Shown here: one piece after another, positions 1 through 64,000 of the stretch
Layout of the letters: each line of letters opens with the position of its first letter
How positions within the stretch are numbered: the first letter of the stretch is position 1
Virus record (IMG/VR): IMGVR_UViG_3300029448_000020
Coordinates: 1 to 64,000 of that record
Origin: an uncultured virus (IMG/VR IMGVR_UViG_3300029448_000020)
Lineage: Duplodnaviria; Heunggongvirae; Uroviricota; Caudoviricetes; Crassvirales
Length of the DNA stretch: 64,000 nucleotides
Strand: one strand, 5' to 3'
Notes under the pieces: generated by a model
What the model saw: the letters and a program-made list of their open reading frames with translations, nothing else
Databases searched by the model: none
What the model was told of the DNA's origin: nothing
Translations under genes and position numbers: made by a program

Positions 1-7
1 GGCTGTT

Positions 8-427
8 ATGGATAACCAAATATGCAGAGAACTTATAGATGGTCTTGGTACCGTTGAATACGAAATACCAGGAGTTACTGAAATACATGGAAACATGTGG
101 AAAGGTAAAGCAGATATAGTTAACCATGATGAAAGACTTATAATAGATCTTAAGACAACTAGTGATATTGATAGGTTTAGATGGTCAGCCACTAAGTTTA
201 ACTATGATAGTCAAGCTTATATCTATAGTCGCCTATTTGGTTATGAGATGTTGTTTATGGTAATAGATAAAGAAACATTACAAATAGGTTTGTTCGACTG
301 TTCTCCAGATTTTTATTCTTCTGGAGAAGATAAAGTACGTAAAGCTACTGACGCGTACGAGCTGTTTTATAAGACAGATGATTTTGACAGTAAGCAATAT
401 TTAATAACTAAAACGTTAAAGCTGTAG
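8..427 (+). CDS. PD-(D/E)XK exonuclease (RecE/exonuclease VIII-like), probably 5'-truncated by the window
   Basis: KGKADIV...IIDLKTT...YDSQAYIY motifs; frame is open to the window start; lies upstream of SSB and primase. Confidence 0.75.
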   Translation: MDNQICRELIDGLGTVEYEIPGVTEIHGNMWKGKADIVNHDERLIIDLKTTSDIDRFRWSATKFNYDSQAYIYSRLFGYEMLFMVIDKETLQIGLFDCSPDFYSSGEDKVRKATDAYELFYKTDDFDSKQYLITKTLKL

Positions 428-502
428 ATAATATGCGGCGAAATACTAGTGCTACAAAAGAGCAATTAACAAGAATGTTTAATCAAATAAGTAAATATTA
501 AT

Positions 503-811
503 ATGGCAAGTATAATAAAAACTTCTATAAATCTTTCTGAAATACCGAAAGATAAAATATTTGTAGGGAAGAAAGGTAAGTACCTACCAATAACAATAAC
601 ACTGAACGATGAGGTCGATCAATTCGGAAATCAAGGTCCAGTTGTTGTTGAGCAAACTAAAGACGAAAGAGACGCTAAGGTGGCTAAAACGTATTTAGGT
701 AATGCTAAAGTAGTTTGGACAAATGGAGACAATGTTGCTCCTGCTCCAAGAGATAATCAACCAGCGGCAGCAGCACCAGCGCCTGCACAACCTGAAGATC
801 TACCATTTTAA
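503..811 (+). CDS. ssb: single-stranded DNA-binding protein
   Basis: Small beta-rich protein with a Pro/Ala linker and an acidic EDLPF C-terminal tail; sits between exonuclease and primase-helicase. Confidence 0.7.
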   Translation: MASIIKTSINLSEIPKDKIFVGKKGKYLPITITLNDEVDQFGNQGPVVVEQTKDERDAKVAKTYLGNAKVVWTNGDNVAPAPRDNQPAAAAPAPAQPEDLPF

Positions 812-2532
812 TGAATATTGAGAATACAGAGATCAATGGATTCTTGATTGATAAGTTCAATCAGTACAGTCTAAAACCTGGAAGTACTCAGGGCATTTGC
901 CCTTTGTGCTCTCATACTAGACAACCTAAAAATAGGAAGCTACAATGTGCTTCTTATGATTGGGAACGTGGTCTCGGTACTTGTCATAACTGTGATACTA
1001 GTTTTCAATTACACACTTACCAACGTAAGGGTAATGCAACTAGAGAATATGTAAAACCAATACCGGTTGAAGTATTCAAACCAGTTAAAGACAAGGCTGT
1101 TGAATGGTTTAAAACTAGAGGTATATCTCAACAAACGTTAGACGATTTATACGTTACAACGGGTGATGAGTTTATGCCTCAAACAGGACAGAAAGAAAAT
1201 ACTATACAATTTAATTATATTATGGGTGATGAACTTATTAATGTAAAGTATAGAGATGGCCGAAAGAATTTTAAACTATACAAAGGTGCTGAAAAGATAT
1301 TCTACAATATTAACAGTATTGTAGGATATGACTGGTGCGTTATCACTGAAGGTGAAATGGATGCTTTAGCATTACACGAAGCTGGAATTAAAAATGTGAT
1401 ATCAGTTCCTAACGGTGCCACGTTAAACAGCAATAATCTAGATTATCTAGATAATTGTATTGATTATTTTGAAGACAAGGAAAAAATTATATTAGCAGTC
1501 GATGCTGATGAGGCTGGTCAAGCTTTAAGATATGAGTTTATTAGACGTCTTGGTGCTGAAGTTTGTTATTTAGTAGACTTTAACGGCAATAAAGACCCTA
1601 ATGACTTCTTAATAGAACATGGAGCAGAAGAACTTAGAAAGATAATAACCACTGCAACACAAGTTCCGTTAGAAGGTGTTTCAACTCTTAAAGATATTGA
1701 AGCTGAATTATTAGATTTTGTACACAATGGTTTCAAACCTGGCTTTCAGGTTGGTTTAGAGAATTTTGATAGAATATTTTCTACATATACTTCACAGTTT
1801 ATAACTGTTACAGGTATACCATCATCAGGTAAATCAGATTTTGTAGACCAAATGTGTATAGGTTACAATAAGAATTATGGTTGGAAGACAGCTTATGCAT
1901 CTCCTGAAAACAAACCTAATTTTCTACATGCTCATAAGCTAATACGTAAAACGTGGGAAGGATTGCCAACCAAGGATGATGTTGGTTCTGATAAGTGGAA
2001 GCAAATTACTAATCATATTAATGATAATTATTTCTTTATTGATATGGATAGATATACACTTGAAGATGTGTTACGTAAAGGCGCTGAGCTTGTAAAACGT
2101 AAAGGTATTAAATGTTTAGTCATTGATCCCTTTAACAAGATTAGAGATGTTGACTGTAAAACTGAAGACGTTAATCGTTATACTATGGAGTATTTAACTA
2201 AGATCGAGACATTTGCTAAAAAGTATGATGTGTTAGTCATGGTTGTAGCTCACCCTACTAAAATGTACAGAGATAAAGAAGGTAAAATGGAAGAACCAAC
2301 GATGTACAGTATTAAAGGTGGTGGTGAATGGTATGATGCTAGTTACCACGGTTTATTAGTTCACAGGGATTATGAAGCTAAAACAGTTAAGGTTAAAGTC
2401 TTAAAAGTTAAGTTTCAAAATCTAGGTGAAAATCAAGCTGAAGCTCATTTTAATTGGGAACCAAAATCAGGTAGTTATATACCGTTAGTAACTGATACAG
2501 CTGAAGTTGGAGCATTACCATGGGAAAGCTAA
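811..2532 (+). CDS. primase-helicase (T7 gp4/Twinkle-like)
   Basis: N-terminal CPLC..CHNC zinc finger, TOPRIM EGEMD and DAD, Walker A GIPSSGKS, VIDP, VAHPTK. Confidence 0.93.
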   Translation: MNIENTEINGFLIDKFNQYSLKPGSTQGICPLCSHTRQPKNRKLQCASYDWERGLGTCHNCDTSFQLHTYQRKGNATREYVKPIPVEVFKPVKDKAVEWFKTRGISQQTLDDLYVTTGDEFMPQTGQKENTIQFNYIMGDELINVKYRDGRKNFKLYKGAEKIFYNINSIVGYDWCVITEGEMDALALHEAGIKNVISVPNGATLNSNNLDYLDNCIDYFEDKEKIILAVDADEAGQALRYEFIRRLGAEVCYLVDFNGNKDPNDFLIEHGAEELRKIITTATQVPLEGVSTLKDIEAELLDFVHNGFKPGFQVGLENFDRIFSTYTSQFITVTGIPSSGKSDFVDQMCIGYNKNYGWKTAYASPENKPNFLHAHKLIRKTWEGLPTKDDVGSDKWKQITNHINDNYFFIDMDRYTLEDVLRKGAELVKRKGIKCLVIDPFNKIRDVDCKTEDVNRYTMEYLTKIETFAKKYDVLVMVVAHPTKMYRDKEGKMEEPTMYSIKGGGEWYDASYHGLLVHRDYEAKTVKVKVLKVKFQNLGENQAEAHFNWEPKSGSYIPLVTDTAEVGALPWES

Positions 2533-2789
2533 AAGCTGCACACGGAACATATCCAAAACATTCTAGACACGATGATGAGTTAAAATCATATAATTGGTGT
2601 ATTGGCAATGGGATAGTAATTGGACCTGTTCCTTTGTGGGGTGATAACTATGGCAAATGGACAGTACAAATCAGAATGAACGGTAAGGTTAATACTGATC
2701 CTGCTAAATATGAAGCAGAAAGCATCATGCACAAAGTGTATGAATACTGTGATTACTATTATAATAAATATAAAAAAGATGAAGAATAA
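2520..2789 (+). CDS. hypothetical protein
   Basis: ORF overlapping both neighbours in the operon. Confidence 0.6.
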   Translation: MGKLKAAHGTYPKHSRHDDELKSYNWCIGNGIVIGPVPLWGDNYGKWTVQIRMNGKVNTDPAKYEAESIMHKVYEYCDYYYNKYKKDEE

Positions 2790-3429
2790 GTTTAAAAATG
2801 CAAATGAAGCTTTTAAGTATTATAAAAAATACATAATAGACAATGGTGTTCAGTTTGATGACACTAGCGCTCTATTTAATGTAGGTTTTTATATACAAAA
2901 CCCAATGGATAATTTAATCAAAGATAAAGATCGTGATTGGAAATGGGATTATGCTGAAGCTGAGTGGCAATGGTATTTGTCTGGCGACAATAACATAGAA
3001 AAGCTAGGTGAATTATATGGTAAAGTACCTGAAATATGGAAACGTATGGCTGATGAAAGTGGCTGTGTTAATTCTAATTATGGTTGGCAATGGGAAAGAA
3101 ATGACCAACTAGATTATGTTGTAGATTTATTAAAGCATAATCCTAAGACTAGACAAGCTGCTATATCTATATACGATCGTAAAGAAGGTTATATGTATGA
3201 TAATGATACACCTTGTACCTATGCTGTACAGTTTACAATCATAGGACAAAAGCTTAATATGTGTGTTACAATGCGTTCTAACGATCTATGGTACGGTTTT
3301 TGTAACGATCAATACTGTTTTTCTAAATTACAGGAATTAGTTGCTATGAAGACAGGTTTGTTAATAGGTAGTTATTATCATTTTGCACACAACTTACATC
3401 TTTACGATAATATAATTGAAAAGCTATGA
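2779..3429 (+). CDS. thymidylate synthase-superfamily enzyme, dCMP hydroxymethylase-like
   Basis: PEIWKRMA..G.VNSNYGW, catalytic PCT, MRSNDLWYGFCND with Asp at the substrate-specificity position as in T4 gp42; likely start ATG 2779. Confidence 0.8.
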   Translation: MKNKFKNANEAFKYYKKYIIDNGVQFDDTSALFNVGFYIQNPMDNLIKDKDRDWKWDYAEAEWQWYLSGDNNIEKLGELYGKVPEIWKRMADESGCVNSNYGWQWERNDQLDYVVDLLKHNPKTRQAAISIYDRKEGYMYDNDTPCTYAVQFTIIGQKLNMCVTMRSNDLWYGFCNDQYCFSKLQELVAMKTGLLIGSYYHFAHNLHLYDNIIEKL

Positions 3430-4232
3430 TAGATAATAAATATGTAATATACCACATACCAGGAAAAAAGATCGGTGTTACAAACGACTTATACAATAGA
3501 GTTGAATGTCAACAAGGTTACGAGGTAGGTGAGTATGAAGTTCTTGAATCATCTGATGATATAGATTATATATCTAAGCGTGAGATAGAGCTTCAAAAAA
3601 GTTATGGTTATAGAGTTGATCTAAAACCATATAATGAACTGAGTGTTAATTTAAAATTAAAAAATATGAAGATAAACGTTACGGAACAAACTACTACGTT
3701 TCCGTGTCCCGTTAACAAGCTAAAAGGTAGGTTAATGGACAATCTTGAAATGCAATGGGAGACTGAGCATGGTCAAGTTTATTTAGATGACGATTTAGCA
3801 ATGTGGATAGAAAAAAATGCTAAGACATCTATGTTTAATAATGATCGATGTTATGTTTATAATAAAGCTATGGCTAGATATTTAGATAATAGAAAAGATC
3901 AATTACCGTTTCCACAAGAACTAGCAACTGATGATGAAGTTGTATTCTATTTCGATATGATTAGAGAGTGGGCAGATAAACGCGGTATATATGACGGTGG
4001 AGATCCTAAAACTCAATATATTAAACTAATGGAAGAAGCTGGTGAAGTTGGTAGAGCTATATTAAAAGAAGATTTACCTGAAATAAAAGATGGTATCGGT
4101 GATATGGTTGTTGTGCTAACTAATTTAGCTGAGCTATGTGGTTTGACAATAGAAGAATGTGTTGAATCAGCTTGGAACGAAATTAGTAATAGAACTGGTA
4201 AAATGAAAAATGGAACATTTGTAAAAGATTAA
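3426..4232 (+). CDS. fusion of GIY-YIG-like N-terminal domain, unknown middle domain and MazG-like NTP pyrophosphohydrolase
   Basis: YVIY..KIGVT..L..R..E pattern; C-terminal KLMEEAGEV...KDGIGDMVVVL. Confidence 0.75.
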   Translation: MIDNKYVIYHIPGKKIGVTNDLYNRVECQQGYEVGEYEVLESSDDIDYISKREIELQKSYGYRVDLKPYNELSVNLKLKNMKINVTEQTTTFPCPVNKLKGRLMDNLEMQWETEHGQVYLDDDLAMWIEKNAKTSMFNNDRCYVYNKAMARYLDNRKDQLPFPQELATDDEVVFYFDMIREWADKRGIYDGGDPKTQYIKLMEEAGEVGRAILKEDLPEIKDGIGDMVVVLTNLAELCGLTIEECVESAWNEISNRTGKMKNGTFVKD

Positions 4233-4233
4233 T

Positions 4234-4518
4234 ATGAGCGATAGAGAAATAATGAATGCTAAGGGTTTTAGCTCTAACGGAGTTGAGTTTAGAGATCCTG
4301 TTGTAAAACGTGTTGTAGATAAGTTTAAAGAGCGTTCAGACGCTGGCTACGCTAAATACGGTACGACTCTTGATGAAGAGAGAACAACAAAAATGAAAGG
4401 TTTAATGAAGTATTTAGTTGATATTCAAGAAGAACTAATGGATGCGATTTTGTATATACAGACCGCTCAAGAAGAACTTAAAGAACAATTATTAAATGAA
4501 ATACAGAAAGAAAGCTAA
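4234..4518 (+). CDS. all-alpha NTP-pyrophosphohydrolase-like phage protein
   Basis: G.AKYGTTLD and QEELMDAILY motifs; nucleotide-metabolism context. Confidence 0.5.
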   Translation: MSDREIMNAKGFSSNGVEFRDPVVKRVVDKFKERSDAGYAKYGTTLDEERTTKMKGLMKYLVDIQEELMDAILYIQTAQEELKEQLLNEIQKES

Positions 4519-4942
4519 AAAAAGAGGACCAGTTAGGTCTAAAAAGGTTATGTGTGACGGCATAACCTTTGCCTCTGGTCTTGAAAAGTATATGTACCTT
4601 GCCTTAAGAAAAGCAAAAATAAAAGCTGATTATGAAGGTGAAACATTTACTTTAATAGATGGTTTTGAATTTGATACTACCAGTTATGAAAGACAATCTA
4701 ACGGTAAAGGAGAGTTTAAAAACAGAGGAGATAAAAAGATATTACCAATACGATATACACCAGACTTTGTTAATAGTAAGTTTATAATAGAGTGTAAAGG
4801 TCGAGCTAACGAAAGTTTTCCAATGAGATGGAAACTGTTTAAGAGAATGATTAATAAACAACGACCGCATGTAACTTTATATAAGCCTCAAAACCAGAAA
4901 GAGTGTGATCGGGTAATAGAGTTAATAACTAAAAATAAATAA
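4496..4942 (+). CDS. endonuclease (T7 endonuclease I/DUF1064-like resolvase)
   Basis: FASGLE, YTPDF and IIECKG PD-(D/E)XK motifs. Confidence 0.8.
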   Translation: MKYRKKAKKRGPVRSKKVMCDGITFASGLEKYMYLALRKAKIKADYEGETFTLIDGFEFDTTSYERQSNGKGEFKNRGDKKILPIRYTPDFVNSKFIIECKGRANESFPMRWKLFKRMINKQRPHVTLYKPQNQKECDRVIELITKNK

Positions 4943-4943
4943 T

Positions 4944-5090
4944 ATGAATTGGGAATTTAGCATAGGGTTTTACCCTGGTATACTTTTTGGAATGAGGACA
5001 TATACCGAACGTAATCAACAAAATCACGTAATATATATACCATTAGTAGATTTTTGTTTAACAACATTTAAAAGTAAGAAGAGAAAATAA
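4944..5090 (+). CDS. small hypothetical protein (48 aa, MNWEFSIGFYPG...)
   Basis: Fills the gap exactly; its TAA overlaps the RNR ATG; translated by hand. Confidence 0.6.
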   Translation: MNWEFSIGFYPGILFGMRTYTERNQQNHVIYIPLVDFCLTTFKSKKRK

Positions 5091-6896
5091 TGAAAGAAAT
5101 TAATAGTAACATTTTATCTGATATCACTGTTCATATGAAATATGCTAAGTATGTTCCTGAGTTAAATCGTAGAGAAACTTGGAATGAATTAGTAGATAGA
5201 AATATAGCAATGCATATTAAGAAATACCCAAAGTTGGAAGTAGAAATAAGAAAAGCATATAGTTATGTATATGCTAAAAAGATTTTACCATCTATGAGAA
5301 GTTTACAATTTGCTGGAAAGCCAATTGAAATATCTCCTAATAGACTATATAATTGTTCTTACCTACCAGTTGATAGCTTAGATGCGTTCAACGAGATAAT
5401 GTTTCTATTGTTATCAGGATGTGGAGTTGGATATTCAGTTCAACAGCACCATATAAAGAAATTACCTTTCGTAATGAAACCGTTTAAAGGAAGATCTAGA
5501 CGCTTTGTTATAGGTGATTCAATTGAAGGCTGGTCTGATGCGGTAAAAGTATTAATTAGATCTTATCTTGGAGAGAAAAGAGCTTCAAGAATAGTATTTG
5601 ATTATACTGACATCAGACCTAAAGGTGCTAGGCTAGTGACATCAGGTGGTAAAGCACCTGGTCCACAGCCTCTGAAAGAATGTTTAATAAAAGTTGAAGG
5701 TATTTTAGAAGCAAAGGAAGATGGATCAGTGTTAACATCATTGGAAGTACATGATATCATATGTCATATAGCTGATGCTGTATTAGCTGGTGGAATTAGA
5801 CGAGCTGCATTAATAAGTTTGTTTACTGCTACTGACGATGATATGATATCTTGTAAGTCCGGTAATTGGTGGGAAACTAATCCACAAAGAGGTAGATCAA
5901 ACAACTCAGCTGTTTTAATGAGACATAAGATAACTAAAGAGTTTTTTATGGATTTATGGAAACGAGTTGAATTATCTGGAGCTGGAGAGCCTGGTATATA
6001 TCTTAATAACGATAAAGATTGGGGAACTAATCCTTGTTGTGAGATAGCACTAAGGCCTTTTCAGTTCTGTAACCTTTGTGAAGTTAATGTATCAGATGTT
6101 AAAGATCAAGATGATTTTAATAACAGAGTTAAAGCTGCAGCGTTCATAGGAACGTTACAAGCTGGATATACTGACTTCCACTATCTTAGAGAAACATGGA
6201 AAGAAACAACAGAGAAAGACGCTCTTATAGGTGTGTCAATGACAGGAATCGGGANNNNNNNNNNCGAAGATCATAGAGATTAATTCATCAGCTAGATGTA
6301 CAACTGTAAAACCTGCAGGGACGACATCTCTGGTCCTCGGAACGTCTTCGGGTATTCATGCTTGGCATAATGATTATTATGTCCGTAGGATGCGCGTAGG
6401 AAAGAATGAGGCTATATACGATTATCTGTTAGCATATCATGATGAATTAATTGAAGATGAATACTTCAGACCTCATGATACAGCTGTTATTTCCATACCA
6501 CAAAAATCACCTCAAGGTTCAATATTAAGAACTGAATCACCATTCGATACGTTAGAAAGAGTTAAGCGTGTTGCACAAGACTGGATACGACCTGGTCATA
6601 GAAAAGGTAGTAATACACACAACGTGTCAGCAACTATATCTTTAAAGGAAAACGAATGGAAAAAAGCAGGGGATTGGATGTGGGAAAATAGAGAATATTA
6701 CAACGGGTTATCTGTACTACCATATGATGGCGGTACATATACTCAAGCTCCGTTTGAGGACATTGACGAAGCGAAATACAATAAAATGTCTAAAGTATTA
6801 TCTAATGTAGATTTAACAAAAGTTATTGAAGCTGAAGATAACACAGATCTATCAGGTGAGTTAGCTTGCGCTGGTGGTGCCTGTGAAATTGTTTAA
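5090..6896 (+). CDS. nrdJ: class II (adenosylcobalamin-dependent) ribonucleotide reductase, interrupted by an assembly gap at 6255-6264
   Basis: YNCSY, GGIRRAA, NPCCEI, TTVKPAGT after the N-run, C-terminal ACAGGACEIV; no small subunit nearby. Confidence 0.88.
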
Positions 6897-6914
6897 TTTA
6901 ATAAAATATATAAT

Positions 6915-7097
6915 ATGAATTTAGAAGAATTAGTAGATTTAATGCAAGATGAAATGCACGATGCACATCAAGAAATAGAAAAGTTTATAGGAGGTAATAA
7001 ATCAGCTGGAACTAGAGCTAGGAAGAGTATGCAGATAATAAAAGAAACCGCACAGAATGTGAGGAAACATATTCAAGAGATTAAGAATAATTCTTAA
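6915..7097 (+). CDS. histone H1-like Hc1 family small protein
   Basis: F..GNKSAGTRARK...AQ.VRK.IQE.KN signature. Confidence 0.7.
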   Translation: MNLEELVDLMQDEMHDAHQEIEKFIGGNKSAGTRARKSMQIIKETAQNVRKHIQEIKNNS

Positions 7098-7103
7098 AAT
7101 AAT

Positions 7104-7133
7104 AAAGGGAGCTTAACGGCTCCCTTTTTTTTT
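7104..7133. terminator. intrinsic terminator, probably bidirectional, between the convergent replication and late blocks
   Basis: AAAGGGAGC-ttaacg-GCTCCCTTT hairpin followed by a T run, with an A-rich flank on the other side. Confidence 0.85.
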
Positions 7134-7482
7134 AAGTATATCTTTTCATTTTCCTATCTATTTGCTTATTTCTTTTTTTATCAGATATTTCAACTCTTCT
7201 AGTTTCTCTCCAACCTGCTCCTGGTTTTGCTTTTTCTACAATTTTATAACCATCTTTGTATATTATTCTTCTACCACGTTGATCTTTTGTTTTAGCTCCA
7301 GACGTAAATACATGGTCCGCTGTACCTTGTTTTTCTGTATAAACATCTTTGTCATAAATTTTTCTAGGCTCTTTGCTGCCTTTAGCCTTTTCTGCGTGTG
7401 ATGGTTGAACTGTGGCATCAGATGTGAAAGGACTCCATCCTTTCATTTTAAAACCTTTTGTGTCTTTTTTAAAATCCGGCAT
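7132..7482 (-). CDS. basic small protein with FKMKGWSPF tag
   Basis: MPDFKKDTKGFKMKGWSPFT; Lys/Arg-rich. Confidence 0.7.
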   Translation of the reverse strand: MPDFKKDTKGFKMKGWSPFTSDATVQPSHAEKAKGSKEPRKIYDKDVYTEKQGTADHVFTSGAKTKDQRGRRIIYKDGYKIVEKAKPGAGWRETRRVEISDKKRNKQIDRKMKRYT

Positions 7483-7486
7483 AATA

Positions 7487-7831
7487 TTATTTCTTTTTAT
7501 TTATAAATGTATATCCTTTTGCTTCTAAGCTTTTTTGAAGAGCTTTGTTTTGTTTAGCTCTATTTTTAGCAATTTTATTAAATACATCAATTGCTTTTTT
7601 ACCTTTTTTTATTCCACCTGGACCAATCGGTATATCTGGAACAGTAGTTTTCATTATATTATATTTTCCATGTTGTTTCTTTTTAAAAGCTTTAAACTCT
7701 TGCAACTTAGATTTAAACTTCTTTATTGGGTTACTCTGCATTGGACTAGCTTCATTAGACATCCCCATTTTTAAAGGACTATCTTTTCTATATTTTGCTA
7801 AACCAGGTAGTATACATTTTCTACTTTTCAT
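7487..7831 (-). CDS. basic small protein (SPL/SPM motifs)
   Basis: Lys-rich ORF in the minus-strand operon. Confidence 0.6.
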   Translation of the reverse strand: MKSRKCILPGLAKYRKDSPLKMGMSNEASPMQSNPIKKFKSKLQEFKAFKKKQHGKYNIMKTTVPDIPIGPGGIKKGKKAIDVFNKIAKNRAKQNKALQKSLEAKGYTFINKKK

Positions 7832-7832
7832 A

Positions 7833-8231
7833 TTATTGAAATTTACTTAATACTATTGTGTCAACTGAGTTTTGTACTGTTTTTTTATCAGCATCAAGTT
7901 GAAACATTATATTGGGATTAAATCTTACTTTTTCTACACCGTTATCAAATATAATGATAGTTGGAATACCTGTTATATTGTATTCAGCTTGAGTATCAGC
8001 GTTAGCCATTATATCTAATCTATATTTTTCACATTCTTTTAGTTTTTCTAAATCTTCAAATTGATTAGCTTGATTCCAATCAGCCCAAAACTCTACAGCA
8101 ACTATATTTTTAGCTATTTTTTCATCAAAATCACCATTAATAAAGGTTTGACTAAATGCTGTACTGCACCCAAAAACAAACAACATCATTAAGACGTATA
8201 TGTAAGTTGAAATCTCTAATTCTTTTTTCAT
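7833..8231 (-). CDS. exported thioredoxin-fold protein lacking CxxC
   Basis: Signal peptide (AFS-Q), VEFWADWNQAN, YNITGIPTIIIFDNG cis-Pro loop. Confidence 0.75.
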   Translation of the reverse strand: MKKELEISTYIYVLMMLFVFGCSTAFSQTFINGDFDEKIAKNIVAVEFWADWNQANQFEDLEKLKECEKYRLDIMANADTQAEYNITGIPTIIIFDNGVEKVRFNPNIMFQLDADKKTVQNSVDTIVLSKFQ

Positions 8232-8572
8232 TTTCTTAAGTATTTTATTTCGTCTTTCATTTCATCTACTTCCTTTATTACCGCATCGATTTTATTTCTA
8301 GCCATTTGATCCTTCATGTTAAACTCCATACGGGTTGGAGGCCAAGTATTAGTGGCCGCTGGATCACCCATGTCAATAGTGTATATACCAGTACCTGGTT
8401 TAGGTAACTCTAAAGCTCTTTGTACTTTTATTTCTAAGTCATCAAACTTAGAATTGATTGTTGCCATTAAACCAAAGTAAGCAGAAACAACTGTAACAAC
8501 AGCTGCAACTATACTAATTAAGGTTTTTACACTAACTTGAAATTTACTGTTTTCTGATAATTCTTTAGTCAT
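8228..8572 (-). CDS. single-TM membrane protein with coiled coil
   Basis: Hydrophobic LISIVAAVVTVVSAYFGLMA segment followed by heptad-like sequence. Confidence 0.6.
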   Translation of the reverse strand: MTKELSENSKFQVSVKTLISIVAAVVTVVSAYFGLMATINSKFDDLEIKVQRALELPKPGTGIYTIDMGDPAATNTWPPTRMEFNMKDQMARNKIDAVIKEVDEMKDEIKYLRK

Positions 8573-9482
8573 TGCTATTATAATAAATTTTACCGTTTTC
8601 TATATATAATCCTTGCCTCACTTTAATTGCCTGCCCTTGTAGATTATATATTACACTATTTTCGCTCGATTTATCCACTACCTCTTGAATACCACTACTA
8701 CATGGTAAGCCAGTATCACAATCAATGTATTCAGTATTTATTATTTCAACGTATTCTATTATTGAATCAATTACTACTATTTCAACATATTCAGTATTAA
8801 CTATTGTATCATACTCAACAATAGTATCAGTAACAAAAAATTCTACGTATTCAATTTCTGTTTCTACAATAGTATCATAAACAATAACCTCAACCTCCTC
8901 TATAACATCTACAAACAAAGTATCTAAAACTTCAGCATATAACGTGTCAGTCACATATATATATTCAGGAACTAATACTTCTACTTCTTCTACTACAGTA
9001 TCAACAACAATCTGTGTTATATATTCAGTATTGTATATCGTGTCAAACTGAACATCAACTATCGTATCAATTACGATGTTTGTAATGAATTCAGTTTCAA
9101 CAATTGTATCAAACTGTATAATTGTTTCATAAACATAAAACGGGACTTCTAATGTGTCTGTTTCATATATATATTCTATTACTGGTACATCAACATAAAT
9201 AGTGTCACAACTTTCTTCTCCATAACTACCACAATCTGCCATTGTAGTTGGTACTGCCTCCGCTTCATCAGAAGCGTCAACACAATCATCCCACCCGTCA
9301 TTCAAATAAAAAAGATCTTGATATCCATTTGGAACACAACCGTTTGGTGAGTACTGTGTCCAGTTCGCTGGATCGTCTCCACAATAAAATCCATTTTGTT
9401 CTACACATTGTTCACATAAACTTAAGTCTTGTGCAAAAGTTAATGAACTTAAAAATATAAATAGTGATAATAGTTTTTTCAT
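8565..9482 (-). CDS. secreted protein with Cys-rich LDLa-like motif, DT(I/L/V) repeat stalk and T9SS-CTD-like end
   Basis: MKK..TFA-Q signal, YLNDGWDDCVDASDE, many DTI/DTL repeats, VIYNLQGQ..GLYIENGK. Confidence 0.7.
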   Translation of the reverse strand: MKKLLSLFIFLSSLTFAQDLSLCEQCVEQNGFYCGDDPANWTQYSPNGCVPNGYQDLFYLNDGWDDCVDASDEAEAVPTTMADCGSYGEESCDTIYVDVPVIEYIYETDTLEVPFYVYETIIQFDTIVETEFITNIVIDTIVDVQFDTIYNTEYITQIVVDTVVEEVEVLVPEYIYVTDTLYAEVLDTLFVDVIEEVEVIVYDTIVETEIEYVEFFVTDTIVEYDTIVNTEYVEIVVIDSIIEYVEIINTEYIDCDTGLPCSSGIQEVVDKSSENSVIYNLQGQAIKVRQGLYIENGKIYYNSND

Positions 9483-9494
9483 AATAATTTTAAT

Positions 9495-9677
9495 TTAGTA
9501 AGCTTCTCCCCTGGGTTTATGCAACTTAAGTCTTCTTTTCATTTCTTCTTCTTCTTTTCTTTTTTGTTCTTCAAACTCAGCAAACAACTTACGTTTTTCT
9601 TCATCAGTTAATTCATTGGATGTAAAAGGAGTATAATCCCTTAACATAAAGCACGTACCTTTTCTTTTTCTTTGCAT
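9495..9677 (-). CDS. small charged protein with tag variant (FMLRDYTPFT)
   Basis: Fits the operon spacing. Confidence 0.55.
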   Translation of the reverse strand: MQRKRKGTCFMLRDYTPFTSNELTDEEKRKLFAEFEEQKRKEEEEMKRRLKLHKPRGEAY

Positions 9678-9691
9678 ATTCTTATTATTAA

Positions 9692-10402
9692 TTACATTAA
9701 TCCAAATGGCGTTGATATTAGTCCACGTCCTCCTCTAGATGCTTCAGTGGCACCGCTAAGTGCATTTCCACCAGCAGATCCTCCACCACCACCAACACCT
9801 CCTGTTAACATACCAGTTACACCCGATACGCCTCCTTGTATAGCGCTCCACTTAGCTTGCTCAGCCGCTGCAGCTTGCTCTTGATAAGCAGCAACATCTT
9901 GTTGAGCCATACCTAAAAGCGTTGATTGCTTTTCCATCTCCATCTGTCTAGACATAACTTCACCTTGTCTTTCTTGATCTTGTATTTGAGCGGCCATATT
10001 TCTCTCTGCCATTTGGTTTTGTTGCTCTTGAGCTCCAATTTGCGCGGAAGTTTGTTGTGCTGCTAATTGTCCTTGACTAGCTAATGACTGAGCTACAGCA
10101 GCGATACCAGAACTTCCAGCTGCCTCACTCAATCCACTTAATATGTTTGATTGACTCTGAGCAAACTGTTGACTTTGTAGATTATACTGCTGTTGATTAA
10201 CAGTCAAATCTTCCATCATGTTTTCCATATCTAAATACGGATTACTAGTGTCCAACTGACGATACGTATCTTTTAAAGCTTCCATTTCTCTTCTGGCTTT
10301 CTTTTCTTTTTTCTCAGCCTTCTTTTTAGCTTTGTTAGCACTGTGTGCTCCTAGCGCGGCACCTCCAACCGCTATTATACCTCCTACTATAGCAAATGAC
10401 AT
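9692..10402 (-). CDS. putative ejection/internal virion protein, paralog 1
   Basis: Gly/Ala-rich hydrophobic N-terminus, Gln-rich coiled coil; clear similarity to 25530-26321. Confidence 0.65.
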   Translation of the reverse strand: MSFAIVGGIIAVGGAALGAHSANKAKKKAEKKEKKARREMEALKDTYRQLDTSNPYLDMENMMEDLTVNQQQYNLQSQQFAQSQSNILSGLSEAAGSSGIAAVAQSLASQGQLAAQQTSAQIGAQEQQNQMAERNMAAQIQDQERQGEVMSRQMEMEKQSTLLGMAQQDVAAYQEQAAAAEQAKWSAIQGGVSGVTGMLTGGVGGGGGSAGGNALSGATEASRGGRGLISTPFGLM

Positions 10403-10404
10403 AA

Positions 10405-10974
10405 TTAAACGTTTTGATTATTAATGGCACCAGTCATGCCAGTTATACCATCTTGAATGGCCTTCATCTTAACTCTTTCAGATTCTGCTTCTATTTCTCT
10501 TTGAGCAGTTAGCTCTTGCTGTGACATACCTAATAAAGTTTCATTTTTATCCATATTGCTTTGTTGAGACATCATTTCACCTTCAGCTTTTAAATTTTGT
10601 ATTCTATCTTTAAACTCAGCATTTCTTTTGTTATTTTTAGACTCTTGATCTCCAATGTCAGCCGACATTTCTTGTGCCATAATTTTGTTTTCAAAAGCTA
10701 ATGTGTTTGCTAATTCTGCCGCGCCAGATCCTCCTTGAGTTTCACGCAAAACACTTAGTGCGTTAGCTGTGTCTTGTTCGTGTTGTGTTTTTCTAGCATC
10801 CATTTCTAATAAACTAATCTTAAGATCTTCATATGGATTGTCCATGTGATCATATGGATTACTAGTATCTAAACTAGCATAAGCCTCTTTATTGGCTTGT
10901 AGTTCTTGTTCAGCTTTTTTTAGCTTTTTACCTTTTTTATCAAAAGGTGTCCATCCTTTTTGTTTGTAAGCCAT
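10405..10974 (-). CDS. ejection-protein paralog with MAYKQKGWTPF N-terminus
   Basis: Shares LDTSNPY and TLLGMSQQ with 9692-10402 and 25530-26321. Confidence 0.65.
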   Translation of the reverse strand: MAYKQKGWTPFDKKGKKLKKAEQELQANKEAYASLDTSNPYDHMDNPYEDLKISLLEMDARKTQHEQDTANALSVLRETQGGSGAAELANTLAFENKIMAQEMSADIGDQESKNNKRNAEFKDRIQNLKAEGEMMSQQSNMDKNETLLGMSQQELTAQREIEAESERVKMKAIQDGITGMTGAINNQNV

Positions 10975-10976
10975 AA

Positions 10977-12020
10977 TTAAAATATTAAATAATTAAATCC
11001 AAATTTTGTTTCAAATAATTCTTTGCCCCAGTATTTCATGTGTGTTCCTTCTACAAATAAACCTAAGTGTTTTGTTATTCTTGTCCCAAATACTAAACCA
11101 CCATCCCATTCAATCTTGCTGTCTCCATACTCATAAGAATATTTATCTAAACCATAATGATATGGCAGACAATTAAACCAAGCATGTACCCACGTCGTAG
11201 GAGTATATTTATAATAAGCCAAGCCAATTACCGCACTAAGTTCTCTTTGTAAACCTAATTTATCAAGTTCACGTTCGTTGAAACTAGCTACTGCGTCACC
11301 GAAGTAGTGGTGGAAAAACTCGTCGTTTGAGGTAGCGATAAGTACGGAATCTCCACCACTAACATCGTACCAATTTTGATTAACATAATTTCCTTGAATC
11401 CACATCTCTGGAGCGTAGCCAAAGTCTTCAGCTAAATCTTGAAACGTTGATTCACCTGGAACCCAAAAATCTTCTATAGGATTTACTCCATACACTGGAT
11501 GTATTCTAGCTACAGCTCCAACTGTTAAATCCCAATTACCTTTATTTATTCTAAACCTAGTATCAAAAGACATAAACTTTAAGTTTACTCTTTGATTATC
11601 TGTATACTGAGCTTTTGTCACACAACTATTACCTAAATATCTTAACCAAAAGTTTTGCTCTGTAAACTCATCACTCCTATTTCTTATAAATGAATAGTTA
11701 AAAAGATATTCCCAACCAACAGCATTACCAATAGTAACATTGTCAGCTATATTATCTTCAGTTCCATAATACCAAGTTTTAACTTTATGTTCATAGTCAA
11801 ATCTAGCTATTTTACGTAAACCTATAGTTAAATTATAATCGTAAGGATTAATCCATGTAACATCTTCGTAACCTTTATCAATAGCTACATAATCTTCTCT
11901 TTCAGTCATAGACGTTCCCATTGTCATCGATGTATAAAATGTAGAATATTTGAAGAAGTCTTTTATTTGTGCGTTACCTATTGTACTAATAAGTACAAAT
12001 AATAAAATTAATTTTTTCAT
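10977..12020 (-). CDS. putative outer-membrane beta-barrel protein
   Basis: Signal peptide GNA-Q, aromatic-rich alternating strands, C-terminal KFGFNYLIF. Confidence 0.6.
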   Translation of the reverse strand: MKKLILLFVLISTIGNAQIKDFFKYSTFYTSMTMGTSMTEREDYVAIDKGYEDVTWINPYDYNLTIGLRKIARFDYEHKVKTWYYGTEDNIADNVTIGNAVGWEYLFNYSFIRNRSDEFTEQNFWLRYLGNSCVTKAQYTDNQRVNLKFMSFDTRFRINKGNWDLTVGAVARIHPVYGVNPIEDFWVPGESTFQDLAEDFGYAPEMWIQGNYVNQNWYDVSGGDSVLIATSNDEFFHHYFGDAVASFNERELDKLGLQRELSAVIGLAYYKYTPTTWVHAWFNCLPYHYGLDKYSYEYGDSKIEWDGGLVFGTRITKHLGLFVEGTHMKYWGKELFETKFGFNYLIF

Positions 12021-12311
12021 TTATGTTCTTGATTTAATTTCTTTTCTTAAATTAGCTATTCTTTGTTCATATCTTTTAACAGCTGATTTATCACCTCTTT
12101 CTCTAGCTTCTGCTAATTCATTATCCATTATACCATATATTTCACCTTCCAATCTAGCTATACTCATCTTTTGTCTTTTAGTTTGAGGAGTCATGTCTGG
12201 GTGAGTGTGATGTCCTTTTTTAGTAGGATCTTTATAACCTCTAGTTTTTGTTTGAGGTTCATATTCTTTTTTCTTAGTATATGGGCTGTAGCCCGCCATT
12301 TTAAATGCCAT
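12021..12311 (-). CDS. basic small protein with MAFKMAGYSPY tag
   Basis: N-terminal motif; operon fit. Confidence 0.65.
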   Translation of the reverse strand: MAFKMAGYSPYTKKKEYEPQTKTRGYKDPTKKGHHTHPDMTPQTKRQKMSIARLEGEIYGIMDNELAEARERGDKSAVKRYEQRIANLRKEIKSRT

Positions 12312-12313
12312 AA

Positions 12314-12811
12314 TTATATAGTTTTATATGTTATTGTTACCTGTTCTTCACATTCAATAGCTTCAGCTATTCTTGAATAAATTCTTCTATATGCTTGAGT
12401 CGATTTTCCTATAAAACCGTTCTTCTTGATTTTGTTGTTTTCTTGGGAGTCTCCGACGAGCAAGCAACCCGCTGTATGTTCGTCAGTATTTCCACAATGA
12501 ATGAGAATATGCTCAAAATTAGGAACGTCAAGAACGTGAAGCATACCAATATGAAAATCAGAAAAACGCTTAGAATACTTTGAGTGAAATCCACCCTCTT
12601 TTCTAAGAGCAAGTTTATACGTTCCATTAGGTATTCTAGTTTCTCCATATACTTTTTCTTCTCTATATTCATCTTCAAGTGTATAAGCTAAAAATGTTCT
12701 TTTACATCTATAACCTTCTGAATGTGGTGCTGGTGACAACCTGTCTACTTCGAATAATATACCATTTGTACTATCAGTACCACTACTTATTCTAATTACT
12801 TCTAATTCCAT
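12314..12811 (-). CDS. DUF5675-like (L,D-transpeptidase-like His/Cys) protein, candidate cell-wall enzyme
   Basis: YTLED, TRIPNGTY, ILIHCGNTDEHTAGCLLVG. Confidence 0.75.
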   Translation of the reverse strand: MELEVIRISSGTDSTNGILFEVDRLSPAPHSEGYRCKRTFLAYTLEDEYREEKVYGETRIPNGTYKLALRKEGGFHSKYSKRFSDFHIGMLHVLDVPNFEHILIHCGNTDEHTAGCLLVGDSQENNKIKKNGFIGKSTQAYRRIYSRIAEAIECEEQVTITYKTI

Positions 12812-13108
12812 TTATTTAATTATTACAGTAGTATCTGCTGTACTACTAGTTACTAATCTTAAATTATAAAGTCCAGAGTTAAAACTAACATTATCTTCAA
12901 GAACTAATGTGGCTCTTGCCGGAATAATTGTTTCAGCTATAACGTAAGTTACACTACTACCATCATATAGATGCAATTGAACAGTGTTTGAATCAGAGTC
13001 ATCATGGTTAGCTATGTTAATTTTATTTATACTACCACTAACACCACTACCTTTTGTTATTAGTGTGGTCGTTGTTGCTGAAGATATGTTTTTATATACT
13101 GTTGCCAT
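12812..13108 (-). CDS. small beta-rich virion protein
   Basis: Thr/Ser-rich beta-sandwich-like composition; follows the fibre gene. Confidence 0.5.
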   Translation of the reverse strand: MATVYKNISSATTTTLITKGSGVSGSINKINIANHDDSDSNTVQLHLYDGSSVTYVIAETIIPARATLVLEDNVSFNSGLYNLRLVTSSTADTTVIIK

Positions 13109-13110
13109 TA

Positions 13111-14643
13111 TTATGTTGTTTTTGTTATACTTATATATCCCCCATGAAGTATATCAGTAGTATCGCCAGGGTTCCACTCTATTATCACAGTTACAGCGCC
13201 ATTCCCGTCCACGTCATTTGCTCCAAAATCATGAGTAACAGTTCCACTACTAAACGTACTAGCCGTAGCTAATGCAGATGACATAGCGGCAATAGTAGAT
13301 CCCGAGTGGCATCTTATAGTACCATCATTGTCCACATCTGTAGCAAACATGGTACACGCGGTCGCTGTATATCCATTAGGTATAATAACTTCACAGTAAG
13401 CGTTAACACTAGCGCTAGGCATCGTTATTCCACCACCAACTAAACTATACTGTGGATGAAATCTATAACTATTAGCTAAAAATTCTGTTGGTGATATAGG
13501 TATTTTACCATCTTGAATAGTGCCTATATTACTTCCTCTATATAATCCAGTTGTATTAATATAATTAGTTGTAGCACCAACTTCTAATTCTATATTTGCC
13601 GCAGAATCTAATGTTACAGTTGATCCTGCGACTTCGGCGGTACCAACCGCGGTTATTGTTGTTGCTGCAGAGGAATCAACATTTAAAACACCAGCATCTA
13701 TGTTTACCACATTGTCTGTGTCCGCGTCTGCGTCTAAATGAAATACGTCACCAGATATATCGGCCGGAGTTATAACAACTTTACCATCTGGATCTAGTGT
13801 TAAGTCAGCAGCGGTTGCATCGTCATCAACTGTAGTTAAAGTTGTAGCTCCATGTGTTGTTGTTGATATAGAAAAATAATCTCCCGTATCAGCAGAACTC
13901 ATACATTTTACATCTATTCCACCATCGGTAACTTTAGTTGTTAGCCCTATGTTTGTATCACCACCAGTAGCAATAATATTAATTCCTTCAGCGGTAGTTG
14001 TTCCCGCATCACTAACAAAGCTACTTTGAACTTGTATTCCAGTTAGTGTGTTAGTTGCGTTAGCGTGATTAGTAGCAACGTCAATTAGTGCTAAGTTGTG
14101 ACCAATAACGCTTCGCGTATTACCATCACCTATTACACCAGTTTTTGAATAAGCGGTTTTTATCAAACCATTACCAGTTACACTTGCTGTGCCAGCATCT
14201 GTTTGTGCTAAATCTATAAAACTACCTGTTGTTATAGCGTTTGCTACTACCTTAATAGCATCTCCCGTTGTTAAACTATTAGCCGTTAAGTCAAAAACAT
14301 CAGCAGTAGTTGCAGATGTTGCTAATTCTATACCTATAGTAGAGGTCATGTTAATTAGGCCAGCTAAAGTAAGTGTTGTTCCATCAAAAGTAAGATTGCT
14401 TTCACCTATAATAGCGGCTGACCCATCGGCAGCACCAGTTGCTGTAACCACTCTATTATCTGCGGCATTATCTAAAAAATCGCTAGTATCAATAACTATT
14501 GTGCTTTGATTCTTTTTACTAACTTTACCGTCAGAATCAACAACTAATAACTCGGCCTCTGATGTTGTAGATAGGTTTTCTAAATACACATCATTACGAA
14601 ATCTAGATATAAAATCCCATATGTGTTGACCTATCCATTTCAT
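13111..14643 (-). CDS. putative tail fibre/spike protein
   Basis: Thr/Gly/Ala/Asp-rich beta-repeat composition, LLVVDSDGKV, ESNLTFDG. Confidence 0.6.
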   Translation of the reverse strand: MKWIGQHIWDFISRFRNDVYLENLSTTSEAELLVVDSDGKVSKKNQSTIVIDTSDFLDNAADNRVVTATGAADGSAAIIGESNLTFDGTTLTLAGLINMTSTIGIELATSATTADVFDLTANSLTTGDAIKVVANAITTGSFIDLAQTDAGTASVTGNGLIKTAYSKTGVIGDGNTRSVIGHNLALIDVATNHANATNTLTGIQVQSSFVSDAGTTTAEGINIIATGGDTNIGLTTKVTDGGIDVKCMSSADTGDYFSISTTTHGATTLTTVDDDATAADLTLDPDGKVVITPADISGDVFHLDADADTDNVVNIDAGVLNVDSSAATTITAVGTAEVAGSTVTLDSAANIELEVGATTNYINTTGLYRGSNIGTIQDGKIPISPTEFLANSYRFHPQYSLVGGGITMPSASVNAYCEVIIPNGYTATACTMFATDVDNDGTIRCHSGSTIAAMSSALATASTFSSGTVTHDFGANDVDGNGAVTVIIEWNPGDTTDILHGGYISITKTT

Positions 14644-14644
14644 T

Positions 14645-14968
14645 TTATTGAGAGTCTTTCAAGTCTTGAGCCGATGGTGCACCTTCACTTCCTGGTTTTC
14701 TCATTTTTTCACCTGATCCAGCTTTTATTCTTTTTCTTTTTGCGTGTATATTGTCCCATAAACCCTTTTTCTTTTTCATGGCTGACTCAGCCTTACTAGC
14801 ATATATAGCCTTACGTTGTGCGTCAGACTTATATTTTTTCATAGGACTATCTTTCATTTCATCAATGTGCTCTTCAATGATTTCAGCCTGCTTGCCATGA
14901 GCTTTAACTGCACTTTTTAATTGATCTACAACTTCTTGTAAATCTTTGTATTTCATTTTAAATGCCAT
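14645..14968 (-). CDS. basic small protein with MAFKMK tag
   Basis: MAFKMKY, DSPMKK, GLWDNIHAKRKRIKAGSGEKMRKPG. Confidence 0.65.
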   Translation of the reverse strand: MAFKMKYKDLQEVVDQLKSAVKAHGKQAEIIEEHIDEMKDSPMKKYKSDAQRKAIYASKAESAMKKKKGLWDNIHAKRKRIKAGSGEKMRKPGSEGAPSAQDLKDSQ

Positions 14969-14973
14969 AATTT

Positions 14974-15156
14974 TTATATTTCAAATCCAAAGTTTAGAAT
15001 CATAAATCTAAATCTTTTACAACTCTTTTTTTTATTTTCACAAACCCAACAAGGGCAAAACATTAGTTCAAACACTGTTAGTGTGCTTATTCTAAATGTT
15101 AATTCATATTTATCTTTTTTGTTTCCTGATGTCCAGGAATTAATCCAATTTATCAT
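14974..15156 (-). CDS. hypothetical protein
   Basis: Operon fit; CPCWVC motif. Confidence 0.55.
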   Translation of the reverse strand: MINWINSWTSGNKKDKYELTFRISTLTVFELMFCPCWVCENKKKSCKRFRFMILNFGFEI

Positions 15157-15159
15157 AAT

Positions 15160-15240
15160 TTATTTTTTTATTATTTTAAAAATTACTAAACCAACTATTG
15201 CAGCTGTTGTGCACATAGGACAAGGGCATATAACTAACAT
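15160..15240 (-). CDS. 26-aa hydrophobic micro-protein (MLVICPCPMCTTAAIVGLVIFKIIKK)
   Basis: Fills the gap between two genes; TM-like segment with a basic tail; translated by hand. Confidence 0.4.
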   Translation of the reverse strand: MLVICPCPMCTTAAIVGLVIFKIIKK

Positions 15241-15524
15241 TTCCATCTACGCCTAGCAGCTTTACCTCTTTCACCAGTCCAACCTCTTGATCTAGCGCAA
15301 AACGATTTTCTACGTTTAGCAGCTTTACTACCTGGTTTAACATCACCAGTCACAGCTGTTTTCAGCTTGCTACCTGGATTTTTACGTTTATATGTTTCAA
15401 CGCCCTTCTTTGTCATACCGGCGCCTTCTTCAACTGTTCTGAAGTTTCTACCTTTACCTTTTGTAGTTTTTCTAGGTTCATTGTCCTTGGTAAATGGAGT
15501 AAACCCTTTTTGTATATAAGCCAT
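15234..15524 (-). CDS. basic small protein with MAYIQKGFTPF tag
   Basis: KRRKSFCARS...ARRRWKC C-terminus. Confidence 0.7.
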   Translation of the reverse strand: MAYIQKGFTPFTKDNEPRKTTKGKGRNFRTVEEGAGMTKKGVETYKRKNPGSKLKTAVTGDVKPGSKAAKRRKSFCARSRGWTGERGKAARRRWKC

Positions 15525-15543
15525 AATTTATATTATTACATGT

Positions 15544-18500
15544 TTATTGATGAGCATAACATTTCTTGTTTTTATTCTCAGTCTTGTTGTTACATCGTTG
15601 ACCATTAGTTTTTATAGCTGTACATCTATATTCTTTTATGCCGTCATTGTCTCTATCCATACCATCTTTAAAATCCATATGATGTATGCACTTCCAGGTT
15701 TTAGCTTTAGTTTCTGTTGTTAAGCTACATCTTTGACCATTTGATCTAATACCAGAGCATTGCACGGTTTTTATTCCTTCTTTCTTTTTTCTTTCATCTT
15801 CAGCTTTTTTATCTTCTGCTTTTCGTTTTTCTTTTTCTATTTTTTGACTTTCCCTTCTTTCTTTTTTAGCATCAGCTTTTGCTCGCTCTAGTTCTTCGTC
15901 TTTAACACCAAGACTCCACATACTCCAACCAGTAGACAAAGCAACACGCTTCCAAAGATCATGATTACCCGTTATTGCCTCTTCTAGGTTATTCATCTTA
16001 TGTTGTATTCTAGCCATAGGAAAGTTAGTTAAACCTTCTACTAAACTACTAGCTATAGATAGATTAGGATTCTCTATTCTAAATCCTATTTGTTTACTAA
16101 CACCTTTATTGTATTTTTCTGATTTTATTGCTTGGTTTAGCTTTCTAAGTTTACTACCCATAGGTGGAGATAAACTAACAGCCTGTAAAGCTATTCTTAT
16201 GTCATCTCTTTTGGCCCACGGTTGTTCTGTTTCATATTTCCATTGCTTTAATGTATTTTTTAATGCGGCTATAGCGGCACCATAAACACCAGTTCCTCTT
16301 AATAAAGTATCTATAGCTCCATCTAAAACTCTTATACCTTGAGTTCTTTTTCTTTCGTCATCTTCATCATCATCTCCTCCAAATAAGGCAAACGCTAATC
16401 CAGATTGTAGAGCACCGAATATTAGATTTTGAACAGCACCATAGTATATAATCTTAGATATGTTAGTTCTCGTATCACCTCTACCATTTTTAAGATCTAA
16501 TGCAGCCTTCTTCATTAATCTAGTCATCTGCATTGGTGTGTTTTGAAATGGTAGTATTATTCTACCTAATACACCAGCTTGTTGTCCTGATATTAAATCT
16601 GGTCTAGATGACTGTTGTGTTTCTTCTGCTATTTCTTGAAAATCTAAAAATGCTTGAGATTCAGCTTCGGCTTGAGATTTTCCATTTTTGATATAAGTAT
16701 TTATTCTATTTCTATAAAAACTAGCGCCACCAAAAGATATAGCAAAACTATCCGCTATTCTAGTTGGTGCAAATCCCTTTTCTAACATCCATCTAATTAC
16801 AGATTCTACGCTACCTCTACTTTGAGAAAACGCATCAGCTAATTCACTGTGAGCTATATCTATTTGTGACCCACCTCTTCTTTGTTTTAACATGTCAGAG
16901 TTAAATATGGTAGCAAAGTCTTTAGAAAATTGAGGTATGTTAGCAAATGCTTTAGAAGCTTTAAATATATTATTATCTCCCCAATTAATAAAGTTAACTG
17001 TAGATATTGTTTGTAGCGCTGCAGATCTTACATTAAGAAACATGATTGCTCCAACAGAACCGTTAACCCAGTTAACAAACTTATTGACTGTCTTATCTTT
17101 ACCAAGAACTCTATTAGTTCCGTTTTCCATTCTGTATAATATATTCTCTAAAGCATCTCTAAAACCAGAACCATGTATAGCCTCTATTTTATTTAAATTA
17201 TCTTTTGAAAATATTTCATTTTTATTATTTATCCAATCACCTAAAAATTGTTGTCTTCCAATTTTAACTGTATTAAATAAATCACTAGCTATACTTTCAA
17301 CCATCCAAAATTCACTAGGTTGAGTGTAACCATCTTGAGCGCGAGATATAATACCTAATGTTTCAGCAAAGTTTATTAAATCAGCGTTTTTATTAACGTG
17401 ACTTAATAGTTTCTTTTTTGTTGTTTCAGCCATACCTGGTATTTCCATACCGTTTTTATTCCATAAATATGTTCTTATAGCTGTATCAACAGTAAAGCTT
17501 GTTCCAGGTACTTTATCATCTAGTGTTTTTACTAATTTAGGATTTCTTTTTTTCAATGCAGAATACTCATTAGACATGTTTTGCTTGTATGTATTCCAAG
17601 TTCTTATACCTTTAGCAAATGGGTCAAATAAATTATCTTTAAACCATTTCATATCTTTGTCTCCTTGTTTACCTTTACCTAAAAACTTATACATTAAACC
17701 TTTGAAGTCTTCAGCTGATGGTGGAACAAAAAGATCCCATTTACCTATACCTTTTCCTCTAACTATAGCTTCACCTCTTGAAAATACTTTTTCAAAACCA
17801 ACACCAGATGTTCTTTCAATCATCTTGTTAAAATCAACACTGTGAGATCCACTTAGTTTAACTTTAGCTTGCACAACCTTAGATTTGATATCTAGTTGAT
17901 CTAAGACATTCTTAACAGCTTTTACATTTGGTAAGGCATCATCTACAAAATACATATCATTATAACCCTCTGCAAACTTCTCTAACATCCAGTCAGCTTT
18001 AGCTTGACCAGTGCTATTACCTAAACCAGTTACATTTTTTATAGGTATATAAACACCTTCACTTCTTAACCAATCATGAATAGCTTTTTGACTCTCAGGT
18101 GCTCTTGCTGTTAATATAAAAACATTATTAGGTCCATACTTTTTAATTTGATTTTTCATCTTTTGAAGTAATGGTCCTGGTTTACCTTTTGTAACTTTAT
18201 TAAAATCAGTGAAATCAAAATCCCAACCCTCTTTAGCTAATTGATCACCAACCATTGGCCATTCATTTGAAGCTATCTTTTTAGTTTCTTTACCTTTCTT
18301 AGCGATTATATAGTTTTCACTTACACCAACTGTCTCATCAAAATCAAATGCAGACATACCTTTAGTCTTACCAGTTTGACTGTGCTTAACAATATTTTTT
18401 TGAGCTTTTATTGCGTTAAAAATATTATTAACTTGAGATTGTGACTTACTCCATTTAATTTTTACAGCAGCTTGTATTCCTTTTATTGCTTTTTGTTTAG

Positions 18501-21500
18501 TAATTTTACCTGTTAATTGTTTTATTATTAAATCGTTTTGGATAGGTATTAATCTTTCTATTTGAACGTCAGTTAATTTTTTGACATTAGTACCAACACC
18601 AAAGTATTCTGCTATAGTTTGATTAGTACCAACTATTTCTAATTCATTTAAATTAACACCTTGAATAGCTAATCTAACTACAGCACCCATCCCATCTTCT
18701 AGTTTAAGTTCACCACTAATAACTCTAGGCAGAATATCATCAAACCAAACGTCTGGCGCACCATTTTTTAAACCAATTTTTTCACCGTAAATATTTTTGC
18801 TACCATCATTAATTAAATTGTCAGCTTCTATAGTTATACTTCCTTGCATCATAGAAGCTCTTATACCAACAAACGCTTTTTCAACATTACCTTCCATAGC
18901 AGCAAATAGCAAGGCAGAATGTATTTGATTAGCCGGGTGGTTGTGCTCTTCTCGCATGTTAGCCTTATAATTAGGCTTTCTTGTTTTTTGATCTATAGTG
19001 CGTATTTTATATGGAAAAGACACTCTAACTGTACTACCCATACCAGCGGAACCACCGTCTTGATAAAAAGATATAAATAATGCCGCTGCCTCAGGATTTG
19101 TTTTTAAAAACTCTTGTATTGCTACAAAATAATCTTTAAGATTATCTAGTTTATTGTCTTCTACAGCTTGTTGTTTTTCACTTAAGTTTATTTTTTTAGG
19201 TTGTTGTTTTTTATTCTTTAAGTAACCATGTCTAATTAACTTTATTTCGCTTTCAGTTAAAGAAAATGAGTCTTTGATCATGTTCATAAAAAATTCCTCA
19301 CTTCCATAAGTAGATCTACTAACACCACCTAATCCAGATTTCATTAAGTAATCTCTAAACTGAGGGTTTTCTTGTAAGAATTGTATAGTAAATCTTATTT
19401 TAGCCTCTATAACTGATTCTCCAGTGTTTTCATCGAATACACCATTATAAGTGGCTTTATCACCTTCGTATCTAATAAAGCTTTCTAGTTTACCAACTGG
19501 TATTTTAGACTTTTTAGACCAATGTTTAACCAAGTCATTGGCACCCATATAAAAACCTTCTTTGTGTTTTTCACTAAACATAACCTCAGATCGACCTCTA
19601 CCTATTTCTTTCATAGATGGTTTATCTAATCTTATTTGTTGATTAGCACCTAATGCAGCTAGTTGGATAACAAACTCTCTTATAGCTCCATCAAACTTAG
19701 TGCCTTTACTTGTGGGATTACCATCTTGATCCATTCCAAATAACTTAAAGAAATCTTCATTTGGCGCACTTTGTATTTTATCAAATCTATTTTTTTGACC
19801 TAATGATTTTATTGCTCCTTTACCAACCTCAACTCTCTTACCACTATCTCTATAAAATTCATTAAGTTTAGTATTAGCCACGCCAGTAGCTCTACCGTCT
19901 TCATCTTGAGCTTCAGGTAATATGTCTATTAAATTGTTATCTTTAGCTATTTCAGCTATCTTTTTTCTAGCAGCGCTTCTTTGTTGTCCATCTAAATCTA
20001 TGTTTTTAGAAAGCTTATTAACAGGTATACCAAATTCATTACTAAACAACTCTAACACTGGAACTAATGGTCCATTTTTAACTAGTGCTTTAGTTTTCTT
20101 GTATGATTTTTCTTTTTCTAATTTAGTCAAATCAGCATTGTCAGTAATTTCTTGTATATTATCAGGTTTTACTCCAACAATTTTAGATACTTTCTTACCA
20201 TCAACTTGTTTGGTTGCAGCGGTTGATGGTGTAGATTTTTTATCAGCAGCATCAAATCCAGCCTCCTGCAAAGCATCAAGTGAAAATGAATCTATTTGAT
20301 CTTTTAGTGATTCTAATATTTGACCATATCTTCTAGGTAGTATATCATTTACGTAAGCGCCAAACTCAGGGTTAACACTTGGATCCCATGAGTTAGCTAG
20401 TGTTATTAATTGTTCTATAAATCCACTTTGCCAATCTTGTTTTGGTATAGCTTTAGAAATATAATTAGGCACACCAGCGTCTCTAAGATTTCTTATTCCA
20501 GATTCATAAGCGTTTTTAGCTAGTTTGTTTGCTATAGCTAAATTATTCATGACTAAACCCTCTCTAATTCTAGGTGTAACAGCGTCTCTTAGGTTTTTTC
20601 TATTTATACCCTTTTTATCAGCTTGATCAACAACTTGACCATATAGATTTTTATTTTCATTAACTATCTGAACAGTGTTTTTCTTTAAAGCCTCAGACAT
20701 TTTTGCATCACGAGTCTTAGTGTCCTTACCAACAATAGATTCCATCGTTTTTGTTGTTTCAGCTATACTACTTCTACCTATAGCTTTTCTTTCTTTCATT
20801 GTTAGAGTACCAGCTTTAATTTTCTTAGCTAGCTGAGTAACAAATGTAACAGCGTCTGTTTCACCTTCAAAATTAAAATCAACATCTGATTTAGTTGCTT
20901 TTTTAATACCATTTCCAAACATCCAACCCATTAACGCACCTACACCTGTGTTCTTTTCAGATTTAAGGTCAAATTTTCCTTCAGCTACCAACTCCATGAA
21001 AACAGTTAAAGTTTCCTCTGGATCCATTCTACTACCATCGTTTCTAGTTGTATAAGCAACTAACACCTTATGTAGATTTGGATTATGTATTTGAACATGT
21101 TGCTCTATTTGTGCTGCCATACCAGCAAAAGCTTCGGGATTACTAGAAAATGCCTCTCCAAATATAGTATGACCAAGCTCATGTGTCCTTGTTTCTAGCC
21201 TATCATCTTTAGCCATATTTTCTACAACTTGAAGAGAAATAAACTTACCATCTGTAGTAGGTAGATTTACACCATGACCACCGTTTTGAATACCTTTGAT
21301 TGCTTTGTTTTTAGCTTCTTCAGAAACGTTTTCTAAATTACTTATATCTTCTACTGCCTGATTAACTGTTTGAGAGTTAATCATTGATTGAGCTAAACCA
21401 GTTTTCTTTCTTCTTTCGTTAAAAGCTTGATTTATTTCTTGAGTGTTATATATTATTCTAGCTTCTTCTTGTATTTGCTTGTCACTTATGTTAGTCTTAC

Positions 21501-24435
21501 CATCTTGAATTAACTTGTTTTCTGCTTTTTTGAATATGTTGTTTTTTCTATCTATATCAACTTTGTCTTGACTATTTATAAATCCATTGAATTTATTACC
21601 AAAAGCATTTTCATCACGTAGTGCTTCTACTAAGGTTTGGTTTTGTGCAAATTGTTTTTCAAGATTATTTAAAGCTTTGTTTTTGGTGTCATTATCCATA
21701 TTTTTATTGTTGATGATTTTTTCAGCATCAAGTCTTATGGATTGTTGTTTTGTTATTAATTTTAAATATTGTTCTGTCCACTTGGGTGATAAATTTTTTA
21801 ACTTCCCTTCTAAATTATCTAATATTTGTTTGTTCTCGTTTTTTAAATCATTAAGTTGTTTTTCTAAAACTTTTTTAGTTCCAACATCATAATTCATTTC
21901 ATCTAGATCTTTTTGCAAATCACTTATTTCAGATAAATTATGCCTATACTTTCTACTTGTTTTTGGATCAGAAAATTGGTTCATAACCAAACCTTTCATA
22001 AACGGTGTTCCGCTAAACATATAACCAAACATACCACCACTAAAAGCAGCGTGGCCCATATTTTCTGTTATTGGTTTACCTGTAAAAATATTCTGCGAAC
22101 CAGTAGTAAGAACCTCTGACATAGTTTCTAAAGCTGGATCATATAATAATTGTCTTTTACCATTTTTTATAAAGTGCTGTTTAATGCCATCTAAGCCTTT
22201 TAATAAATTACTTTTATTACCATACATAGACTTCCAACCTCTCTTCATAACTGGTAAGGTCAAAAACCTATCAAACACAACCTCAGCACCACCATATGCC
22301 GCACTGGTTATAGCTTTTTTAAACAGCGAGTTCTGTATCATTCCATCACTCTGCTCTTCTTCTTTTACCATTTCTAACCAGTTTTCTCCAGAACTACTAT
22401 ACCCAAGCATTGGTATACCTATTGTTGGTATAGCTAGCGTGGCAAATATAGCGCCTTGATTAGCAAACTCTTGAGCAACAAATGTTCCAAAGTTTTCAAC
22501 ACTAAAAGCATCTTCAAATGCTACGTCTTTTTGAAATACATTTCTAGCATCTTGCGTAGCCTTTTCTACTTGAAGCATGGTTTTGTCTAAACGCCTATCA
22601 TCAATACCCATTACTGAACCAGTTAATTTATACCCTCCATATGCCGCTTTATTAAAAATATCTAAAAACCCACTACTTAATGTAGTAACAAATTTTTCTC
22701 CATTGTTATAGTTTCTTTGTATAAGGTTATTTTTGTAATCACTATTCTCCATTTTATCAAGCATAGGCACCATACTTTCATCATACCATGTTTCATAATC
22801 TGTTTCTAGTGTTTTTATTTCATTTAAATTCTTGTTAAAGTTTTCTAAAACTTCTCTAGGAATTTTTCTACCATCTTTTAATGTTACAGCATAAGATTCA
22901 TCTTGAAGTCTTGTTAAATCACCCTTGTATTCTTTGTTTATGTCATTAACTTTATTTTCTATTTGAACTAAATGTTCATTATAAAGTTCTTTAGCTTTTT
23001 CAACTAGTTTATCTTGATCTATACCAGGATTTTCTTTTTGAACTTTTCTAACAAAATAGCTAGGATCAATTTGCTCTGGCATCCTGCTAGTATAGTGTTC
23101 TTCTATTTTTTGAATTTCACTATCCATATCCTCGTCAGTCCAAGACTCGTCACTTGATAGATGCCACATAGCTGTTGGATCGTTTAAAAAATCTATAACA
23201 GGTTTTGCTTCAATGTATTTTCTTTTTATTACGTCTGATTTAGCTTCATTAGCTATTTCAAGAGACTTAAGTTCTTTAGCTTCTTTTATATTAGCTAATC
23301 TAGCACCAATTTTTATATCGTTAATTGTACCAGTATATGAAGTACCAACTTCACTAGGATCAGCCTCACCTTTTTTATCTATAAGCAAAGAGCCAATAAA
23401 ACTATATCCCTCTACATCCTTAGAGTTCATTAGTTCAAACATTTTTTGATCTTGCAACTTATCAATGTCTTGCTTAATCATGTTTTGCTTAGCTCTTTCT
23501 TTTATTTCATTTTGTTCTGGGTTTTTATTACCCTCAGCTTTAAGTTGATTTTTAGCTAATTTTAATTCACTTTCATAAGGTTGAACTTTAGTTGATGTAG
23601 TTCTCATCCCATCTCTAGAATAATCGCTAGTAACAAGCTCCGGTTTGAATATATCTACATCGTTGCCATCGTTGTCTTTGTAATTATATTTAGATTCAAT
23701 TTCTTTTTTGTCTGCTTCACTTACGTGCAAAGGACCGTCTTTAACAGAAAGTCTTTCATAATCACTTATTAATATATTTTGATTTTCTTTAGTTTTTAAA
23801 ATATCTTCTTGACTTAGATTATTTTTTAAAAACTTAAACAACTCATTTCTTGAGTTTCTTTTTTTAAGACTAGTGTCAAAATCTGTTTTTTCTTGAAACC
23901 TACCTGGACCAAGCCCAACATCAATAACAGTTTCTTTGCCAGTTTCTTTGTGCTTAATTTTTACTTTATTTAAATTTTGAGCATCAAAAGTTTTCTCAAA
24001 CTCAAAAACATTACCATATATAGATTCCATTTGATCTATAAAGTCATCATGATTTTGATCATATATTGTGTTGTCAAGTAGATAATCATAAGCACCATCA
24101 TGCTTAATAGATTCGTTCTTTATTGTTTGAACATTTTGATTATCAATATCGTTATTTTTTAAATCTCTTTGTGATTTTTCCCATTTAATATACTCTGGGC
24201 TATCGGAAGGTAGTGATTTAACCATTTCTTCGTACGACTGTACGGTGGTTGGATCTATTTTAGGATCAACTTTTATTTCAGTTGATTTTTTTGCTTGTTC
24301 TTTTTCTAATTTAATTTGCTTTCGCAATGCGGCTTCTTCTTCTTTGCTATTAACTGTATATTCTTGACCGTCTATTGTTATCACATAAGAAGTATCGTCT
24401 TTTGGCGATTGCTCTTTTTTTGTTTCTTCTGCCAT
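15544..24435 (-). CDS. giant (2963 aa) polyvalent internal-virion/ejection protein with zincin, sigma-R2-like, HAD and C-terminal Cys/His repeats
   Basis: THELGH, WDPSVNPEFGAYV, AFDFDETV..ILTAR..FVDD, two C...NGQRC...C.HH/H repeats; follows the tail and ejection genes. Confidence 0.75.
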   Translation of the reverse strand: MAEETKKEQSPKDDTSYVITIDGQEYTVNSKEEEAALRKQIKLEKEQAKKSTEIKVDPKIDPTTVQSYEEMVKSLPSDSPEYIKWEKSQRDLKNNDIDNQNVQTIKNESIKHDGAYDYLLDNTIYDQNHDDFIDQMESIYGNVFEFEKTFDAQNLNKVKIKHKETGKETVIDVGLGPGRFQEKTDFDTSLKKRNSRNELFKFLKNNLSQEDILKTKENQNILISDYERLSVKDGPLHVSEADKKEIESKYNYKDNDGNDVDIFKPELVTSDYSRDGMRTTSTKVQPYESELKLAKNQLKAEGNKNPEQNEIKERAKQNMIKQDIDKLQDQKMFELMNSKDVEGYSFIGSLLIDKKGEADPSEVGTSYTGTINDIKIGARLANIKEAKELKSLEIANEAKSDVIKRKYIEAKPVIDFLNDPTAMWHLSSDESWTDEDMDSEIQKIEEHYTSRMPEQIDPSYFVRKVQKENPGIDQDKLVEKAKELYNEHLVQIENKVNDINKEYKGDLTRLQDESYAVTLKDGRKIPREVLENFNKNLNEIKTLETDYETWYDESMVPMLDKMENSDYKNNLIQRNYNNGEKFVTTLSSGFLDIFNKAAYGGYKLTGSVMGIDDRRLDKTMLQVEKATQDARNVFQKDVAFEDAFSVENFGTFVAQEFANQGAIFATLAIPTIGIPMLGYSSSGENWLEMVKEEEQSDGMIQNSLFKKAITSAAYGGAEVVFDRFLTLPVMKRGWKSMYGNKSNLLKGLDGIKQHFIKNGKRQLLYDPALETMSEVLTTGSQNIFTGKPITENMGHAAFSGGMFGYMFSGTPFMKGLVMNQFSDPKTSRKYRHNLSEISDLQKDLDEMNYDVGTKKVLEKQLNDLKNENKQILDNLEGKLKNLSPKWTEQYLKLITKQQSIRLDAEKIINNKNMDNDTKNKALNNLEKQFAQNQTLVEALRDENAFGNKFNGFINSQDKVDIDRKNNIFKKAENKLIQDGKTNISDKQIQEEARIIYNTQEINQAFNERRKKTGLAQSMINSQTVNQAVEDISNLENVSEEAKNKAIKGIQNGGHGVNLPTTDGKFISLQVVENMAKDDRLETRTHELGHTIFGEAFSSNPEAFAGMAAQIEQHVQIHNPNLHKVLVAYTTRNDGSRMDPEETLTVFMELVAEGKFDLKSEKNTGVGALMGWMFGNGIKKATKSDVDFNFEGETDAVTFVTQLAKKIKAGTLTMKERKAIGRSSIAETTKTMESIVGKDTKTRDAKMSEALKKNTVQIVNENKNLYGQVVDQADKKGINRKNLRDAVTPRIREGLVMNNLAIANKLAKNAYESGIRNLRDAGVPNYISKAIPKQDWQSGFIEQLITLANSWDPSVNPEFGAYVNDILPRRYGQILESLKDQIDSFSLDALQEAGFDAADKKSTPSTAATKQVDGKKVSKIVGVKPDNIQEITDNADLTKLEKEKSYKKTKALVKNGPLVPVLELFSNEFGIPVNKLSKNIDLDGQQRSAARKKIAEIAKDNNLIDILPEAQDEDGRATGVANTKLNEFYRDSGKRVEVGKGAIKSLGQKNRFDKIQSAPNEDFFKLFGMDQDGNPTSKGTKFDGAIREFVIQLAALGANQQIRLDKPSMKEIGRGRSEVMFSEKHKEGFYMGANDLVKHWSKKSKIPVGKLESFIRYEGDKATYNGVFDENTGESVIEAKIRFTIQFLQENPQFRDYLMKSGLGGVSRSTYGSEEFFMNMIKDSFSLTESEIKLIRHGYLKNKKQQPKKINLSEKQQAVEDNKLDNLKDYFVAIQEFLKTNPEAAALFISFYQDGGSAGMGSTVRVSFPYKIRTIDQKTRKPNYKANMREEHNHPANQIHSALLFAAMEGNVEKAFVGIRASMMQGSITIEADNLINDGSKNIYGEKIGLKNGAPDVWFDDILPRVISGELKLEDGMGAVVRLAIQGVNLNELEIVGTNQTIAEYFGVGTNVKKLTDVQIERLIPIQNDLIIKQLTGKITKQKAIKGIQAAVKIKWSKSQSQVNNIFNAIKAQKNIVKHSQTGKTKGMSAFDFDETVGVSENYIIAKKGKETKKIASNEWPMVGDQLAKEGWDFDFTDFNKVTKGKPGPLLQKMKNQIKKYGPNNVFILTARAPESQKAIHDWLRSEGVYIPIKNVTGLGNSTGQAKADWMLEKFAEGYNDMYFVDDALPNVKAVKNVLDQLDIKSKVVQAKVKLSGSHSVDFNKMIERTSGVGFEKVFSRGEAIVRGKGIGKWDLFVPPSAEDFKGLMYKFLGKGKQGDKDMKWFKDNLFDPFAKGIRTWNTYKQNMSNEYSALKKRNPKLVKTLDDKVPGTSFTVDTAIRTYLWNKNGMEIPGMAETTKKKLLSHVNKNADLINFAETLGIISRAQDGYTQPSEFWMVESIASDLFNTVKIGRQQFLGDWINNKNEIFSKDNLNKIEAIHGSGFRDALENILYRMENGTNRVLGKDKTVNKFVNWVNGSVGAIMFLNVRSAALQTISTVNFINWGDNNIFKASKAFANIPQFSKDFATIFNSDMLKQRRGGSQIDIAHSELADAFSQSRGSVESVIRWMLEKGFAPTRIADSFAISFGGASFYRNRINTYIKNGKSQAEAESQAFLDFQEIAEETQQSSRPDLISGQQAGVLGRIILPFQNTPMQMTRLMKKAALDLKNGRGDTRTNISKIIYYGAVQNLIFGALQSGLAFALFGGDDDEDDERKRTQGIRVLDGAIDTLLRGTGVYGAAIAALKNTLKQWKYETEQPWAKRDDIRIALQAVSLSPPMGSKLRKLNQAIKSEKYNKGVSKQIGFRIENPNLSIASSLVEGLTNFPMARIQHKMNNLEEAITGNHDLWKRVALSTGWSMWSLGVKDEELERAKADAKKERRESQKIEKEKRKAEDKKAEDERKKKEGIKTVQCSGIRSNGQRCSLTTETKAKTWKCIHHMDFKDGMDRDNDGIKEYRCTAIKTNGQRCNNKTENKNKKCYAHQ

Positions 24436-24471
24436 ACTGTATCGTTAGTTACCCGTAATTAATAATTTGTT

Positions 24472-25548
24472 TTAAGCTAATTTTTCGTTAGAAATGCCTT
24501 GCTCTTTTGTTGGATTAGGTCTATTCTTTTTACCCATATTCCATTGTTTTTCTAAAAATGATGTAAAGTATTCAGCTATTTCATCATCTAGTACACTTTT
24601 GTATTCTTTTCTTTCTATAATTGCATCAGCTATTTTCTTTGATTCTTCATAGTTGATACCATCATTTGGATTAACACCTTCTAGTTGTAGTCCTAATTTA
24701 GCGTATGTATTAGATGATATTTTATCAACAAAATCATTGTAAAATATTCTACCTGCAACCATCTCATCATAAATTAAAGACTTAGGATTATCTGCTCCAT
24801 CAATTATATTTCTTTTTACTTGTTGTTTAGCTGCAGCTCTAGGAAAAGACATGTTGTCAGCTGGATTAGTTTGAGATGATTTACTTATATAATTATTACC
24901 CATTGAGGTAACAGCATCTTTAGTTGCTTTGTCTACTAATTTTATTTTACTTTTTAAATTAGGTATAGCAACCCACTCTTCTCCACTACTATCTATAGTC
25001 TGAACTAGTTTATTTCTTTCTGTTATGTATTGATCTGCGTACAACTTTTGTGTGTCTATATTAGCGTTGTTATACTCATCGTCTAGCTTAACTAATGTTT
25101 CTTTAGCTATTTCTGCAGACTTAAAGTTAGGCATCATTATCCCTAATTCTTCTTTGTGAGGACAATGTTGTTCACCTGGGCAAACTTTTTCTACTAATCT
25201 AACTTCATCTTTTAGTAAACGCATAACAGCTTTACCATCGGGTGAATCACTCCACGTGTTCATTAAAGCTTTTGTGTTGTAAGCTGCGGCAACATCTTGT
25301 CTAAAGTTTTTGTAAGCACCAATGTTCTGAGCCCACATATTTAATTGTCTTTTTATTAGACCTCTTTTAGTTTTGTCACCATCTACATACTCTTGTTTTT
25401 TAGCTGCTAAGGATTCAGATATAGCGTTATACTCACCACCTGGTAGTTCACCGTCTGTATCTAGCACTGTTCTAACAAGTGCATCATGTTCTGGATTTGT
25501 TTTTCTATTTAACATATTAAAATATTTTATTATGAAACACCTGGACAA
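24472..25548 (-). CDS. putative internal virion protein
   Basis: Helical ORF between the ejection paralog and the giant protein; true start may be MLNRK. Confidence 0.55.
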   Translation of the reverse strand: MSRCFIIKYFNMLNRKTNPEHDALVRTVLDTDGELPGGEYNAISESLAAKKQEYVDGDKTKRGLIKRQLNMWAQNIGAYKNFRQDVAAAYNTKALMNTWSDSPDGKAVMRLLKDEVRLVEKVCPGEQHCPHKEELGIMMPNFKSAEIAKETLVKLDDEYNNANIDTQKLYADQYITERNKLVQTIDSSGEEWVAIPNLKSKIKLVDKATKDAVTSMGNNYISKSSQTNPADNMSFPRAAAKQQVKRNIIDGADNPKSLIYDEMVAGRIFYNDFVDKISSNTYAKLGLQLEGVNPNDGINYEESKKIADAIIERKEYKSVLDDEIAEYFTSFLEKQWNMGKKNRPNPTKEQGISNEKLA

Positions 25549-26321
25549 CTTGGGTAATTTGCGTAATATTCTGCTCTTTCTTCGCTTTCTTGTCTTAACC
25601 TATCAAACTCCGCTTGTGCTTCTGGTGATATTGTATCTTCCAATGCGGCGCCTTTTCTTTCATTACCAAACTCTCCTTCAGACGAAGAAAATCTTTCACC
25701 AGAAGAAGCACCAACTCTACCTTTAAGTATACTACCAACAGCTGTAACACCTCCAGCAATTGCATCCCATTTTGCTTGATTCGCTGCAGCAGCTTGTTCT
25801 CTATAAGCTGCTACCTCTTGTTGCGACATTCCAAGCAATGTTGACTGTTTGTCTCTTTCTGCGTTTCTAGACCATATTTCACCTTCTCTTTCTTTATCTT
25901 GCAAATTAGCTGCCATATTTCTTTCAGCCATTTGATTCTGTTTTTCTTGTTGACCAATTTTAGCCGCAGATGATTGTGAAGCAATTTGACCTTGAGTAGC
26001 TAGAGCTTGTGCGACAGACGCTATACCTGAGCTACCCGCAGCTTCTCTTAATCCACCTAAAACGTTAGCTTGGCTTTGTCCAAATTGTTGCTTTTCTAGA
26101 TCGTATTGTCTTTGGTTTATTGTTAGATCCTCCATTGTATTTTCCATATCAGTGTAAGGATTGCTAGTATCTAAAGAAGAATAAGCGTCTTTTAATCTAT
26201 CCATTTCCACCTCAGCTTTAGAAGCTTTTCTTTCAGCTTGTCTTTTAGCCTTATTAGCGCTAATTGCGCCTAACGCAGCACCACCAACAGATATCCCTAA
26301 ACCTACTAATGCAAATGACAT
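25530..26321 (-). CDS. putative ejection/internal virion protein (syntenic copy)
   Basis: MSFALVGLGISVGGAALGA plus Gln-rich coiled coil; position after the tail genes. Confidence 0.65.
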   Translation of the reverse strand: MSFALVGLGISVGGAALGAISANKAKRQAERKASKAEVEMDRLKDAYSSLDTSNPYTDMENTMEDLTINQRQYDLEKQQFGQSQANVLGGLREAAGSSGIASVAQALATQGQIASQSSAAKIGQQEKQNQMAERNMAANLQDKEREGEIWSRNAERDKQSTLLGMSQQEVAAYREQAAAANQAKWDAIAGGVTAVGSILKGRVGASSGERFSSSEGEFGNERKGAALEDTISPEAQAEFDRLRQESEERAEYYANYPSCPGVS

Positions 26322-26322
26322 A

Positions 26323-26877
26323 TTAAGAGTATCTCATGTTATCTTTCCAGCCCTTGCTTTTTCTATCTTCGAATTTATTTAACTTCATATCTTTTTTGAT
26401 GTCCTTTTTACCTGCTCTATAGCTATCACCATATAAAACTCCAGCTGTTTCACCAACATCTCTAGACATATCACCAAGGGCTCTAGCTTTTGCTATTTGC
26501 CCATATTTAGCCGTACCTTTTCCAGATGCGGCATCATAGGCTCCTCTAACTAATATAGCATCAGTTTTGTAAGGAGTATAACCTTCTTTTTTAGGCATTG
26601 GACCTCCACCATATAAAGCTCCACCTGGAGGAAGATTTGATACATTCATTTTACCCATCATTCTTTGATTTGCCATCATTTGTGCTTCTCGACCAGTCAT
26701 ACCACCACCTTCACCTGGTTGTATTCCAACCGCTTGCTGTGCACCACCACCAAACACCTTGTTTATTCCACCAACCATTTTTTTACCAAGTCCTTTTAAA
26801 AACTTATTTGGTGATGGTTTGTTACCTGATCTCATTGAAAAAGGAATTGAACCTCTACTTTTACTTGTTCTCGCCAT
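26323..26877 (-). CDS. Gly/Lys/Met-rich low-complexity protein
   Basis: PFSMRSGNKPSP and GYTPY tag-like motifs. Confidence 0.6.
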   Translation of the reverse strand: MARTSKSRGSIPFSMRSGNKPSPNKFLKGLGKKMVGGINKVFGGGAQQAVGIQPGEGGGMTGREAQMMANQRMMGKMNVSNLPPGGALYGGGPMPKKEGYTPYKTDAILVRGAYDAASGKGTAKYGQIAKARALGDMSRDVGETAGVLYGDSYRAGKKDIKKDMKLNKFEDRKSKGWKDNMRYS

Positions 26878-27358
26878 TTGTATATTTTTTATATTCTTCG
26901 TAACTTATTGCTACGATTTGTTTTTCTAATTCTTCAACATCATTAATGTTGTCTGGGTTTTTGTGAGTATTATACCAGTGAGATTCTTTGTGTGCGTAAA
27001 GTATTCTTTTCTCTCCCGGTTCTGATATTATATAACATGGAGCAATATACTCTTTTACTCCTGATGAGCTAGCAACACTTAAATGTCCTTCTAATAAAAA
27101 ACACATATGTTTGTGTTTGTGTATAGCTCCAATAACAATATATCCTTGAAACATTGTCATTTTTCTTATGTAAACACCATCCATGAAAAAATGATCAATT
27201 GGTATTTGATCATTATCGTTAAGTATTGGTTTGTCTTTTGTTCCAGCCAAAATTGACTTACCATCAGCAATTGATTTTAAGTCATTTTCTAATTTTGTAA
27301 CCGCTGTTTCAAAATTTTTACCAACACCAAAGTCTGGCATTTTTTGTATTTCACTCAT
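26861..27358 (-). CDS. cupin-fold protein
   Basis: HFFMDGVYIRKM..GAIHKHKH..LLEG..SEPGEKR. Confidence 0.65.
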   Translation of the reverse strand: MSEIQKMPDFGVGKNFETAVTKLENDLKSIADGKSILAGTKDKPILNDNDQIPIDHFFMDGVYIRKMTMFQGYIVIGAIHKHKHMCFLLEGHLSVASSSGVKEYIAPCYIISEPGEKRILYAHKESHWYNTHKNPDNINDVEELEKQIVAISYEEYKKYTNGENK

Positions 27359-27404
27359 TTAATTAAATTTAACTAGTAATATAGTTACATTTTTTGTATA
27401 TTAT

Positions 27405-27803
27405 TTAGCTGCTACTTACGTTGATGTTACATGAAGCAGCAAACAGCTCTGCTTTTTCTTTAGAGTTATTTTCAAATCTAAACTTACCGTAGTAACCTAC
27501 TATTGAAGCTTCATTAACTTCTCTGCTTTTTCCAAAAAATATAAAGTCCCCAGCTTGTGGAGCTGGCGTTGATTCACCTATACTACATATTAATGTCCAT
27601 GTAGCTGTGTTATTAACGTCTCCATCTAAAGCTGTTGTTACTATATCGTTTATAACGCCTATCTCTACACAATCCTCGTTACTAATATTAACGTTAAATC
27701 CACCAACTAAAGTATTAGCTGGTATGTAGTATGCTATATCACCAGGTTGTACAGATGCGTTTAATACGACACTTGCTCCTAATTGTAAATTTATTATTGC
27801 CAT
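27405..27803 (-). CDS. tail-associated protein
   Basis: NASVQPGDIAYY, GYYGKFRFEN...ELFA; located in the tail module. Confidence 0.55.
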   Translation of the reverse strand: MAIINLQLGASVVLNASVQPGDIAYYIPANTLVGGFNVNISNEDCVEIGVINDIVTTALDGDVNNTATWTLICSIGESTPAPQAGDFIFFGKSREVNEASIVGYYGKFRFENNSKEKAELFAASCNINVSSS

Positions 27804-27814
27804 TGTTTATTATT

Positions 27815-29419
27815 TTAAGATAATGTTGCTATATCGTCAACATCTAATTGCATTGTTACATCTTTTGTTCCCCACTTTTCTATATCAACATTATATTTTA
27901 AAGTAAGCGTGTCGTTAGATGACGATGTAGTTGATATAGCTACTGATATGCCTGTTATATCTAAATCAGTACCACCGTTACCAACAAAACCATTAGCAGA
28001 GTCGTTGTTTGGTATAGAGTTTGTCCAATCTGACTCACTACCAGATTCATTAGAAAATAATGGTGCGCCTAATGTACCTCCTGATCCATCAGATCCAGAT
28101 CTAAGAGCAAAAGCACCTGAACTGGCTTTAAATATGTGTGTTACTGAAAAATACTTAGCAATTGTTTTAGAATTTATTTCACTAGATTTTTTATTATATT
28201 TACCGGTATATGTTTTTGTTATAGGGTTACTATTATCAAAAGTAACAAAGGTTCCACTTCCAGTGTCAACAGTAGCGTTACTCCAAGTTGTCACTGTTTT
28301 TAATGTTAAAATTGGATTCATAAATTGATTTAATTGTTGTTGAACACTAGCAAAATCTGTACTTGCGTTAGCCCAGTTTTGAGGTATACCTTTTAAAAGT
28401 GCATCACCTAAATTATATTTTACCCATGTTCCATTATCGTGATTAGTTGAGTCATTAGAACCTACGTATATACGAGAACGTGCTTGAATATTATCGTAGC
28501 GAAACTTTATAGAATACCTCGTGTGTGATGTTTGTAGTGGGAAATTTACATAAAATTCTAATACCCCCTTTTTTGGAATAGTAAAATAATGTATTGGAAA
28601 AAATTCTGGTGGATAACCAGCGTAAATCCATTGACTACTAGTAGATACTGGCATAGTTGGCTTACCAATAGGTTGGGTGAATCCTGGTCTTCTTGCTTCT
28701 CTTTCAGCTGCTGGTAATAAAGAAGTTTCTTTTGAAGCTGTTATATTACCGTTGGCATCTAAAGTATCAGTTATCTTAGTTATAACTATAGGAACTACTG
28801 TCCCTTCTGACCCGGTGAGTCTAAATTTTCTTTTCTCACCAAGCGGGGATATGATATTGCTTCCAAATTCAAAGTTTAATAATCCTTCTTTATTAACCGT
28901 AGATCTGTCTGTTAATTTAGGAGCTAGGTCTTCACTTATCTGGTATCTTAGTGTTTCATTATTTGAAATATCTCTAGCATCATACATAACGTCAAATAAA
29001 TAACCTGTAAAATTACCCTTAGCATCTTTTGTCGTTTTGTTTAATTTGAAAAACACTCTATTATTAGTATTGTTTTCTATTTCAACTAAATTAGGAGATG
29101 TCGCGTGTTTTAGATTAACAGTAGTTCTGCTACCAATCTGGCCAGTTACTGGATCTATAATACCACCTATTTTTACTTGAGCAGCTTGACTTGCATTAAT
29201 ACTTATTGTACCGACTTTTGTTATAGTATTTAATTTTACTCTACCTGATATATTAAACACCGCTTTTTCACTATCAGTTCCTTCATTAGTTTTTGACAAT
29301 GTTACGTTTGAATAGTTTGATTGCAACACCTCAACTTCTGAATAATTGTCTACGTGATTTTGGATTATATTTTGTAAAGCATCTATTACTCCTAAATTTG
29401 ATATTTTTGATTTAGCCAT
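27815..29419 (-). CDS. putative tail/structural protein
   Basis: 534 aa, beta-rich, in the tail module. Confidence 0.55.
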   Translation of the reverse strand: MAKSKISNLGVIDALQNIIQNHVDNYSEVEVLQSNYSNVTLSKTNEGTDSEKAVFNISGRVKLNTITKVGTISINASQAAQVKIGGIIDPVTGQIGSRTTVNLKHATSPNLVEIENNTNNRVFFKLNKTTKDAKGNFTGYLFDVMYDARDISNNETLRYQISEDLAPKLTDRSTVNKEGLLNFEFGSNIISPLGEKRKFRLTGSEGTVVPIVITKITDTLDANGNITASKETSLLPAAEREARRPGFTQPIGKPTMPVSTSSQWIYAGYPPEFFPIHYFTIPKKGVLEFYVNFPLQTSHTRYSIKFRYDNIQARSRIYVGSNDSTNHDNGTWVKYNLGDALLKGIPQNWANASTDFASVQQQLNQFMNPILTLKTVTTWSNATVDTGSGTFVTFDNSNPITKTYTGKYNKKSSEINSKTIAKYFSVTHIFKASSGAFALRSGSDGSGGTLGAPLFSNESGSESDWTNSIPNNDSANGFVGNGGTDLDITGISVAISTTSSSNDTLTLKYNVDIEKWGTKDVTMQLDVDDIATLS

Positions 29420-29437
29420 TTTTTTTATTTTTTTTTA

Positions 29438-31291
29438 TTAACCCACATCTACACCTCCAATTAAATCTACGCTAAAAGGTAAGCATTGTTGTCCGTCAAG
29501 TGCAGTAGCTTCTCCGTTTATTAGTATTTTTATGTTATCTGGATTTGCCCCTGGAACGTAATTATGAAGATTGTTTAAATTGACCAACACCGCATTACCT
29601 ACCCAATCAGAAGCACAATATGGCTCAGGCATAATACCATTAGGCCCCTCCCCATCCGGAGGCGTAGTTGTTGCCCACTCGACACCGGTGTCAAAACCAA
29701 TAAGTTGAGATAAAGCAGAATATTCATTTTCTACTGATGTTATAAATTGCCCTAAAATTGGAATACCTAGAGTGTATTGCTTACTGTCAATTAATGTAAC
29801 ATCTGGATCACCTCCAGGTGGGACAATACTGTTGCTTGTGGTAAAGTAGTCGCTGAGAGGAGTGTCTAAAAAATACGCAGCAAAATCATCCGAATTATTT
29901 ATATTGTTAATGCCAATATCATTTAGCCAAGCACGAACGCCATAATACTTTGTAGCACCTCTCCATGATGACGTTAAAGCTCCACTTCCTTCACCATAAC
30001 CACCTACTACTTCATATGGGTGATTTGTTAACTGCTCGTAATTAATTGATTGTTGTATTGAAGACGGAAAACTATCCTTCCAGTTTTGTACAAACGATTG
30101 AGGCACATTAGGTCCAAAAACATCACCAACAGTGTTTTGATATTGCTTTTGCAATAAAATTTCACTATTTGAGTACCACTGACCTCCAACTCCTGTCCCA
30201 AGAACGCCTGATATTGGTTCGTAATCGAAATAAGTTTGATCTCCCGCCGCATTTGGTCCTCGATTCACACTAAGATTATGTCTAGATAGAACATAACCTT
30301 CATTAGGTACTATCCAAAAAAATATTGACTTCAAGCTATTAAAAATTTCAGGTAAAGCAACACTTCCTTCCCACCAAACATTAGATGGATTAAATGTAAT
30401 ACTAGCTCTATGTGGTTCTTGAGGATTCCAACTGGTTTGATAACCATATCCATCGTAAGTGGCACTACTACCGCCAAACATGGAAAATCCAGGTAAATAT
30501 GGAATTATTGAAAAGTTAGAATTTACTCCTGATAGAGCCTCTAAAGTTAGAGTCCAAGAGTTGTCTGTTGTTGATGTGGTAACATTTGTGTTTCCACTAT
30601 TTGAATCTACTGTTATAGGTGTTGCACTACCGCCAACATACAATTTGTACGCAACAAGACCATCAAGCATATTGTTTGTTGTAAGTTCATTAGATGTTAA
30701 AAAAACAGGTGTAGTGTTTGTTAGTATATCGTGCTCTGGATTAATGTAAGCCAAAACTACTACTTTATTACCAACGGTATCTGGTGTTCCAGCTGAATTT
30801 GTTGAAAAGTTAAAATCAAATACTTTTACTTTACTGTAAATTGTCTGACCATTTGGCCATAAATTTATGGTTGCCGCAGTTCCATCTGTTAAAGTAGTTG
30901 AAGCACCATTAATCCATTCTCTAACTAATACACTTCCTCCAGTGTAACCAGGGTATAAATTATCTTCATACTCTTCGCTAGTGGGTTCGTATTTACCAGT
31001 AGTAATATAAGGATTTACTGTAGTAAGAGATCCACTTGGATATCCACTAAATTCCTCCATGTTTATATTTGAGGCCGCTATAGTATATTCAGCACTATTT
31101 GTTGGTTCTAATATCATCCTAAGAGGTATAGCACCATTATCAACAACACCATCACCATCACTTTCTCCTGGTAAGGCTATGTCTTGATTTCCCCACAAGC
31201 TAGATTCCGTAATTTGACCATCTGCATTTGGAAATATATCGTTAGATAAATTTATAGGGACATTATAAGCTTGTATATTTTGAGTAGGCAT
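29438..31291 (-). CDS. putative tail/structural protein
   Basis: 617 aa, Gly/Asn/Pro-rich, in the tail module. Confidence 0.55.
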   Translation of the reverse strand: MPTQNIQAYNVPINLSNDIFPNADGQITESSLWGNQDIALPGESDGDGVVDNGAIPLRMILEPTNSAEYTIAASNINMEEFSGYPSGSLTTVNPYITTGKYEPTSEEYEDNLYPGYTGGSVLVREWINGASTTLTDGTAATINLWPNGQTIYSKVKVFDFNFSTNSAGTPDTVGNKVVVLAYINPEHDILTNTTPVFLTSNELTTNNMLDGLVAYKLYVGGSATPITVDSNSGNTNVTTSTTDNSWTLTLEALSGVNSNFSIIPYLPGFSMFGGSSATYDGYGYQTSWNPQEPHRASITFNPSNVWWEGSVALPEIFNSLKSIFFWIVPNEGYVLSRHNLSVNRGPNAAGDQTYFDYEPISGVLGTGVGGQWYSNSEILLQKQYQNTVGDVFGPNVPQSFVQNWKDSFPSSIQQSINYEQLTNHPYEVVGGYGEGSGALTSSWRGATKYYGVRAWLNDIGINNINNSDDFAAYFLDTPLSDYFTTSNSIVPPGGDPDVTLIDSKQYTLGIPILGQFITSVENEYSALSQLIGFDTGVEWATTTPPDGEGPNGIMPEPYCASDWVGNAVLVNLNNLHNYVPGANPDNIKILINGEATALDGQQCLPFSVDLIGGVDVG

Positions 31292-31322
31292 ATTATTTAT
31301 TTTAATTAATCATTAATTAGCG

Positions 31323-34300
31323 TTATGAAACATATCCTCCGTAACCTTCAATATCAGTTGAACCACCCTCTATTTTTAATGTAGCTGCATTTTGAGCACT
31401 AACAACATTATTTACAGCAACTGAACTAGTTGTTGTACTTGTTGTTCCACCACAACTATTTGTTACGGTTGTTTCTGTTGTTACTGTTGATGTTCCATCT
31501 CCATTATCTGTAGTCGTTACTGTTTCTGTAGTGACTATACAATTATCGGTACCACTAAGAACTGTTGTACTAACAACATTTGTACCTATATTTTCAACGG
31601 TTCCCTCTAAGTAACCTAAACCTTGAACGCTAAATTCATTTAAGTCTTTGTCTGTTATCTTTCCACGCTCATCTCCATCTATTTTATTATACCACTTTCC
31701 TTCTTTTTCTCTAAACTCGTGAACAGATCCTTTTAGCGACATGTCTGTAGTTATATTGCTAACCCACCATCCATCTTTAGCACTTAGATTGTAATATTCT
31801 TTGTCAGTTAACTCTAATAGATTGTTATTAGAATCTACAACTTGTTCTGTTGTGAATTGTTTTACTAAACCTTGTGATCCTTCGTAGTTAACACTTGTAA
31901 AAGATTTAACAGCACCTGGCATGTCATTAAATAAAACATCAACTTGTGAATTTTCACAGTACTCACTTAACTCTGATAATTGTGGTTCATTTGTTATAAA
32001 TTCTCTTGGAGCATAAAAAGTATTTCTGTTGGCAACTTTTCCATAACTTAAGCTAGATGGGTTATCATTAATTATATCCACATTATGCTCCCAAGCCGTA
32101 AAAGATGTTTGATTGGTTGTTACACCATTTGGAATTGTAGGTTTCAATTGTTTGGCAGCTATATATTTTCCACCAACAGTTACTCCGGCTTCTGGTATAA
32201 AAGATTTAAAACTAACCCAGCCTTTTGACGCTTCGCTAAAAGATACAGTAGTGTCTTTTTGTTGCGATATTCCAAGATTTGATTTGTAATCAAGTGTTAA
32301 ATTGTATTCACCGTTTACTCCATCAAAAGTTCCTAATAGTATTTTTGCTTTTTTCAAATTATTTCTAAACCAAGTTTTCATACCAACACTTGATATTGGC
32401 GTTAATCCGTTTCCAGATAATCTTAAAACAGCACCTCTCTGCATGTCTGTAAAGTATAGTCTAAATTGATCCCAAGCTAATGACTCTGGATTATTAGATA
32501 TTCCATAGTCACCTGAAAATGGTATTGCTGTACCAAGAACTCTATTTGTTGCTGTTAATTGAGCATTACCATCAGCATTAAATAAAGCATCCTTATTGGT
32601 TATAACTTTTAGTATTTTATCTTCAGTAAATGTTACTATATCATTGTCACGTGTTTTTAATGCTTGAATAGATCCATAAGAAGGATTTATGTCTTTTGTT
32701 ATTTTTTCTGCTTGATTAAACTCATTTAAATTATTAACACCTGATGTAGAGTTAAATATACCAGAATATATTAATGATGATTTTTTATGCTCTTCACCAA
32801 ACTCTAAAAATGTAGTAGAAACACTAACACCATTATCTATTTGAGGAGCATTAAAGTCATCACGTATTCTATCAGATTCAACACCATTACCAAAAGACCA
32901 ACAATTGTGCCAAGATAACGTTATTGGTTGTTTCCAAACCTTAGGATCAACTTTAAAAAACCCGGTCCAAGCATTAGTTCCGTCGTTACTAGTGGTTTTT
33001 CTAAATCTAACTTCAGCTCTACTATCTAGAAAAGTAAAATCGTTACCACTAATAGTAACTTCACCATCTCCATCAAAATACATGTCTTCTGGATAACACC
33101 AATTAAAACTAGTTGTATCAAATTGTAAGTCATTTCCATCCTTGTCTATTGGATAAACTTTTGGAGCAAATGGTATTTTAGCTATAGTTTGCATTCCGTC
33201 TGAGTGTTCAAAAGCAAAATACCTATATGGACTAGAACCAGTTGGTACTATTCCATTGTCGCTACTTATTTCAATATCAAGTCCACTTTCTTGGTCAGTA
33301 AATGTTCTAGCGTACATTCTATATGTTGGATTTTCTAAATCTGTTTGAAATTGTATTCCGACTATAACATCCGCCTCGTGATATCCAACATAAAACACTT
33401 TGTGATTAATACCATAAGTAAAATCAACACTTGTTTCTGCATTTTCACCACTTTTTAAAGTTACCTTACAATCTAATGGAATGAAATCCGTTGCGTTTTC
33501 ACTAGTTAAATTCATTGGTATTGCATCAGACGCTTCATAATATAAGTCTAATCCAATATCTTCTTTTGGTTCTGTTTCAAAAACAGCAGCATCAGCACTT
33601 GGTATAACAGCTTGTGGATCATCCATGTTAGTCATAACAGCACTTATAGGCATAGACTCTCTAAAATCATGACATAGTTCTCCTCTAGGATCCCAATCAG
33701 TTAAGTCAACACCTCTAGTTCCACCATCACGTAACAATCCAACTGTTGTGTCAAATTCTCTAAATTCAATTCTAAACCCTTGTCTATAGCATTGATCCTC
33801 ACCAACATTACACTCATTACAAGTATTAGTAAAATCCAAAGGGCCGCCAATCAATATATTTGCTAATGTTGGACCAGAGTTGTTTTGAGCCACCTGAAGC
33901 GCTGTGTAAGTAGATGTTCCGTTGTTATTTTCGTTCCAATCACTATCAAGTGAACTGTAGTTCTTAGCATCATTCCATTCATCAAAACCATCTCCAACTA
34001 TTTGATATACTCTATCGTTTGGATCTCCAGCAAATCTAAATTTATTACCAGGTTGCGTCATATAGTTTTTAAACGCGAGCTCATCACCTGTCCAACCCCA
34101 GTTATTTAATATAGAGAAACAAATTCTACCAGCTTCAGCATTTATAGTATTATCAAACCCAAGACCAGATTTATAACCTTGATCTAATCCAGTTGGTTTA
34201 TAATAATATTGTGAATTTGTAGTTCCAGCGTCATCATCTACATTGTTATTTGCAACATCCTGTTCTACTCCATCACTACCTCCCTCTAATTCCATGAATT

Positions 34301-37300
34301 TTGCTCTAGCGGAATCAATAAATATTTTCGTGTTATTATTATTGTTTACTTGATTAATAGTCCAACCCCAAAATCGCTTAGTCATTCTAGCCCAATTAAC
34401 TAAACTATCTGTATCATTAAACGCATTTTCTTGATATTGACTATTACCACTTAAAGCACAACCTAGCCCTAAAAATCCTCCAGCATTTTGAGGAGTGAGA
34501 TCACCACTGAATGGTCCATTTCCGTTGTTCCAATCTGAATTTATTTGCGTAAGACCAGCTACATTATTAGAAGAACTATTATCAGAATCAAATCCAGCAT
34601 CTCCACTTTCAATAGCCGCAGCACCAGTATTACCACTATCAGATTCTTTAAACCAAGTATAATTACATCTAGGACCTGGTGATGTTGCTGTTGCACTAGC
34701 TGGATTAACATCTTGACTATCTACATAACCAACTAACCATGTAGTAGAATTATAGAATTGTATAGAGTCTGACACAAAGTTCATTACTCTATCTTCTAAT
34801 GCAACATCTTTTTCTAATTTAACAAAAAACTTACCATCAAATTGAGCTTGAGTTGTATTAACTACATCTTCTTTAAACTCAACAAAATACTTTAAGCCAG
34901 CTGTGTCAAGACTACTAGATTCAAAAAAAGATAACATATTAGCTGAAGTATTAAATGCTTTTCTCCATCTAATTATACCTTCGGTATTATTATTTGTAGT
35001 TCCATAGTAAGTTATAGTACGCCACTGAGTACCTTTTCTTTCGTTATCACCAGCCACACCAACTATTCTAATCTTTAAATCTCCTTTTGGCTGATAGTTC
35101 ATTAAAAAATCATTCCAACCAGACAATCTTAAACTAGTTTTTTGCATTAATAAATCTGGTGCCACTGATGATGTATCAGGGTTAGCTGTTGAAAATACAC
35201 CAAAGTCACCACTATTTGCATCTTCAGCGTAGTCATCTTCAAGTATTTCAACTCTACCCATTATTCTAGGTTCAACTCTTATAAAATCTGGTGGTTCGTT
35301 TGCTATTGATATAACCTTATATCTTGCTCTTTCTGTAACCGGTGTTGGTTGACCGTGAGTTGATTTTAAATTCAAGTAAGTTGATTCATCGACTTTATTT
35401 CTATCAGCAGAAGCAAAAGCTATCCATAAATTACCATCTTCAGCCTCATACCACCTATCCATTATAAGATTGTAATATTCGTTCGATGTTTCTTTTACGT
35501 AATATTTTACGTATTCTATCCAGTTTTCTGGAGATGATGATATTACTCCATAATCCCATATTTGCTTTAATTGAAATCTATTTCTCATAGACGAAAAAGC
35601 TTTCTCAACACTAACATCACCAGACTGCATGTCCTGACCATCTGTAGTGCCTAGTCCTTCTAGATAACCACCTGTTATAACTGGAGTTTCTCTACCGTAC
35701 TTATCTCCAAATACCATACCCCACTTATAATTTCTAATAGATTTGACTGATTTTTTCGGCGCTGTTTGACTTGGAGAATCATCACTAATTAAGTTTTGCT
35801 CTAATCCTATTGCGCTATCTATATTATATCCTTGAACATAATTACCAAAAACTATTCTATTAGCTGCTATTTCTTGAGCTAAAGCTCTTCTTGGCACATT
35901 ATCCCAAGCTCTAAGTAGTTGATTTTTTTCAACAACCCTATGTATCATTTCTGATGTTATAGTTAATTGACCAAAAGCGTTATTACTATTATCTTCATTT
36001 AAAGTGAACTCGTCCCACTCTGGATCTCTTCCTCTTCTAATAGTTTTAACTACATAACAATTTGGTGATTCAGTAGTTTTCCACAATATATCAACCTCAG
36101 AAACATCAAGAGGTCTTGTTCTTTGATATGGAATAAAATCTTTTACTACTAAACTTCTAACAGTGTTTACCATTCCTAAATTGTAACCTTTTTTATGATT
36201 AAAATCATATTTACCAGGTAAAAATGCTAACTCAGACCAAGGGCCAAAACTAGAGTATTCTCCGTCATCATACTTGTACCGACAAGCAAATCTACCCATT
36301 TTTAATTCAAATAAAGGATTTCTTTCTACTAAAGTAACCGTCCAAACACCTGAGTTATTAACAAAAGAATTAGCTGGAATATAATTTGTACTAACTGACG
36401 TTATTGTTACAGTTAAAGATTGAATTCCATCATATGTATTTATCGTACCCCTTATTACTGCTCTATTTTCAACGTCTGTTATTTCTTCAGTAAATGTTAA
36501 TATATCATTAAACGTCCAGTTTAAATCAGCTAATAATGTGTCATTAATGGTTACTATATCGCCTACACTAAAATTGCCATCATTTCCTAAGAAATCATTA
36601 ACTAAACCAGTTACGGAACCTGAACCTTCTCTTGTTGAAGCACTCATTTCTATTGATGGTGCTTTTGTTGGAGCTTTTCTAATAACAGTGATGTGTTCTT
36701 TTTTAATATCACCTCCAACGCTTGGAGATAATATACCACTTTCAGCGTCTGATAAAGATATAATATCACTTGATGATATTGGATCATTGATCATTAGTTG
36801 AGTATGATCTTTCCAAAAGTCGCTAGTAGATTTTGTACCTGCTATACATTTTTTAATATTAATTTTTTTTGGTTCATCGTTATTGTCTGTCCAAAATAAA
36901 AAATCATCAATTAAACTTATTGCAGATATTTTTCTATCTTGATCAAAGTTTAATACACGATCAGGATATTCAAATATTATATTACCAATTGCGCCCCAAT
37001 TATTTCCACCACTTATACTTCTTTCTTGCACTAAGTTTATTTGATAACCATCATTAGTAGCCGTATTATCTATAATATCTTGTATTTCAAAAGTTAATAA
37101 TGGAGCATACGAAACTCCACCCGAACCAAAGCATTTAGCTTTCATTCCAACCCTCAGATCACTGGCGTTATCCATTCTTAATTGCTGAATATTTTCAGGT
37201 AAACCTGGATCTTGAGCTCCAAAAAACCCAGCTAAACCTTTAGCTTGACCTATTACAGCGTACTTATCTACAAAAACAGGTCTTATTTTTATTTTTTCAG

Positions 37301-37691
37301 TTCCACTTCCCGTGTCAACCTCAATAATAGTATCTACAAATGTTTTTATTGTTGTAAATCCACCTTCTGTATTATTTTTAACTTTCTGTAAATCTAAACC
37401 AGCTATAAAGAAATAAGCTTTATTAGTTTTTTCATCTGCAATACTACCAACAACTGTTGGTTTATTTGTATCATCTGTTTTGTATGGTTCTTCATGATAA
37501 ACTTTTGAAAATATTTCTTGCGTTCCTTGAACGTTTTGAACAGTACCAGCATTACCAACACCGTCAGCATCACCATCAGTTGTTCTAACCTGAACATTCA
37601 TCGCATGTCTATATTCGCCATTAGCAACAAGTCTCTCATCGAGATCTTTATTCATCTTTGCTCCAGCAAAATTATTTTTAATTTCCGGCAT
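31323..37691 (-). CDS. tail stabilization/nozzle protein (P22 gp10/crAss-like type) with large insertions
   Basis: MPEIKNNF..KMNKDLDERL, NGVESDRIRDDFN, YGISNNPES, GWVSFKSF, EKEGKWY motifs; follows the tubular proteins. Confidence 0.7.
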   Translation of the reverse strand: MPEIKNNFAGAKMNKDLDERLVANGEYRHAMNVQVRTTDGDADGVGNAGTVQNVQGTQEIFSKVYHEEPYKTDDTNKPTVVGSIADEKTNKAYFFIAGLDLQKVKNNTEGGFTTIKTFVDTIIEVDTGSGTEKIKIRPVFVDKYAVIGQAKGLAGFFGAQDPGLPENIQQLRMDNASDLRVGMKAKCFGSGGVSYAPLLTFEIQDIIDNTATNDGYQINLVQERSISGGNNWGAIGNIIFEYPDRVLNFDQDRKISAISLIDDFLFWTDNNDEPKKINIKKCIAGTKSTSDFWKDHTQLMINDPISSSDIISLSDAESGILSPSVGGDIKKEHITVIRKAPTKAPSIEMSASTREGSGSVTGLVNDFLGNDGNFSVGDIVTINDTLLADLNWTFNDILTFTEEITDVENRAVIRGTINTYDGIQSLTVTITSVSTNYIPANSFVNNSGVWTVTLVERNPLFELKMGRFACRYKYDDGEYSSFGPWSELAFLPGKYDFNHKKGYNLGMVNTVRSLVVKDFIPYQRTRPLDVSEVDILWKTTESPNCYVVKTIRRGRDPEWDEFTLNEDNSNNAFGQLTITSEMIHRVVEKNQLLRAWDNVPRRALAQEIAANRIVFGNYVQGYNIDSAIGLEQNLISDDSPSQTAPKKSVKSIRNYKWGMVFGDKYGRETPVITGGYLEGLGTTDGQDMQSGDVSVEKAFSSMRNRFQLKQIWDYGVISSSPENWIEYVKYYVKETSNEYYNLIMDRWYEAEDGNLWIAFASADRNKVDESTYLNLKSTHGQPTPVTERARYKVISIANEPPDFIRVEPRIMGRVEILEDDYAEDANSGDFGVFSTANPDTSSVAPDLLMQKTSLRLSGWNDFLMNYQPKGDLKIRIVGVAGDNERKGTQWRTITYYGTTNNNTEGIIRWRKAFNTSANMLSFFESSSLDTAGLKYFVEFKEDVVNTTQAQFDGKFFVKLEKDVALEDRVMNFVSDSIQFYNSTTWLVGYVDSQDVNPASATATSPGPRCNYTWFKESDSGNTGAAAIESGDAGFDSDNSSSNNVAGLTQINSDWNNGNGPFSGDLTPQNAGGFLGLGCALSGNSQYQENAFNDTDSLVNWARMTKRFWGWTINQVNNNNNTKIFIDSARAKFMELEGGSDGVEQDVANNNVDDDAGTTNSQYYYKPTGLDQGYKSGLGFDNTINAEAGRICFSILNNWGWTGDELAFKNYMTQPGNKFRFAGDPNDRVYQIVGDGFDEWNDAKNYSSLDSDWNENNNGTSTYTALQVAQNNSGPTLANILIGGPLDFTNTCNECNVGEDQCYRQGFRIEFREFDTTVGLLRDGGTRGVDLTDWDPRGELCHDFRESMPISAVMTNMDDPQAVIPSADAAVFETEPKEDIGLDLYYEASDAIPMNLTSENATDFIPLDCKVTLKSGENAETSVDFTYGINHKVFYVGYHEADVIVGIQFQTDLENPTYRMYARTFTDQESGLDIEISSDNGIVPTGSSPYRYFAFEHSDGMQTIAKIPFAPKVYPIDKDGNDLQFDTTSFNWCYPEDMYFDGDGEVTISGNDFTFLDSRAEVRFRKTTSNDGTNAWTGFFKVDPKVWKQPITLSWHNCWSFGNGVESDRIRDDFNAPQIDNGVSVSTTFLEFGEEHKKSSLIYSGIFNSTSGVNNLNEFNQAEKITKDINPSYGSIQALKTRDNDIVTFTEDKILKVITNKDALFNADGNAQLTATNRVLGTAIPFSGDYGISNNPESLAWDQFRLYFTDMQRGAVLRLSGNGLTPISSVGMKTWFRNNLKKAKILLGTFDGVNGEYNLTLDYKSNLGISQQKDTTVSFSEASKGWVSFKSFIPEAGVTVGGKYIAAKQLKPTIPNGVTTNQTSFTAWEHNVDIINDNPSSLSYGKVANRNTFYAPREFITNEPQLSELSEYCENSQVDVLFNDMPGAVKSFTSVNYEGSQGLVKQFTTEQVVDSNNNLLELTDKEYYNLSAKDGWWVSNITTDMSLKGSVHEFREKEGKWYNKIDGDERGKITDKDLNEFSVQGLGYLEGTVENIGTNVVSTTVLSGTDNCIVTTETVTTTDNGDGTSTVTTETTVTNSCGGTTSTTTSSVAVNNVVSAQNAATLKIEGGSTDIEGYGGYVS

Positions 37692-37695
37692 AATA

Positions 37696-38595
37696 TTATT
37701 TTATTTGTTTACCCATACCTTTAATGACCTGAGTAAATTCTTCTATCTTAATATTAGATAATCTAATTTTTGCTTTTCTAGTTTCAGCAAACTTTTCTCT
37801 TTTAAATCTTTGTATAATCATCTCTGGAATACCTGTTCTAACTGAAAGTAAACCATAAGCTATAGATTTGTAAACAGCTTCTTCAGCAAACTTATGTACA
37901 AGCATTTCTTCATCTGTACCTAAACCATCACTTACGTATTTTAATATAATCGTTTTACCTGATAGATTAGAACTAAAGTGTATAAAGTTTTTTAAAGGAT
38001 CAATATAAAAACTACCATGCTCATGAGCGTGTTGCGGATCTAATCCATATCGTCTACCTCTATAATCTAATTCCATGTCTGTTGCGTCAGTTGCATTTGT
38101 AGCTTGTGTACTACCAACTTGAGCCTCGTAATTCTGCCAAGTATTACTTTCATTAGTTTGCTCAATTAAACTATCTAATGCTCCATCGTTATCAACATCA
38201 CTATATTGATAAACACCATCTGTATCTTGAGTTATTGAAAATGGGTTTGATGTTTTACCTGTTGGATATAGATTTTTTTCAATACCATCAGAACCAACTG
38301 TTGTTAATTTAACATAATTAACATAATCCTGTGGCAGTATCATTTTTAAACTTCCTGGAAGTTCTATCTCTTGAGACTTAATAGATCTTAAAACATCATA
38401 AGAAAGTTCTTGTATAGCTCTCATGGCATGAAACTGAACATCAGTCCTATTAACTTTTGATATTATTTTACTTTCTCCAACATAAGAAAACATAAATGCA
38501 CTTATTATATTGTCTAGTGTGGTAAACTGGTAATTACCATATAAGCCAGGGGTTGTGTAATATGTGTTTTGGTTTTGATTATCTAATAGTCCCAT
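37696..38595 (-). CDS. tail tubular/adaptor (ring) protein
   Basis: FHAMRAIQELSYD, LPQDYVNYVK, LKYVSDGL; position. Confidence 0.65.
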   Translation of the reverse strand: MGLLDNQNQNTYYTTPGLYGNYQFTTLDNIISAFMFSYVGESKIISKVNRTDVQFHAMRAIQELSYDVLRSIKSQEIELPGSLKMILPQDYVNYVKLTTVGSDGIEKNLYPTGKTSNPFSITQDTDGVYQYSDVDNDGALDSLIEQTNESNTWQNYEAQVGSTQATNATDATDMELDYRGRRYGLDPQHAHEHGSFYIDPLKNFIHFSSNLSGKTIILKYVSDGLGTDEEMLVHKFAEEAVYKSIAYGLLSVRTGIPEMIIQRFKREKFAETRKAKIRLSNIKIEEFTQVIKGMGKQIK

Positions 38596-38597
38596 AA

Positions 38598-39323
38598 TTA
38601 ATCATTTTGATCTTGTTTAGTATTAGCTTTTTCCGCCATAGCAACCTCAACAATTCCAGGTTTTTGTATTATGACTCCAGCTAATTGTAATATTCTAGTT
38701 ACTAAAGCTTCTTCTTCTGATGGATGTAAAGAAAAATGTTGACTTGCGGAAGACGAGCCATTATATAAAGCTCTTCCTTTAACAACAACATATCCCCAAT
38801 TAGGAGTTGAAGGTTTTTTCCAGTAATCTATTCTGTAATACACGTTAGTACCTGTTGAAGGCACTGGAAATATAGAGATGGTATTGCTAGTTACAATATA
38901 TATAGGTCTAGCAAGTGACGGTGCTAACAAAGGATTAGCTATAGCATTTATATATTCTTTTTGATTTAATTCAGTAACTTCACGTCCAGTAATAGCATTA
39001 TTAACATCACTAGTTGAAATTGAATCTATATAATATGAATTACCTGGTATTCCAACCGTTCCAGTACCACCACCCTCTATTAACACATTGGTTGTTGCTT
39101 TAAATGGGTACATTTTTTTATGAAGTAACTCCATTTCATCTCCATGGTTTATATTAGTTTTAGGTTTTTGATAAGCCATTTTTAAATCATAAAAATATGT
39201 ATCAAATATTTCCATTTGAGCTTTATCTGCCATAAGGTTGAATTCTTGAGGTGTTATATAACCTCTTTGCTCTTTATTAGCTAAAGCTAAAACCTTTTGA
39301 TATACTGTATCTATATTTACCAT
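38598..39323 (-). CDS. head-tail connector/tail tubular protein
   Basis: VYQKVLALANKEQRGYITPQEFN, Y.KKP..P.WGY; position. Confidence 0.65.
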   Translation of the reverse strand: MVNIDTVYQKVLALANKEQRGYITPQEFNLMADKAQMEIFDTYFYDLKMAYQKPKTNINHGDEMELLHKKMYPFKATTNVLIEGGGTGTVGIPGNSYYIDSISTSDVNNAITGREVTELNQKEYINAIANPLLAPSLARPIYIVTSNTISIFPVPSTGTNVYYRIDYWKKPSTPNWGYVVVKGRALYNGSSSASQHFSLHPSEEEALVTRILQLAGVIIQKPGIVEVAMAEKANTKQDQND

Positions 39324-39325
39324 TT

Positions 39326-39487
39326 TTATTTATTTTTATAAGGAAATTGTTTATTTAGAAATTCTTTCCTTTTTTCACATCCACAATCTTTTATTCCAGC
39401 TGCGTCTGTCATTAGTTCCATAAGTGTTTTTAATCCTGTAGCTTTAGTTATTTTTTCTACAGAATCTCCTAATCCTTTCGATTCCAT
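39326..39487 (-). CDS. small protein MESKGLGDSVEKITKATG...DCGCEKRKEFLN
   Basis: 53-aa ORF translated by hand; GLGD/CGC pattern typical of small phage proteins. Confidence 0.65.
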   Translation of the reverse strand: MESKGLGDSVEKITKATGLKTLMELMTDAAGIKDCGCEKRKEFLNKQFPYKNK

Positions 39488-39543
39488 AATAATATCCATT
39501 TTACTTTATTATAGTTACATAATAACGAGAAAGGTTAGCATCT

Positions 39544-39576
39544 AAATAAAAATAGCCACTCCTTTCGGGTGGCTAT
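39544..39576 (-). terminator. intrinsic terminator after the head-gene block
   Basis: ATAGCCAC...GTGGCTAT stem followed by TTTTTATTT on the minus strand. Confidence 0.8.
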
Positions 39577-39596
39577 CTCTATCAGTTAAAAGATTA

Positions 39597-40439
39597 TTAG
39601 TTTAATCTTTTTTCTATATTTGAATATATTTCCATACCTTCGTCGGTTTTAAACCAAGCAGCTAACGCTGAATATGGATGCTCATCAAATGGAACTGTCA
39701 TTATTTTTCTATTAGTAGAACTCCATAAAAAGTATCTTTGATCATTAGATAATTTAATTACTCCAGCTTCAACAGCTTTTATACCAAAATTTCTAAGTTG
39801 AACATTATCGTCTGTAGTTAACTCTATAAATAATCTAGGGTTTGATCTAGCAAATAATAGTAAATCTCTTTTAAGTTCTTTAGAACTCATCTTAGATACC
39901 TCAGATCCCTTTTCTACTCTCATAATAGCTTCAGCCATATCAATGTCCATATCCTTAGCTATACCTAAAGCCGTAACTTCAAACTCTAACCAATCTAATT
40001 GATTTTCAGCAATCTTAACTGGATTATGCTCGTAGAACAACTTGCCCATATGTGGGTGGTATAATGATAAAAACTTTTGTAGAGTAACTTTTTCTTTAGG
40101 AACATATAATGCTCCACTTCTAAAAACAATATGTTCTTGCCTTTGATCCCCTTTCATTTCGTCAACAAAAACAGTTCTTTGATTTTGACAGTATTTTATT
40201 TCTCTTTCATAACCAGCCTCTTCATCAAACCAAAATAAATTTGCACTTCTGATTGAATATGATAAAGGTTTTCTCTTACTTTTCAAATAATAAACTCTAT
40301 CTTTTATTTCCCATTTAGGTTTTAGTTCAGTTTTAACTTCTTTTTTTATCTTAGGAGTTTCAACTACCGGCTCTTCCATAACAACCGTTTCTTCAACTAC
40401 AGGTTCTTCAACCTTAGTTTCTTTATTTTTCTTTGCCAT
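39597..40439 (-). CDS. conserved protein downstream of the major capsid gene
   Basis: 280 aa with a charged N-terminal extension; position. Confidence 0.55.
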   Translation of the reverse strand: MAKKNKETKVEEPVVEETVVMEEPVVETPKIKKEVKTELKPKWEIKDRVYYLKSKRKPLSYSIRSANLFWFDEEAGYEREIKYCQNQRTVFVDEMKGDQRQEHIVFRSGALYVPKEKVTLQKFLSLYHPHMGKLFYEHNPVKIAENQLDWLEFEVTALGIAKDMDIDMAEAIMRVEKGSEVSKMSSKELKRDLLLFARSNPRLFIELTTDDNVQLRNFGIKAVEAGVIKLSNDQRYFLWSSTNRKIMTVPFDEHPYSALAAWFKTDEGMEIYSNIEKRLN

Positions 40440-40460
40440 AATATAATATATAATATAATT

Positions 40461-40497
40461 AATAAAAATATAAGGGCGATACTAGACCGCCCTTATA
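40461..40497 (-). terminator. terminator-like hairpin after the major capsid gene
   Basis: TATAAGGGCG...CGCCCTTATA stem then a T-rich tract on the minus strand. Confidence 0.7.
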
Positions 40498-40508
40498 AAT
40501 AAATAGTC

Positions 40509-42029
40509 TTACTTCATTAACATAAAGTTGTTTGCACCTTGTGTGATTAAACATCTTTCTGATAAGAAATGTACTGACATTGCATCAAGCGCTGATGTAG
40601 CAGCTCCAACTGAACCAGTAACCCAAGATTTCATCTTTCGGTCATCAGTTTGAGAAGCTCTATATCTAACGTGTAAGAATGGTCGCTTCATGTTTGAACC
40701 AACTTGTTGGTCATAAACAGTAGACATACCAGCTGGTATCATAACACCTCTGATTGCATTTGCACCAGCAGCATCATTAATTCCACCTCTTGTAGCTTTG
40801 TCATTTAAGTATCTGAAGTCAGATTTATAGAAGTCATAAGAACCTCTTCTAAATCCTGAGAAACCTAAATTTAATGCCATATTCTCGTCGTTGTCAAATA
40901 CTCCGTAAGAAGTACCTCCAGCTCCGTAAGAATTCATTGAAGCAAGCATGTCATCGATAGCTAAACTAGTAGCACGATTAACAAACATCATGTATTCTTC
41001 AATAGCACCTTGTTTGTCAAACTCAGCTAATATAGCATCGAATTCAGCTAAATCAGTAGCAGCGTTAACACCAGTTACACCAGAAGTAACATTACCTCTT
41101 GAAGTAATAGCAGCAAATAAACCTTCTGTACCAACTCTATTAGCACCACCAGCAGAAGAACCTGCTAATATAGTAGCACCATCAAGTAATGATCCAGCTT
41201 CGTTTAATTCACCTTCTAACATTGCCATTTCAACGTGATCAGTAAATCTTAGTCTAGTTTCAGATTCAGCTTTTAAATACCAAAGATATCCAGAAGTACC
41301 ATCTTCAGCTGAAACTTCAACCCAACCAATTCTAGATGCATCAGATCCTGATACTTCGTAGTAATCTTTCATTATAATTGGTTTGTTACTAAAGCTTTTG
41401 AACGATGGTTCATTACCTCCTCTTTGCTCAGTAGTATTAGTAGTACCAGCATCAGCTACATAACTCATACCTTTACCATACTCAGAACCAATAACTAATA
41501 AAGTACTTTCCTTTGAACCTGTAGCAGCTGGTACAGCACCAGAAGCTTCAGCTGTATAAGGAACTACATCTAAAACAGCGCCAGCTACAACTGTTACTAA
41601 ACATTTGTAAACTCCAGCTGAGTTAGCTATAATAACCATATCGTTAACTCTAACACCGTGATTTGCAGCTGTCATACTTGTCTGATCGATGTCATCTTCA
41701 ATTGTAAACTGTGAAACGTTAGCTGTACCACCGTCACCAGTAGCTGCACCCGCTGTAGCAGAGTTTACGTTACCTACATAAGATAGATGTAATCTACCTT
41801 GTTCTGACCAAATGACCTGATCTGCGGTCATAGCCTCTTCTGCGCCGACTTGTGCTAAGAAACCAGAAATTGTTCTAGGTCCGAAAACCTCAGCTTCTTG
41901 CTCCATTAAGTCTGGCACGTATTGTTGTCCCCATCCACTTGTGGACGAAAGATCTAAATAGTTTGATGATAATGCTTGTTGCACTGGTGCAGGCACACTA
42001 TTCAAACTACCTCCTGCAGTAATTGCCAT
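40509..42029 (-). CDS. major capsid protein
   Basis: WSEQGRLH, GYLWYLK, LNLGFSGFRRGSYDFYK, FLHVRYR; follows portal and scaffold and precedes a terminator. Confidence 0.8.
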   Translation of the reverse strand: MAITAGGSLNSVPAPVQQALSSNYLDLSSTSGWGQQYVPDLMEQEAEVFGPRTISGFLAQVGAEEAMTADQVIWSEQGRLHLSYVGNVNSATAGAATGDGGTANVSQFTIEDDIDQTSMTAANHGVRVNDMVIIANSAGVYKCLVTVVAGAVLDVVPYTAEASGAVPAATGSKESTLLVIGSEYGKGMSYVADAGTTNTTEQRGGNEPSFKSFSNKPIIMKDYYEVSGSDASRIGWVEVSAEDGTSGYLWYLKAESETRLRFTDHVEMAMLEGELNEAGSLLDGATILAGSSAGGANRVGTEGLFAAITSRGNVTSGVTGVNAATDLAEFDAILAEFDKQGAIEEYMMFVNRATSLAIDDMLASMNSYGAGGTSYGVFDNDENMALNLGFSGFRRGSYDFYKSDFRYLNDKATRGGINDAAGANAIRGVMIPAGMSTVYDQQVGSNMKRPFLHVRYRASQTDDRKMKSWVTGSVGAATSALDAMSVHFLSERCLITQGANNFMLMK

Positions 42030-42052
42030 AATAATTAATTTTTAAATTGTTT

Positions 42053-43219
42053 TTAATTCTTTTTTTTAATCTTAAAGGATCTGTTTTTTAAATCAGCAGA
42101 AGATTGACCTAACACCCTAACTTTTAAACCACCAGCATTTATTTCACCGTGAGTTTGTCTAGGATTAAGATCAATATTTTTATCTTTAGCAATAGATTCT
42201 TTTATTGCATCAGCTTTTCCTTGTTCGTAGAAATGCTTAGCGATAGTATCAGCATTCATTGCTGTAAATAAAGATTTGTGATATCCTTCAGCATCATCAA
42301 TAGTTGCTTTGTCTTCACCAACAAACTTGTTGATAAAATTATTAATATCACCTTGCGTGTTTTTTACTTCATCAACATCTTTAACATTAAACCTAAATTT
42401 TTTGTCTCCAACTTCGTAATCAAAACCTTTGAATTCTTTATTGAAAACTTTGTCAGTTTTTTGTAAAAATGATTTTTTAGTAGTTTCACTTAATCTGCGT
42501 TGTTCTTCAGATTCCTTTTTGTATCTATTAAAGAAGTTTACAGCTTTTTGTTGATCTTCTGTCAATCTACTTCCAGCTTTAATTTCTTCATAGTATTTAG
42601 ACTTTTGCCTGTCCAAGTGGGCTCTAGCCTCGGCAACTTGCTCTTTGAGGGCTATTCTTTTTCTCTTAATGTCTTTAGGATCGTCTTCCTCTTCATCATA
42701 ACCAAATGATTCTTGTAATAAAAATCCTCTTTCTTCTGGTGTTAGATGAGATTTAGTTTTACGATAATATTCATCAAGTACATCAGAGTCATCCATTTTA
42801 GATAAATCTCTGTTTAATTCTACGTAGTCTCTTAAATCACCACCTGTTTCTTCCATGAAACTTATAAGTTTTTCAACCTTTTCAGGTAATGGCCTTCCAG
42901 TTTGTTGAGCTTCAACAATAGCTTCTTGAACTTCTTCTTCAACTTTAACTACCTCTTCGTTTGTAACATCTTGTACAACTGGTACTTCTTCTTGCTCAAC
43001 AACTTTTTCTTTGACTTCTGGTTCAGCATTGACTACGACCACCTCTTCTTCGACGGGTTTTTCTTCTACCTTTTCGTCTGTTACTGGTGGTTTTGATAAA
43101 TCAACTTTTGTAATAGTTTCTTTTGGTTTTTGCATTTTAACCTTAGTTATATTACTCTTTTTTTCGTTTTTAGTCTCTTCGACTTTTGGTTCTTCAACCT
43201 TGTTTTCTTTTTTTGCCAT
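42053..43219 (-). CDS. capsid scaffolding-like protein
   Basis: Acidic low-complexity N-terminus and coiled coil; between portal and capsid. Confidence 0.65.
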   Translation of the reverse strand: MAKKENKVEEPKVEETKNEKKSNITKVKMQKPKETITKVDLSKPPVTDEKVEEKPVEEEVVVVNAEPEVKEKVVEQEEVPVVQDVTNEEVVKVEEEVQEAIVEAQQTGRPLPEKVEKLISFMEETGGDLRDYVELNRDLSKMDDSDVLDEYYRKTKSHLTPEERGFLLQESFGYDEEEDDPKDIKRKRIALKEQVAEARAHLDRQKSKYYEEIKAGSRLTEDQQKAVNFFNRYKKESEEQRRLSETTKKSFLQKTDKVFNKEFKGFDYEVGDKKFRFNVKDVDEVKNTQGDINNFINKFVGEDKATIDDAEGYHKSLFTAMNADTIAKHFYEQGKADAIKESIAKDKNIDLNPRQTHGEINAGGLKVRVLGQSSADLKNRSFKIKKKN

Positions 43220-43245
43220 AATAAAATTTTATAAAATATTAAATG

Positions 43246-45648
43246 TTAACGAGGACCAAACTGGCCTAATCCACCTGACCCTCCTGTAATTATATCATTA
43301 CCTGATGATTCAAAACCTTTAACGGAATCACCTGATTTTCTTTGCTCTACCATTCTACTTTGATGAACAGCTTGTCTATCTACTCTTTCGTCTTTTCTAT
43401 CTTCTCTTGTAGATTCCATTCTTGAAGCTATTTCTTGTTCTTGGTTTTTTATCTTAGTATTTAATTCAAACTCCAACATCATTAATTCTTTTTTAACTAT
43501 TGCTTCTTGATTTAAGAATTTAATTTTTAAAGAATTTCTTGTTCTTTCTAGGTTTTCTTCACTTTGAGCTTTTGCTTGATTTTTTTCAATTTCAACCTTA
43601 GCCGCTTCCTGTGCTGCCATTTGTGTTTGTTGACCTTGCATTTGCATGTTTTGTGCTGCAATAGCTTGATCTCTTTCCATCTTCTTTTTTCTTTTCAACT
43701 TCAGTAGTTGATTTGCTAACTTAACGTTTTTAACTTCACGTAAATCGATTGCATCATCTAAATCAATCATTTTTTGAGCTAAAGCTTGCTGTATATTATT
43801 TTCAAGAACTTGTTTTTGTTCATCATCTGGTTGAAGTTCTATAAATATACCAAAGTCATAAAGATGTAATTCACTTATTTCTTCAAGCGTTGCTACATTA
43901 TGTGATCCAATAGCTTGTATAAATGCTTTCTTTGTTGGAGAGTATTCTATTATGTCAGCTACTCTTAACGATAAACATTCTGATGCTTCAGCAGTTAAAT
44001 ATAACATAGAGTTTAATATATGTCTTGTTGCTGTATTAGAATTTGCAGCTGCTAATTTTTGTACACCAACTAAAGCTCTTTCATCTGGAACACTAGCATC
44101 TCTAGCTTCATTTAATCCTGTCACATCTCTTATCATTTGTAAATAATAATTATATGTTTGGATTAGAGCTTGAAGCTTACCACCACCAACACCGTTTTGT
44201 ATTTGTTGAATAGGTACTTTTCCTGGATTAGGATCTCCTTCTGTTGTTAAGCTTCTACCAATAACAGAACCAGTTTGGAAAAACATGTTAAGTGCTTCTT
44301 GTGGATTATAGTTTGTTCCATTACCTAAATCAACCTCTGCTAATCCATCTGCATCAAGATATACACCATCTGGTACCATTCTTGCCATTACTTGTTGCAG
44401 TTTTAAGTGAGTTAACTGAATCATGTCAGCAAAACCGGTTATTCTACCAACTAGTGACTGTATTTTACCATCGTACATTCTAGGTGCTACAATTTGGTAA
44501 TTCATTTTAACTCTACTAAAATCAGAATCGGATCTCATCATGTTTGGCATCATTCTCCATTTTAATAATTTGTCTGCACCAAGAATATAAACACCTTCGA
44601 ATAAAACTTCAACAACTCTTTCTAATTTTTCAAAGTTTCCTTCTTGTTGTTTTTCTTCTGGAGGATTAAAGTTTTCATCTTTTTCAATAACTTTTTCAGT
44701 ACCACCAAGTGTCTTTTTTAACTTATATACATTATTAGAATGTGTTTTATAGTTAAAATACAAAACATTAACTTTGTTTTTATCTCTATGTGGAGTGTGC
44801 TTTAGTGGATCTCTAGATTTATCTACAATTTCTTTTATATCTTCTTCAGTTAAATCTCTAAACTCTTTAACTAGTTCATTAATAGGTATTTCTTTTACCT
44901 CGCCAACATAATATATGTCTTCAAAATAAGGTGAATCAGTATGAGAATAAACTAAGTTTGCTGGATCAACATATTTTACTTTAGCACCATCGCTAAAATC
45001 AAAGGTTGTTTTAGTTGCTCCAATACCTATAGTACATATATCATATATAGCTCTTCTTCTTATTAATTCATAATCGCTACCTTCTAATAAAACATTTATT
45101 GCTTGTTCTTCTGCTAGTTCAACAGCTTGTTTGTAGCTAAGCTGCATGTGAAGTTTTAATTCTTCTTCTGTATCTGGTAATTTAGTAGGATCAGTTTCAT
45201 AAAGATCTACGTTAAACTGAGCTTTAGCTAATTCATTAAACTCTTTAGCTCTCATATCTCTTAATATGGTTTCCATGTATTCAGTTCGCTTGTTAATACC
45301 ATATTGATCTTGTGCATAGCATTTAACATCAAATGTTCTTTGTGCCATTCCATTTACAACAATATCAACAAACTTAGATATTATTGGTACAGGCTTCCAA
45401 TCTAAATTAAGATATGATAAATCACCATTAATTGATAATTCATTTTTATATTTTTCTATAGATTGTTCTCCTCTAGCATAAAGTCTTAAGCTATGAAAAC
45501 TATCTAAGTTATTTCTAAATTTATTTCTATTTCCTGAAAACCATTCGTGCCTAATAGCTCTAGCTATTTTTAAACCATAGTCTTCACTAAGTTTTTCTAA
45601 ATCACTGACCGCTTGGGAGGGAAAATGTACAACAGACTCTGTTATCAT
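43246..45648 (-). CDS. portal protein
   Basis: 800 aa after TerL; LDWKPVPIISKFVDIVVNG, IRDVTGLNEARD, Gln-rich C-terminal coiled coil. Confidence 0.85.
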   Translation of the reverse strand: MITESVVHFPSQAVSDLEKLSEDYGLKIARAIRHEWFSGNRNKFRNNLDSFHSLRLYARGEQSIEKYKNELSINGDLSYLNLDWKPVPIISKFVDIVVNGMAQRTFDVKCYAQDQYGINKRTEYMETILRDMRAKEFNELAKAQFNVDLYETDPTKLPDTEEELKLHMQLSYKQAVELAEEQAINVLLEGSDYELIRRRAIYDICTIGIGATKTTFDFSDGAKVKYVDPANLVYSHTDSPYFEDIYYVGEVKEIPINELVKEFRDLTEEDIKEIVDKSRDPLKHTPHRDKNKVNVLYFNYKTHSNNVYKLKKTLGGTEKVIEKDENFNPPEEKQQEGNFEKLERVVEVLFEGVYILGADKLLKWRMMPNMMRSDSDFSRVKMNYQIVAPRMYDGKIQSLVGRITGFADMIQLTHLKLQQVMARMVPDGVYLDADGLAEVDLGNGTNYNPQEALNMFFQTGSVIGRSLTTEGDPNPGKVPIQQIQNGVGGGKLQALIQTYNYYLQMIRDVTGLNEARDASVPDERALVGVQKLAAANSNTATRHILNSMLYLTAEASECLSLRVADIIEYSPTKKAFIQAIGSHNVATLEEISELHLYDFGIFIELQPDDEQKQVLENNIQQALAQKMIDLDDAIDLREVKNVKLANQLLKLKRKKKMERDQAIAAQNMQMQGQQTQMAAQEAAKVEIEKNQAKAQSEENLERTRNSLKIKFLNQEAIVKKELMMLEFELNTKIKNQEQEIASRMESTREDRKDERVDRQAVHQSRMVEQRKSGDSVKGFESSGNDIITGGSGGLGQFGPR

Positions 45649-47879
45649 ATTTTTTGTTTTATTATTGTTGATTGAAATCCTTTGTTATTATATTTTGCTA
45701 TATTAAGATTTACCACCTTTTTTGTTCTATCTGGATTTGGTTTGTACAAATGTCTATTACAAGCCATTATAGCTAATCCAGAACTTATAGAGGCATCATG
45801 CTTTGTTCTTTTTGTTATATCAAATTTAGACCAATCGTTTAATGTTTCGTTAAAATACATTGCGCCATAATTACCTTCTTCTATCATTCCAACGTGGTCA
45901 TTTATATATGTTTCAATAGCAGCAGCGTGCGCTTGCTTAATATCTTCACTTGAGTTTGGTATTCCACCAATTTCTCTTTCTGCAACTGAAAGCTTGTTTA
46001 AAGCTTTATCTGGTCTATTCATACTAAATGCTCTATAACCTCTTCTACGTAAATAGTACAATAACCTTGGTTTATTATTCTCTGCTAATAGTGGCATACC
46101 ATAAAATACTAGTGCCATTAGTACATCTTCAAAAAATATATCAGCTGTTTGAGGTCTTGCTATATATTCTAAAAAAAAAGTGTTAGCTGGAGCATCTTCC
46201 ATTGAAAACTTAGTTAATCCGTGTAAAGCTCCTTTCGATCCAGTTCCATCAACTGTTCCTGATATATCGTATGAGTCACAGCCAAAAGCTCCTAAGTGTT
46301 CATTTCCTGGATATTTCATTCCATTTTTAATTATCACACTATTTTGTAGTTGTGATTTTGGAACCCAACTTACTTTAAATCTACCATTTGGATCTGGACT
46401 AAATATTACTCTAGTATCTTTTACTCCATTTGTCCATTGGAAGTTTCCAGTTGTTAATACAGATGAGTTTCTATTTCCTTCGTTATAATCTATTTGTTCG
46501 TATATCTTTACTAAATTAAATAAACTATTACCTGTTTCATCTCTAAATGCATGTTCTTCACTTCTTGGAAATTGACGATAAAATTCATTTAAAGCGTCTT
46601 GGTCATCTTTTAATCCATCAGCTTCGTTATCCCAGTGATCTATAACACCGTAATCTATCTCTACTCCATGTGGATCAAATGTTTGTTTTTCTGGAGTATT
46701 GAAAACAGGTTGTCCGAATTCATCAATGAATCCTTCGTAATTCCATTCCATAGGAATAAACAAAGAATATAATCCCGACTTAGTTTGTCCATTTCTATTT
46801 CTCTTTGTAACATCTGAGTTATTATATAAGTTCTTAAAATTATCCCCACCTTTATCTAATGCGTTACTTGTTGATCCCATCATACACTTACCTATAATCC
46901 TACTACCTAATCGTAAACAAGTTTTTGTTACTCTCCAGTTGTTTTTTATATTATCAGGTCTTTCCCATTTACCACTTTCATCATGAACTAGTAAATTTAA
47001 CTTTTCACCGTCATAACTATTATCACCTGTATTTTTCCAGTCAATAGTTGTATCAAGACCCTCCATATCATCTTGTTCCTCACGTTCCCTCATTTTTTTA
47101 CGAGTAAACTTTTTTGCTGGTACTCTATATGCTAGTTCAGACTTTGGACGATCCATACCGTCTTGTATTGGTTTAAAGAAAAATGGATAGTTTAAACTAA
47201 TAGGTACAACCTTGTCAGTAAACATCTTTTTAGCATCGGCACCTGTTTTAGATAATATACCAAATCTACTATCACTTGATATTGTAGCTTGATTAACTGT
47301 TTCAGATGAACTCATAAAAGAAAAACCAGAACGTCTATTCTTTAAATAACACATTCCATAACTTCTATTATCTGCTTTGCAAGCCTCCCAAAATATAAAG
47401 AACAATCTGTTTGCCTCTCTAAAATCTGGAGCTCCAACATCAATCTTACTCCACTGTAGATACATATAATGTGTACCTGTTAAATATGTTGATTTACCAT
47501 TATTCATAAACCAAAAACCCTCTTCTCTTCTTTTAAACTCTTCGTCTATATATCCATAATGTTTTTCTTTAAAATCATCTGGATAATCTTGCCAATCAAA
47601 TACCGTTTTAATTCTTTTAAAATCAGGGTTAGGTGGAAATTGTTTCCACTTTTGCTCTGATTGTGTATCACTACAAGAATAAACTTTATTTGGTTGTTTT
47701 GGTAAAGCTATTTGAAAACCTTGTATTTCAATAATATCACCAATCATTCCTGTTTTAGATATTACAACAATATCGTTTTCTTTGTTATAACCATACTCCC
47801 ACTTTTTAGACTTGTTAAGTCTTTTTATAGTGTTTTCTTTTATAGGATTTACAATCTTATATAGTGTTTGTTTATACAT
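45645..47879 (-). CDS. terL: terminase large subunit
   Basis: LKNRRSGFS Walker A, LVHDESGKW Walker B, MGST, GCDSYD nuclease, AENNK. Confidence 0.9.
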   Translation of the reverse strand: MYKQTLYKIVNPIKENTIKRLNKSKKWEYGYNKENDIVVISKTGMIGDIIEIQGFQIALPKQPNKVYSCSDTQSEQKWKQFPPNPDFKRIKTVFDWQDYPDDFKEKHYGYIDEEFKRREEGFWFMNNGKSTYLTGTHYMYLQWSKIDVGAPDFREANRLFFIFWEACKADNRSYGMCYLKNRRSGFSFMSSSETVNQATISSDSRFGILSKTGADAKKMFTDKVVPISLNYPFFFKPIQDGMDRPKSELAYRVPAKKFTRKKMREREEQDDMEGLDTTIDWKNTGDNSYDGEKLNLLVHDESGKWERPDNIKNNWRVTKTCLRLGSRIIGKCMMGSTSNALDKGGDNFKNLYNNSDVTKRNRNGQTKSGLYSLFIPMEWNYEGFIDEFGQPVFNTPEKQTFDPHGVEIDYGVIDHWDNEADGLKDDQDALNEFYRQFPRSEEHAFRDETGNSLFNLVKIYEQIDYNEGNRNSSVLTTGNFQWTNGVKDTRVIFSPDPNGRFKVSWVPKSQLQNSVIIKNGMKYPGNEHLGAFGCDSYDISGTVDGTGSKGALHGLTKFSMEDAPANTFFLEYIARPQTADIFFEDVLMALVFYGMPLLAENNKPRLLYYLRRRGYRAFSMNRPDKALNKLSVAEREIGGIPNSSEDIKQAHAAAIETYINDHVGMIEEGNYGAMYFNETLNDWSKFDITKRTKHDASISSGLAIMACNRHLYKPNPDRTKKVVNLNIAKYNNKGFQSTIIKQKI

Positions 47880-48154
47880 TATTTAGATCTTCCTTCTGCG
47901 AATCCTTTAAAAGCTGTTTTCTTTTCTTCTTCTATAGGTTTTCCTTCTAACATTGCTTCTTCTTCGTGGATTCTGTTTAATATTTCAAAAGCATCGAATA
48001 TAGCTAGTTTCTTTGTAGCTGCAGCATTCTTTAATCTATCTGCTGATATATCTTCGTCTGAATCAACTATTTCTTCTCTAGCAACTTTAATTAGCTCTTC
48101 AACTGCTTTGTGCCCAGCTTGGATTATATTCTTCTTCGTTTCCTTGATATTCAT
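47879..48154 (-). CDS. probable terminase small subunit
   Basis: Small helical ORF directly upstream of TerL, ending GFAEGRSK. Confidence 0.55.
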   Translation of the reverse strand: MNIKETKKNIIQAGHKAVEELIKVAREEIVDSDEDISADRLKNAAATKKLAIFDAFEILNRIHEEEAMLEGKPIEEEKKTAFKGFAEGRSK

Positions 48155-48686
48155 ATTTAATTGTAATAAATTTATTTAAAACCCTATATAATCTTTCTCC
48201 ATTAATAACGAACTCATATTCACTACTTGGATTAAAACCGATTAATTCTTCTTTTTTAAAAGTTCCATCAGAATATTTAATTACTCCAACTAATGGTCTT
48301 TCTTCATCTGCATTAAATTTACTTACAGACTTAATGGGTTTTACAAAACTATAACCAGGTGTAGCAATCCAATTGTTTCTTTTGTATAAATATATTTGAT
48401 CTGATGATATTATATACTTATCTTCTTTCCAATAAGATCTACTATTTTTTTCAACACCTTTCATATTTAGCCATCTTCTAAATATGTTGTGGTGTACTAT
48501 TACCTCATCACCCACGTTAATAGGTGATTGAAATAATAGTGGAGTAGCGATTACTTTTGCTTTTCTATTTACGTATTGATGATTAAATATTTCTGTATTA
48601 AGCACTAGTTCTTTATCACCAACTTTTTTAGAATTATTATAACGTTTACCAATAGGCGACACTATAAACTCTTTGTAAGCTTTCAT
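48099..48686 (-). CDS. GroES-like fold protein (possibly tandem domains)
   Basis: AKVIATP..INVGDEVIV and YSFVKP..GVIKY..EFVINGERLYRV patterns. Confidence 0.45.
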   Translation of the reverse strand: MKAYKEFIVSPIGKRYNNSKKVGDKELVLNTEIFNHQYVNRKAKVIATPLLFQSPINVGDEVIVHHNIFRRWLNMKGVEKNSRSYWKEDKYIISSDQIYLYKRNNWIATPGYSFVKPIKSVSKFNADEERPLVGVIKYSDGTFKKEELIGFNPSSEYEFVINGERLYRVLNKFITIKYEYQGNEEEYNPSWAQSS

Positions 48687-48916
48687 TAGTATTCTAAATT
48701 ATACTCAATAGATATAGCCATATTTTTATTAAAATCTTTCCAAGGTATAACTATATCACCTTTTCTAATATAAATACAGTATTTGTCTTCTTCTTCTACT
48801 ATATCACAGATTTTATGACCTCCATACACTTCCTGTCCAACAGAGTAGTGCATGGAATCATTTTTGTAATCTTTACCTATAGTAATTTTTCTGATGATAT
48901 TATTTTTCATCTTCAT
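48686..48916 (-). CDS. hypothetical protein
   Basis: IRKITIGKDYKNDSMHYSVGQ; operon fit. Confidence 0.65.
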   Translation of the reverse strand: MKMKNNIIRKITIGKDYKNDSMHYSVGQEVYGGHKICDIVEEEDKYCIYIRKGDIVIPWKDFNKNMAISIEYNLEY

Positions 48917-49184
48917 TTTCTTTAGGCCAATTTATAGTTCCGTCAGTTAAGTTTATATCATAACTACCATACTCCTTTACCATCTTATCTTGAACCATTG
49001 ATATAGTATCGTTGCCTAAAGCCAGTTCGTGTAGAAGTTTATGTTTTTGAGATTCTAATCTACCAATATTAAATTGCAAAGCGTTAATTTTGTTTGCTAT
49101 TGCTAACATTTCATCTAAGTGTTCTTTTGAAACCTTTTCTTTTCTTTCTACTACGTCTAATATTTTTTCTTTTGTTTTTGCCAT
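48900..49184 (-). CDS. coiled-coil hypothetical protein
   Basis: Ends YGSYDINLTDG; operon fit. Confidence 0.6.
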   Translation of the reverse strand: MAKTKEKILDVVERKEKVSKEHLDEMLAIANKINALQFNIGRLESQKHKLLHELALGNDTISMVQDKMVKEYGSYDINLTDGTINWPKENEDEK

Positions 49185-49213
49185 TGTATTTAATTTTATT
49201 TAATTATATTTAT

Positions 49214-49564
49214 TTATCTACATAGTGTTCTAGCTGTAATAACGCCAGCACTATTTACTTGTATGTTAAAGTATGTTACTACGCCATCGAATATTCTATA
49301 ATGGCCAGCAGTAAATGTATTTGGGTTTCTAGCTCGCTTTGATTTATACATTATATCATTAACAGCTGGTACCGAGGCACCTCCGTTATAATAATAAGTT
49401 ATATTAGTTGCAGGCGCACTTCTACAAGTATCACTTGCAGCTTGAACTGATCCTGCTATAGAACGGTAGTCTTTTGCAGCTACAACTTCTTTACGTCTTT
49501 TTACTAATACAGGTTTATTCTTACCTCTAGATTGAACAGATGAGTTTGCGTTACCTAGTGCCAT
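49214..49564 (-). CDS. hypothetical (possibly virion) protein, likely start MALGNAN
   Basis: ATG at 49564 abuts the upstream stop. Confidence 0.55.
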   Translation of the reverse strand: MALGNANSSVQSRGKNKPVLVKRRKEVVAAKDYRSIAGSVQAASDTCRSAPATNITYYYNGGASVPAVNDIMYKSKRARNPNTFTAGHYRIFDGVVTYFNIQVNSAGVITARTLCR

Positions 49565-49899
49565 TAGTACCCGAAATAAAATATTACACCTCCTGCAGTT
49601 GAAGCTGGTGGAGTAAAACTGTCCCATCTACCATATATTGTTAAACCCGCTGGAAACGATGTAGCTGAATCTGTTTCAGCCGCTCCACCACCATTACCAG
49701 CTACAGCAGTAGTATGACTAAAATAAGAACTATTAGGATCATCTGTTGATGCTACTAATGTACTTAATACTGTGGCTTCTAAAAAGGTTATAGCTACTAT
49801 TTTTTTCCCAGTTGGAGGTGTTACCTCTACAGCTTCGTCACTAAAACCACTACCTAATTGCCCAAAGTTCCAGGCGGTTGCCGTTGAATTTATTCCCAT
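49564..49899 (-). CDS. small beta-rich, possibly capsid-decoration protein
   Basis: FPAGLTIYGRW motif, Ala/Thr/Gly-rich. Confidence 0.55.
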   Translation of the reverse strand: MGINSTATAWNFGQLGSGFSDEAVEVTPPTGKKIVAITFLEATVLSTLVASTDDPNSSYFSHTTAVAGNGGGAAETDSATSFPAGLTIYGRWDSFTPPASTAGGVIFYFGY

Positions 49900-49911
49900 T
49901 TTATTATTTTT

Positions 49912-50328
49912 TTATTTTTGTTCTTGATTCTTTTTAGCCGATCCACCGAAAAAGAAATCGACGACCGTATTGACTTTTGCGCTCATTGCGCCAAATATTG
50001 TAGAGATAAAACTTATCTCAAATTCTCCTAAACTTATATCTCCCATCACAAATACTCTAAACATCATAAAGCTTAAACCGAAGTACGCTGCTGTAAATAA
50101 CGTTGCAAGTATTTTTTGAATAAATGCATCGTCTTTGTACATATCCCTAGCGCTCTTTCTGTCTTCGACTTCTTTTGCAAAGGCTTGTTTTTCAGCGTCG
50201 AGTAGTAACCGTTTGAGAGCATGCTTCGCTTCATCTCTTTCTTGGTCTGTCGTAATAATTTGGTCAAGTATTCCTTCTGCATTTTCTACTACTTTGCCGA
50301 ATAAGCCACCTATAAATTTTCCAATCAT
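49912..50328 (-). CDS. holin-like membrane protein (3TM type)
   Basis: Amphipathic N-terminus, EVEDRKSAR, two TM segments, VVDFFFGGS. Confidence 0.65.
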   Translation of the reverse strand: MIGKFIGGLFGKVVENAEGILDQIITTDQERDEAKHALKRLLLDAEKQAFAKEVEDRKSARDMYKDDAFIQKILATLFTAAYFGLSFMMFRVFVMGDISLGEFEISFISTIFGAMSAKVNTVVDFFFGGSAKKNQEQK

Positions 50329-50765
50329 CTGTTATTGTCTTTTATCATATCATCGATAGACTTATTCATTACCTTATCGGTGTATGACTTGTTATTAAAA
50401 AACACACTCTTTTCTGAAGTAGGTATATCTTCTTCACCTAAGAGTATTCTATAAATTCTACTAATTAAGTGCGAACACTTAAAAGAGGTTTTGAATACAG
50501 AGTATTTGATGGTTGTTCTATTTCTGTGTCTCCACGTTTCTATCCAACCATTCCTCTTTAATTTTTCCCAACGGTTCTTATCCCAACTCATAGTATATGT
50601 TCCATTGATAAAATCATTTCTTGTAAAACGCCCCTTGCAATCTAGATATATTAAGAGTTCAAGGTCTGCGTCTGTTAACCCATAAGTCTTACAGGCCCAT
50701 TTTCTAACGAGCCTGTAATACTTAAGGATTTGTAAATCACGTAAATCGTGACTAGTTAATCTCAA
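50325..50765 (-). CDS. winged-helix-like DNA-binding protein
   Basis: GLTDADLELLIYL...KLKRNGWIE MarR-like pattern. Confidence 0.5.
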   Translation of the reverse strand: MRLTSHDLRDLQILKYYRLVRKWACKTYGLTDADLELLIYLDCKGRFTRNDFINGTYTMSWDKNRWEKLKRNGWIETWRHRNRTTIKYSVFKTSFKCSHLISRIYRILLGEEDIPTSEKSVFFNNKSYTDKVMNKSIDDMIKDNNR

Positions 50766-50768
50766 CTA

Positions 50769-51107
50769 CTATGAGTCAAGAGTTATTGCACACGACAGTA
50801 TATCTTTGTGTAAAAATATACTATTGATATCATCGCAGACAGTAATTAAACCATCTTTCATGCTACCAGTTGCTGTACATGCTCTAGCTATAGCTTCAAA
50901 AATTGCTTTTTCAACAGCAGTTCCAGCTGTAGTTGTAAGTGTAACTAAATCGTTTTCAGTTCCACCAGCACCAGTACCACCAGCAACACCAGATGAGAAT
51001 CTAAGTAGAACAGCTTCGTCTGCGGCACAAGTTACAGCCGCTAATTTTGAAAGCGGGAACATTGCGATGTCATTTTCGGCGTCTACAAATAATAAAAATT
51101 TTTCCAT
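50769..51107 (-). CDS. hypothetical protein
   Basis: Ala/Gly/Thr-rich ORF preceded by a long AT-rich leader. Confidence 0.55.
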   Translation of the reverse strand: MEKFLLFVDAENDIAMFPLSKLAAVTCAADEAVLLRFSSGVAGGTGAGGTENDLVTLTTTAGTAVEKAIFEAIARACTATGSMKDGLITVCDDINSIFLHKDILSCAITLDS

Positions 51108-51225
51108 TTGTTTATATTTTTATGATTATTAATTAATTGATTTTGATTTTTTGTTTATTGTTTATGGTTTATAGTTTATGTATAATCTACTTTAATAGAT
51201 ATTACATACTTTTTATAAATAGTAA

Positions 51226-51483
51226 CTATTCTACTATAACTATATCCCTCATGCGTATAACGCGATACATCTCATCTTTATATGAAATATCATGACCTGC
51301 CATAGTATCGTAATATATTACATCACCTCTCGTTACTATTTCAACCATATTACCAACAGATACTATCTTTGCTTTTTTATACCTGTTAGTTTCGTCTGTT
51401 TCATCTGTTAAGATTAAACCTCCAACCTTTTTTGGTCCTTCTTTTACTTTATCTACTATAACGTAGTCATTAATTGCTTGCAT
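51226..51483 (-). CDS. groES: co-chaperonin GroES
   Basis: [15 protein letters not shown] mobile loop, IVSVG, GDVIYY, DIVIVE. Confidence 0.88.
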   Translation of the reverse strand: MQAINDYVIVDKVKEGPKKVGGLILTDETDETNRYKKAKIVSVGNMVEIVTRGDVIYYDTMAGHDISYKDEMYRVIRMRDIVIVE

Positions 51484-53035
51484 TTTCTATTCTTATATTT
51501 GAAATTACACAATCTGCTGACATCACAGTTAAAGCTACACTTACAGCATTTTTAAGCGCGGACTTAGTTACTAATACTGGATCAATAATACCTTCATCAA
51601 TCATTTTAACAAATGCACCATTTATTACATTACAACCATAACCTTCTTTCATACCAGTGTTAAGTTTTAATCCAGCATTTTCCATTATAGTTGCAAACGG
51701 TGAAGATAATGATTTTAATAATACGTTTCCAGCTTTATTGGTTTTTATTTTTTGACTAGCGTTAAGAAGAGCAATACCACCACCTGGGACGATACCTTCT
51801 TTCAGGGCCGCTTTCGTAGCGTATATTGCATCTTCTATTCTATCTTTCTTTTCTTTTAGTTCAACCTTAGAATTAGCACCTACTTTAATCATTCCAACAC
51901 TACCTGATAATGTAGCTAATCTTTGTTCTAGTTTCTTTTTAATAAAACCATTCTTCTCTTCAGCTAACTTAGTATTTAACTCATCTATTCTACCTTCTAT
52001 CTCGTCTGTCATTCCTTCTAGCGTTAAAATAGTATCTTTATCATTTGTAATAGAAAACTCAGCTTCACCTAAGTGTTCTGGCTTCATAAGATCTAAATCA
52101 TCACCAAGTTCTTCATTTAATACTGTAGCACCGGTTAATATAGCTAAATCCTCTATAGCATCTTTCTTTGTTGGTCCAAAACCTGGAGAATCTATTATAT
52201 TAATCTTTATATTACCTTTAACTTTATTCATTAATAATGCAGATTTAACTGATTGAGCAACTGGTGCTACTATTAGTAATGATCTATTGTTTTTAATAAC
52301 ATACTCTAATATTGACTGTATTTTACGAATATTCGGTATTTCAGATGAACATGTTAAAACAAGAGGGTTATCTAGTTCACATGTATGTTTTTCTGTATTT
52401 GTAACAAAGTGAGGTGATGTTAGTCCACAGTCTATTTGAACACCATCAACTATCTCAACATAAGTATCTTCAGTTGGTGACTCTTCCATAAGTACAACTC
52501 CATTTTTACCAACCTTGTCATAAGCTTCAGCAATTATCTTGCCTAGCTCTTTATCGTTGTTACATGATATAGAACTAACAGAAGATAGCATATCACCTTC
52601 TACTTCAACTGATATATTGTTTAAGTAGCTAATGACACTATCTAGTGTTTCATTTACTCCATCTTTAATTTCTCTTATTGTAAGACCATCTGCGACTGCA
52701 GCGTCTATTTGTTTGATTAGTGCTTCTGCTAGCACTGTAGCTGTTGTAGTTCCATCACCAGCTTCTTTAACTGTGTTTCTGGCAGCTTCTTTTATGAGTG
52801 TTGCACCCATATTCTCAACCGGATCATACAAGACTACGCTCTCTGCAACGGTTACTCCATCTTTTGTAATGACCGGTTTGCCTCTCCCATCTTCGTAGAT
52901 AACACATTTTCCTGATGCACCTAACGTAGATTTAACGGCTTGGGCTAATTTATTAACTCCAGTGATAACCTTATCTTTAGCTTCACCACCAAAGTTTAGG
53001 TTTTTCACCAATTCACTTGGTAAGTTATATTCCAT
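51470..53035 (-). CDS. groEL: chaperonin GroEL
   Basis: [42 protein letters not shown]; no GGM tail. Confidence 0.95.
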
Positions 53036-53081
53036 GGTATTATATTTTATTTGATTAAATTAAATTGTCTTGTAGGTATTA

Positions 53082-53414
53082 TCACCTATTCTTTTTCAAA
53101 TTAAGCATTTTTCTTAATAATTTTGCTTCAGGGTCTTTTGGGTCCATACCTCTTAGCTGTTCTCTTATTTTATTTTTTTGCATCTCATTAAGAGGTTTAG
53201 CTACATTTTTGTTGTATTGATGAACTTTTCTCCTATGTTTTCTTTCTTGCTTCTTAGTCATTTTATCAGTATCATCATCTCTCACTATATCCTCATTTTG
53301 ATCTTTTAAAAACTTTATATCTTCTTTAGTATAGTGCTTTGGATATTTCTTCTTAGGTGGATCAGTTCTCTTTAATAATGGAGATTTTCCAAAAAATTTA
53401 CTTTTAAACGTCAT
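53082..53414 (-). CDS. basic small protein (MTFKSKFFGKSPL)
   Basis: Tag variant; Lys-rich. Confidence 0.6.
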   Translation of the reverse strand: MTFKSKFFGKSPLLKRTDPPKKKYPKHYTKEDIKFLKDQNEDIVRDDDTDKMTKKQERKHRRKVHQYNKNVAKPLNEMQKNKIREQLRGMDPKDPEAKLLRKMLNLKKNR

Positions 53415-53781
53415 TGTTGTTATTTTTTTGTTCTTGTTCTTTTTCTAACTCTTTTCTTGCTTTTTTCTGTTTTCTTTTTTGATTTAGGTGTTTTCCTATT
53501 TTATAAGCTCCATGCGCAAGTGCTATAGTACCTATTGGTCCTTTTGCAAAACGCAACAATGATTTACCAGGTGTTTTTAAAGCTTGAATACCTTTTCCAA
53601 CAGCTATAGCACCAGTGGCACCTAAAACTGCTTTTCCAGCAACAGGTGCAGATTTAAATGAATCAACTGCCATGTTAGCTATATGTGGTGCCATTTTGTA
53701 ACCAATAGCACCTGTAATCAAATGTTGAGCAATTGATTTAAATGGGGATTTTTTAAGAAATTTTTTACTAAATTTTGACAT
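53404..53781 (-). CDS. basic small protein (MSKFSKKFLKKSPF)
   Basis: Tag variant; Gly/Ala amphipathic helices. Confidence 0.6.
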   Translation of the reverse strand: MSKFSKKFLKKSPFKSIAQHLITGAIGYKMAPHIANMAVDSFKSAPVAGKAVLGATGAIAVGKGIQALKTPGKSLLRFAKGPIGTIALAHGAYKIGKHLNQKRKQKKARKELEKEQEQKNNNNDV

Positions 53782-53782
53782 G

Positions 53783-54028
53783 TTATTTATATTGTTCGTT
53801 TTGACTTAATGCAAATTTAGCACCTGCAGATCCTCTTCCGCCTCGAGCTGCTAATGCATGATTTTTAGCTTCAACAGGATCTTGCCCAGCTCTAACTTCA
53901 TATGCTGTCATTGGTGATTTTTTTCTACAGCTACCTTTACTATAAGCTTTTTTACCTGGAGTAGGTTCATAACCTTTCCAACATCTAGATTTAGTAAAAG
54001 GACTCCAGCCTGATTGTTCGTATGCCAT
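53783..54028 (-). CDS. small protein with MAYEQSGWSPF tag and CWKGY motif
   Basis: N-terminal motif; operon fit. Confidence 0.65.
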   Translation of the reverse strand: MAYEQSGWSPFTKSRCWKGYEPTPGKKAYSKGSCRKKSPMTAYEVRAGQDPVEAKNHALAARGGRGSAGAKFALSQNEQYK

Positions 54029-54033
54029 ACTTT

Positions 54034-54510
54034 TTAATTTTTATCGTATTGCTCGTTACCATAACTACCTGGTCCTGTTTCCATCATTTTTTGTAGCTCT
54101 CTTAGTCTTTTAAGTTCAGCATCTGTAATAGTACCAGCATCTTTTTTAGCCTGTAGCATTTTAACAGTGTCATGAGGTGATTTCTTCTTTATTTTAGGAA
54201 CCTTCTTGTCATTCTTCTTCATCATAGGTGAAGTTATTTGTCCCGCGAATCCATGATCTGGATTTGCTTTCATTTCACCTTTAGTTCTCTTCTTCATTGG
54301 TGAATCTAGGATTTTTTTCTGTAAGTGCTCTGGTAGTTGATCTTGATCACCTACTAAAGGTTTACTCATTGGAGATGCATCATATTGCTGTATTCCACCC
54401 ATAGCTTTAAATGGAAAACCTTCTCCAGTTTTTTTATTAGGACTGTGTTTCATTTTAAAACCACTAGGTTTGCCCATAAAACCGTCAGTATCTTTTTTAA
54501 ATGTTGGCAT
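54034..54510 (-). CDS. basic protein with FKMKHSP and repeated SPM motifs
   Basis: MPTFKKDTDGF parallels MPDFKKDTKGF of 7132-7482. Confidence 0.65.
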   Translation of the reverse strand: MPTFKKDTDGFMGKPSGFKMKHSPNKKTGEGFPFKAMGGIQQYDASPMSKPLVGDQDQLPEHLQKKILDSPMKKRTKGEMKANPDHGFAGQITSPMMKKNDKKVPKIKKKSPHDTVKMLQAKKDAGTITDAELKRLRELQKMMETGPGSYGNEQYDKN

Positions 54511-54528
54511 AGTTTTGTTTTTTATTAT

Positions 54529-54930
54529 TTAATATTTATTTTTATGTTTTCCCATTGGAGAAGGGCGTGGTCTGTCTCTATTAACTAAATCACTCATTCT
54601 TTTTCTATCATCTAATCTATCTAACTCTTGATCTTCCTTCGCCATTTGTCTTCTTTTAGCACTAGCCTCAGGGTTTTCAAGCATTTTCTCAAGATTTTTT
54701 ATTTTTCTTTGTTTTCTTGCTATACCTCTAGTTACACCTTTATCTTCTTTTCTTTTTATACCTTTCTTTTTTCTATCAATCTTTTTTTGTAAATATTCTT
54801 TCTCCGCTTCAACATCAACATCTTGCGAAGCATATCTCATTTCTATTTCTCGTTTATCTCGCTGATACTGCATGTCTTTCGCAGAATCAGGTCTACTAAA
54901 AGCTTCAAAACCTCTCATTTTAAATGCCAT
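54529..54930 (-). CDS. charged protein with MAFKMRGF tag
   Basis: N-terminal motif; operon fit. Confidence 0.65.
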   Translation of the reverse strand: MAFKMRGFEAFSRPDSAKDMQYQRDKREIEMRYASQDVDVEAEKEYLQKKIDRKKKGIKRKEDKGVTRGIARKQRKIKNLEKMLENPEASAKRRQMAKEDQELDRLDDRKRMSDLVNRDRPRPSPMGKHKNKY

Positions 54931-54948
54931 AATTGTTTTTTTAAATTG

Positions 54949-55320
54949 TTATTCTTTTTCAGCCTGTATTGCTGATTGTTCCCATGGATGATCTGGATGT
55001 CCCTCAGGTAATCTGCCAGCGGGTCCATCTATAACCTTTTCTCCATCAACTTCTTTTCTAAAGTATATTTTATCTTCCCACATAACCCACTCATCACCAT
55101 ACTGTGCTCTTCCAGATTCCATGTCGTTCATGTGTTTGAGTTCGTGTTTTATTGTTTTGTTGTACTTTTCTGTGCCTTCTTTTAATTGAGGATCTACAAA
55201 TATAGTACCATCGTTATTGGCTTCAGCTAAAATACTACCTTCTAAATCTTTTTTTATTATAGGTGTATTTTGTGGGGTACGATATCCTCTTCCTTCATTT
55301 CCTAGTTTAAATTTAGCCAT
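54949..55320 (-). CDS. small zincin-like metallopeptidase
   Basis: LAEANNDGTIFVD, TIKHELKH, HPWEQSA. Confidence 0.65.
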   Translation of the reverse strand: MAKFKLGNEGRGYRTPQNTPIIKKDLEGSILAEANNDGTIFVDPQLKEGTEKYNKTIKHELKHMNDMESGRAQYGDEWVMWEDKIYFRKEVDGEKVIDGPAGRLPEGHPDHPWEQSAIQAEKE

Positions 55321-55322
55321 AA

Positions 55323-56186
55323 TTACATATCGTTTTCTTCTCTATAGTTTTCTATAAATTCACTTAATTTTTCAATTTCTTCATCTGTAGGATTACCTAA
55401 TGCTTGTCTATCCTCTTCAGTTAAACCACCTTCTTCCTCACTTTTACCAAGAAACTTTTGATATCTTTTGAGTTGCTCCATACCAGTTTCACCCCACACT
55501 TTACCAGTTTTTGCTGTATATTGTTCTTTTTCAGCATCTGATTGTTCTCTAAATCCACGTTGAGTTGCTAGTCCTTTTTTCCACTCAGCTAGTGATGAGT
55601 GAACACCGTTGAGATTTAAATCTTTTCCAGAATGTATTTGTCCATCGTTATACATTCTTTCTTTACCCATCCAATCTGTTCCAGATTCTATCCCAAATGA
55701 ATAACCTTTACTTAAATCAAAATTTAATAATGATGCATCACCACCTTTCTGTCTAACTAAATTAGCTTGGTTTCTCATGAACTGTTGGAATTGAGGAGTA
55801 TTATATACAGCTTCAAAATGTACACCTTGAGGCCCTGGATGCGATCCTGTTCCACTGGCAGTTGTTCCAGCGGGCGCTTGCATTCTGAATGCTCGCATAT
55901 ATAATTCTTCCCCAATACGTTGTTGAGCCATTTGCTCTAATGTTAACTCTGTTGGTTCACCATAACGACCTGGATTATTTATTGAACCAAATCTTTGCCC
56001 GTATTTCCACCACTTAAGTTGTAAGCCGATGCCAGTTTTATTAAGTTTTGGTAACCACTTACCTCTACCAGACTTTTGCATTTGATTCTGGTATTGTACA
56101 TACTCTGCTGCATTTTCTTGTTCAGAAATTTGCATCGGTGAGTCCTTTTTTCGTGGTTTTGGAAAACCTTTTTGCTTATACGCCAT
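55323..56186 (-). CDS. hypothetical protein with MAYKQKGF tag
   Basis: N-terminal motif followed by DSPMQ. Confidence 0.65.
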   Translation of the reverse strand: MAYKQKGFPKPRKKDSPMQISEQENAAEYVQYQNQMQKSGRGKWLPKLNKTGIGLQLKWWKYGQRFGSINNPGRYGEPTELTLEQMAQQRIGEELYMRAFRMQAPAGTTASGTGSHPGPQGVHFEAVYNTPQFQQFMRNQANLVRQKGGDASLLNFDLSKGYSFGIESGTDWMGKERMYNDGQIHSGKDLNLNGVHSSLAEWKKGLATQRGFREQSDAEKEQYTAKTGKVWGETGMEQLKRYQKFLGKSEEEGGLTEEDRQALGNPTDEEIEKLSEFIENYREENDM

Positions 56187-56197
56187 ATTGCTATTGT

Positions 56198-57208
56198 TTA
56201 TTGTCCAAAAAACTCTCTAATTGGTCTGTCCCAGTCACTAAAGTTTATTTGACTTAAATCTAGGTTTAAACCTTTGCTTTTTTTCTTTTTCTTAACATTA
56301 CCTTCATCTCTTCTTACTGGTTGTGGTCTTGATGGTGATCCATCTCTATCAAAACCTTCAATAGTGTCATCATATCTTAAATTATACTTATCGTAGAATT
56401 TTTTTCTAGCGTCAGTATTAATCTTTGGAGCATCATCCCATGGTATTTTACCAGTTTTTTCAGGAATTACCTCTCCTCCAGTTATTTTACCTACACTAAC
56501 TTTACCTTCTTTTTCACCTGTAAGTTTAGCTTCAGGTAATCTTGTTGGTATTGCGCCTTCACCGCTAGGAATATTTAATAAAAAGTTAGTTAAATCAGCA
56601 TTTTTATATTTTCCAAATTCACTTAAGTCTGAAAAACCTTCTTTACCTTCTTTTCCTAAGTAAGCAGCGCCACTAGTCCATCTATTACTATATCCTTTTC
56701 CACTACTTTTAGCTCTAACTCCTTGAAACTCGTTCGGTCTAAGTTCTATTTGAAAATCTCCTTTGTCTTTTGAGCCTTGAGTAGCTTTTAATAAACGCTC
56801 TCTTATTGCTTTATCTTTAGTAGATAAGTTTTTAGGGTTCATGCGTTTTATTTGCTCTATGTCTTCTTGTTTTAAATTGAAAGTTCCACCACCTCTTGAT
56901 GAAGCAGTATCTTGGCTTGGAGTAAATTGATCACCTTGAGAGTAATTACCTTGCCAATCATCGCCTGCAAATTCTTTATTATCAAAATAATCACGCTGTC
57001 CTCCTCTAGGAAAAGTATCACCTGATTCATGAGAGTATTCACCACCAGACATAGGAAGTCTTTCACCTGTAATTTTACCGTAATCGTCAATCTCTGTACC
57101 AGCATAGTCAGATGTACCACTAGCCATCTGCTCTAATTCTATACTCTTATATAAAGTGGGTTTCTTTTTACCATGAAACCCACCATATCCTTTCATTTTA
57201 AAGGCCAT
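56198..57208 (-). CDS. hypothetical protein with MAFKMKGY tag
   Basis: N-terminal motif; Gly/charged body. Confidence 0.65.
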   Translation of the reverse strand: MAFKMKGYGGFHGKKKPTLYKSIELEQMASGTSDYAGTEIDDYGKITGERLPMSGGEYSHESGDTFPRGGQRDYFDNKEFAGDDWQGNYSQGDQFTPSQDTASSRGGGTFNLKQEDIEQIKRMNPKNLSTKDKAIRERLLKATQGSKDKGDFQIELRPNEFQGVRAKSSGKGYSNRWTSGAAYLGKEGKEGFSDLSEFGKYKNADLTNFLLNIPSGEGAIPTRLPEAKLTGEKEGKVSVGKITGGEVIPEKTGKIPWDDAPKINTDARKKFYDKYNLRYDDTIEGFDRDGSPSRPQPVRRDEGNVKKKKKSKGLNLDLSQINFSDWDRPIREFFGQ

Positions 57209-57214
57209 ATTGTA

Positions 57215-57508
57215 TTATTTAAACGTTTTGACCACTTTCGGCCCTTTTACATACTCTAGCTTTTTAGAAAAATGTTCAACACTAAGTTCTACAGCTTGTT
57301 CTGCACCTTCCATCGTCTCCCTTCTTGTAATATCAACCCAAGAATCTTCATTTTCAGGTTTATTTACTTCTGTTTGATAATATCCGTTAGCTAATTGTGT
57401 TATTCTCCAGTTTTTCTTCTCAGCCAAGTGTTTCCACTCTTCTATTTGTTTCTCTGAAATTTTTGGTTCTGTAGTATATGTACTACTTTTATAGTATATG
57501 TATGTCAT
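57215..57508 (-). CDS. hypothetical protein
   Basis: NWRITQLANGYYQTE, W.DITRRET; operon fit. Confidence 0.65.
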   Translation of the reverse strand: MTYIYYKSSTYTTEPKISEKQIEEWKHLAEKKNWRITQLANGYYQTEVNKPENEDSWVDITRRETMEGAEQAVELSVEHFSKKLEYVKGPKVVKTFK

Positions 57509-57560
57509 GTTATTTGGTTTTATTGTTAATTAATTGGTATAAGGACTTTCCTTATTCTAT

Positions 57561-58004
57561 TTATCCTCTGTCAAATAAAAAGTACTCTAGTGTTCCTGCT
57601 CCGTCAGCGTCAACTGTTAGATCCATTGTGTAATCAAACGGAAAGAAAGCAAATTCACCATCTAATAATGTGAATAATCTTGCTGTATCACCAGAAGCTG
57701 TTAAATCAGCTGCTGAACCACCGTCCGCTACGATACCTACGTGAATACTTCTTGTTGATCCTGTTGTGTTCTTCATGTATACAAAGCAACCTACTGTACC
57801 TCCAGCACCATCACCACCTGATATTGCGTCACCATCAAGTAATGTTGCTTCTGTTGTACTTACTGTTACTGTTTCAGCTTGTACTTTATCTACAGTCAGA
57901 GTATCTGTTGCAGATAACGACAAAGCTATACTCAACGGTCCTGCATCTGTAGTAGCGGTAGACGCATTAGATGTGAGTGAAAATGTTGGTTTTATTACTG
58001 CCAT
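57561..58004 (-). CDS. beta-rich putative virion protein, first gene of the late block
   Basis: Thr/Ala/Gly-rich, GEFAFFP motif. Confidence 0.55.
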   Translation of the reverse strand: MAVIKPTFSLTSNASTATTDAGPLSIALSLSATDTLTVDKVQAETVTVSTTEATLLDGDAISGGDGAGGTVGCFVYMKNTTGSTRSIHVGIVADGGSAADLTASGDTARLFTLLDGEFAFFPFDYTMDLTVDADGAGTLEYFLFDRG

Positions 58005-58108
58005 TTTAATTTATTTTTATTTTTTAATAATTACACGGCTTTTTGCCGTTTTTCTATATTGTAGATAATCACATGGTAGTATAGATATTTACTAATGTAC
58101 CGGTACTT

Positions 58109-58201
58109 CCCCCGTATTGTAAATATAGGTATTTTGTCTTACACCCCACTAAAAATACCACCCCATCCCCTGGAAAGTCAATCCTTTTACCCCACTCCCC
58201 C
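58109..58201. other. cluster of C4-5 tracts (G-tracts on the minus strand) at the early/late divergence
   Basis: CCCCC 58109, CCCC 58144, 58161, 58167, 58190, CCCCC 58197 in otherwise very AT-rich DNA. Confidence 0.7.
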
Positions 58202-58232
58202 AATATATATACAATTTCATTATAATCTTTTC

Positions 58233-58270
58233 ACAAACTAACTACGACTATCATTAGATAATAATAATGT
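58233..58270 (+). promoter_or_regulatory. early element copy 1
   Basis: ACAAACTAACTACGA-ctatcatt-AGATAATAATAATGT. Confidence 0.75.
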
Positions 58271-58303
58271 AAGTAAAATATAAATAATATAAATATAATA
58301 CTA

Positions 58304-58341
58304 ACAAACTAAATACGAGAATATATAGATAATAATAATAA
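58304..58341 (+). promoter_or_regulatory. early element copy 2
   Basis: ACAAACTAAATACGA-gaatatat-AGATAATAATAATAA. Confidence 0.8.
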
Positions 58342-58357
58342 CTAAAATATAATAACT

Positions 58358-58576
58358 ATGACAACTAAAAGATTTGTAATAAGAAAGTCCTTAATAGGTA
58401 AAGACGTAACAATAACATTTGTTAACAAGAAAGGTGAAACAGTAAAGTATAGTCACGACGATGTGTATAACAAGTTCAAAGAAAGATTCGACTCAATGAA
58501 TTGCTTTGCTAAATATAAATCATATACTAATAGTAATGCTATGCCAGCTTTCTGCCGAGATATGAAGATTCAGTAA
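58358..58576 (+). CDS. early protein, paralog A
   Basis: KRFVIRKSLIGKD..CFAKYKSYT; similar to 59058-59291. Confidence 0.75.
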   Translation: MTTKRFVIRKSLIGKDVTITFVNKKGETVKYSHDDVYNKFKERFDSMNCFAKYKSYTNSNAMPAFCRDMKIQ

Positions 58577-58727
58577 TATCTCGCTACATAATAGTGTGAC
58601 AATTGCTAGTTACTATATCTTTAGTTATAACGCTAATGTCACAGTATAAATAATTAATTTGCGAGTAGAGAAGTGACGAGCAATACGTGTACAAGTAATT
58701 TATTCATTAAACAATTAATATACTTTT

Positions 58728-58765
58728 ACAAACTAAATACGAAACAGTAAAGATAATAATAATGT
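58728..58765 (+). promoter_or_regulatory. early element copy 3
   Basis: ACAAACTAAATACGA-aacagtaa-AGATAATAATAATGT. Confidence 0.8.
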
Positions 58766-58777
58766 AAAACAAATGTA

Positions 58778-58855
58778 ATGGAATTTATAATACTAACAAC
58801 AATTTGGATAATAGTAAAAACTGCTGAGAAATTAGCTAAAATAGAAGAAAGATGA
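58778..58855 (+). CDS. 25-aa hydrophobic peptide
   Basis: MEFIILTTIWIIVKTAEKLAKIEER; ATGA overlap with the next ORF. Confidence 0.45.
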   Translation: MEFIILTTIWIIVKTAEKLAKIEER

Positions 58856-58986
58856 TGAAGTACCTAAGTAAAGATAAAGAACAAAGAATACAACAAATTG
58901 CGCTAATAATACACAATGCAAGAGTGTATGGCGTTGAAGTAAATCAAGAGTTACTTGATGAATACAACAAGTTAACTAAAGAATAA
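58852..58986 (+). CDS. 44-aa early protein
   Basis: MMKYLSKDKEQRIQQIALII...; translated by hand. Confidence 0.5.
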   Translation: MMKYLSKDKEQRIQQIALIIHNARVYGVEVNQELLDEYNKLTKE

Positions 58987-58998
58987 TTGTGAGTCGTC

Positions 58999-59036
58999 AC
59001 AATATAAATACGAACAAGTGTAGATAATATAAATGT
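58999..59036 (+). promoter_or_regulatory. early element copy 4
   Basis: ACAATATAAATACGA-acaagtgt-AGATAATATAAATGT. Confidence 0.8.
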
Positions 59037-59057
59037 AAATAAATAAAATTAATAATT

Positions 59058-59291
59058 ATGACTAATAATGTAATTCAAAGCAAGAGATTTGTGGTAAGAC
59101 AATCACTTGTTGGCAAAGATGCCACTATAAATGTAACATTCAAAAATGGCAAAACTGCGACTTATAATCACGACAAAGTGTTTGCTATCATGAAAGATAA
59201 GTTACAAGAAATGCCATGCTTTATCAAGTACAAGTCGTACACGGCGAGTAATAACCTACCAATGATGGTAAGAGATAAAGATATCGCCTAA
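59058..59291 (+). CDS. early protein, paralog B
   Basis: KRFVVRQSLVGKD..CFIKYKSYT. Confidence 0.75.
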   Translation: MTNNVIQSKRFVVRQSLVGKDATINVTFKNGKTATYNHDKVFAIMKDKLQEMPCFIKYKSYTASNNLPMMVRDKDIA

Positions 59292-59482
59292 TGCGTAGTA
59301 AGAAGTTTAGCCACTTCGAAGTATTTAAAGCAGTAATAACAACTCTTTACATCACAAGTGGCATTCTTATGTTTAGTACACTGATAAGTAATGCGTCACA
59401 AATGTACAAACAAGTAGAAGTAATAGATTCTTATTCAGGAGCAACAATGTATAGTTGCGAGAACTGTGACGAAATAGATTAA
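59291..59482 (+). CDS. small membrane protein
   Basis: TM segment and terminal CENC. Confidence 0.55.
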   Translation: MRSKKFSHFEVFKAVITTLYITSGILMFSTLISNASQMYKQVEVIDSYSGATMYSCENCDEID

Positions 59483-59583
59483 GTTATACAAAACCACTAA
59501 TGAAGTGCTGAGTAACTAGTGGTAACTTGAGACGTAGTTGACTACATTTAGCGTCTTATAAATAATGCGAATGAGTAATACAA

Positions 59584-59649
59584 GGTAGAAAGGCGGCTGT
59601 AGTCCTCTCCGAGTGATGACAATCAAGTGGTTCGAGTCCACAACTACCA
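59584..59649 (+). ncRNA. degenerate tRNA-like element
   Basis: GGTAG/CTACC acceptor-like stem, GTGG-TTCGAGT-CCAC T-arm; no canonical D or anticodon arm. Confidence 0.45.
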
Positions 59650-59651
59650 CT

Positions 59652-59912
59652 ATGAATATAGATAATATAATGAGAAATACGTTCGCTGTCGTGACTAATC
59701 GATGCGGAGTAGAAGATATTCTTGAATTGTATACAGGTGAAGATGCTATGTTTTATGGCAATCCACTCGATATGCAAGTAGAAGATATTGATGAAGTAAT
59801 AAACTACTTCGAAAATACCGAAGAATACGAGAATTGCCAACAGTTACTTGACGTTAAAAATGACAAAGTAGCAGAAGTTTTAACTAAAAAATTGATAAGA
59901 GATGAACTATAA
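59652..59912 (+). CDS. acidic early protein with UVR-like motif
   Basis: INYFENTEEYENCQQL; ATG directly after the tRNA-like element. Confidence 0.6.
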   Translation: MNIDNIMRNTFAVVTNRCGVEDILELYTGEDAMFYGNPLDMQVEDIDEVINYFENTEEYENCQQLLDVKNDKVAEVLTKKLIRDEL

Positions 59913-60002
59913 TATAAAAGATGAAGAATATAATCAAGAACAATTTGATTATTACAACAGTTACTTAGAAGATCAAGTGGATATTAATATAAATATGTAA
60001 GT

Positions 60003-60278
60003 ATGAATAAGAAATTATTATTTATAATAGGTTTTGCGGCAAGTTTAAACGCCGCTTGCCAAACCACCTCAACTAATAAAAAAGCTGATAGTTACCATAA
60101 ATGTATAGTAATGAAGTGTGGTAGTGAGATAGATAAGTGTAAAACAATCGCTGGAATTTTAACACCATTTTGTGATAAGCATATAGAAATGATAAGAAAC
60201 AACAAAGTTTTAGATGTGTGTAGTGGATGTTACAAGCGATATGTAGATAAATGTAAAGAATTAACATATGAGAAATAA
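60003..60278 (+). CDS. Cys-rich putative lipoprotein
   Basis: MNKKLLFIIGFAASLNAAC lipobox-like N-terminus. Confidence 0.55.
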   Translation: MNKKLLFIIGFAASLNAACQTTSTNKKADSYHKCIVMKCGSEIDKCKTIAGILTPFCDKHIEMIRNNKVLDVCSGCYKRYVDKCKELTYEK

Positions 60279-60555
60279 ATTAATAATAGCTAGTGTAGCT
60301 CTTGGTGGACTAGTAAATGCACAGTGTAATTACAAGTGTGGTTACAATCAAGACGAGAATGGTAATACTGTTCACCTTGAGCAATGTAATGAGTATAAAA
60401 AAATTAAAAAAGACAAATCTCTTGATTTAATTTATAATAGAAAAATACCTTTATACACAAAACCTAATGGACCTATAACTCCGTTAGTTAAATCAAAGTG
60501 GATGGAAAAACTAGTAATGACTTTGGAATATGGTGACACCAACATGGTCGAGTAG
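60268..60555 (+). CDS. exported early protein
   Basis: MRNKLIIASVALGGLVNA-Q signal peptide. Confidence 0.55.
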   Translation: MRNKLIIASVALGGLVNAQCNYKCGYNQDENGNTVHLEQCNEYKKIKKDKSLDLIYNRKIPLYTKPNGPITPLVKSKWMEKLVMTLEYGDTNMVE

Positions 60556-60619
60556 CTTAACTGGATAAAGCAACAGCCTTCTAAGCTGTAGAGTGTGAGT
60601 TCGACTCTCACCTCGATCA
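60546..60619 (+). tRNA. tRNA-Arg (anticodon TCT)
   Basis: GGTCGAG/CTCGATC acceptor, GCTT..AAGC D-arm, ACAGC-CT TCT AA-GCTGT anticodon arm, GTGAG-TTCGACT-CTCAC T-arm; CCA not encoded. Confidence 0.9.
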
Positions 60620-60656
60620 CAAATTAAATACGACAACTCGTAGATAATATAAATAT
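60619..60656 (+). promoter_or_regulatory. early element copy 5
   Basis: ACAAATTAAATACGA-caactcgt-AGATAATATAAATAT followed by ATG. Confidence 0.8.
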
Positions 60657-60869
60657 ATGAAATGTAAATGTAAAAAAAATATAATACCAAAAGGACGTTT
60701 GCGACTCGGTTTTAGAGTATGCGTTGAGTGTTCAACTGTCGAAAGATACGGTTGTGCTCCAGTCATTAACCATAAGACAGGCAACACTATTCAAATTATG
60801 TCGCAAGAAGACGCTAAACGCATAGCTAAACTGACTCGTAGACGTGGATATGGTACAATGCTTAAATAA
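60657..60869 (+). CDS. DksA/TraR-type C4 zinc-finger protein
   Basis: CKCKKNIIPKGRLRLGFRVCVEC resembles C..C...IP..RL......C..C. Confidence 0.6.
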   Translation: MKCKCKKNIIPKGRLRLGFRVCVECSTVERYGCAPVINHKTGNTIQIMSQEDAKRIAKLTRRRGYGTMLK

Positions 60870-60876
60870 TAAATAT

Positions 60877-61080
60877 ATGAATAGAATTAAAATACTTAAA
60901 AACGGGAACTTAGTAATGACTAAGTCAGATGTAGAAATAACTTATAGACCATACAAGGTTGGTGATTTACCAAAAGACTTTGGCTGTATAGAATATAAAA
61001 GACCAAGTGGCAAGCTAAGAGATGGTATTGACAACTGGTTCAAGTACAAAGGTTTAACTTACGTAGCTATTACAAAATAA
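60877..61080 (+). CDS. hypothetical early protein (likely start MNRIK)
   Basis: Stop codon lies inside element copy 6. Confidence 0.6.
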   Translation: MNRIKILKNGNLVMTKSDVEITYRPYKVGDLPKDFGCIEYKRPSGKLRDGIDNWFKYKGLTYVAITK

Positions 61081-61109
61081 ATACGACAAGTAACAGATAA
61101 TAATAATAT
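61072..61109 (+). promoter_or_regulatory. early element copy 6
   Basis: ACAAAATAAATACGA-caagtaac-AGATAATAATAATAT(G). Confidence 0.8.
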
Positions 61110-61227
61110 GAAAATACAACGAAAAGACATACAAACAAGAGATCCTTACTGGAAAGTAGCGTCATTCAAGCGTATTCATAAGAGTAAAAAGACTTATACT
61201 CGTAAAAATAAGCATAAAAATAAATAA
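61108..61227 (+). CDS. 39-aa basic peptide, ArfA-like C-terminus
   Basis: MKIQRKDIQTRDPYWKVASFKRIHKSKKTYTRKNKHKNK; translated by hand. Confidence 0.55.
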   Translation: MKIQRKDIQTRDPYWKVASFKRIHKSKKTYTRKNKHKNK

Positions 61228-61230
61228 TAT

Positions 61231-61815
61231 ATGACAAAAGTAAAAACAATGGAAGAAGCATACCGAGTATTTGAACTACTTGGTATTAAAGATGTCACGA
61301 AAAAGTGGCAAAAGAAACAAGGTACTGAAGTATTTGAGTTGCCATTTAAAACTATGTGCTACAACGGTCAAGCAGAAACTAATAGATTCTCGATCTACAA
61401 AAGTGGTTATATACGTAAAATGGTAGTTCATCCAACTAGTAATGCAAGTTATAGTTGCTATCAACTAAATAAAACTCGCAAATCTGATGAGTATTTCAAA
61501 GATTATGACTACGATGGCAAGTGGACAGGTAAATATCGTAAAAGCAACAGAACAGAGCGAATTATGATAGATACTCACAGAGATCGAGTAGTATATTTAT
61601 GTAATTACATACTAAAAAATTACTATAATAGTAATAAAATGAACTTAGTTGGCGAATATACTATGAAAAGAGTAGCAGAAGTACATGGCGAATGGTGGAG
61701 AAACGAAAGAAAACACGACGAGTGGCCATTTGAAGATGTAAAAAGAAACGATGTAGACTACGAACCTAAAGAAGTTCAAATAATAATTGACGGACACCGT
61801 TATAAAGTAATATAA
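61231..61815 (+). CDS. hypothetical early protein
   Basis: 194-aa ORF with AT-rich start. Confidence 0.65.
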   Translation: MTKVKTMEEAYRVFELLGIKDVTKKWQKKQGTEVFELPFKTMCYNGQAETNRFSIYKSGYIRKMVVHPTSNASYSCYQLNKTRKSDEYFKDYDYDGKWTGKYRKSNRTERIMIDTHRDRVVYLCNYILKNYYNSNKMNLVGEYTMKRVAEVHGEWWRNERKHDEWPFEDVKRNDVDYEPKEVQIIIDGHRYKVI

Positions 61816-61816
61816 A

Positions 61817-62068
61817 ATGATAGAAGAATTAAAAGATTTAGAACAAGAAGCGATGGATGAGTTAACGCCTGAAGACTATATGGCAATCACCTCTAATGTA
61901 ATGGACGACTATGATCGACCAATATACCAAAGTGGCTACATAGATGGCTTACAAACAGCTATAAGAATGCTTAGTAGTGATGATACTACCATGAGTTATA
62001 CAATGGAGATTGATGAGATGTTTGGTGAGGACTATGCTAAAGTAGATGAAGACGAAGACACAAAATAA
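61817..62068 (+). CDS. acidic hypothetical protein
   Basis: YQSGYIDGL motif; stop inside element copy 7. Confidence 0.6.
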   Translation: MIEELKDLEQEAMDELTPEDYMAITSNVMDDYDRPIYQSGYIDGLQTAIRMLSSDDTTMSYTMEIDEMFGEDYAKVDEDEDTK

Positions 62069-62097
62069 ATACGATTGCTTCAAGATAATAATAATAT
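62060..62097 (+). promoter_or_regulatory. early element copy 7
   Basis: ACAAAATAAATACGA-ttgcttca-AGATAATAATAATAT. Confidence 0.8.
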
Positions 62098-62111
62098 AAA
62101 AAATAAATAAT

Positions 62112-62312
62112 ATGCCAAATATGAGTTACTGTAGGTTTGAAAACACTACAATAGATATAGATGATTGCTTAGCTGCGATACAAGATTCTCACGAAGAATG
62201 TGCTGATTTAAGTAGACGTGAGGTGCAAGCTTTACAAAGATTACTAGAACAAGCAGAAGAAATAGTAGATTTATCGCATGATATTGAACAAATAATAGAA
62301 AAATATAACTAA
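62112..62312 (+). CDS. small phage protein MPNMSYCRFENT
   Basis: Helical ORF after element copy 7. Confidence 0.65.
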   Translation: MPNMSYCRFENTTIDIDDCLAAIQDSHEECADLSRREVQALQRLLEQAEEIVDLSHDIEQIIEKYN

Positions 62313-62326
62313 AAATAACTCAAAAA

Positions 62327-62731
62327 TGCGGGGCGAGGGACGTGTAGAACTTAAAGATGGGGTTAATCCGTTTGGACACCTCGGTTCATCTAACCTTCTT
62401 GCCGCAGTGACCTGACTATATCTATGTATAAAGATGAGGTTGGTCACACGTGAACTAGGTGGTTCAATGTAGGATAAAGCATTCAAGGGAGTGGGAGCGA
62501 AATCTCCAGTTAACTATAAACTACTCGGTCTTGATGGTACCACACCTACAGTTCACAACAGCTTGAAATGGACAAAACAGGGTGATACGCACCGCGTAAT
62601 TTGCCTGACGAGGTGGGAGGTTCGATTCCTCCCCAAGCTGCAAGATATGTGCCTAAATGTGAAATTCATAGCAAGGTCGCAAGTACCTGCAGAAGGCTTG
62701 TATGGATAGAGTTAAAGCCTCTATACATATC
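62327..62731 (+). ncRNA. structured non-coding RNA cluster of five abutting domains, one tRNA-like
   Basis: Closing stems TGCGG/CCGCA, GTGACC/GGTCAC, GTGAACT/AGTTCAC, CAGCTTG/CAAGCTG, GATATGT/ACATATC; GC content visibly higher than the flanks. Confidence 0.65.
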
Positions 62732-62769
62732 ACAAACTAAATACGAATAAAGTAAGATAATAAATACAT
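62732..62769 (+). promoter_or_regulatory. early element copy 8
   Basis: ACAAACTAAATACGA-ataaagta-AGATAATAAATACAT(G). Confidence 0.8.
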
Positions 62770-63001
62770 GAAAACAATATACGATAGACTCACACCAGAT
62801 ATTCTGGCGAGTATAAACAATGACGAACAAAGATATCCTTTTACAACTAAAGCTCTTAAAATAAAGCTTAAGTCTAGTGATGACTGGTCACAGTTATCTG
62901 TAGGTGATGTTCAATCAATAATAACACATTCTCATATAAGATTAATTGACGTAGATCAAGCAGATTTAATGTGGGGTGATAAATTTTTAATAAGTAAGTA
63001 A
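62768..63001 (+). CDS. hypothetical early protein
   Basis: ATG 6 nt after GATAAT of copy 8. Confidence 0.6.
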   Translation: MKTIYDRLTPDILASINNDEQRYPFTTKALKIKLKSSDDWSQLSVGDVQSIITHSHIRLIDVDQADLMWGDKFLISK

Positions 63002-63065
63002 TGATAATACCAAAAATACTAATATGCTATATAATTATTTTTATAATAGCTGTAAAATATAAAAA

Positions 63066-63278
63066 ATGAGTAAAAAATTAAAAGATGGAGTCTACAAGGC
63101 TCAAAATGGAAGTGATAAAATTATGTACTTTGTACACGATGAGTTAATTGTTATGCAGTGGAAACACGGAACATTCAAAACTAATACTAACTTTATGTTA
63201 GGTGCTAAATGGGTTGAATCATTACCAATGTCAAAAGGTGAATTTATAAAAGGTTATAATCAATTAAAATCGTGGTAA
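63066..63278 (+). CDS. hypothetical early protein
   Basis: Operon fit. Confidence 0.55.
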   Translation: MSKKLKDGVYKAQNGSDKIMYFVHDELIVMQWKHGTFKTNTNFMLGAKWVESLPMSKGEFIKGYNQLKSW

Positions 63279-63279
63279 A

Positions 63280-63696
63280 ATGGCAACAAGAGCAAAAATA
63301 CATATAGCTAGGCGTGAAGAAGGAGTATCGTTTAGTGACATACCGGAGAAAGTTATGGTAAGTATTTATAATCATTGGGATGGTTACCCTGAAGGATTAG
63401 GTGTGAAATTAGCCTCTTATCTTGATGATTTTGTAATAACAAATGGCTTAAGTAGAGACAATGAGTATGTCTTCAATGGATTAGGCTGCATGGCGGCTTC
63501 AATTATAGAACATTTAAAAGATGGTCCAGGAAACGTGTATATAGAAGATCCAGAACGTCCTCACACTTGGATAGATTATGATTATTACGTATGGGGTGAT
63601 GACCATAAAGATATATGGATTAGTATATTTGATGGATCTGAGTGTATATTTGTAGGAAAACCAAAAGCTTTATTAAGTAAATACTACACAAACTAA
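63280..63696 (+). CDS. phage protein with Y.HWDGYP motif
   Basis: MATRA..SIYNHWDGYPEGLG..IDYDYY; stop inside element copy 9. Confidence 0.7.
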   Translation: MATRAKIHIARREEGVSFSDIPEKVMVSIYNHWDGYPEGLGVKLASYLDDFVITNGLSRDNEYVFNGLGCMAASIIEHLKDGPGNVYIEDPERPHTWIDYDYYVWGDDHKDIWISIFDGSECIFVGKPKALLSKYYTN

Positions 63697-63725
63697 ATAC
63701 GACGACCTATGGATAATATAAAAGA
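63688..63725 (+). promoter_or_regulatory. early element copy 9
   Basis: ACAAACTAAATACGA-cgacctat-GGATAATATAAAAGA. Confidence 0.75.
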
Positions 63726-63875
63726 TGAAAATTTAAAACGATTAGGCAGATTTATAGCTGAAGGATTAATGGATTTAGCAAAATACACAGACAAAGAAAA
63801 CTGGATGGAAGAGAATATGAGAGACCATATGATCGGTGAGTTAGCACGCTGTGTCACATTGCAAAATTTATATCT
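63709..63875 (+). CDS. hypothetical early protein, cut by an assembly gap
   Basis: ORF runs into the N-run at 63876; start uncertain. Confidence 0.45.
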
Positions 63876-64000
63876 NNNNNNNNNNAGTTTGAGAAATGTG
63901 CTATAATGAAAATAAGAATAATGGAATTAACAGATAAATTAGATTTAGAAATTGATTCCGATTTAACAAATTTAGATAAAGATGATGAGGAATAAACCAA

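Follow-up and report, generated by a model that had tools for sequence, protein, structure and literature searches.

The window analyzed here is a 64,000-nucleotide stretch from a 67-kb, phi38:1-related uncultured marine podophage, and it raises the question of why 16 late genes with dissimilar products begin with similar short peptides. A sequence-only reading had listed these open reading frames (ORFs), and all 16 were confirmed on the minus (late) strand with the starts and peptides given there (Table 1). The phage resembles the phi38:1 group in its portal (34% to phi38:1/phi40:1), its structural gene order, and its possession of GroEL/GroES. The accessible text on group 2 of Nishimura 2017 (PMC5332604) describes marine Flavobacteriaceae phages with structural homologs of phi38:1 and often with GroEL, and a Flavobacteriaceae host may be inferred for the window phage from these relatives only.

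A two-part leader on late-strand proteins

The shared N-terminal tag is real, but it is not the single fixed 11-mer that had been proposed; instead, it has two parts with a variable spacer. Part A has the form M-x-[FY]-K-[MLQ]-K, and part B, which is repeated at module joints, has the form S-[PA]-[LMF]-[KNQ]. A loose part-A pattern occurs in 10 of 54 late-strand ORFs but in none of the 32 on the early strand (mean of 1.8 and maximum of 7 over 2000 within-ORF shuffles), and a strict pattern occurs 7 times (shuffle null mean, 0.23; maximum, 2), both patterns having been drawn post hoc from the data that they score. A PSSM built from 42 tags of other contigs, used with a threshold of ≥8 bits, matched 8 of the 54 late-strand ORFs and none of the 33 on the opposite strand. 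SP-type sites number 17 in the 2315 amino acids (aa) of the 16 ORFs versus 3 in the 14317 aa of the other late ORFs.

The tag is clade-wide, with at least 227 tagged proteins in 106 body clusters among relatives. Part A is strictly N-terminal (115/117 at the first Met), and the two parts are coupled: of the 177 A-tagged proteins other than the protease, 69 have B at residues 7 to 45 (shuffle control mean, 3.0; maximum, 8). The examined stretches of cultured relatives (47 to 67 kb each of 61 to 77 kb) contained no tagged small protein, and no cultured tagged phage was found among the relatives examined; a quick capsid tree placed the tagged clade apart from cultured relatives, with long, unsure branches. 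Neither the tag nor a link to the protease described below was found in a literature search that covered main texts and few subscription papers, and a literal-motif search returned the tag words in no paper among the matches listed.

TABLE 1 Features of the window that bear on the tag (positions of parts A and B in the last column)
Feature	Position	Strand	Details
Tagged basic ORF, 116 aa	7132..7482	-	A 7441-7452, B 7423-7434
Basic ORF, 114 aa, B only	7487..7831	-	B 7769-7780, 7736-7747
Tagged ORF, 60 aa	9495..9677	-	A 9639-9650, B 9621-9632
Second pilot/ejection paralog, untagged	9692..10402	-	Hydrophobic N-terminal helix
Pilot/ejection paralog, tagged	10405..10974	-	A 10957-10968, B 10939-10950; tag in place of N-terminal hydrophobic helix; 44% to 25530 over 164 aa
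Tagged basic ORF, 96 aa	12021..12311	-	A 12294-12305, B 12276-12287
Tagged three-module ORF	14645..14968	-	A 14951-14962; B 14837-14848, 14774-14785; B sites separate modules that relatives have singly after the tag and cyano/pelagiphages have without a tag
Tagged DUF6321 basic module	15234..15524	-	A 15507-15518, B 15489-15500
Giant ejection-type protein, 2963 aa	15544..24435	-	Probable virion location, by synteny with phi40:1 gp101 and weak similarity
Pilot ejection protein, untagged here	25530..26321	-	Homolog of phi40:1 gp099
Weakly tagged basic ORF adjoining pilot gene	26323..26877	-	A 26830-26841, B 26803-26814
Putative major capsid protein	40509..42029	-	Candidate receptor of part A
Putative scaffold	42053..43219	-	Named by gene order (between portal and capsid); part-A-like F-K-I-K strand, conserved, near the C terminus at 42062-42079
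Weakly tagged basic ORF	53082..53414	-	A 53394-53408, B 53373-53384
Weakly tagged basic ORF	53404..53781	-	A 53758-53772, B 53737-53748
Tagged ORF, 81 aa	53783..54028	-	A 54011-54022; B 53993-54004, 53906-53917
Tagged multi-module ORF	54034..54510	-	A 54448-54459; B 54433-54444, 54364-54375, 54292-54303
Tagged basic ORF, 133 aa	54529..54930	-	A 54913-54924, B degenerate
Minigluzincin-like zinc protease, predicted	54949..55320	-	HExxH at 55132-55146, A 55300-55311
Tagged ORF, 287 aa	55323..56186	-	A 56169-56180, B 56130-56141
Tagged ORF, 336 aa	56198..57208	-	A 57191-57202, no clear B

Protein-level conservation and the tagged bodies

The tag is conserved at the protein level and not only as DNA; conservation confined to the DNA, which the earlier reading had named as evidence against its proposal, is not what was found, as the Ala, Gly, and Ser codons vary. 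All four codons are in use for leader Ala and for leader Gly, and part B Ser uses both codon classes (TCN, 65; AGY, 45). The same-codon frequency in the leader is 0.46 versus 0.43 expected for Ala and 0.26 versus 0.37 expected for Gly, and the exchanges are conservative (F/Y and M/L/Q). For Lys and Phe, codon choice in part A is less varied than in the background (same-codon values of 0.81 to 0.83 versus 0.64 to 0.71).

The bodies behind the tag had been described as dissimilar and as basic or disordered, which holds for most of them: BLAST found no mutual similarity among the 16 at E < 0.01, the net charge is positive in 13, and the content of order-promoting residues is low (0.20 versus 0.30). 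Two bodies depart from this description, namely, the predicted zinc protease, which is folded, and ORF 10405-10974, which is paralogous to the pilot ejection proteins 25530-26321 and 9692-10402 (41 to 44% identity). Pfam named 1 of the 16 ORFs above the cutoff (DUF6321), and PHROGs matched 2, both families of unknown function. The proposed variable effector cargo was not borne out in detail, as the identifiable bodies are basic modules, the pilot paralog, and the protease, and no host-targeting effector was identified among them; the small basic modules are also present in cyanophages and pelagiphages.

A predicted zinc protease, free or fused

Judged from alignments and a structural model, ORF 54949-55320 is a conserved, probable HExxH zinc protease of minigluzincin-like type. 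Residues H59, E60, and H63 and the third ligand, E114, are invariant in 53 sequences. The predicted structure has an HExxH helix (residues 51 to 69), an E114-bearing helix (residues 112 to 121), a beta-rich insert between the two, and a disordered N terminus (pLDDT of <50 at residues 1 to 12). A profile match to MJ1213 (selecase) had an E value of 0.0014, and the top seven VIA-align rows, with middling Z scores of 5.0 to 6.5, include PprI, abylysin, selecase, and ArdC; Foldseek gave no match at E ≤ 0.001. The family is phage restricted and has no Pfam match above the cutoff, and tblastn against 50,697 GenBank phage records (whole records, tagless relatives included) gave no match. Within the window's subclade, all covered genomes have the protease (23/23), and this holds for no other tagged gene.

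In basal relatives, the protease domain is not free-standing but is fused to the giant ejection protein. Among the best 150 profile hits, 37 were proteins of >1000 aa with the protease near the C terminus, and all 37 were homologous to the giant ejection family; this arrangement was seen in relatives (37 proteins; 5 contigs) and not in the window. Twenty-five records picked via the giant protein comprised 5 with the fused form only, 13 with the stand-alone form only, a further 1 in which it is divided into two pieces, 1 truncated at the end of a contig, and 5 without a match, and no genome examined had both forms together. Part A starts 56 of 59 stand-alone copies, and a part-A protein was found in 0 of 4 fused-type genomes. 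From these gene arrangements, part A most likely takes the place of the fusion with a virion protein.

Part B at joints and pilots and the loss of the protease

Of the 53 protease forms with a C-terminal extension, 42 have an SP-hydrophobic site within 50 aa after the domain, versus 45 of 1363 control windows from giant-protein bodies. Ahead of the domain in fused proteases, B was found in 25 of 52, which is not independent evidence because it coincides with the domain's own T-P-I element. Of 20 pilot orthologs, 7 have B among their first 40 aa, versus 2 of 1181 proteins of 53 other families, and B in these pilots often lies directly ahead of the hydrophobic segment with which untagged orthologs start; in a wider count, 33 of 42 pilots were without B. 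The pilot family is homologous to the virion protein phi40:1 gp099 (HHalign, 97.2%; E = 4e-11), and one module family, whose members carry B in some genomes, is homologous to phi40:1 gp080 (E = 1e-17, with biased composition); the detection of both in virions by MS/MS is taken from the GenBank notes for phi40:1. Among 72 capsid proteins, 1 has an SP-type site in the first 40 aa, and among 93 scaffold proteins, none does, so a cut would seem to be confined to cargo. B often precedes acidic stretches and is also found right after the last helix of the protease. In an AlphaFold2 model of P0020 (75 rows), a natural protein with both the protease and B, segment B had a pLDDT of 50 to 62 and formed no strand; docking of B in cis was not seen, and the model was weighed neither way.

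In eight module families from genomes with a stand-alone protease, the leader is present in 40/68 (narrow pattern) to 53/68 (wide pattern) cases; in the same families, it is present in 0/8 in G043, the single securely protease-less genome, which has the same small basic proteins without tags, and in 0/14 in G045/G046, which have contig gaps in the protease region. In the quick capsid tree, these three genomes form one lineage, and the protease-loss contrast, which is weak, depends on that lineage. B-type sites were found on 2 of 13 small proteins in fused-protease genomes and on 0 of 8 in G043. Six genomes with no protease match (G049, G061, G063, G078, G079, and G081) were not counted because their groEL region is missing, and 9 further nonmatching records were left out. 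G035 was dropped as a case of protease loss, as it has tail/ejection genes in duplicate and is broken after groES, which mark it as a chimera. The tag is not required for the basic modules, since homologs lacking it are present in phi40:1 (where gp080 is packaged), in cyanophages, in pelagiphages, and in G055, a genome whose stand-alone protease is tagged.

Likeness of part A to the scaffold tail

A part-A PSSM scored ≥5 bits on 64% of 83 scaffold tails versus 0% of capsid, portal, and terminase tails; 33% of 12 and 25% of 8 tails from two exported-protein families also passed. Alternation of hydrophobic residues and Lys is common in AT-rich genes. Also against a copying of the scaffold strand, part A is unchanged whether the scaffold tail reads FKFKIK, SFKIRK, or KLRIK. 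Complex prediction for the capsid protein (alignment of 72 rows) and a tag of 32 residues (39 rows) gave a score of 0.00 and was weighed neither way; the putative capsid protein has no sequence relative in the PDB.

A loading and release model and its rivals

Head loading and protease recognition, offered earlier as alternative functions of the tag, both gain support, apparently as two halves of one leader. With slightly better than even confidence, we infer that part A loads cargo into the prohead and that a co-loaded zincin cuts there at part B, a T4-like logic with a different protease. Part A would form an amphipathic hydrophobic/lysine strand that copies the C-terminal strand of the scaffold, and it would recruit a protein into the assembling prohead via the scaffold-binding site of the capsid or via the scaffold itself. 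The zinc protease would enter by the same address or, in basal relatives, through its fusion to the giant protein. Cutting at B (S-P/A-hydrophobic-K/N/Q) would then remove leaders, free the natural N terminus of the pilot, and split multimodule precursors, and small basic, probably DNA-binding polypeptides would be left in the head when the scaffold leaves. More tentatively, as a possibility to which we give less than even weight, this abundant uncultured clade may have freed an ejection-fused zincin as a self-addressed, cargo-only maturation protease and then spread the address, as a mimic of the scaffold, and the Ser-Pro site over dozens of unrelated genes; the result would be a two-component code of about 12 residues for plug-in loading and release, with capsid and scaffold uncut.

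Loading might also occur without cleavage, which we consider rather unlikely: A and B would both be binding motifs, with B serving as a repeated avidity motif or as an SPKK-type DNA-binding turn, known from histones, and the zincin would be a passenger, ejected as an effector against host proteins. Binding motifs, too, are found in disordered linkers and at N termini, so the junction position alone is no proof of a cut. According to the accessible text of Iyer et al. 2017 (PMC5512222), the N4 vRNAP has a zincin domain and yet enters the particle without being processed, and an effector role is possible for some domains of this kind. The placement of B before acidic stretches, on pilot N termini, and after the last helix of the protease argues against this reading, as does its persistence on some small proteins in fused-protease genomes (2 of 13), set beside its absence in G043 (0 of 8).

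Protease docking in place of head addressing is unlikely. Here, A and B would form one extended substrate-recognition sequence, A on the protease itself would be an autoinhibitory propeptide, and processing or destruction would take place in the infected cell or after ejection, whatever the route into the particle. This fits the coupling of A and B, the disordered N terminus of the protease model, and the packaging of untagged homologs in phi40:1, but it leaves unexplained why A is found on the protease exactly when it is unfused to the ejection protein and why A resembles the scaffold tail.

We regard as improbable a signal for host machinery, either an N-terminal degron or unfoldase handle or a GroEL-targeting peptide, that clears or folds surplus basic proteins. 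The strictly N-terminal position of A would suit it, A loosely fits ClpX N-terminal motifs, one tagged cluster adjoins groEL/groES, and the N terminus of a T4 head protein reportedly directs proteins to GroEL. GroEL, however, is also present in the tagless G043, Panino, elemoA, and MW202828, most bodies look disordered, and B at internal joints and on pilots is not accounted for. Least probable, to the point of being very doubtful, is a nucleotide-level cassette, an optimized translation-start or recombination element spread over late genes with the peptide as a by-product: the bias of Lys/Phe codons to AAA/TTT and the greater A content than in core late genes at positions -13 to -11 and -3 favor it, but the freedom of Ala, Gly, and Ser codons, the conservative exchanges, and the lack of part A in core late genes (0/72 capsid, 0/58 portal, and 0/24 GroEL) speak against it.

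Relation to known systems

The analogy to the T4 capsid targeting sequence (CTS), reportedly described by Mullaney and Black in 1996, is partial. The T4 protease gp21 cleaves after Glu, and in P22, unlike here, the protease is the host's, gp7 being processed by oligopeptidase A. The leader logo contains no conserved Glu of the T4 type, and a PHROGs scan of 56 proteins (52 late-strand) found no prohead-protease family. As in the accessible account of T4 (PMC3012670), a short N-terminal peptide sits on diverse small basic late proteins and is proposed to act in loading via the scaffold before removal by a co-packaged protease. Unlike the CTS, the tag has its own sequence, is bipartite, repeats at internal joints, and goes with a podovirus-type head and, as candidate protease, a zincin of about 120 aa; unlike the cut site of T4-type systems, B is not shared by the N-terminal regions of capsid and scaffold (1/72 and 0/93, respectively). 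The available text on SPN3US gp245 (PMC10052503) likewise describes a short repeated cut motif (AXE) in the propeptides of many head proteins and a protease that also processes itself, as in our proposal, but there capsid and portal are cut too and the motif ends in Glu. In P22, according to the part of PMC4992974 consulted, podovirus ejection proteins need the scaffold for procapsid entry, which resembles the proposal, and that part describes no portable shared tag.

Zincin (MPTase) domains have been described, in the accessible parts of PMC5512222 and PMC13434306, in phage polyvalent proteins, including the C-terminal domain of the N4 vRNAP and P1 DdrB, and phi14:2 gp65 is a further zincin-bearing case in the accessible part of bioRxiv 10.1101/2020.03.07.982082. 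Like the basal relatives, the proteins in these accounts have HExxH and a downstream Glu in a giant packaged protein with proposed self-processing. Here, unlike there, the protease is mostly encoded separately and bears an N-terminal address itself, and dozens of other proteins display a candidate site for its recognition; the accessible parts of these three sources contain no site motif or trans-substrate set for MPTase proteins. Selecase (MJ1213), abylysin, and IrrE/PprI-type proteases probably share the HExxH...E fold of about 110 aa (VIA-align Z scores of 5.1 to 6.5), but at 8 to 18% structural identity, and the window protease differs in its beta-rich insert and phage-restricted family.

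If the loading and release model is true, T4-style portable head addressing would extend to podoviruses, and the long-proposed zincin processing role (Iyer 2017) would gain a concrete site motif and a substrate list, testable in vitro with the 123-aa enzyme and no need for phage culture. The tag, being short, could then serve as a tool for loading and the compact protease as one for sequence-specific cutting, and a location would be assigned to many small basic genes that are now hypothetical in common marine phages.

Genomic setting of the tagged genes

The minus strand from about 7.1 to 58 kb encodes the portal, large terminase, capsid-type protein, GroEL/GroES, and tail proteins (the full virus record has 67,197 bases, of which the window covers 1 to 64,000). 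In GenBank phage records, the relatives of its capsid and portal belong to Cellulophaga, Flavobacterium, Maribacter, and Tenacibaculum phages, plus one uncultured podovirus, and none reaches 60% identity. Such kinship is consistent with membership in the phi38:1-related group 2 described by Nishimura et al. 2017 (PMC5332604), and the host is inferred from these relatives only. A candidate late promoter, ATGTAA[CT][TA]ATA, has four late-strand copies (39520, 34668, 27390, and 15541, minus), three of them directly upstream of late genes, and none on the other strand. Genes for exported proteins with signal-peptide-like starts alternate with tagged genes between 7833 and 12020. Two short N runs (20 bases in all, at 6255 and 63876) do not touch tagged genes.

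Positions of the features discussed in the text
Feature	Position	Strand
Exported-protein gene	7833-8231	minus
Exported-protein gene	8565-9482	minus
Pilot paralog	9692-10402	minus
Pilot paralog, tagged	10405-10974	minus
Exported-protein gene	10977-12020	minus
Three-module protein	14645-14968	minus
Giant ejection protein	15544-24435	minus
Cys/His repeats at its C terminus	15544-15750	minus
Pilot ejection protein	25530-26321	minus
Capsid-type protein	40509-42029	minus
Putative scaffold	42053-43219	minus
Portal	43246-45648	minus
Large terminase	45645-47879	minus
Predicted zinc protease, tagged	54949-55320	minus

A two-part peptide tag is clade-wide

All 16 tagged ORFs claimed in the sequence-only reading were found, with peptides as quoted, and their bodies, described there as dissimilar, gave no match among themselves. 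The tag consists of an N-terminal part A (M-x-[FY]-K-[MLQ]-K) with or without a part B (S-[PA]-[LMF]-[KNQ]), which also recurs inside proteins. A loose pattern, drawn post hoc, matched 10 of the 54 late ORFs and none of the 32 early ones (shuffles: mean 1.8, maximum 7), and a PSSM built from 42 tags of other contigs picked out 8 of 54 late ORFs and none of 33 on the opposite strand. Searched as a degenerate DNA pattern, the commonest form occurs in at least 139 stretches in IMG/VR; among the matches listed, it stands at the first Met in 115 of 117 distinct proteins. Of 78 tag loci with wide flanks, 76 have further genes of the window's clade beside the tag. In 25 relatives, 21 of which had been reached via a tag, the tag was present on 131 of 997 late-strand versus 3 of 444 opposite-strand ORFs, and eight genomes with a stand-alone protease that were reached via the giant protein have 1 to 6 tagged ORFs each. 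By these sequence comparisons, the tag is clade-wide. Pooled loci gave 227 tagged proteins (a few terminase starts included by mistake), whose bodies fall into 106 clusters; 82 of these clusters have a single member.

Part B lies within residues 7 to 45 in 69 of 177 nonprotease tagged proteins (shuffles: mean 3.0, maximum 8). In the three-module protein, two B sites divide the modules, two of which are found alone behind a tag in relatives. Among pilot orthologs, part B occurs in the first 40 amino acids of 7 of 20, compared to 2 of 1,181 proteins from 53 other families, often directly ahead of the hydrophobic segment that opens untagged orthologs; across a broader set of 42 pilots, 9 carry it and the majority do not. 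One pilot paralog in the window has the tag in place of the hydrophobic helix. The family matches phi40:1 gp099 (HHalign, 97.2%), which its GenBank note lists as a virion protein detected by MS/MS. The window has three pilot paralogs, and the nonchimeric relatives examined have one match each.

Several other N termini were observed. The large terminase begins M-Y-[KE]-Q-[STN]-L..P-I-K in its first 15 codons throughout the clade, like the tag's Y-x-Q variant; protease-less genomes and those with the fused form share this start, and cultured relatives differ. In one sub-lineage, a leader P-I-T-[NSQ]-[RK]-[VA], possibly a second address, precedes the protease and B-tagged proteins (P0009, P0012, and P0031; G037 14119, G039 45989, and G042 26414). 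A 50-amino-acid basic ORF with an exact part A (L040 10001-10153), on a 120-kb contig outside the clade with no capsid match, may reflect chance or transfer.

The suggestion that conservation might lie at the DNA or RNA level is contradicted by codon use: in part A, both Ala and Gly are encoded by all four of their codons, with diversity at background, and Ser in part B uses both TCN (65) and AGY (45). Exchanges are F/Y and M/L/Q, and the tag is, judging from these patterns, a peptide-level signal. Codon choice for Lys and Phe varies somewhat less than background, and the region upstream is more A-rich, suggesting strong translation; neither explains the motif.

A tagged, predicted zinc protease and its fused form

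The protease gene is predicted to encode a zincin: H59, E60, H63, and E114 are invariant in 53 family sequences, the structural model is confident apart from a disordered 12-residue leader, and matches to selecase, abylysin, and PprI are weak and consistent (best Z, 6.5). The protease was found in 23 of 23 genomes covering its region, with no match among 50,697 GenBank phage records. Part A opens 56 of 59 stand-alone copies.

A profile search gave 612 relatives; the best 150 include 37 giant proteins, each of which is a homolog of the giant ejection family seen in the window and carries the protease close to its C terminus. Among 25 records reached via the giant protein, 5 had the fused form only, 13 a short stand-alone protease only, 1 a split form, 1 a fragment at a contig end, and 5 no match; another 18 of 33 partial records had short forms only. 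No part-A protein was found in four fused-type genomes examined. Part A is therefore seen where the protease is not fused to a virion protein, as would be expected of an address. In C-terminally extended proteases, SP-hydrophobic follows within 50 amino acids in 42 of 53, versus 45 of 1,363 giant-body windows, as would be expected of the protease's own predicted cut site. Part B also occurs on the N-terminal side of the fused protease (25 of 52), where it falls on the T-P-I element of the domain itself and does not count as independent evidence. The giant protein ends in zinc-finger-like Cys/His repeats in 10 of 29 among the homolog ends listed and, in other lineages, in the protease or a basic tail. 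One giant ejection-type protein contains a P-loop kinase domain (Zeta_toxin/AAA_33; P0052 1723-1868), and one protease-led polyprotein a second zincin-like stretch (P0078 463-518).

In G043, a genome 97% complete with the region intact, protease and all tags are absent, and small basic modules begin right at the module (leader in 0 of 8); in genomes with a stand-alone protease, 40 to 53 of 68 homologous modules have a leader, depending on the pattern, the wide count being inflated by long upstream stretches. G045 and G046 (leader in 0 of 14) have contig gaps at the protease region. Because these three form one lineage, nested among protease bearers and sister to G019, the coupling is supported by about two contrasts, this lineage and the cultured outgroups. 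It is not strict: the sole tagged gene of G019 is a divergent protease, and in G055 the tagged protease is divergent and most modules are untagged. Divergent copies (G019 11960, G055 11674, and G057 7582; E values of 1e-17 to 1e-18 versus about 1e-30 to 1e-50 elsewhere) occur in genomes with few tagged substrates, possibly under relaxed selection. G035 (L369 to L372), rated 99% complete in IMG/VR, was dropped as a loss case: its tail and ejection genes are duplicated and its groEL is split, which marks it as a chimera.

Proposed cargo, address, and cut site

The sequence-only reading had proposed a variable effector cargo; no effector was recognized, and the identifiable bodies are pan-marine basic modules that also occur, without this tag, in cyanophage and pelagiphage genomes (81 and 69 records). 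One module family has a homolog in phi40:1 gp080, which MS/MS places in the virion; this supports a location in the head and, since this homolog is packaged untagged, shows that the tag is dispensable for packaging in some phages. By analogy with T4 internal proteins, DNA charge neutralization is the likeliest role.

The C terminus of the putative scaffold is conserved as K-F-K-I-K (F 85%, K 92%, I 92%; n = 83), and the part-A PSSM is passed by 64% of scaffold tails versus 0% of capsid, portal, and terminase tails. It is also passed by 25 to 33% in two small exported-protein families, and part A is constant while the scaffold tail varies. That part A mimics this tail is a lead, somewhat less likely than not. 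Scaffold is required for the incorporation of P22 ejection proteins (PMC4992974), and in T4 the CTS loads proteins into the core that the scaffold forms (PMC3012670). Two cultured phages that lack the tag have scaffolds with part-A-like starts (elemoA, F-K-M-K; phi40:1, M-A-F-F-K-K; L141 23810-24829 and L140 33086-34288).

The tagged proteins are quite probably located inside the head, and part B is probably cut by the zincin; the two together are slightly favored. One plausible account of the coupling is that cargo tethered by part A would depart with the recycling scaffold unless released by a cut at part B. Gluzincins habitually cut before a hydrophobic residue; if that habit holds, the bond cut would be Pro-hydrophobic.

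The arrangement resembles T4 CTS/gp21 in working logic, but lacks two features that define that system, the Glu site and capsid cleavage. The fused form belongs to a known theme of zincins in virion polyproteins, described by Iyer et al. 2017 (PMC5512222) and in reports on N4 vRNAP (PMC13434306) and phi14:2 gp65 (bioRxiv 2020.03.07.982082). Cargo proteins of crAss001 attach to portal and tail, and the accessible part of that report describes no shared tag on them (PMC10172136). In the literature covered, which was partial, we found no report of this tag or of a free-standing, tagged zincin whose site can be recognized. The pairing of a predicted enzyme with its putative site makes the system unusually testable.

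Follow-up and report, generated by a model that had tools for sequence, protein, structure and literature searches.

A sigma-70 domain 2 homolog inside a giant virion-block protein of a flavobacterial-type phage, and its possible part in early transcription

Why would the last large gene of a phage virion block encode a piece of a sigma factor? The DNA considered here (the window) covers positions 1 to 64,000 of a virus record that is 67,197 bases long. Its minus strand carries a virion block of terminase, portal, major capsid and tail proteins, its replication genes lie on the plus strand, and it also encodes GroEL. A preliminary description reported a sigma-70 region 2-like segment within a 2963-aa protein of the window, and fold comparison, profile analysis, ESM Atlas features and complex prediction bear this out. 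The parts of the protein that enter the argument are as follows:

15544..24435, minus strand: giant protein of 2963 aa and putative ejected cargo, encoded by the final large gene in the virion block
20761..21258, minus strand: zincin-like HExxH domain, aa 1060-1225, with HELGH at aa 1085, directly N-terminal of the sigma domain
20293..20697, minus strand: sigma-70-like domain, regions 1.2-2.4, aa 1247-1381, placed by fold, profile, Atlas and predicted complex
20389..20442, minus strand: region 2.2-like helix, aa 1332-1349, in predicted contact with beta' residues 274-321
20302..20388, minus strand: region 2.3/2.4-like stretch, aa 1350-1378, in which two positions are aromatic and nearly invariant and a third is basic
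19585..20217, minus strand: domain B, aa 1407-1617, compact and basic (pLDDT 88.3, pTM 0.86)
17866..18363, minus strand: HAD-like phosphatase domain, aa 2025-2190, with the motifs DFDET ... T ... K ... DD
15856..17838, minus strand: conserved C-terminal region, 42-60% identity, which served to gather relatives independently of the sigma motif

The likely host matters to what follows. Of the 85 phage records in GenBank that match the major capsid protein, 68 are assigned to Flavobacterium, 15 to Cellulophaga and 1 to Maribacter; 1 is uncultured. Shine-Dalgarno-like words precede 29 of 633 and 8 of 335 start codons, at or below the background of 6%, and this scarcity agrees with a published account of Bacteroidetes (PMC6847099). 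We infer that this marine phage is of a flavobacterial type. Its gene set resembles that of the 'group 2' putative Flavobacteriaceae phages (Nishimura 2017, PMC5332604), for one member of which a sigma-70 gene is recorded (PMC5332604). A virion module, GroEL and a giant last structural gene are common to group 2, Pervagoviridae phi38:1, Elemovirus, Maribacter phage Panino and the window phage, whose major capsid protein is 35-43% identical to those of the others.

The peptides quoted in the preliminary description are present in the open reading frame 15544..24435 (minus strand): IREGLVMNN at aa 1290 (nt 20568-20542), DWQSG at aa 1334, DPSVNPEF at aa 1351 and FSLDA at aa 1384 (nt 20286-20272). 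However, the domain starts earlier than the segment delimited there, with region 1.2-like helices from aa ~1247, and the parallel drawn between FSLDA and the SLD motif of sigma factors is weak, the S/D-I-D columns being less than 35% conserved. Nor was a sequence-level match to Sigma70_r2 obtained: the window protein alone has none in Pfam or PHROGs, and a profile made from 30 flavobacterial sigmas gives its own segment a score of -2.2 bits.

Thus the sigma likeness is not significant for the window sequence alone, but it is significant at the level of the family. HHalign of 110 non-redundant members against the 30 flavobacterial sigmas gave P 4.2e-4 (probability 34%) with regions 2.2-2.4 aligned in the correct register, compared to P 0.13-0.32 for three controls. 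The family HMM retrieved 7 of the 30 sigmas at E < 1e-3, a result of modest strength, and in the reverse search the sigma profile scored at least 5 bits in 7 of 136 segments and in none when the segments were reversed. Features from the ESM Atlas named PF04542 in 25 of 30 named matches (score 0.95). Sigma70_r2 was also the Pfam family touched by most members (5 of 57 relatives at E <= 1, best 0.0024); no member reached the Pfam cut-off, and the giant open reading frames of 49 records held 5 Sigma70_r2 matches below it. When family profile A1 was run against PDB sequences, a sigma chain (8b3z) ranked second of 3 matches, with an E no better than 1.1.

Structure comparison points the same way. 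The AlphaFold model of aa 1240-1639 has a pLDDT of 83.7, and a VIA-align fold search of it over 48,161 chains placed sigma factors, aligned over regions 1.2-2.4, at ranks 1-13, so the best matches are not the unrelated helical bundles that might have been feared. The best was sigma32 (8hkc_E; rmsd 3.1, 108 residues aligned) at a Z of 8.1, a value in the range that the tool calls common for helical domains; the first non-sigma row had a Z of 6.4. Foldseek, which had been suggested as a check, was less clear: neither the sigma-domain model nor that of domain B returned anything at E <= 0.001 in the PDB, but many of the weak rows for the sigma-domain model are sigma chains. The one strong viral Foldseek match, A0A218MLT5 from an uncultured virus, is apparently a family member.

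We also examined whether the domain is predicted to dock on the polymerase as sigma factors do. Its predicted complex with residues 1-350 of the F. psychrophilum beta' subunit scored 0.83, against 0.01 for the best control, on a scale where the score mark was reached by 116 of 157 solved pairs and 2 of 215 mismatched pairs. Contacts agreed between runs in at least 84%, and partner pLDDT was at least 83. The closest predicted contacts join aa 1334-1344, in the 2.2 helix, to beta' 297-321, which we take to be the clamp helices, within an interface covering beta' 274-321. Because sigma-beta' complexes are solved, the score may derive from known holoenzymes, and passing this test shows likeness to such complexes.

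Could the likeness nevertheless be due to chance, an unrelated helical bundle in a structural protein? The missing single-sequence match, the middling Z and the low HHalign probability would allow it. The 13 top sigma rows, the correct register over regions 2.2-2.4, the Atlas naming, docking predicted through the 2.2 helix and the matching promoter class described below all speak against it, and we consider coincidence extremely improbable. The fold, profile, language-model and complex-prediction evidence supports the segment as a homolog of sigma-70 domain 2, though not as a complete sigma. It shares its fold over about 100 residues with PF04542 domains (sigma32 8hkc_E, pro-sigmaK 8vjl_B, RpoS 5h6x_B), and both have the region 2.3 aromatics. 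In contrast to them, it lies inside a giant protein, has no recognized sigma-3 or sigma-4, is followed by an unmatched domain and is only 10-18% identical.

Relatives were gathered in two ways: the sigma region gave 55 proteins, and the C-terminus alone gave 135 loci, of which the best 80 were taken. In GenBank phages, tblastn of either region gave no match. A profile was iterated on the segments behind the zincin-like domain, leaving out L009 and P0002 as duplicates; 4 loci had no zincin-like domain in the open reading frame. This profile, which was built from the same sequences, detected the domain behind the zincin in 127 of 136 relatives, the lowest at 19 bits, compared to 11 bits or less elsewhere in the proteins or when the segments were reversed. 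All 75 full-length giants chosen by the C-terminus have the zincin; 69 match the profile, and in the remaining 6 the motif can be seen by eye. When 1.84 billion representatives (clusters at 50% identity) were searched, 505 came up at E <= 0.001, and among the 149 new representatives listed, the zincin lies upstream in 123 of the 127 with room for it.

Within the domain, the DP..F..Y motif singled out in the preliminary description is kept in homologs. Across 110 non-redundant relatives, whose mean identity is near 20%, the W of the WDP column is aromatic in 99% and the P is present in 69%; all members (100%) have a hydrophobic residue in the F column (L 75%, F 14%); the Y column (FGAY) is aromatic in 99%; and the basic position of the region 2.3/2.4-like stretch is R or K in 85%. 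The two aromatic columns align with the F of FD and the Y/W of FSTY/FSTW in sigmas, and the WW pair of primary sigmas, present in L198, is absent. Placing the conserved Arg at the position of Q437, which would have explained the G at -12, was dropped when the register proved to be one residue off.

Domain B follows the sigma domain after a stretch that is an acidic linker in 79% of 246 relatives, and is itself net positive in 91% of them. Folded alone, it had a best Z of 3.8 in the fold search, with no sigma listed. The window protein has no Pfam match to sigma region 4 after domain 2, and HHalign against the phage's own stand-alone sigma gave P 0.11. A sigma-4 helix-turn-helix was tried as an identity for domain B and is unsupported, with no listed fold match. 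We regard domain B as a candidate reader of an upstream promoter element. In one pair of genomes (G014 and G019) domain B is common (0.59) and the sigma-2 core is not (0.06), which looks like cassette swapping of the domain.

From N- to C-terminus the giant comprises a helical part, the HExxH domain, sigma-2, domain B, a variable part, the HAD-like domain, the conserved C-terminus and two Cys/His repeats. A P-loop kinase (PF13671) is an additional part in some relatives, and giants bearing the sigma domain are 2,000-3,900 aa long. The HExxH motif is kept in 261 of 274 aligned relatives. A Pfam scan gave the domain no match, and its name rests on the motif, from which we take it to be a zincin; its position suggests a possible release protease for the sigma domain. 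The region at aa 2025-2190, presumably a HAD phosphatase by the motifs read from its sequence, is found in 59 of 75 giants and has a weak match to PF11019 (E 6.6e-4).

Is such a protein carried in the virion? The giant gene occupies the same position as that of phi18:3 gp123, which is annotated as a virion protein by MS/MS, and the two show weak similarity over aa 628-1004 of the giant's N-terminal part (E 2.3e-5, among 6 sequences). Crassvirus giants at this position are described as ejected virion cargo, polymerase included (PMC10172136, PMC7886860). By gene position and distant relatives, then, the giant is probably injected with the phage DNA, and it has the traits of polyvalent or virion cargo, being large, multi-domain, encoded in the virion block and equipped with an HExxH peptidase motif. 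The virion RNA polymerase motif [AGS]D[FY]D[GI]D (DxDGD) was found in none of the 75 giants and none of the 18 genomes; a non-giant open reading frame of G463 has one match to the pattern.

If the domain acts as a sigma, there should be promoters for it to read. Nine copies of a class I consensus, TTRCAAAnTAAA-TACGA-N9-GATAAT, head early genes on the plus strand:

58231..58262, plus strand: class I promoter 1, predicted +1 at 58269
58302..58333, plus strand: class I promoter 2, predicted +1 at 58340
58726..58757, plus strand: class I promoter 3, predicted +1 at 58764
58997..59028, plus strand: class I promoter 4, predicted +1 at 59035
60617..60648, plus strand: class I promoter 5, predicted +1 at 60655
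61070..61101, plus strand: class I promoter 6, predicted +1 at 61108
62058..62089, plus strand: class I promoter 7, predicted +1 at 62096
62730..62761, plus strand: class I promoter 8, predicted +1 at 62768
63686..63717, plus strand: class I promoter 9, the last before the stand-alone sigma gene

The upstream ACAAAnTAAA is conserved along with the nine TACGA-N9-GATAAT copies, for which shuffles give 0.06. Among gapped word pairs, TACGA/GATAAT ranked first in 6 of 18 genomes, and a matrix search of the 18 found 80 sites in 13, all 80 on the early strand, with 0 in shuffles; the 5 genomes without sites are partial records. Taking GATAAT as -12..-7 puts the +1 base outside the search pattern, and that base is a purine at 81 of 81 sites and at 82 of 83 in 11 further genomes. 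Because this exceeds the 51-57% at other GATAAT words, the class I sites are very likely promoters. A search of the open literature found no account of such a promoter.

Such promoters might instead be served by a host sigma, alternative or primary and perhaps with an activator, leaving the embedded domain a side role or the status of a remnant. Hosts have many ECF sigmas, and exact class I copies do occur in Flavobacteria chromosomes: the strict pattern was found in 38 stretches of GTDB genomes, many of them short or phage-like contigs in MAGs, and 8 Flavobacteria MAGs carry 1-2 copies before accessory genes and no homolog of the sigma module. The copy in L171, for example, is single, exact and chromosomal, between recG- and parA-like genes. 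However, one or two copies are too few for a regulon, and none of 400 sampled genomes from the host-type family contains the relaxed pattern. The sigmaA of F. psychrophilum recognizes TAnnTTTG, and the text (as opposed to the logos) on the six motif classes of that species gives none like class I (PMC9723704). The likely hosts thus appear not to use this promoter; the domain is, moreover, retained in nearly every giant, and reading by a host sigma seems quite unlikely. The chromosomal copies may be captured phage DNA or host promoters triggered by infection.

A second sigma and a second promoter class complete the picture:

G000:66045-66803, plus strand, in the record beyond the window: stand-alone full sigma gene, regions 2 and 4 above the Pfam cut-off
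58065..58093, minus strand: candidate late (class II) promoter, AGTARAT-N14-GTRAYTAT, heading the late operon
27381..27408, minus strand: candidate class II promoter, some 3 kb upstream of the giant gene

The stand-alone sigma is present in 12 of 18 genomes. All nine class I sites of the window lie upstream of its gene, and five sites in relatives fall downstream of it. Ten genomes together hold 20 sites of the class II motif AGTARAT-N14-GTRAYTAT, whose -35/extended -10 spacing is ordinary; 15 of these sites are on the late strand and 4 immediately follow the sigma gene, and shuffled sequences contain none. Having been seeded by eye on the same genomes, class II is the weaker of the two classes.

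Embedded domain, class I array and stand-alone sigma occur together in the window phage, whereas the cultured members tested have none of these. The sigma-2 profile found no match in the giants of phi38:1, elemoF, Panino, phi18:3 and a spring-water phage (best 4.9 bits), and the genomes of four of these relatives have 0-1 class I sites and no stand-alone sigma. Conversely, when 25 records were picked by the class I promoter alone, 13 matched the sigma module profile, and of 11 of the other 12, 4 matched a deeper profile and 7 showed the zincin and motif by eye. The stand-alone sigma occurs in 18 of these 25 and in 12 of 14 near-complete records; the two near-complete records lacking it are linear, at 93-94% completeness. 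In no record were the embedded and stand-alone sigmas separated.

The reading that we favor, and think reasonably probable, is that an injected sigma starts a two-sigma cascade on the host polymerase. It builds on direct observations (the fold, its conservation, the two promoter classes and their positions, the lack of a polymerase motif and the scarcity of class I in the host family). The giant would be packed in the head and ejected with the DNA, as its gene position and distant relatives suggest, and the sigma-2 domain would perhaps be freed by the neighboring HExxH protease. It is predicted to bind the beta' clamp of the host core, where its conserved aromatics would open class I promoters at their GATAAT -10 element. 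Domain B would replace sigma-3/4 and read TACGA at -26..-22 and the upstream elements, the weakest step in the scheme. Class I transcripts would then make the stand-alone full sigma, which would read the canonically spaced class II promoters and so switch on replication and late genes.

Rates of divergence count against this cascade. Over 11 genomes the sigma-2 core averages 20% identity (the zincin 30%) and the stand-alone sigma 64%, and GATAAT is unchanged despite the divergence of sigma-2. Conservation alone would fit the stand-alone sigma as the class I reader, although promoter variation follows neither sigma (Mantel test, 8 genomes, p 0.30-0.43). These data suit a different role, in which the injected domain is a decoy that blocks or displaces host sigmas at the beta' clamp and reads no promoter, shutting off the host or handing the core to the phage sigma; class I would then be read by the stand-alone sigma after leaky first expression. 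Very fast divergence and swapping fit an arms race at a host surface, the stand-alone sigma is as conserved as the promoter, and the domain has a predicted core-binding face and no recognized sigma-4. On the other hand, the region 2.3 aromatics, which melt DNA in sigma-70, are 99% conserved at positions needless for a pure decoy. Class II promoters already fit the stand-alone sigma, the 9-base spacing from TACGA would be at odds with sigma-4 geometry, and a search of the early strand ahead of the stand-alone sigma gene turned up no paired Bacteroidetes -33/-7 promoter. We give the decoy role a minor but real chance.

It is also conceivable that the giant is cut in the producing cell and that the freed domain works there, late, as a sigma that is never injected. 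The late-strand position of the giant gene and its adjacent protease motif would suit this, as would the fact that packaging is deduced from distant relatives only. Nevertheless, the canonical spacing of the late promoters fits the full sigma, the promoter class still in want of a reader is the early one, and crassvirus giants at this position are virion cargo (PMC10172136); we regard late action as very unlikely.

If the injected-sigma cascade holds, how does it compare with known systems? The phage-encoded sigmas of group 2 jumbo phages are described, in the passages devoted to them, as free proteins only (PMC7824862). Like the proposed embedded domain, phage sigmas redirect the host core to phage promoters in a cascade; the embedded domain, unlike them, would arrive with the DNA and serve early genes, in a phage that has a free sigma as well. 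T4 gp55 and SPO1 gp28/gp34 are free phage sigmas made after infection that serve middle or late genes. The virion RNA polymerases of crassviruses (phi14:2; crAss001 gp47/49/50) and N4 are likewise giant cargo encoded after the tail genes and used for early transcription (PMC7886860, PMC10172136), but the window giant would supply specificity only and leave catalysis to the host. Polyvalent proteins (Iyer et al. 2017, PMC5512222) and T4 Alt offer a further parallel as injected multi-domain proteins with an HExxH peptidase, swappable cargo and host transcription as a target; the main text of PMC5512222 uses the word 'sigma' 0 times, and Alt modifies the polymerase chemically and supplies no promoter-reading domain. 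We propose, by analogy, that the embedded domain has the function of a phage sigma and the mode of delivery of a virion polymerase. Our search of openly available papers found no packaged or embedded phage sigma described.

The known ways for phages to start early transcription use the host holoenzyme, a host polymerase that has been chemically modified, or a polymerase packaged with the DNA. If confirmed, a sigma domain carried in the virion would be another strategy, and in a large family (505 clusters at 50% identity). Taken jointly, we hold it slightly better than an even chance that an injected sigma-2 with a new DNA-reading fold turns the host core onto a private promoter, TACGA-N9-GATAAT, in a clade widespread among aquatic flavobacterial phages; that this promoter then launches an ordinary phage sigma; and that some hosts have captured it, so that their accessory genes fire only on infection. 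Bacteroidota would gain an orthogonal sigma-promoter pair. The system would also bring to light a new fold, possibly a substitute for sigma-4, and would point to host promoters responsive only to infection. Since a 380-residue module and a candidate promoter are defined, the claim can be tested without culturing the phage.

Finally, PADLOC identified no clear defence system among 16 proteins encoded behind the chromosomal class I copies; it did return a weak TerB-region match and trypsin-domain matches.

The sigma-2 domain is accompanied by other cargo in the 2963-aa giant, the last protein of the virion block, and the matching giant of a cultured phage has cargo of its own:

17866-18363, minus strand: HAD-like phosphatase domain of the giant (relatives: P0011 and P0015-P0020)
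L144:28228-33717: CDS0069, the syntenic giant of the cultured Maribacter phage Panino, with cargo unlike that of the window's giant

An AAA_33 kinase is also present in the giants of many relatives, and the pairing of HAD-like phosphatase and AAA_33 kinase is one that we take to resemble the polynucleotide kinase/phosphatase enzymes of RNA repair. The cargo of the Panino protein includes an annotated methyltransferase and, near aa 640-790, a stretch that is presumably ADP-ribosyltransferase-like.

In some relatives, giant genes appear as additional or divided copies. The contig of one relative, G024, carries two giants on opposite strands that share 54-58% identity in the C-terminal half only:

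G024:2574-12944, plus strand: the additional giant ORF, 3457 aa long, encoding both a zincin and a sigma-2 domain

This contig may be a chimera of two phages. In a Flavobacteriaceae MAG (G059), a single bin holds five giants of the same family (contigs C7, C18, C19 and C25); class I (early) promoter arrays accompany two of the five, both on one 117-kb contig. The giant gene is split into two ORFs in G032 (48081-56389) and G463 (43432-49627), and the sigma gene of G477 has a frameshift (55767-56520); all three may reflect sequencing errors.

A stand-alone sigma gene, which is 53-94% identical among relatives, lies in the window's own virus record and has a class II (candidate late) promoter site directly behind it:

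G000:66045-66803, beyond the end of the window: full sigma-70-family gene (also L153:2546-3301)

The early region includes the following:

58358-58576 and 59058-59291, plus strand: first two early ORFs, paralogs of about 75 aa (..KRFVIRKSL.G..)
59590-59650 and 60540-60620, plus strand: tRNA-like sequences amid the early genes, read by eye

Relatives of the paralogs also lie behind class I sites in two other loci (L186 and L187), and these small proteins are candidates for host take-over functions.

Exact class I copies were also found in Flavobacteria MAG chromosomes, one or two in each (L171, L162, L164, L166, L172, L189, L154/L156, L173 and L183), with a purine at the predicted transcription start in 9 of 11:

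L171:2999-4011: class I copy preceding a TerB-domain gene, with recG-like and parA-like genes on either side

The others lie upstream of variable cassettes encoding secreted-looking proteins. Possibly, the chromosomal copies are host promoters triggered by infection, or captured phage DNA.

Two runs of N occur in the window (20 N in the whole genome), at 63877-63886 and near 6270, the latter breaking the ribonucleotide reductase gene into flanking ORFs (5090-6283 and 6390-6896). A related phage (MW202828; L145/L151) carries about 15 copies of an inverted motif, GTGTCG...CGACAC.

Follow-up and report, generated by a model that had tools for sequence, protein, structure and literature searches.

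What a 405-nt run of back-to-back hairpin domains (62327-62731) contributes to the early region of an uncultured phage is the question raised by this locus. The window, by which we mean the whole 64,000-nt stretch of DNA analysed, comprises bases 1-64000 of a source record of 67,197 bases. It is that of a marine podophage, with genes for a portal, a large terminase, a primase/helicase, thymidylate synthase and GroEL, and the public runs that match it best are, where labelled, mostly marine. Near the genome ends lie genes for a PDDEXK-like DUF3799 protein, an ERF protein, a sigma-70-type factor and a ligase. In its terminase the phage shares 63% identity with an uncultured podovirus, 44% with the Flavobacterium elemo phages and 38% with Cellulophaga phages; since the closest cultured terminases are those of flavobacterial phages, a flavobacterial host is suggested. 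The array sits in a block of small genes with nine copies of a repeat (58232-63737), each of which precedes an ORF. The copy at 62059-62092 (+ strand; CACAAA-N-TAAATACGA, 8 nt, GATAAT) stands ahead of a 66-aa early ORF of unknown function (phrog_8760; 62112-62312, +) directly upstream of the array, and is probably the promoter of a transcript running into it; in many relatives the place of this ORF is taken by other genes. The next copy (62731-62764, +) touches the 3' end of the array, and such a copy also ends the array in most relatives. No terminator-like site was found on the + strand of 60400-64000, and a sigma-70 scan returned 16 sites against 17.8 expected. The gene for the sigma-70-type factor (L279:2446-3204) is carried by the same genome as the nine rigid, promoter-like repeats. 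Further downstream, a run of 10 N (63877-63886), an assembly gap, falls within a small ORF.

An earlier, sequence-only reading had described five RNA domains tiling this gap, and the five terminal stems indeed lie where it placed them within 62327-62731, separated by 0, 2, 2 and 3 nt. All five domains are closed in the minimum-energy fold of 62320-62740 (-126 kcal/mol, z -2.4, matched by 1 of 100 shuffles), and the array (-124.7) is more stable than any of 158 tiled 405-nt + strand stretches, the best of which reaches -118.8. It is also richer in G+C, as had been claimed of it relative to its flanks (45.9%, against 33.1% for the window). Folded singly, domains 1 to 5 outdo their shuffles by modest margins only (z -1.1, -4.3, -1.7, -2.3 and -1.8), and therefore the decisive support for them is comparative; for each of the five the + RNA folds better than the - RNA. 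The claim that the stretch holds no convincing ORF was borne out, for the short overlapping frames (72 aa from a GTG on the + strand, 71 aa on the - strand) are not genes, because the domain-4 arm varies in length across every reading frame in relatives. The domains had been called unfamiliar, and no Rfam 15 family reaches its gathering threshold in the array. Over the whole window only a tRNA-Arg at 60546 scores above threshold, and at E<=10 the stretch 62200-62850 gives only a beta_tmRNA match to the T arm (12.8 bits) and a reverse-strand Plastid-ycf2 match. That gene, a tRNA-Arg(TCT) at 60546-60620 with no encoded CCA, overlaps the end of a 95-aa ORF and runs into a repeat copy. Related loci gave true tRNAs only (10 loci) and nothing over threshold (4 loci, at E<=5). 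Searched by blastn, the array region has one T-arm match among GenBank phages (E 0.5) and none among plasmids, and a related array has T-arm matches only. The literature searched holds no description of the array; subscription papers and supplementary motif tables may hold some of its modules.

Relatives were reached by several routes. Through the 77-aa ORF downstream we found a contig in which modules 2, 3 and 4 follow one another as in the window and 1 and 5 are replaced by other modules, while a module-4 pattern gave 6 matches in viral contigs and 106 in metagenomes; domain 4 is genuinely present in 104 of the latter, and the two chance matches (L174 and L220) were dropped. An exact 15-mer of module 3 produced 51 matches, 6 of them real, and 1 new contig; one of module 5 produced 22 in viral contigs, all by chance. 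The 110 sequences examined contain 41 distinct complete arrays, all selected for module 4, and the loci are non-independent samples from which only identical arrays and one duplicate contig (L108) were taken out. In GTDB genomes the module-4 pattern had a single chance match, so that the exact pattern finds no host or prophage copy. An annotated tRNA-Ala of Flavobacterium phage elemoA_7-9A (L278:10495-10570, - strand), which looks irregular, its acceptor being without alanine identity, is a distinct, D-arm-bearing unit rather than module 4.

The module common to these arrays is module 4 (62559-62641, +), which had been called tRNA-like over 62559-62640 and which proves to be an anticodon-less, D-stem-less mimic of the tRNA top half with covarying stems. 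Its acceptor stem (62559-62565/62634-62640) is followed by an invariant D-loop GG (62570-62571), a hypervariable arm in place of the anticodon arm (62572-62602), a 4-bp arm capped by GACG (62603-62614), a 6-bp T arm (62615-62633, loop 62621-62627) and an invariant C (62641); the helix admits two readings, 7+6 pairs with C73 or 6+6 and an extra pair with C74. Among 25 diverse, hand-picked sequences, 98.3% of 420 cells pair and 13 of 17 pairs show two-sided change, with figures that ignore relatedness and with a search pattern that fixed part of the sequence in close members. The covariation score is reached by 0 of 500 shuffles, slid controls drop to 38-49% paired, and the one-sided changes are G.U on the + strand. 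The arm, by contrast with this scaffold, comprises 63 distinct sequences in 38 clusters (10-93 nt, 102 of 109 loci), most of which are irregular hairpins (z has a median of -1.6 and lies below -1.5 in 19 of 35) that share no loop and have loops of any size; relaxed constraint would account for such arms as well as an arms race would. ARAGORN does not call module 4 by default and does so at a relaxed threshold only. The acceptor stem and the T arm, with an invariant consensus T-loop, are canonical, yet a canonical tRNA is rejected by the lack of a D stem and of a 5-bp anticodon stem with a 7-nt loop. A stemless D loop with GG, a T arm and the want of both anticodon and tag frame recall TLD-only tmRNAs. 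Alanine identity consists of G1-C72, G2-C71, G3.U70 and A73. Module 4 has C-G, A-U and G-C pairs and then C, with neither G3.U70 nor A73, so the alanine type was rejected, and no aminoacylation identity is recognisable in it. Mycobacteriophage DS6A carries the one published phage case of a tag-less tmRNA, which reportedly inhibits host tmRNA (PMC4131195, PMC11915505). Module 4 shares with this RNA the acceptor stem, the T arm, the stemless D loop and the missing anticodon; it differs from it in lacking G3.U70 and A73, in its 6-bp T stem, in the extra GACG-capped arm and in its place within a shuffled multi-module array. More distant phages, found via the 66-aa ORF, possess tag-less tmRNA-like sister units; these comprise 37 distinct sequences from 38 of 80 loci, 34 of the sequences having both G3.U70 and A73, and at several loci such a unit shares an array with one of module-4 type. 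These units of marine phages, 70-126 nt long and likewise bearing a hypervariable arm, include three variants without the alanine set; examples are L026:3709-3817, L037:2845-2924, L044:3763-3832 and L056:3828-3903 (34 more loci).

Directly upstream, module 3 (62450-62556, +; GTGAACT/AGTTCAC) holds a predicted pseudoknot inside its terminal stem, with P1 at 62450-62455/62551-62556, S1 at 62459-62463/62539-62543, S2 at 62468-62473/62545-62550, a conserved ATAAAG linker (62474-62479) and a variable branched domain at about 62482-62535. Relatives may add a hairpin between S1 and S2, and insertions occur at two fixed points. From 36 rows, after removal of 11 unrelated chance rows and 2 mis-anchored duplicates, 23 cores remained. 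S2 is fully paired in 22 of the 23 and has two groups of two-sided variants (L269/L274 and L186/L189/L223), whereas the predicted nested fold holds in only 13, so that the pseudoknot is preferred; S1 barely varies and draws its support from conservation. A twister reading was discarded on the ground that the would-be core positions vary. A compact version without the branched domain occurs in L186, L189, L223, L228 and L274, a long version also stands downstream of the tRNA mimic in L269, L273 and L274, and another pseudoknot-like module, with a terminal stem closing it, is found upstream or downstream of the core in L166, L231, L107 (twice) and L178.

The remaining modules are of unequal character. 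Module 1 (62327-62406, +; ends TGCGG..CCGCA) has a bulged two-part base stem, a conserved internal loop and an exchangeable tip; over 17 distinct sequences 94.7% of cells are paired, with two-sided change in 3 of 10 pairs (only 5 cells), and in RNAalifold 6 of 14 pairs change on both sides. The AGATG/CATCT pairing proposed for its interior is not the conserved one, AGATG lying within the swappable tip. Near its 5' end, the six-letter motif GNCGAAN0-1G is present in 13 of the 17 sequences, the window copy being off by one base; the module encloses only a variable hairpin and no permuted tRNA-like domain, and the 67-kb record has no tmRNA gene and no TROVE gene (PF05731). Module 2 (62407-62447, +; GTGACC/GGTCAC) is a 41-nt bulged hairpin, nearly invariant even in its loops, with the z of -4.3 given above; of its 26 loci, 15 equal the window, one has a two-sided stem change, three have G.U-compatible variants and one has a broken end pair. 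Module 5 (62644-62731, +) is a closed multi-branch domain in a variable downstream slot. Its closure by GATATGT/ACATATC stands, whereas the AGGCTT/AAGCCT arm also ascribed to it is absent from the minimum-energy fold and the known copies are identical. Those copies (L169, L180 and L234, of which L180 begins inside module 4) match module 5 exactly; downstream of it, L180 and L234 share only 69-80% identity with the window, and for a module to stay identical amid flanking genes that differ by 20-30% there must have been either selection or a recent transfer. Modules 3 and 5 were also weighed as ribozymes, and the idea was given up: hammerhead, twister, twister-sister, pistol, hatchet and HDV gave no Rfam hit to window modules at E<=10, and comparison of module 5 by hand with the ribozyme consensus sequences found no complete core. 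Covariation, which had been proposed as a check, holds for domains 1, 3 and 4.

Set side by side, the 41 complete arrays present 36 orders of module labels (about 35 once a false label at the module-1 start is removed), and they contain up to about eight modules. Module 3 lies directly 5' of module 4 in 38 of them; module 2 occurs in 16, module 1 in 12 and module 5 in 2. A compact pseudoknot replaces module 3 in six further loci, and in L178 and L232 no pseudoknot precedes module 4. The slot 3' of module 4 may be empty; otherwise it is taken by a small ORF, a further hairpin domain, a tRNA-like gene or a second tRNA mimic. In L208, 229 upstream bases are 100% identical to the window, while there are differences in the tip of module 2, in the two inserts of module 3 and in the downstream slot. 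Ten stretches of at least 16 letters are shared between scaffold classes, comprising two pattern errors, four between tRNA-mimic variants and four between unlike scaffolds: the module-1 tip of the window is part of the module-4 arm in L254, the module-2 tip (inner hairpin) is inside a ribozyme-like module in L199 and L213, one hairpin is common to modules 1 and 3, and another to modules 2, 3 and 4. As judged from compared sequences, then, the scaffolds are constant, and arm tips and module sets are exchanged between phages. This combinatorial shuffling was missed by the sequence-only reading, as were the pseudoknot of domain 3 and the nature of domain 4 as an anticodon-less mimic with a hypervariable arm; its two suggestions, a new phage ncRNA or a polycistronic small-RNA precursor, both fit a locus with no Rfam family, with covarying modules 1, 3 and 4, and with neighbours that change exactly at module borders. 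A small hairpin module with an extended -10-like TG-N-TATAAT appears in L162, L190, L194, L206, L213 and L238 (module g). An unrelated phage group (L061, L068 and L070) has about six dispersed T-arm-like hairpins per 8 kb, which ARAGORN does not call as tRNAs.

A ribozyme-like module, absent from the window, is found in 15 of the 41 complete arrays. The HDV-like topology is a nested double pseudoknot with a G1.U pair, P1.1 and a C opening J4/2. Fitted by hand, this double pseudoknot is accommodated by 40 locus hits (some of them duplicates, two mis-parsed), and 10 of the 40 show P3 and P1.1 changing on both sides; P4 is variable and there is no Rfam hit. The C at the catalytic position, which PMC10879173 gives for HDV-like ribozymes, was fixed by the search pattern. 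Examples of the candidate are the region L103:3545-3640, L105, L107, L159 and L269. RNA libraries touch the locus as well. Across four RNA runs, taken from six, contigs of three studies lie on 62331-62572 (modules 1-3), which records presence in the libraries, to which DNA may contribute. One RNA-library contig of 301 bases at depth 855 spans modules 1 and 2, and loose contig ends fall at module borders or insert points and continue into other known modules. No contig of the four runs covers the 3' half of module 4 or module 5, in data that speak to presence rather than absence, and RNA run X20 has contigs on the downstream ORF only.

Comparison of the relatives establishes the array as a conserved, structured, modular noncoding RNA of the + strand, with a predicted core of pseudoknot and tRNA mimic and with exchangeable content. 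Very probably it folds as a string of closed domains and forms the noncoding tail of an early + strand transcript, to judge by the covariation of modules 1, 3 and 4. An early transcript would begin at the upstream repeat and carry the array as its stable tail; host RNase P and 3'-trimming enzymes would probably cut on either side of module 4, because it keeps the tRNA elbow and top half. The cuts would free an anticodon-less tRNA mimic and leave an upstream RNA ending in the module-3 pseudoknot, which may shield it from 3' exonucleases, and in about a third of relatives the HDV-like candidate may also sever the array from the mRNA. The ERF/PDDEXK recombination genes, acting on short conserved ends, would probably exchange tips and modules. 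Somewhat short of even odds, the stable products might display their changing hairpins as decoys or sponges for host RNA-binding proteins, possible targets being tRNA/tmRNA-handling enzymes and RNA-sensing defences. To the whole of this reading, a processed, protected and reshuffled decoy array, we would assign a probability of roughly 0.45. In its favour we count the covariation, the + strand bias, the invariant D-loop GG and T-loop, the fixed order of module 3 then 4, the swapped tips, the L208 comparison and the ERF and DUF3799 genes, and also the tag-less tmRNA-like sister units, the inhibition by DS6A, the ribozyme-like module and the RNA-library contigs. Against it, only 0-3 nt lie between modules, and therefore most of them may never be separated; module 4 has no recognisable aminoacylation identity and so points to no particular decoyed partner; L178 and L232 lack a pseudoknot before module 4; and a search with the module-4 model was negative for MW202828 and for bases 1-30000 of elemoA_7-9A, the one cultured relative, searched over part of its length, yielding no copy.

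Several of these features could also be explained by action in cis only, with module 4 as a cut signal, closed domains that guard the early mRNA upstream at its 3' end, and inert released pieces. The fixed order of pseudoknot and tRNA mimic suits this idea, and so do the position of the array directly behind an ORF, the lack of a terminator-like + strand site in 60400-64000 and the freedom of the module-4 arm to change; yet one pseudoknot would suffice where arrays reach about eight modules, module 2 is nearly invariant with its loops included, and in 15 of 41 arrays the 5'-cutting candidate ribozyme would detach the mRNA from the core meant to protect it. We regard this explanation as unlikely. 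Alternatively, the tRNA mimic might be the functional product, CCA-tailed and perhaps aminoacylated by a synthetase indifferent to the anticodon, titrating EF-Tu, SmpB, a synthetase or a CCA-end toxin, with the other modules as accessories. Module 4 is the most conserved unit, and its extra 4-bp arm resembles the variable arm of class II tRNAs; the sister units with the alanine set (34 of 37) are moreover like the inhibitory DS6A RNA (PMC4131195, PMC11915505). An acceptor that differs freely (5 of 7 pairs change on both sides) is nevertheless a misfit with one synthetase identity, module 4 lacks G3.U70 and A73, and the shuffled modules would be left unexplained, which makes this alternative quite unlikely. 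Selfish or neutral hairpin cassettes acting as DNA, attC-like or REP-like, might instead have accumulated in a tolerant spot: the ends are precise and self-complementary, whole units are gained and lost, the same hairpins are nested by insertion, and modules 3 and 4, as DNA, can fold whichever strand is taken (z -2 to -3). The T-loop, the D-loop GG, the pseudoknot and the HDV-like fold are, however, RNA features, the G.U changes favour one strand, module 1 as DNA is no better than shuffles (z 0.3 and -0.2), and no integrase appeared among 52 proteins scanned, a subset of the ORFs, so that such an origin is improbable. That the stems arose by chance in a spacer richer in G+C, or in a gene for a small protein, an idea that the modest single-domain z of four domains and the short overlapping ORFs might encourage, is next to impossible given conservation and covariation across more than 100 loci and arm lengths varying in all frames, evidence that refutes it for modules 1-4 and, for module 5, consists of conservation.

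The array has partial parallels among known systems. Phages T4 and T5 make multimeric tRNA precursors with co-transcribed stable RNAs, which are cut by host tRNA enzymes. The array would likewise be a polycistronic phage RNA giving rise, as predicted, to stable small RNAs of unknown function; in contrast to those precursors it contains no true tRNA, and its units and tips are exchanged combinatorially. In the MALAT1 3' element with mascRNA and in plant mitochondrial t-elements, a protective fold lies directly 5' of a tRNA-like cut signal. The array has the same layout of fold and cut signal, whereas those elements are eukaryotic, unrelated in sequence and not shuffled, and the likeness is one of analogy only. 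Among theta ribozymes of Bacteroidota phages, cleavage at the ribozyme's 5' end forms tRNA 3' ends, according to PMC10879173. The relatives' candidate resembles these and other minimal HDV-like ribozymes in its putative fold, which would cut at its 5' end, and probably in host phylum; unlike the theta ribozymes, it comes after modules that are not tRNAs, its P4 varies, and the window lacks it. The bacterial Y RNA YrlA combines the Rsr-binding motif GNCGAAN0-1G with tRNA mimicry (PMC4201824), and the array has tRNA mimicry and, in the bulged stem of most module-1 copies, the same motif. In the array, by contrast with YrlA, the stem and the tRNA-like part belong to different modules, the latter shows no permutation, and there is neither a TROVE gene nor an Rfam hit. 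The resemblance of module 1 to YrlA is a lead only, because the window copy misses the motif and the genome has no TROVE gene.

By its kind the locus belongs with phage tRNA-like RNAs in polycistronic precursors, and the combinatorial array stands a real chance of being a system of a new kind. It has yielded at least four new RNA families that are conserved or supported by covariation, a new HDV-like ribozyme candidate, and a large set of natural anticodon-less tRNA mimics, some having alanine identity and others lacking it, and the modules are short enough for in vitro work, which makes the role of non-tRNA RNAs in phage tRNA-like clusters testable. In these phages, about 250-950 bases of the early region would be structured RNA, with scaffolds kept and content reshuffled even between near-identical phages. 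Tentatively, and with more doubt than confidence, one may picture here a combinatorial RNA display locus of marine flavobacterial podophages, in which self-processing scaffolds (pseudoknot, tRNA mimic, ribozyme and Y-stem mimic) and a recombination-swapped pool of hairpins would make up a diversifying library of decoys against host RNA-binding and defence proteins. If true, it would be the RNA counterpart of hypervariable anti-defence gene islands, and phage counter-defence, which has been studied almost entirely as proteins, would in a widespread group of marine phages make use of structured RNA.
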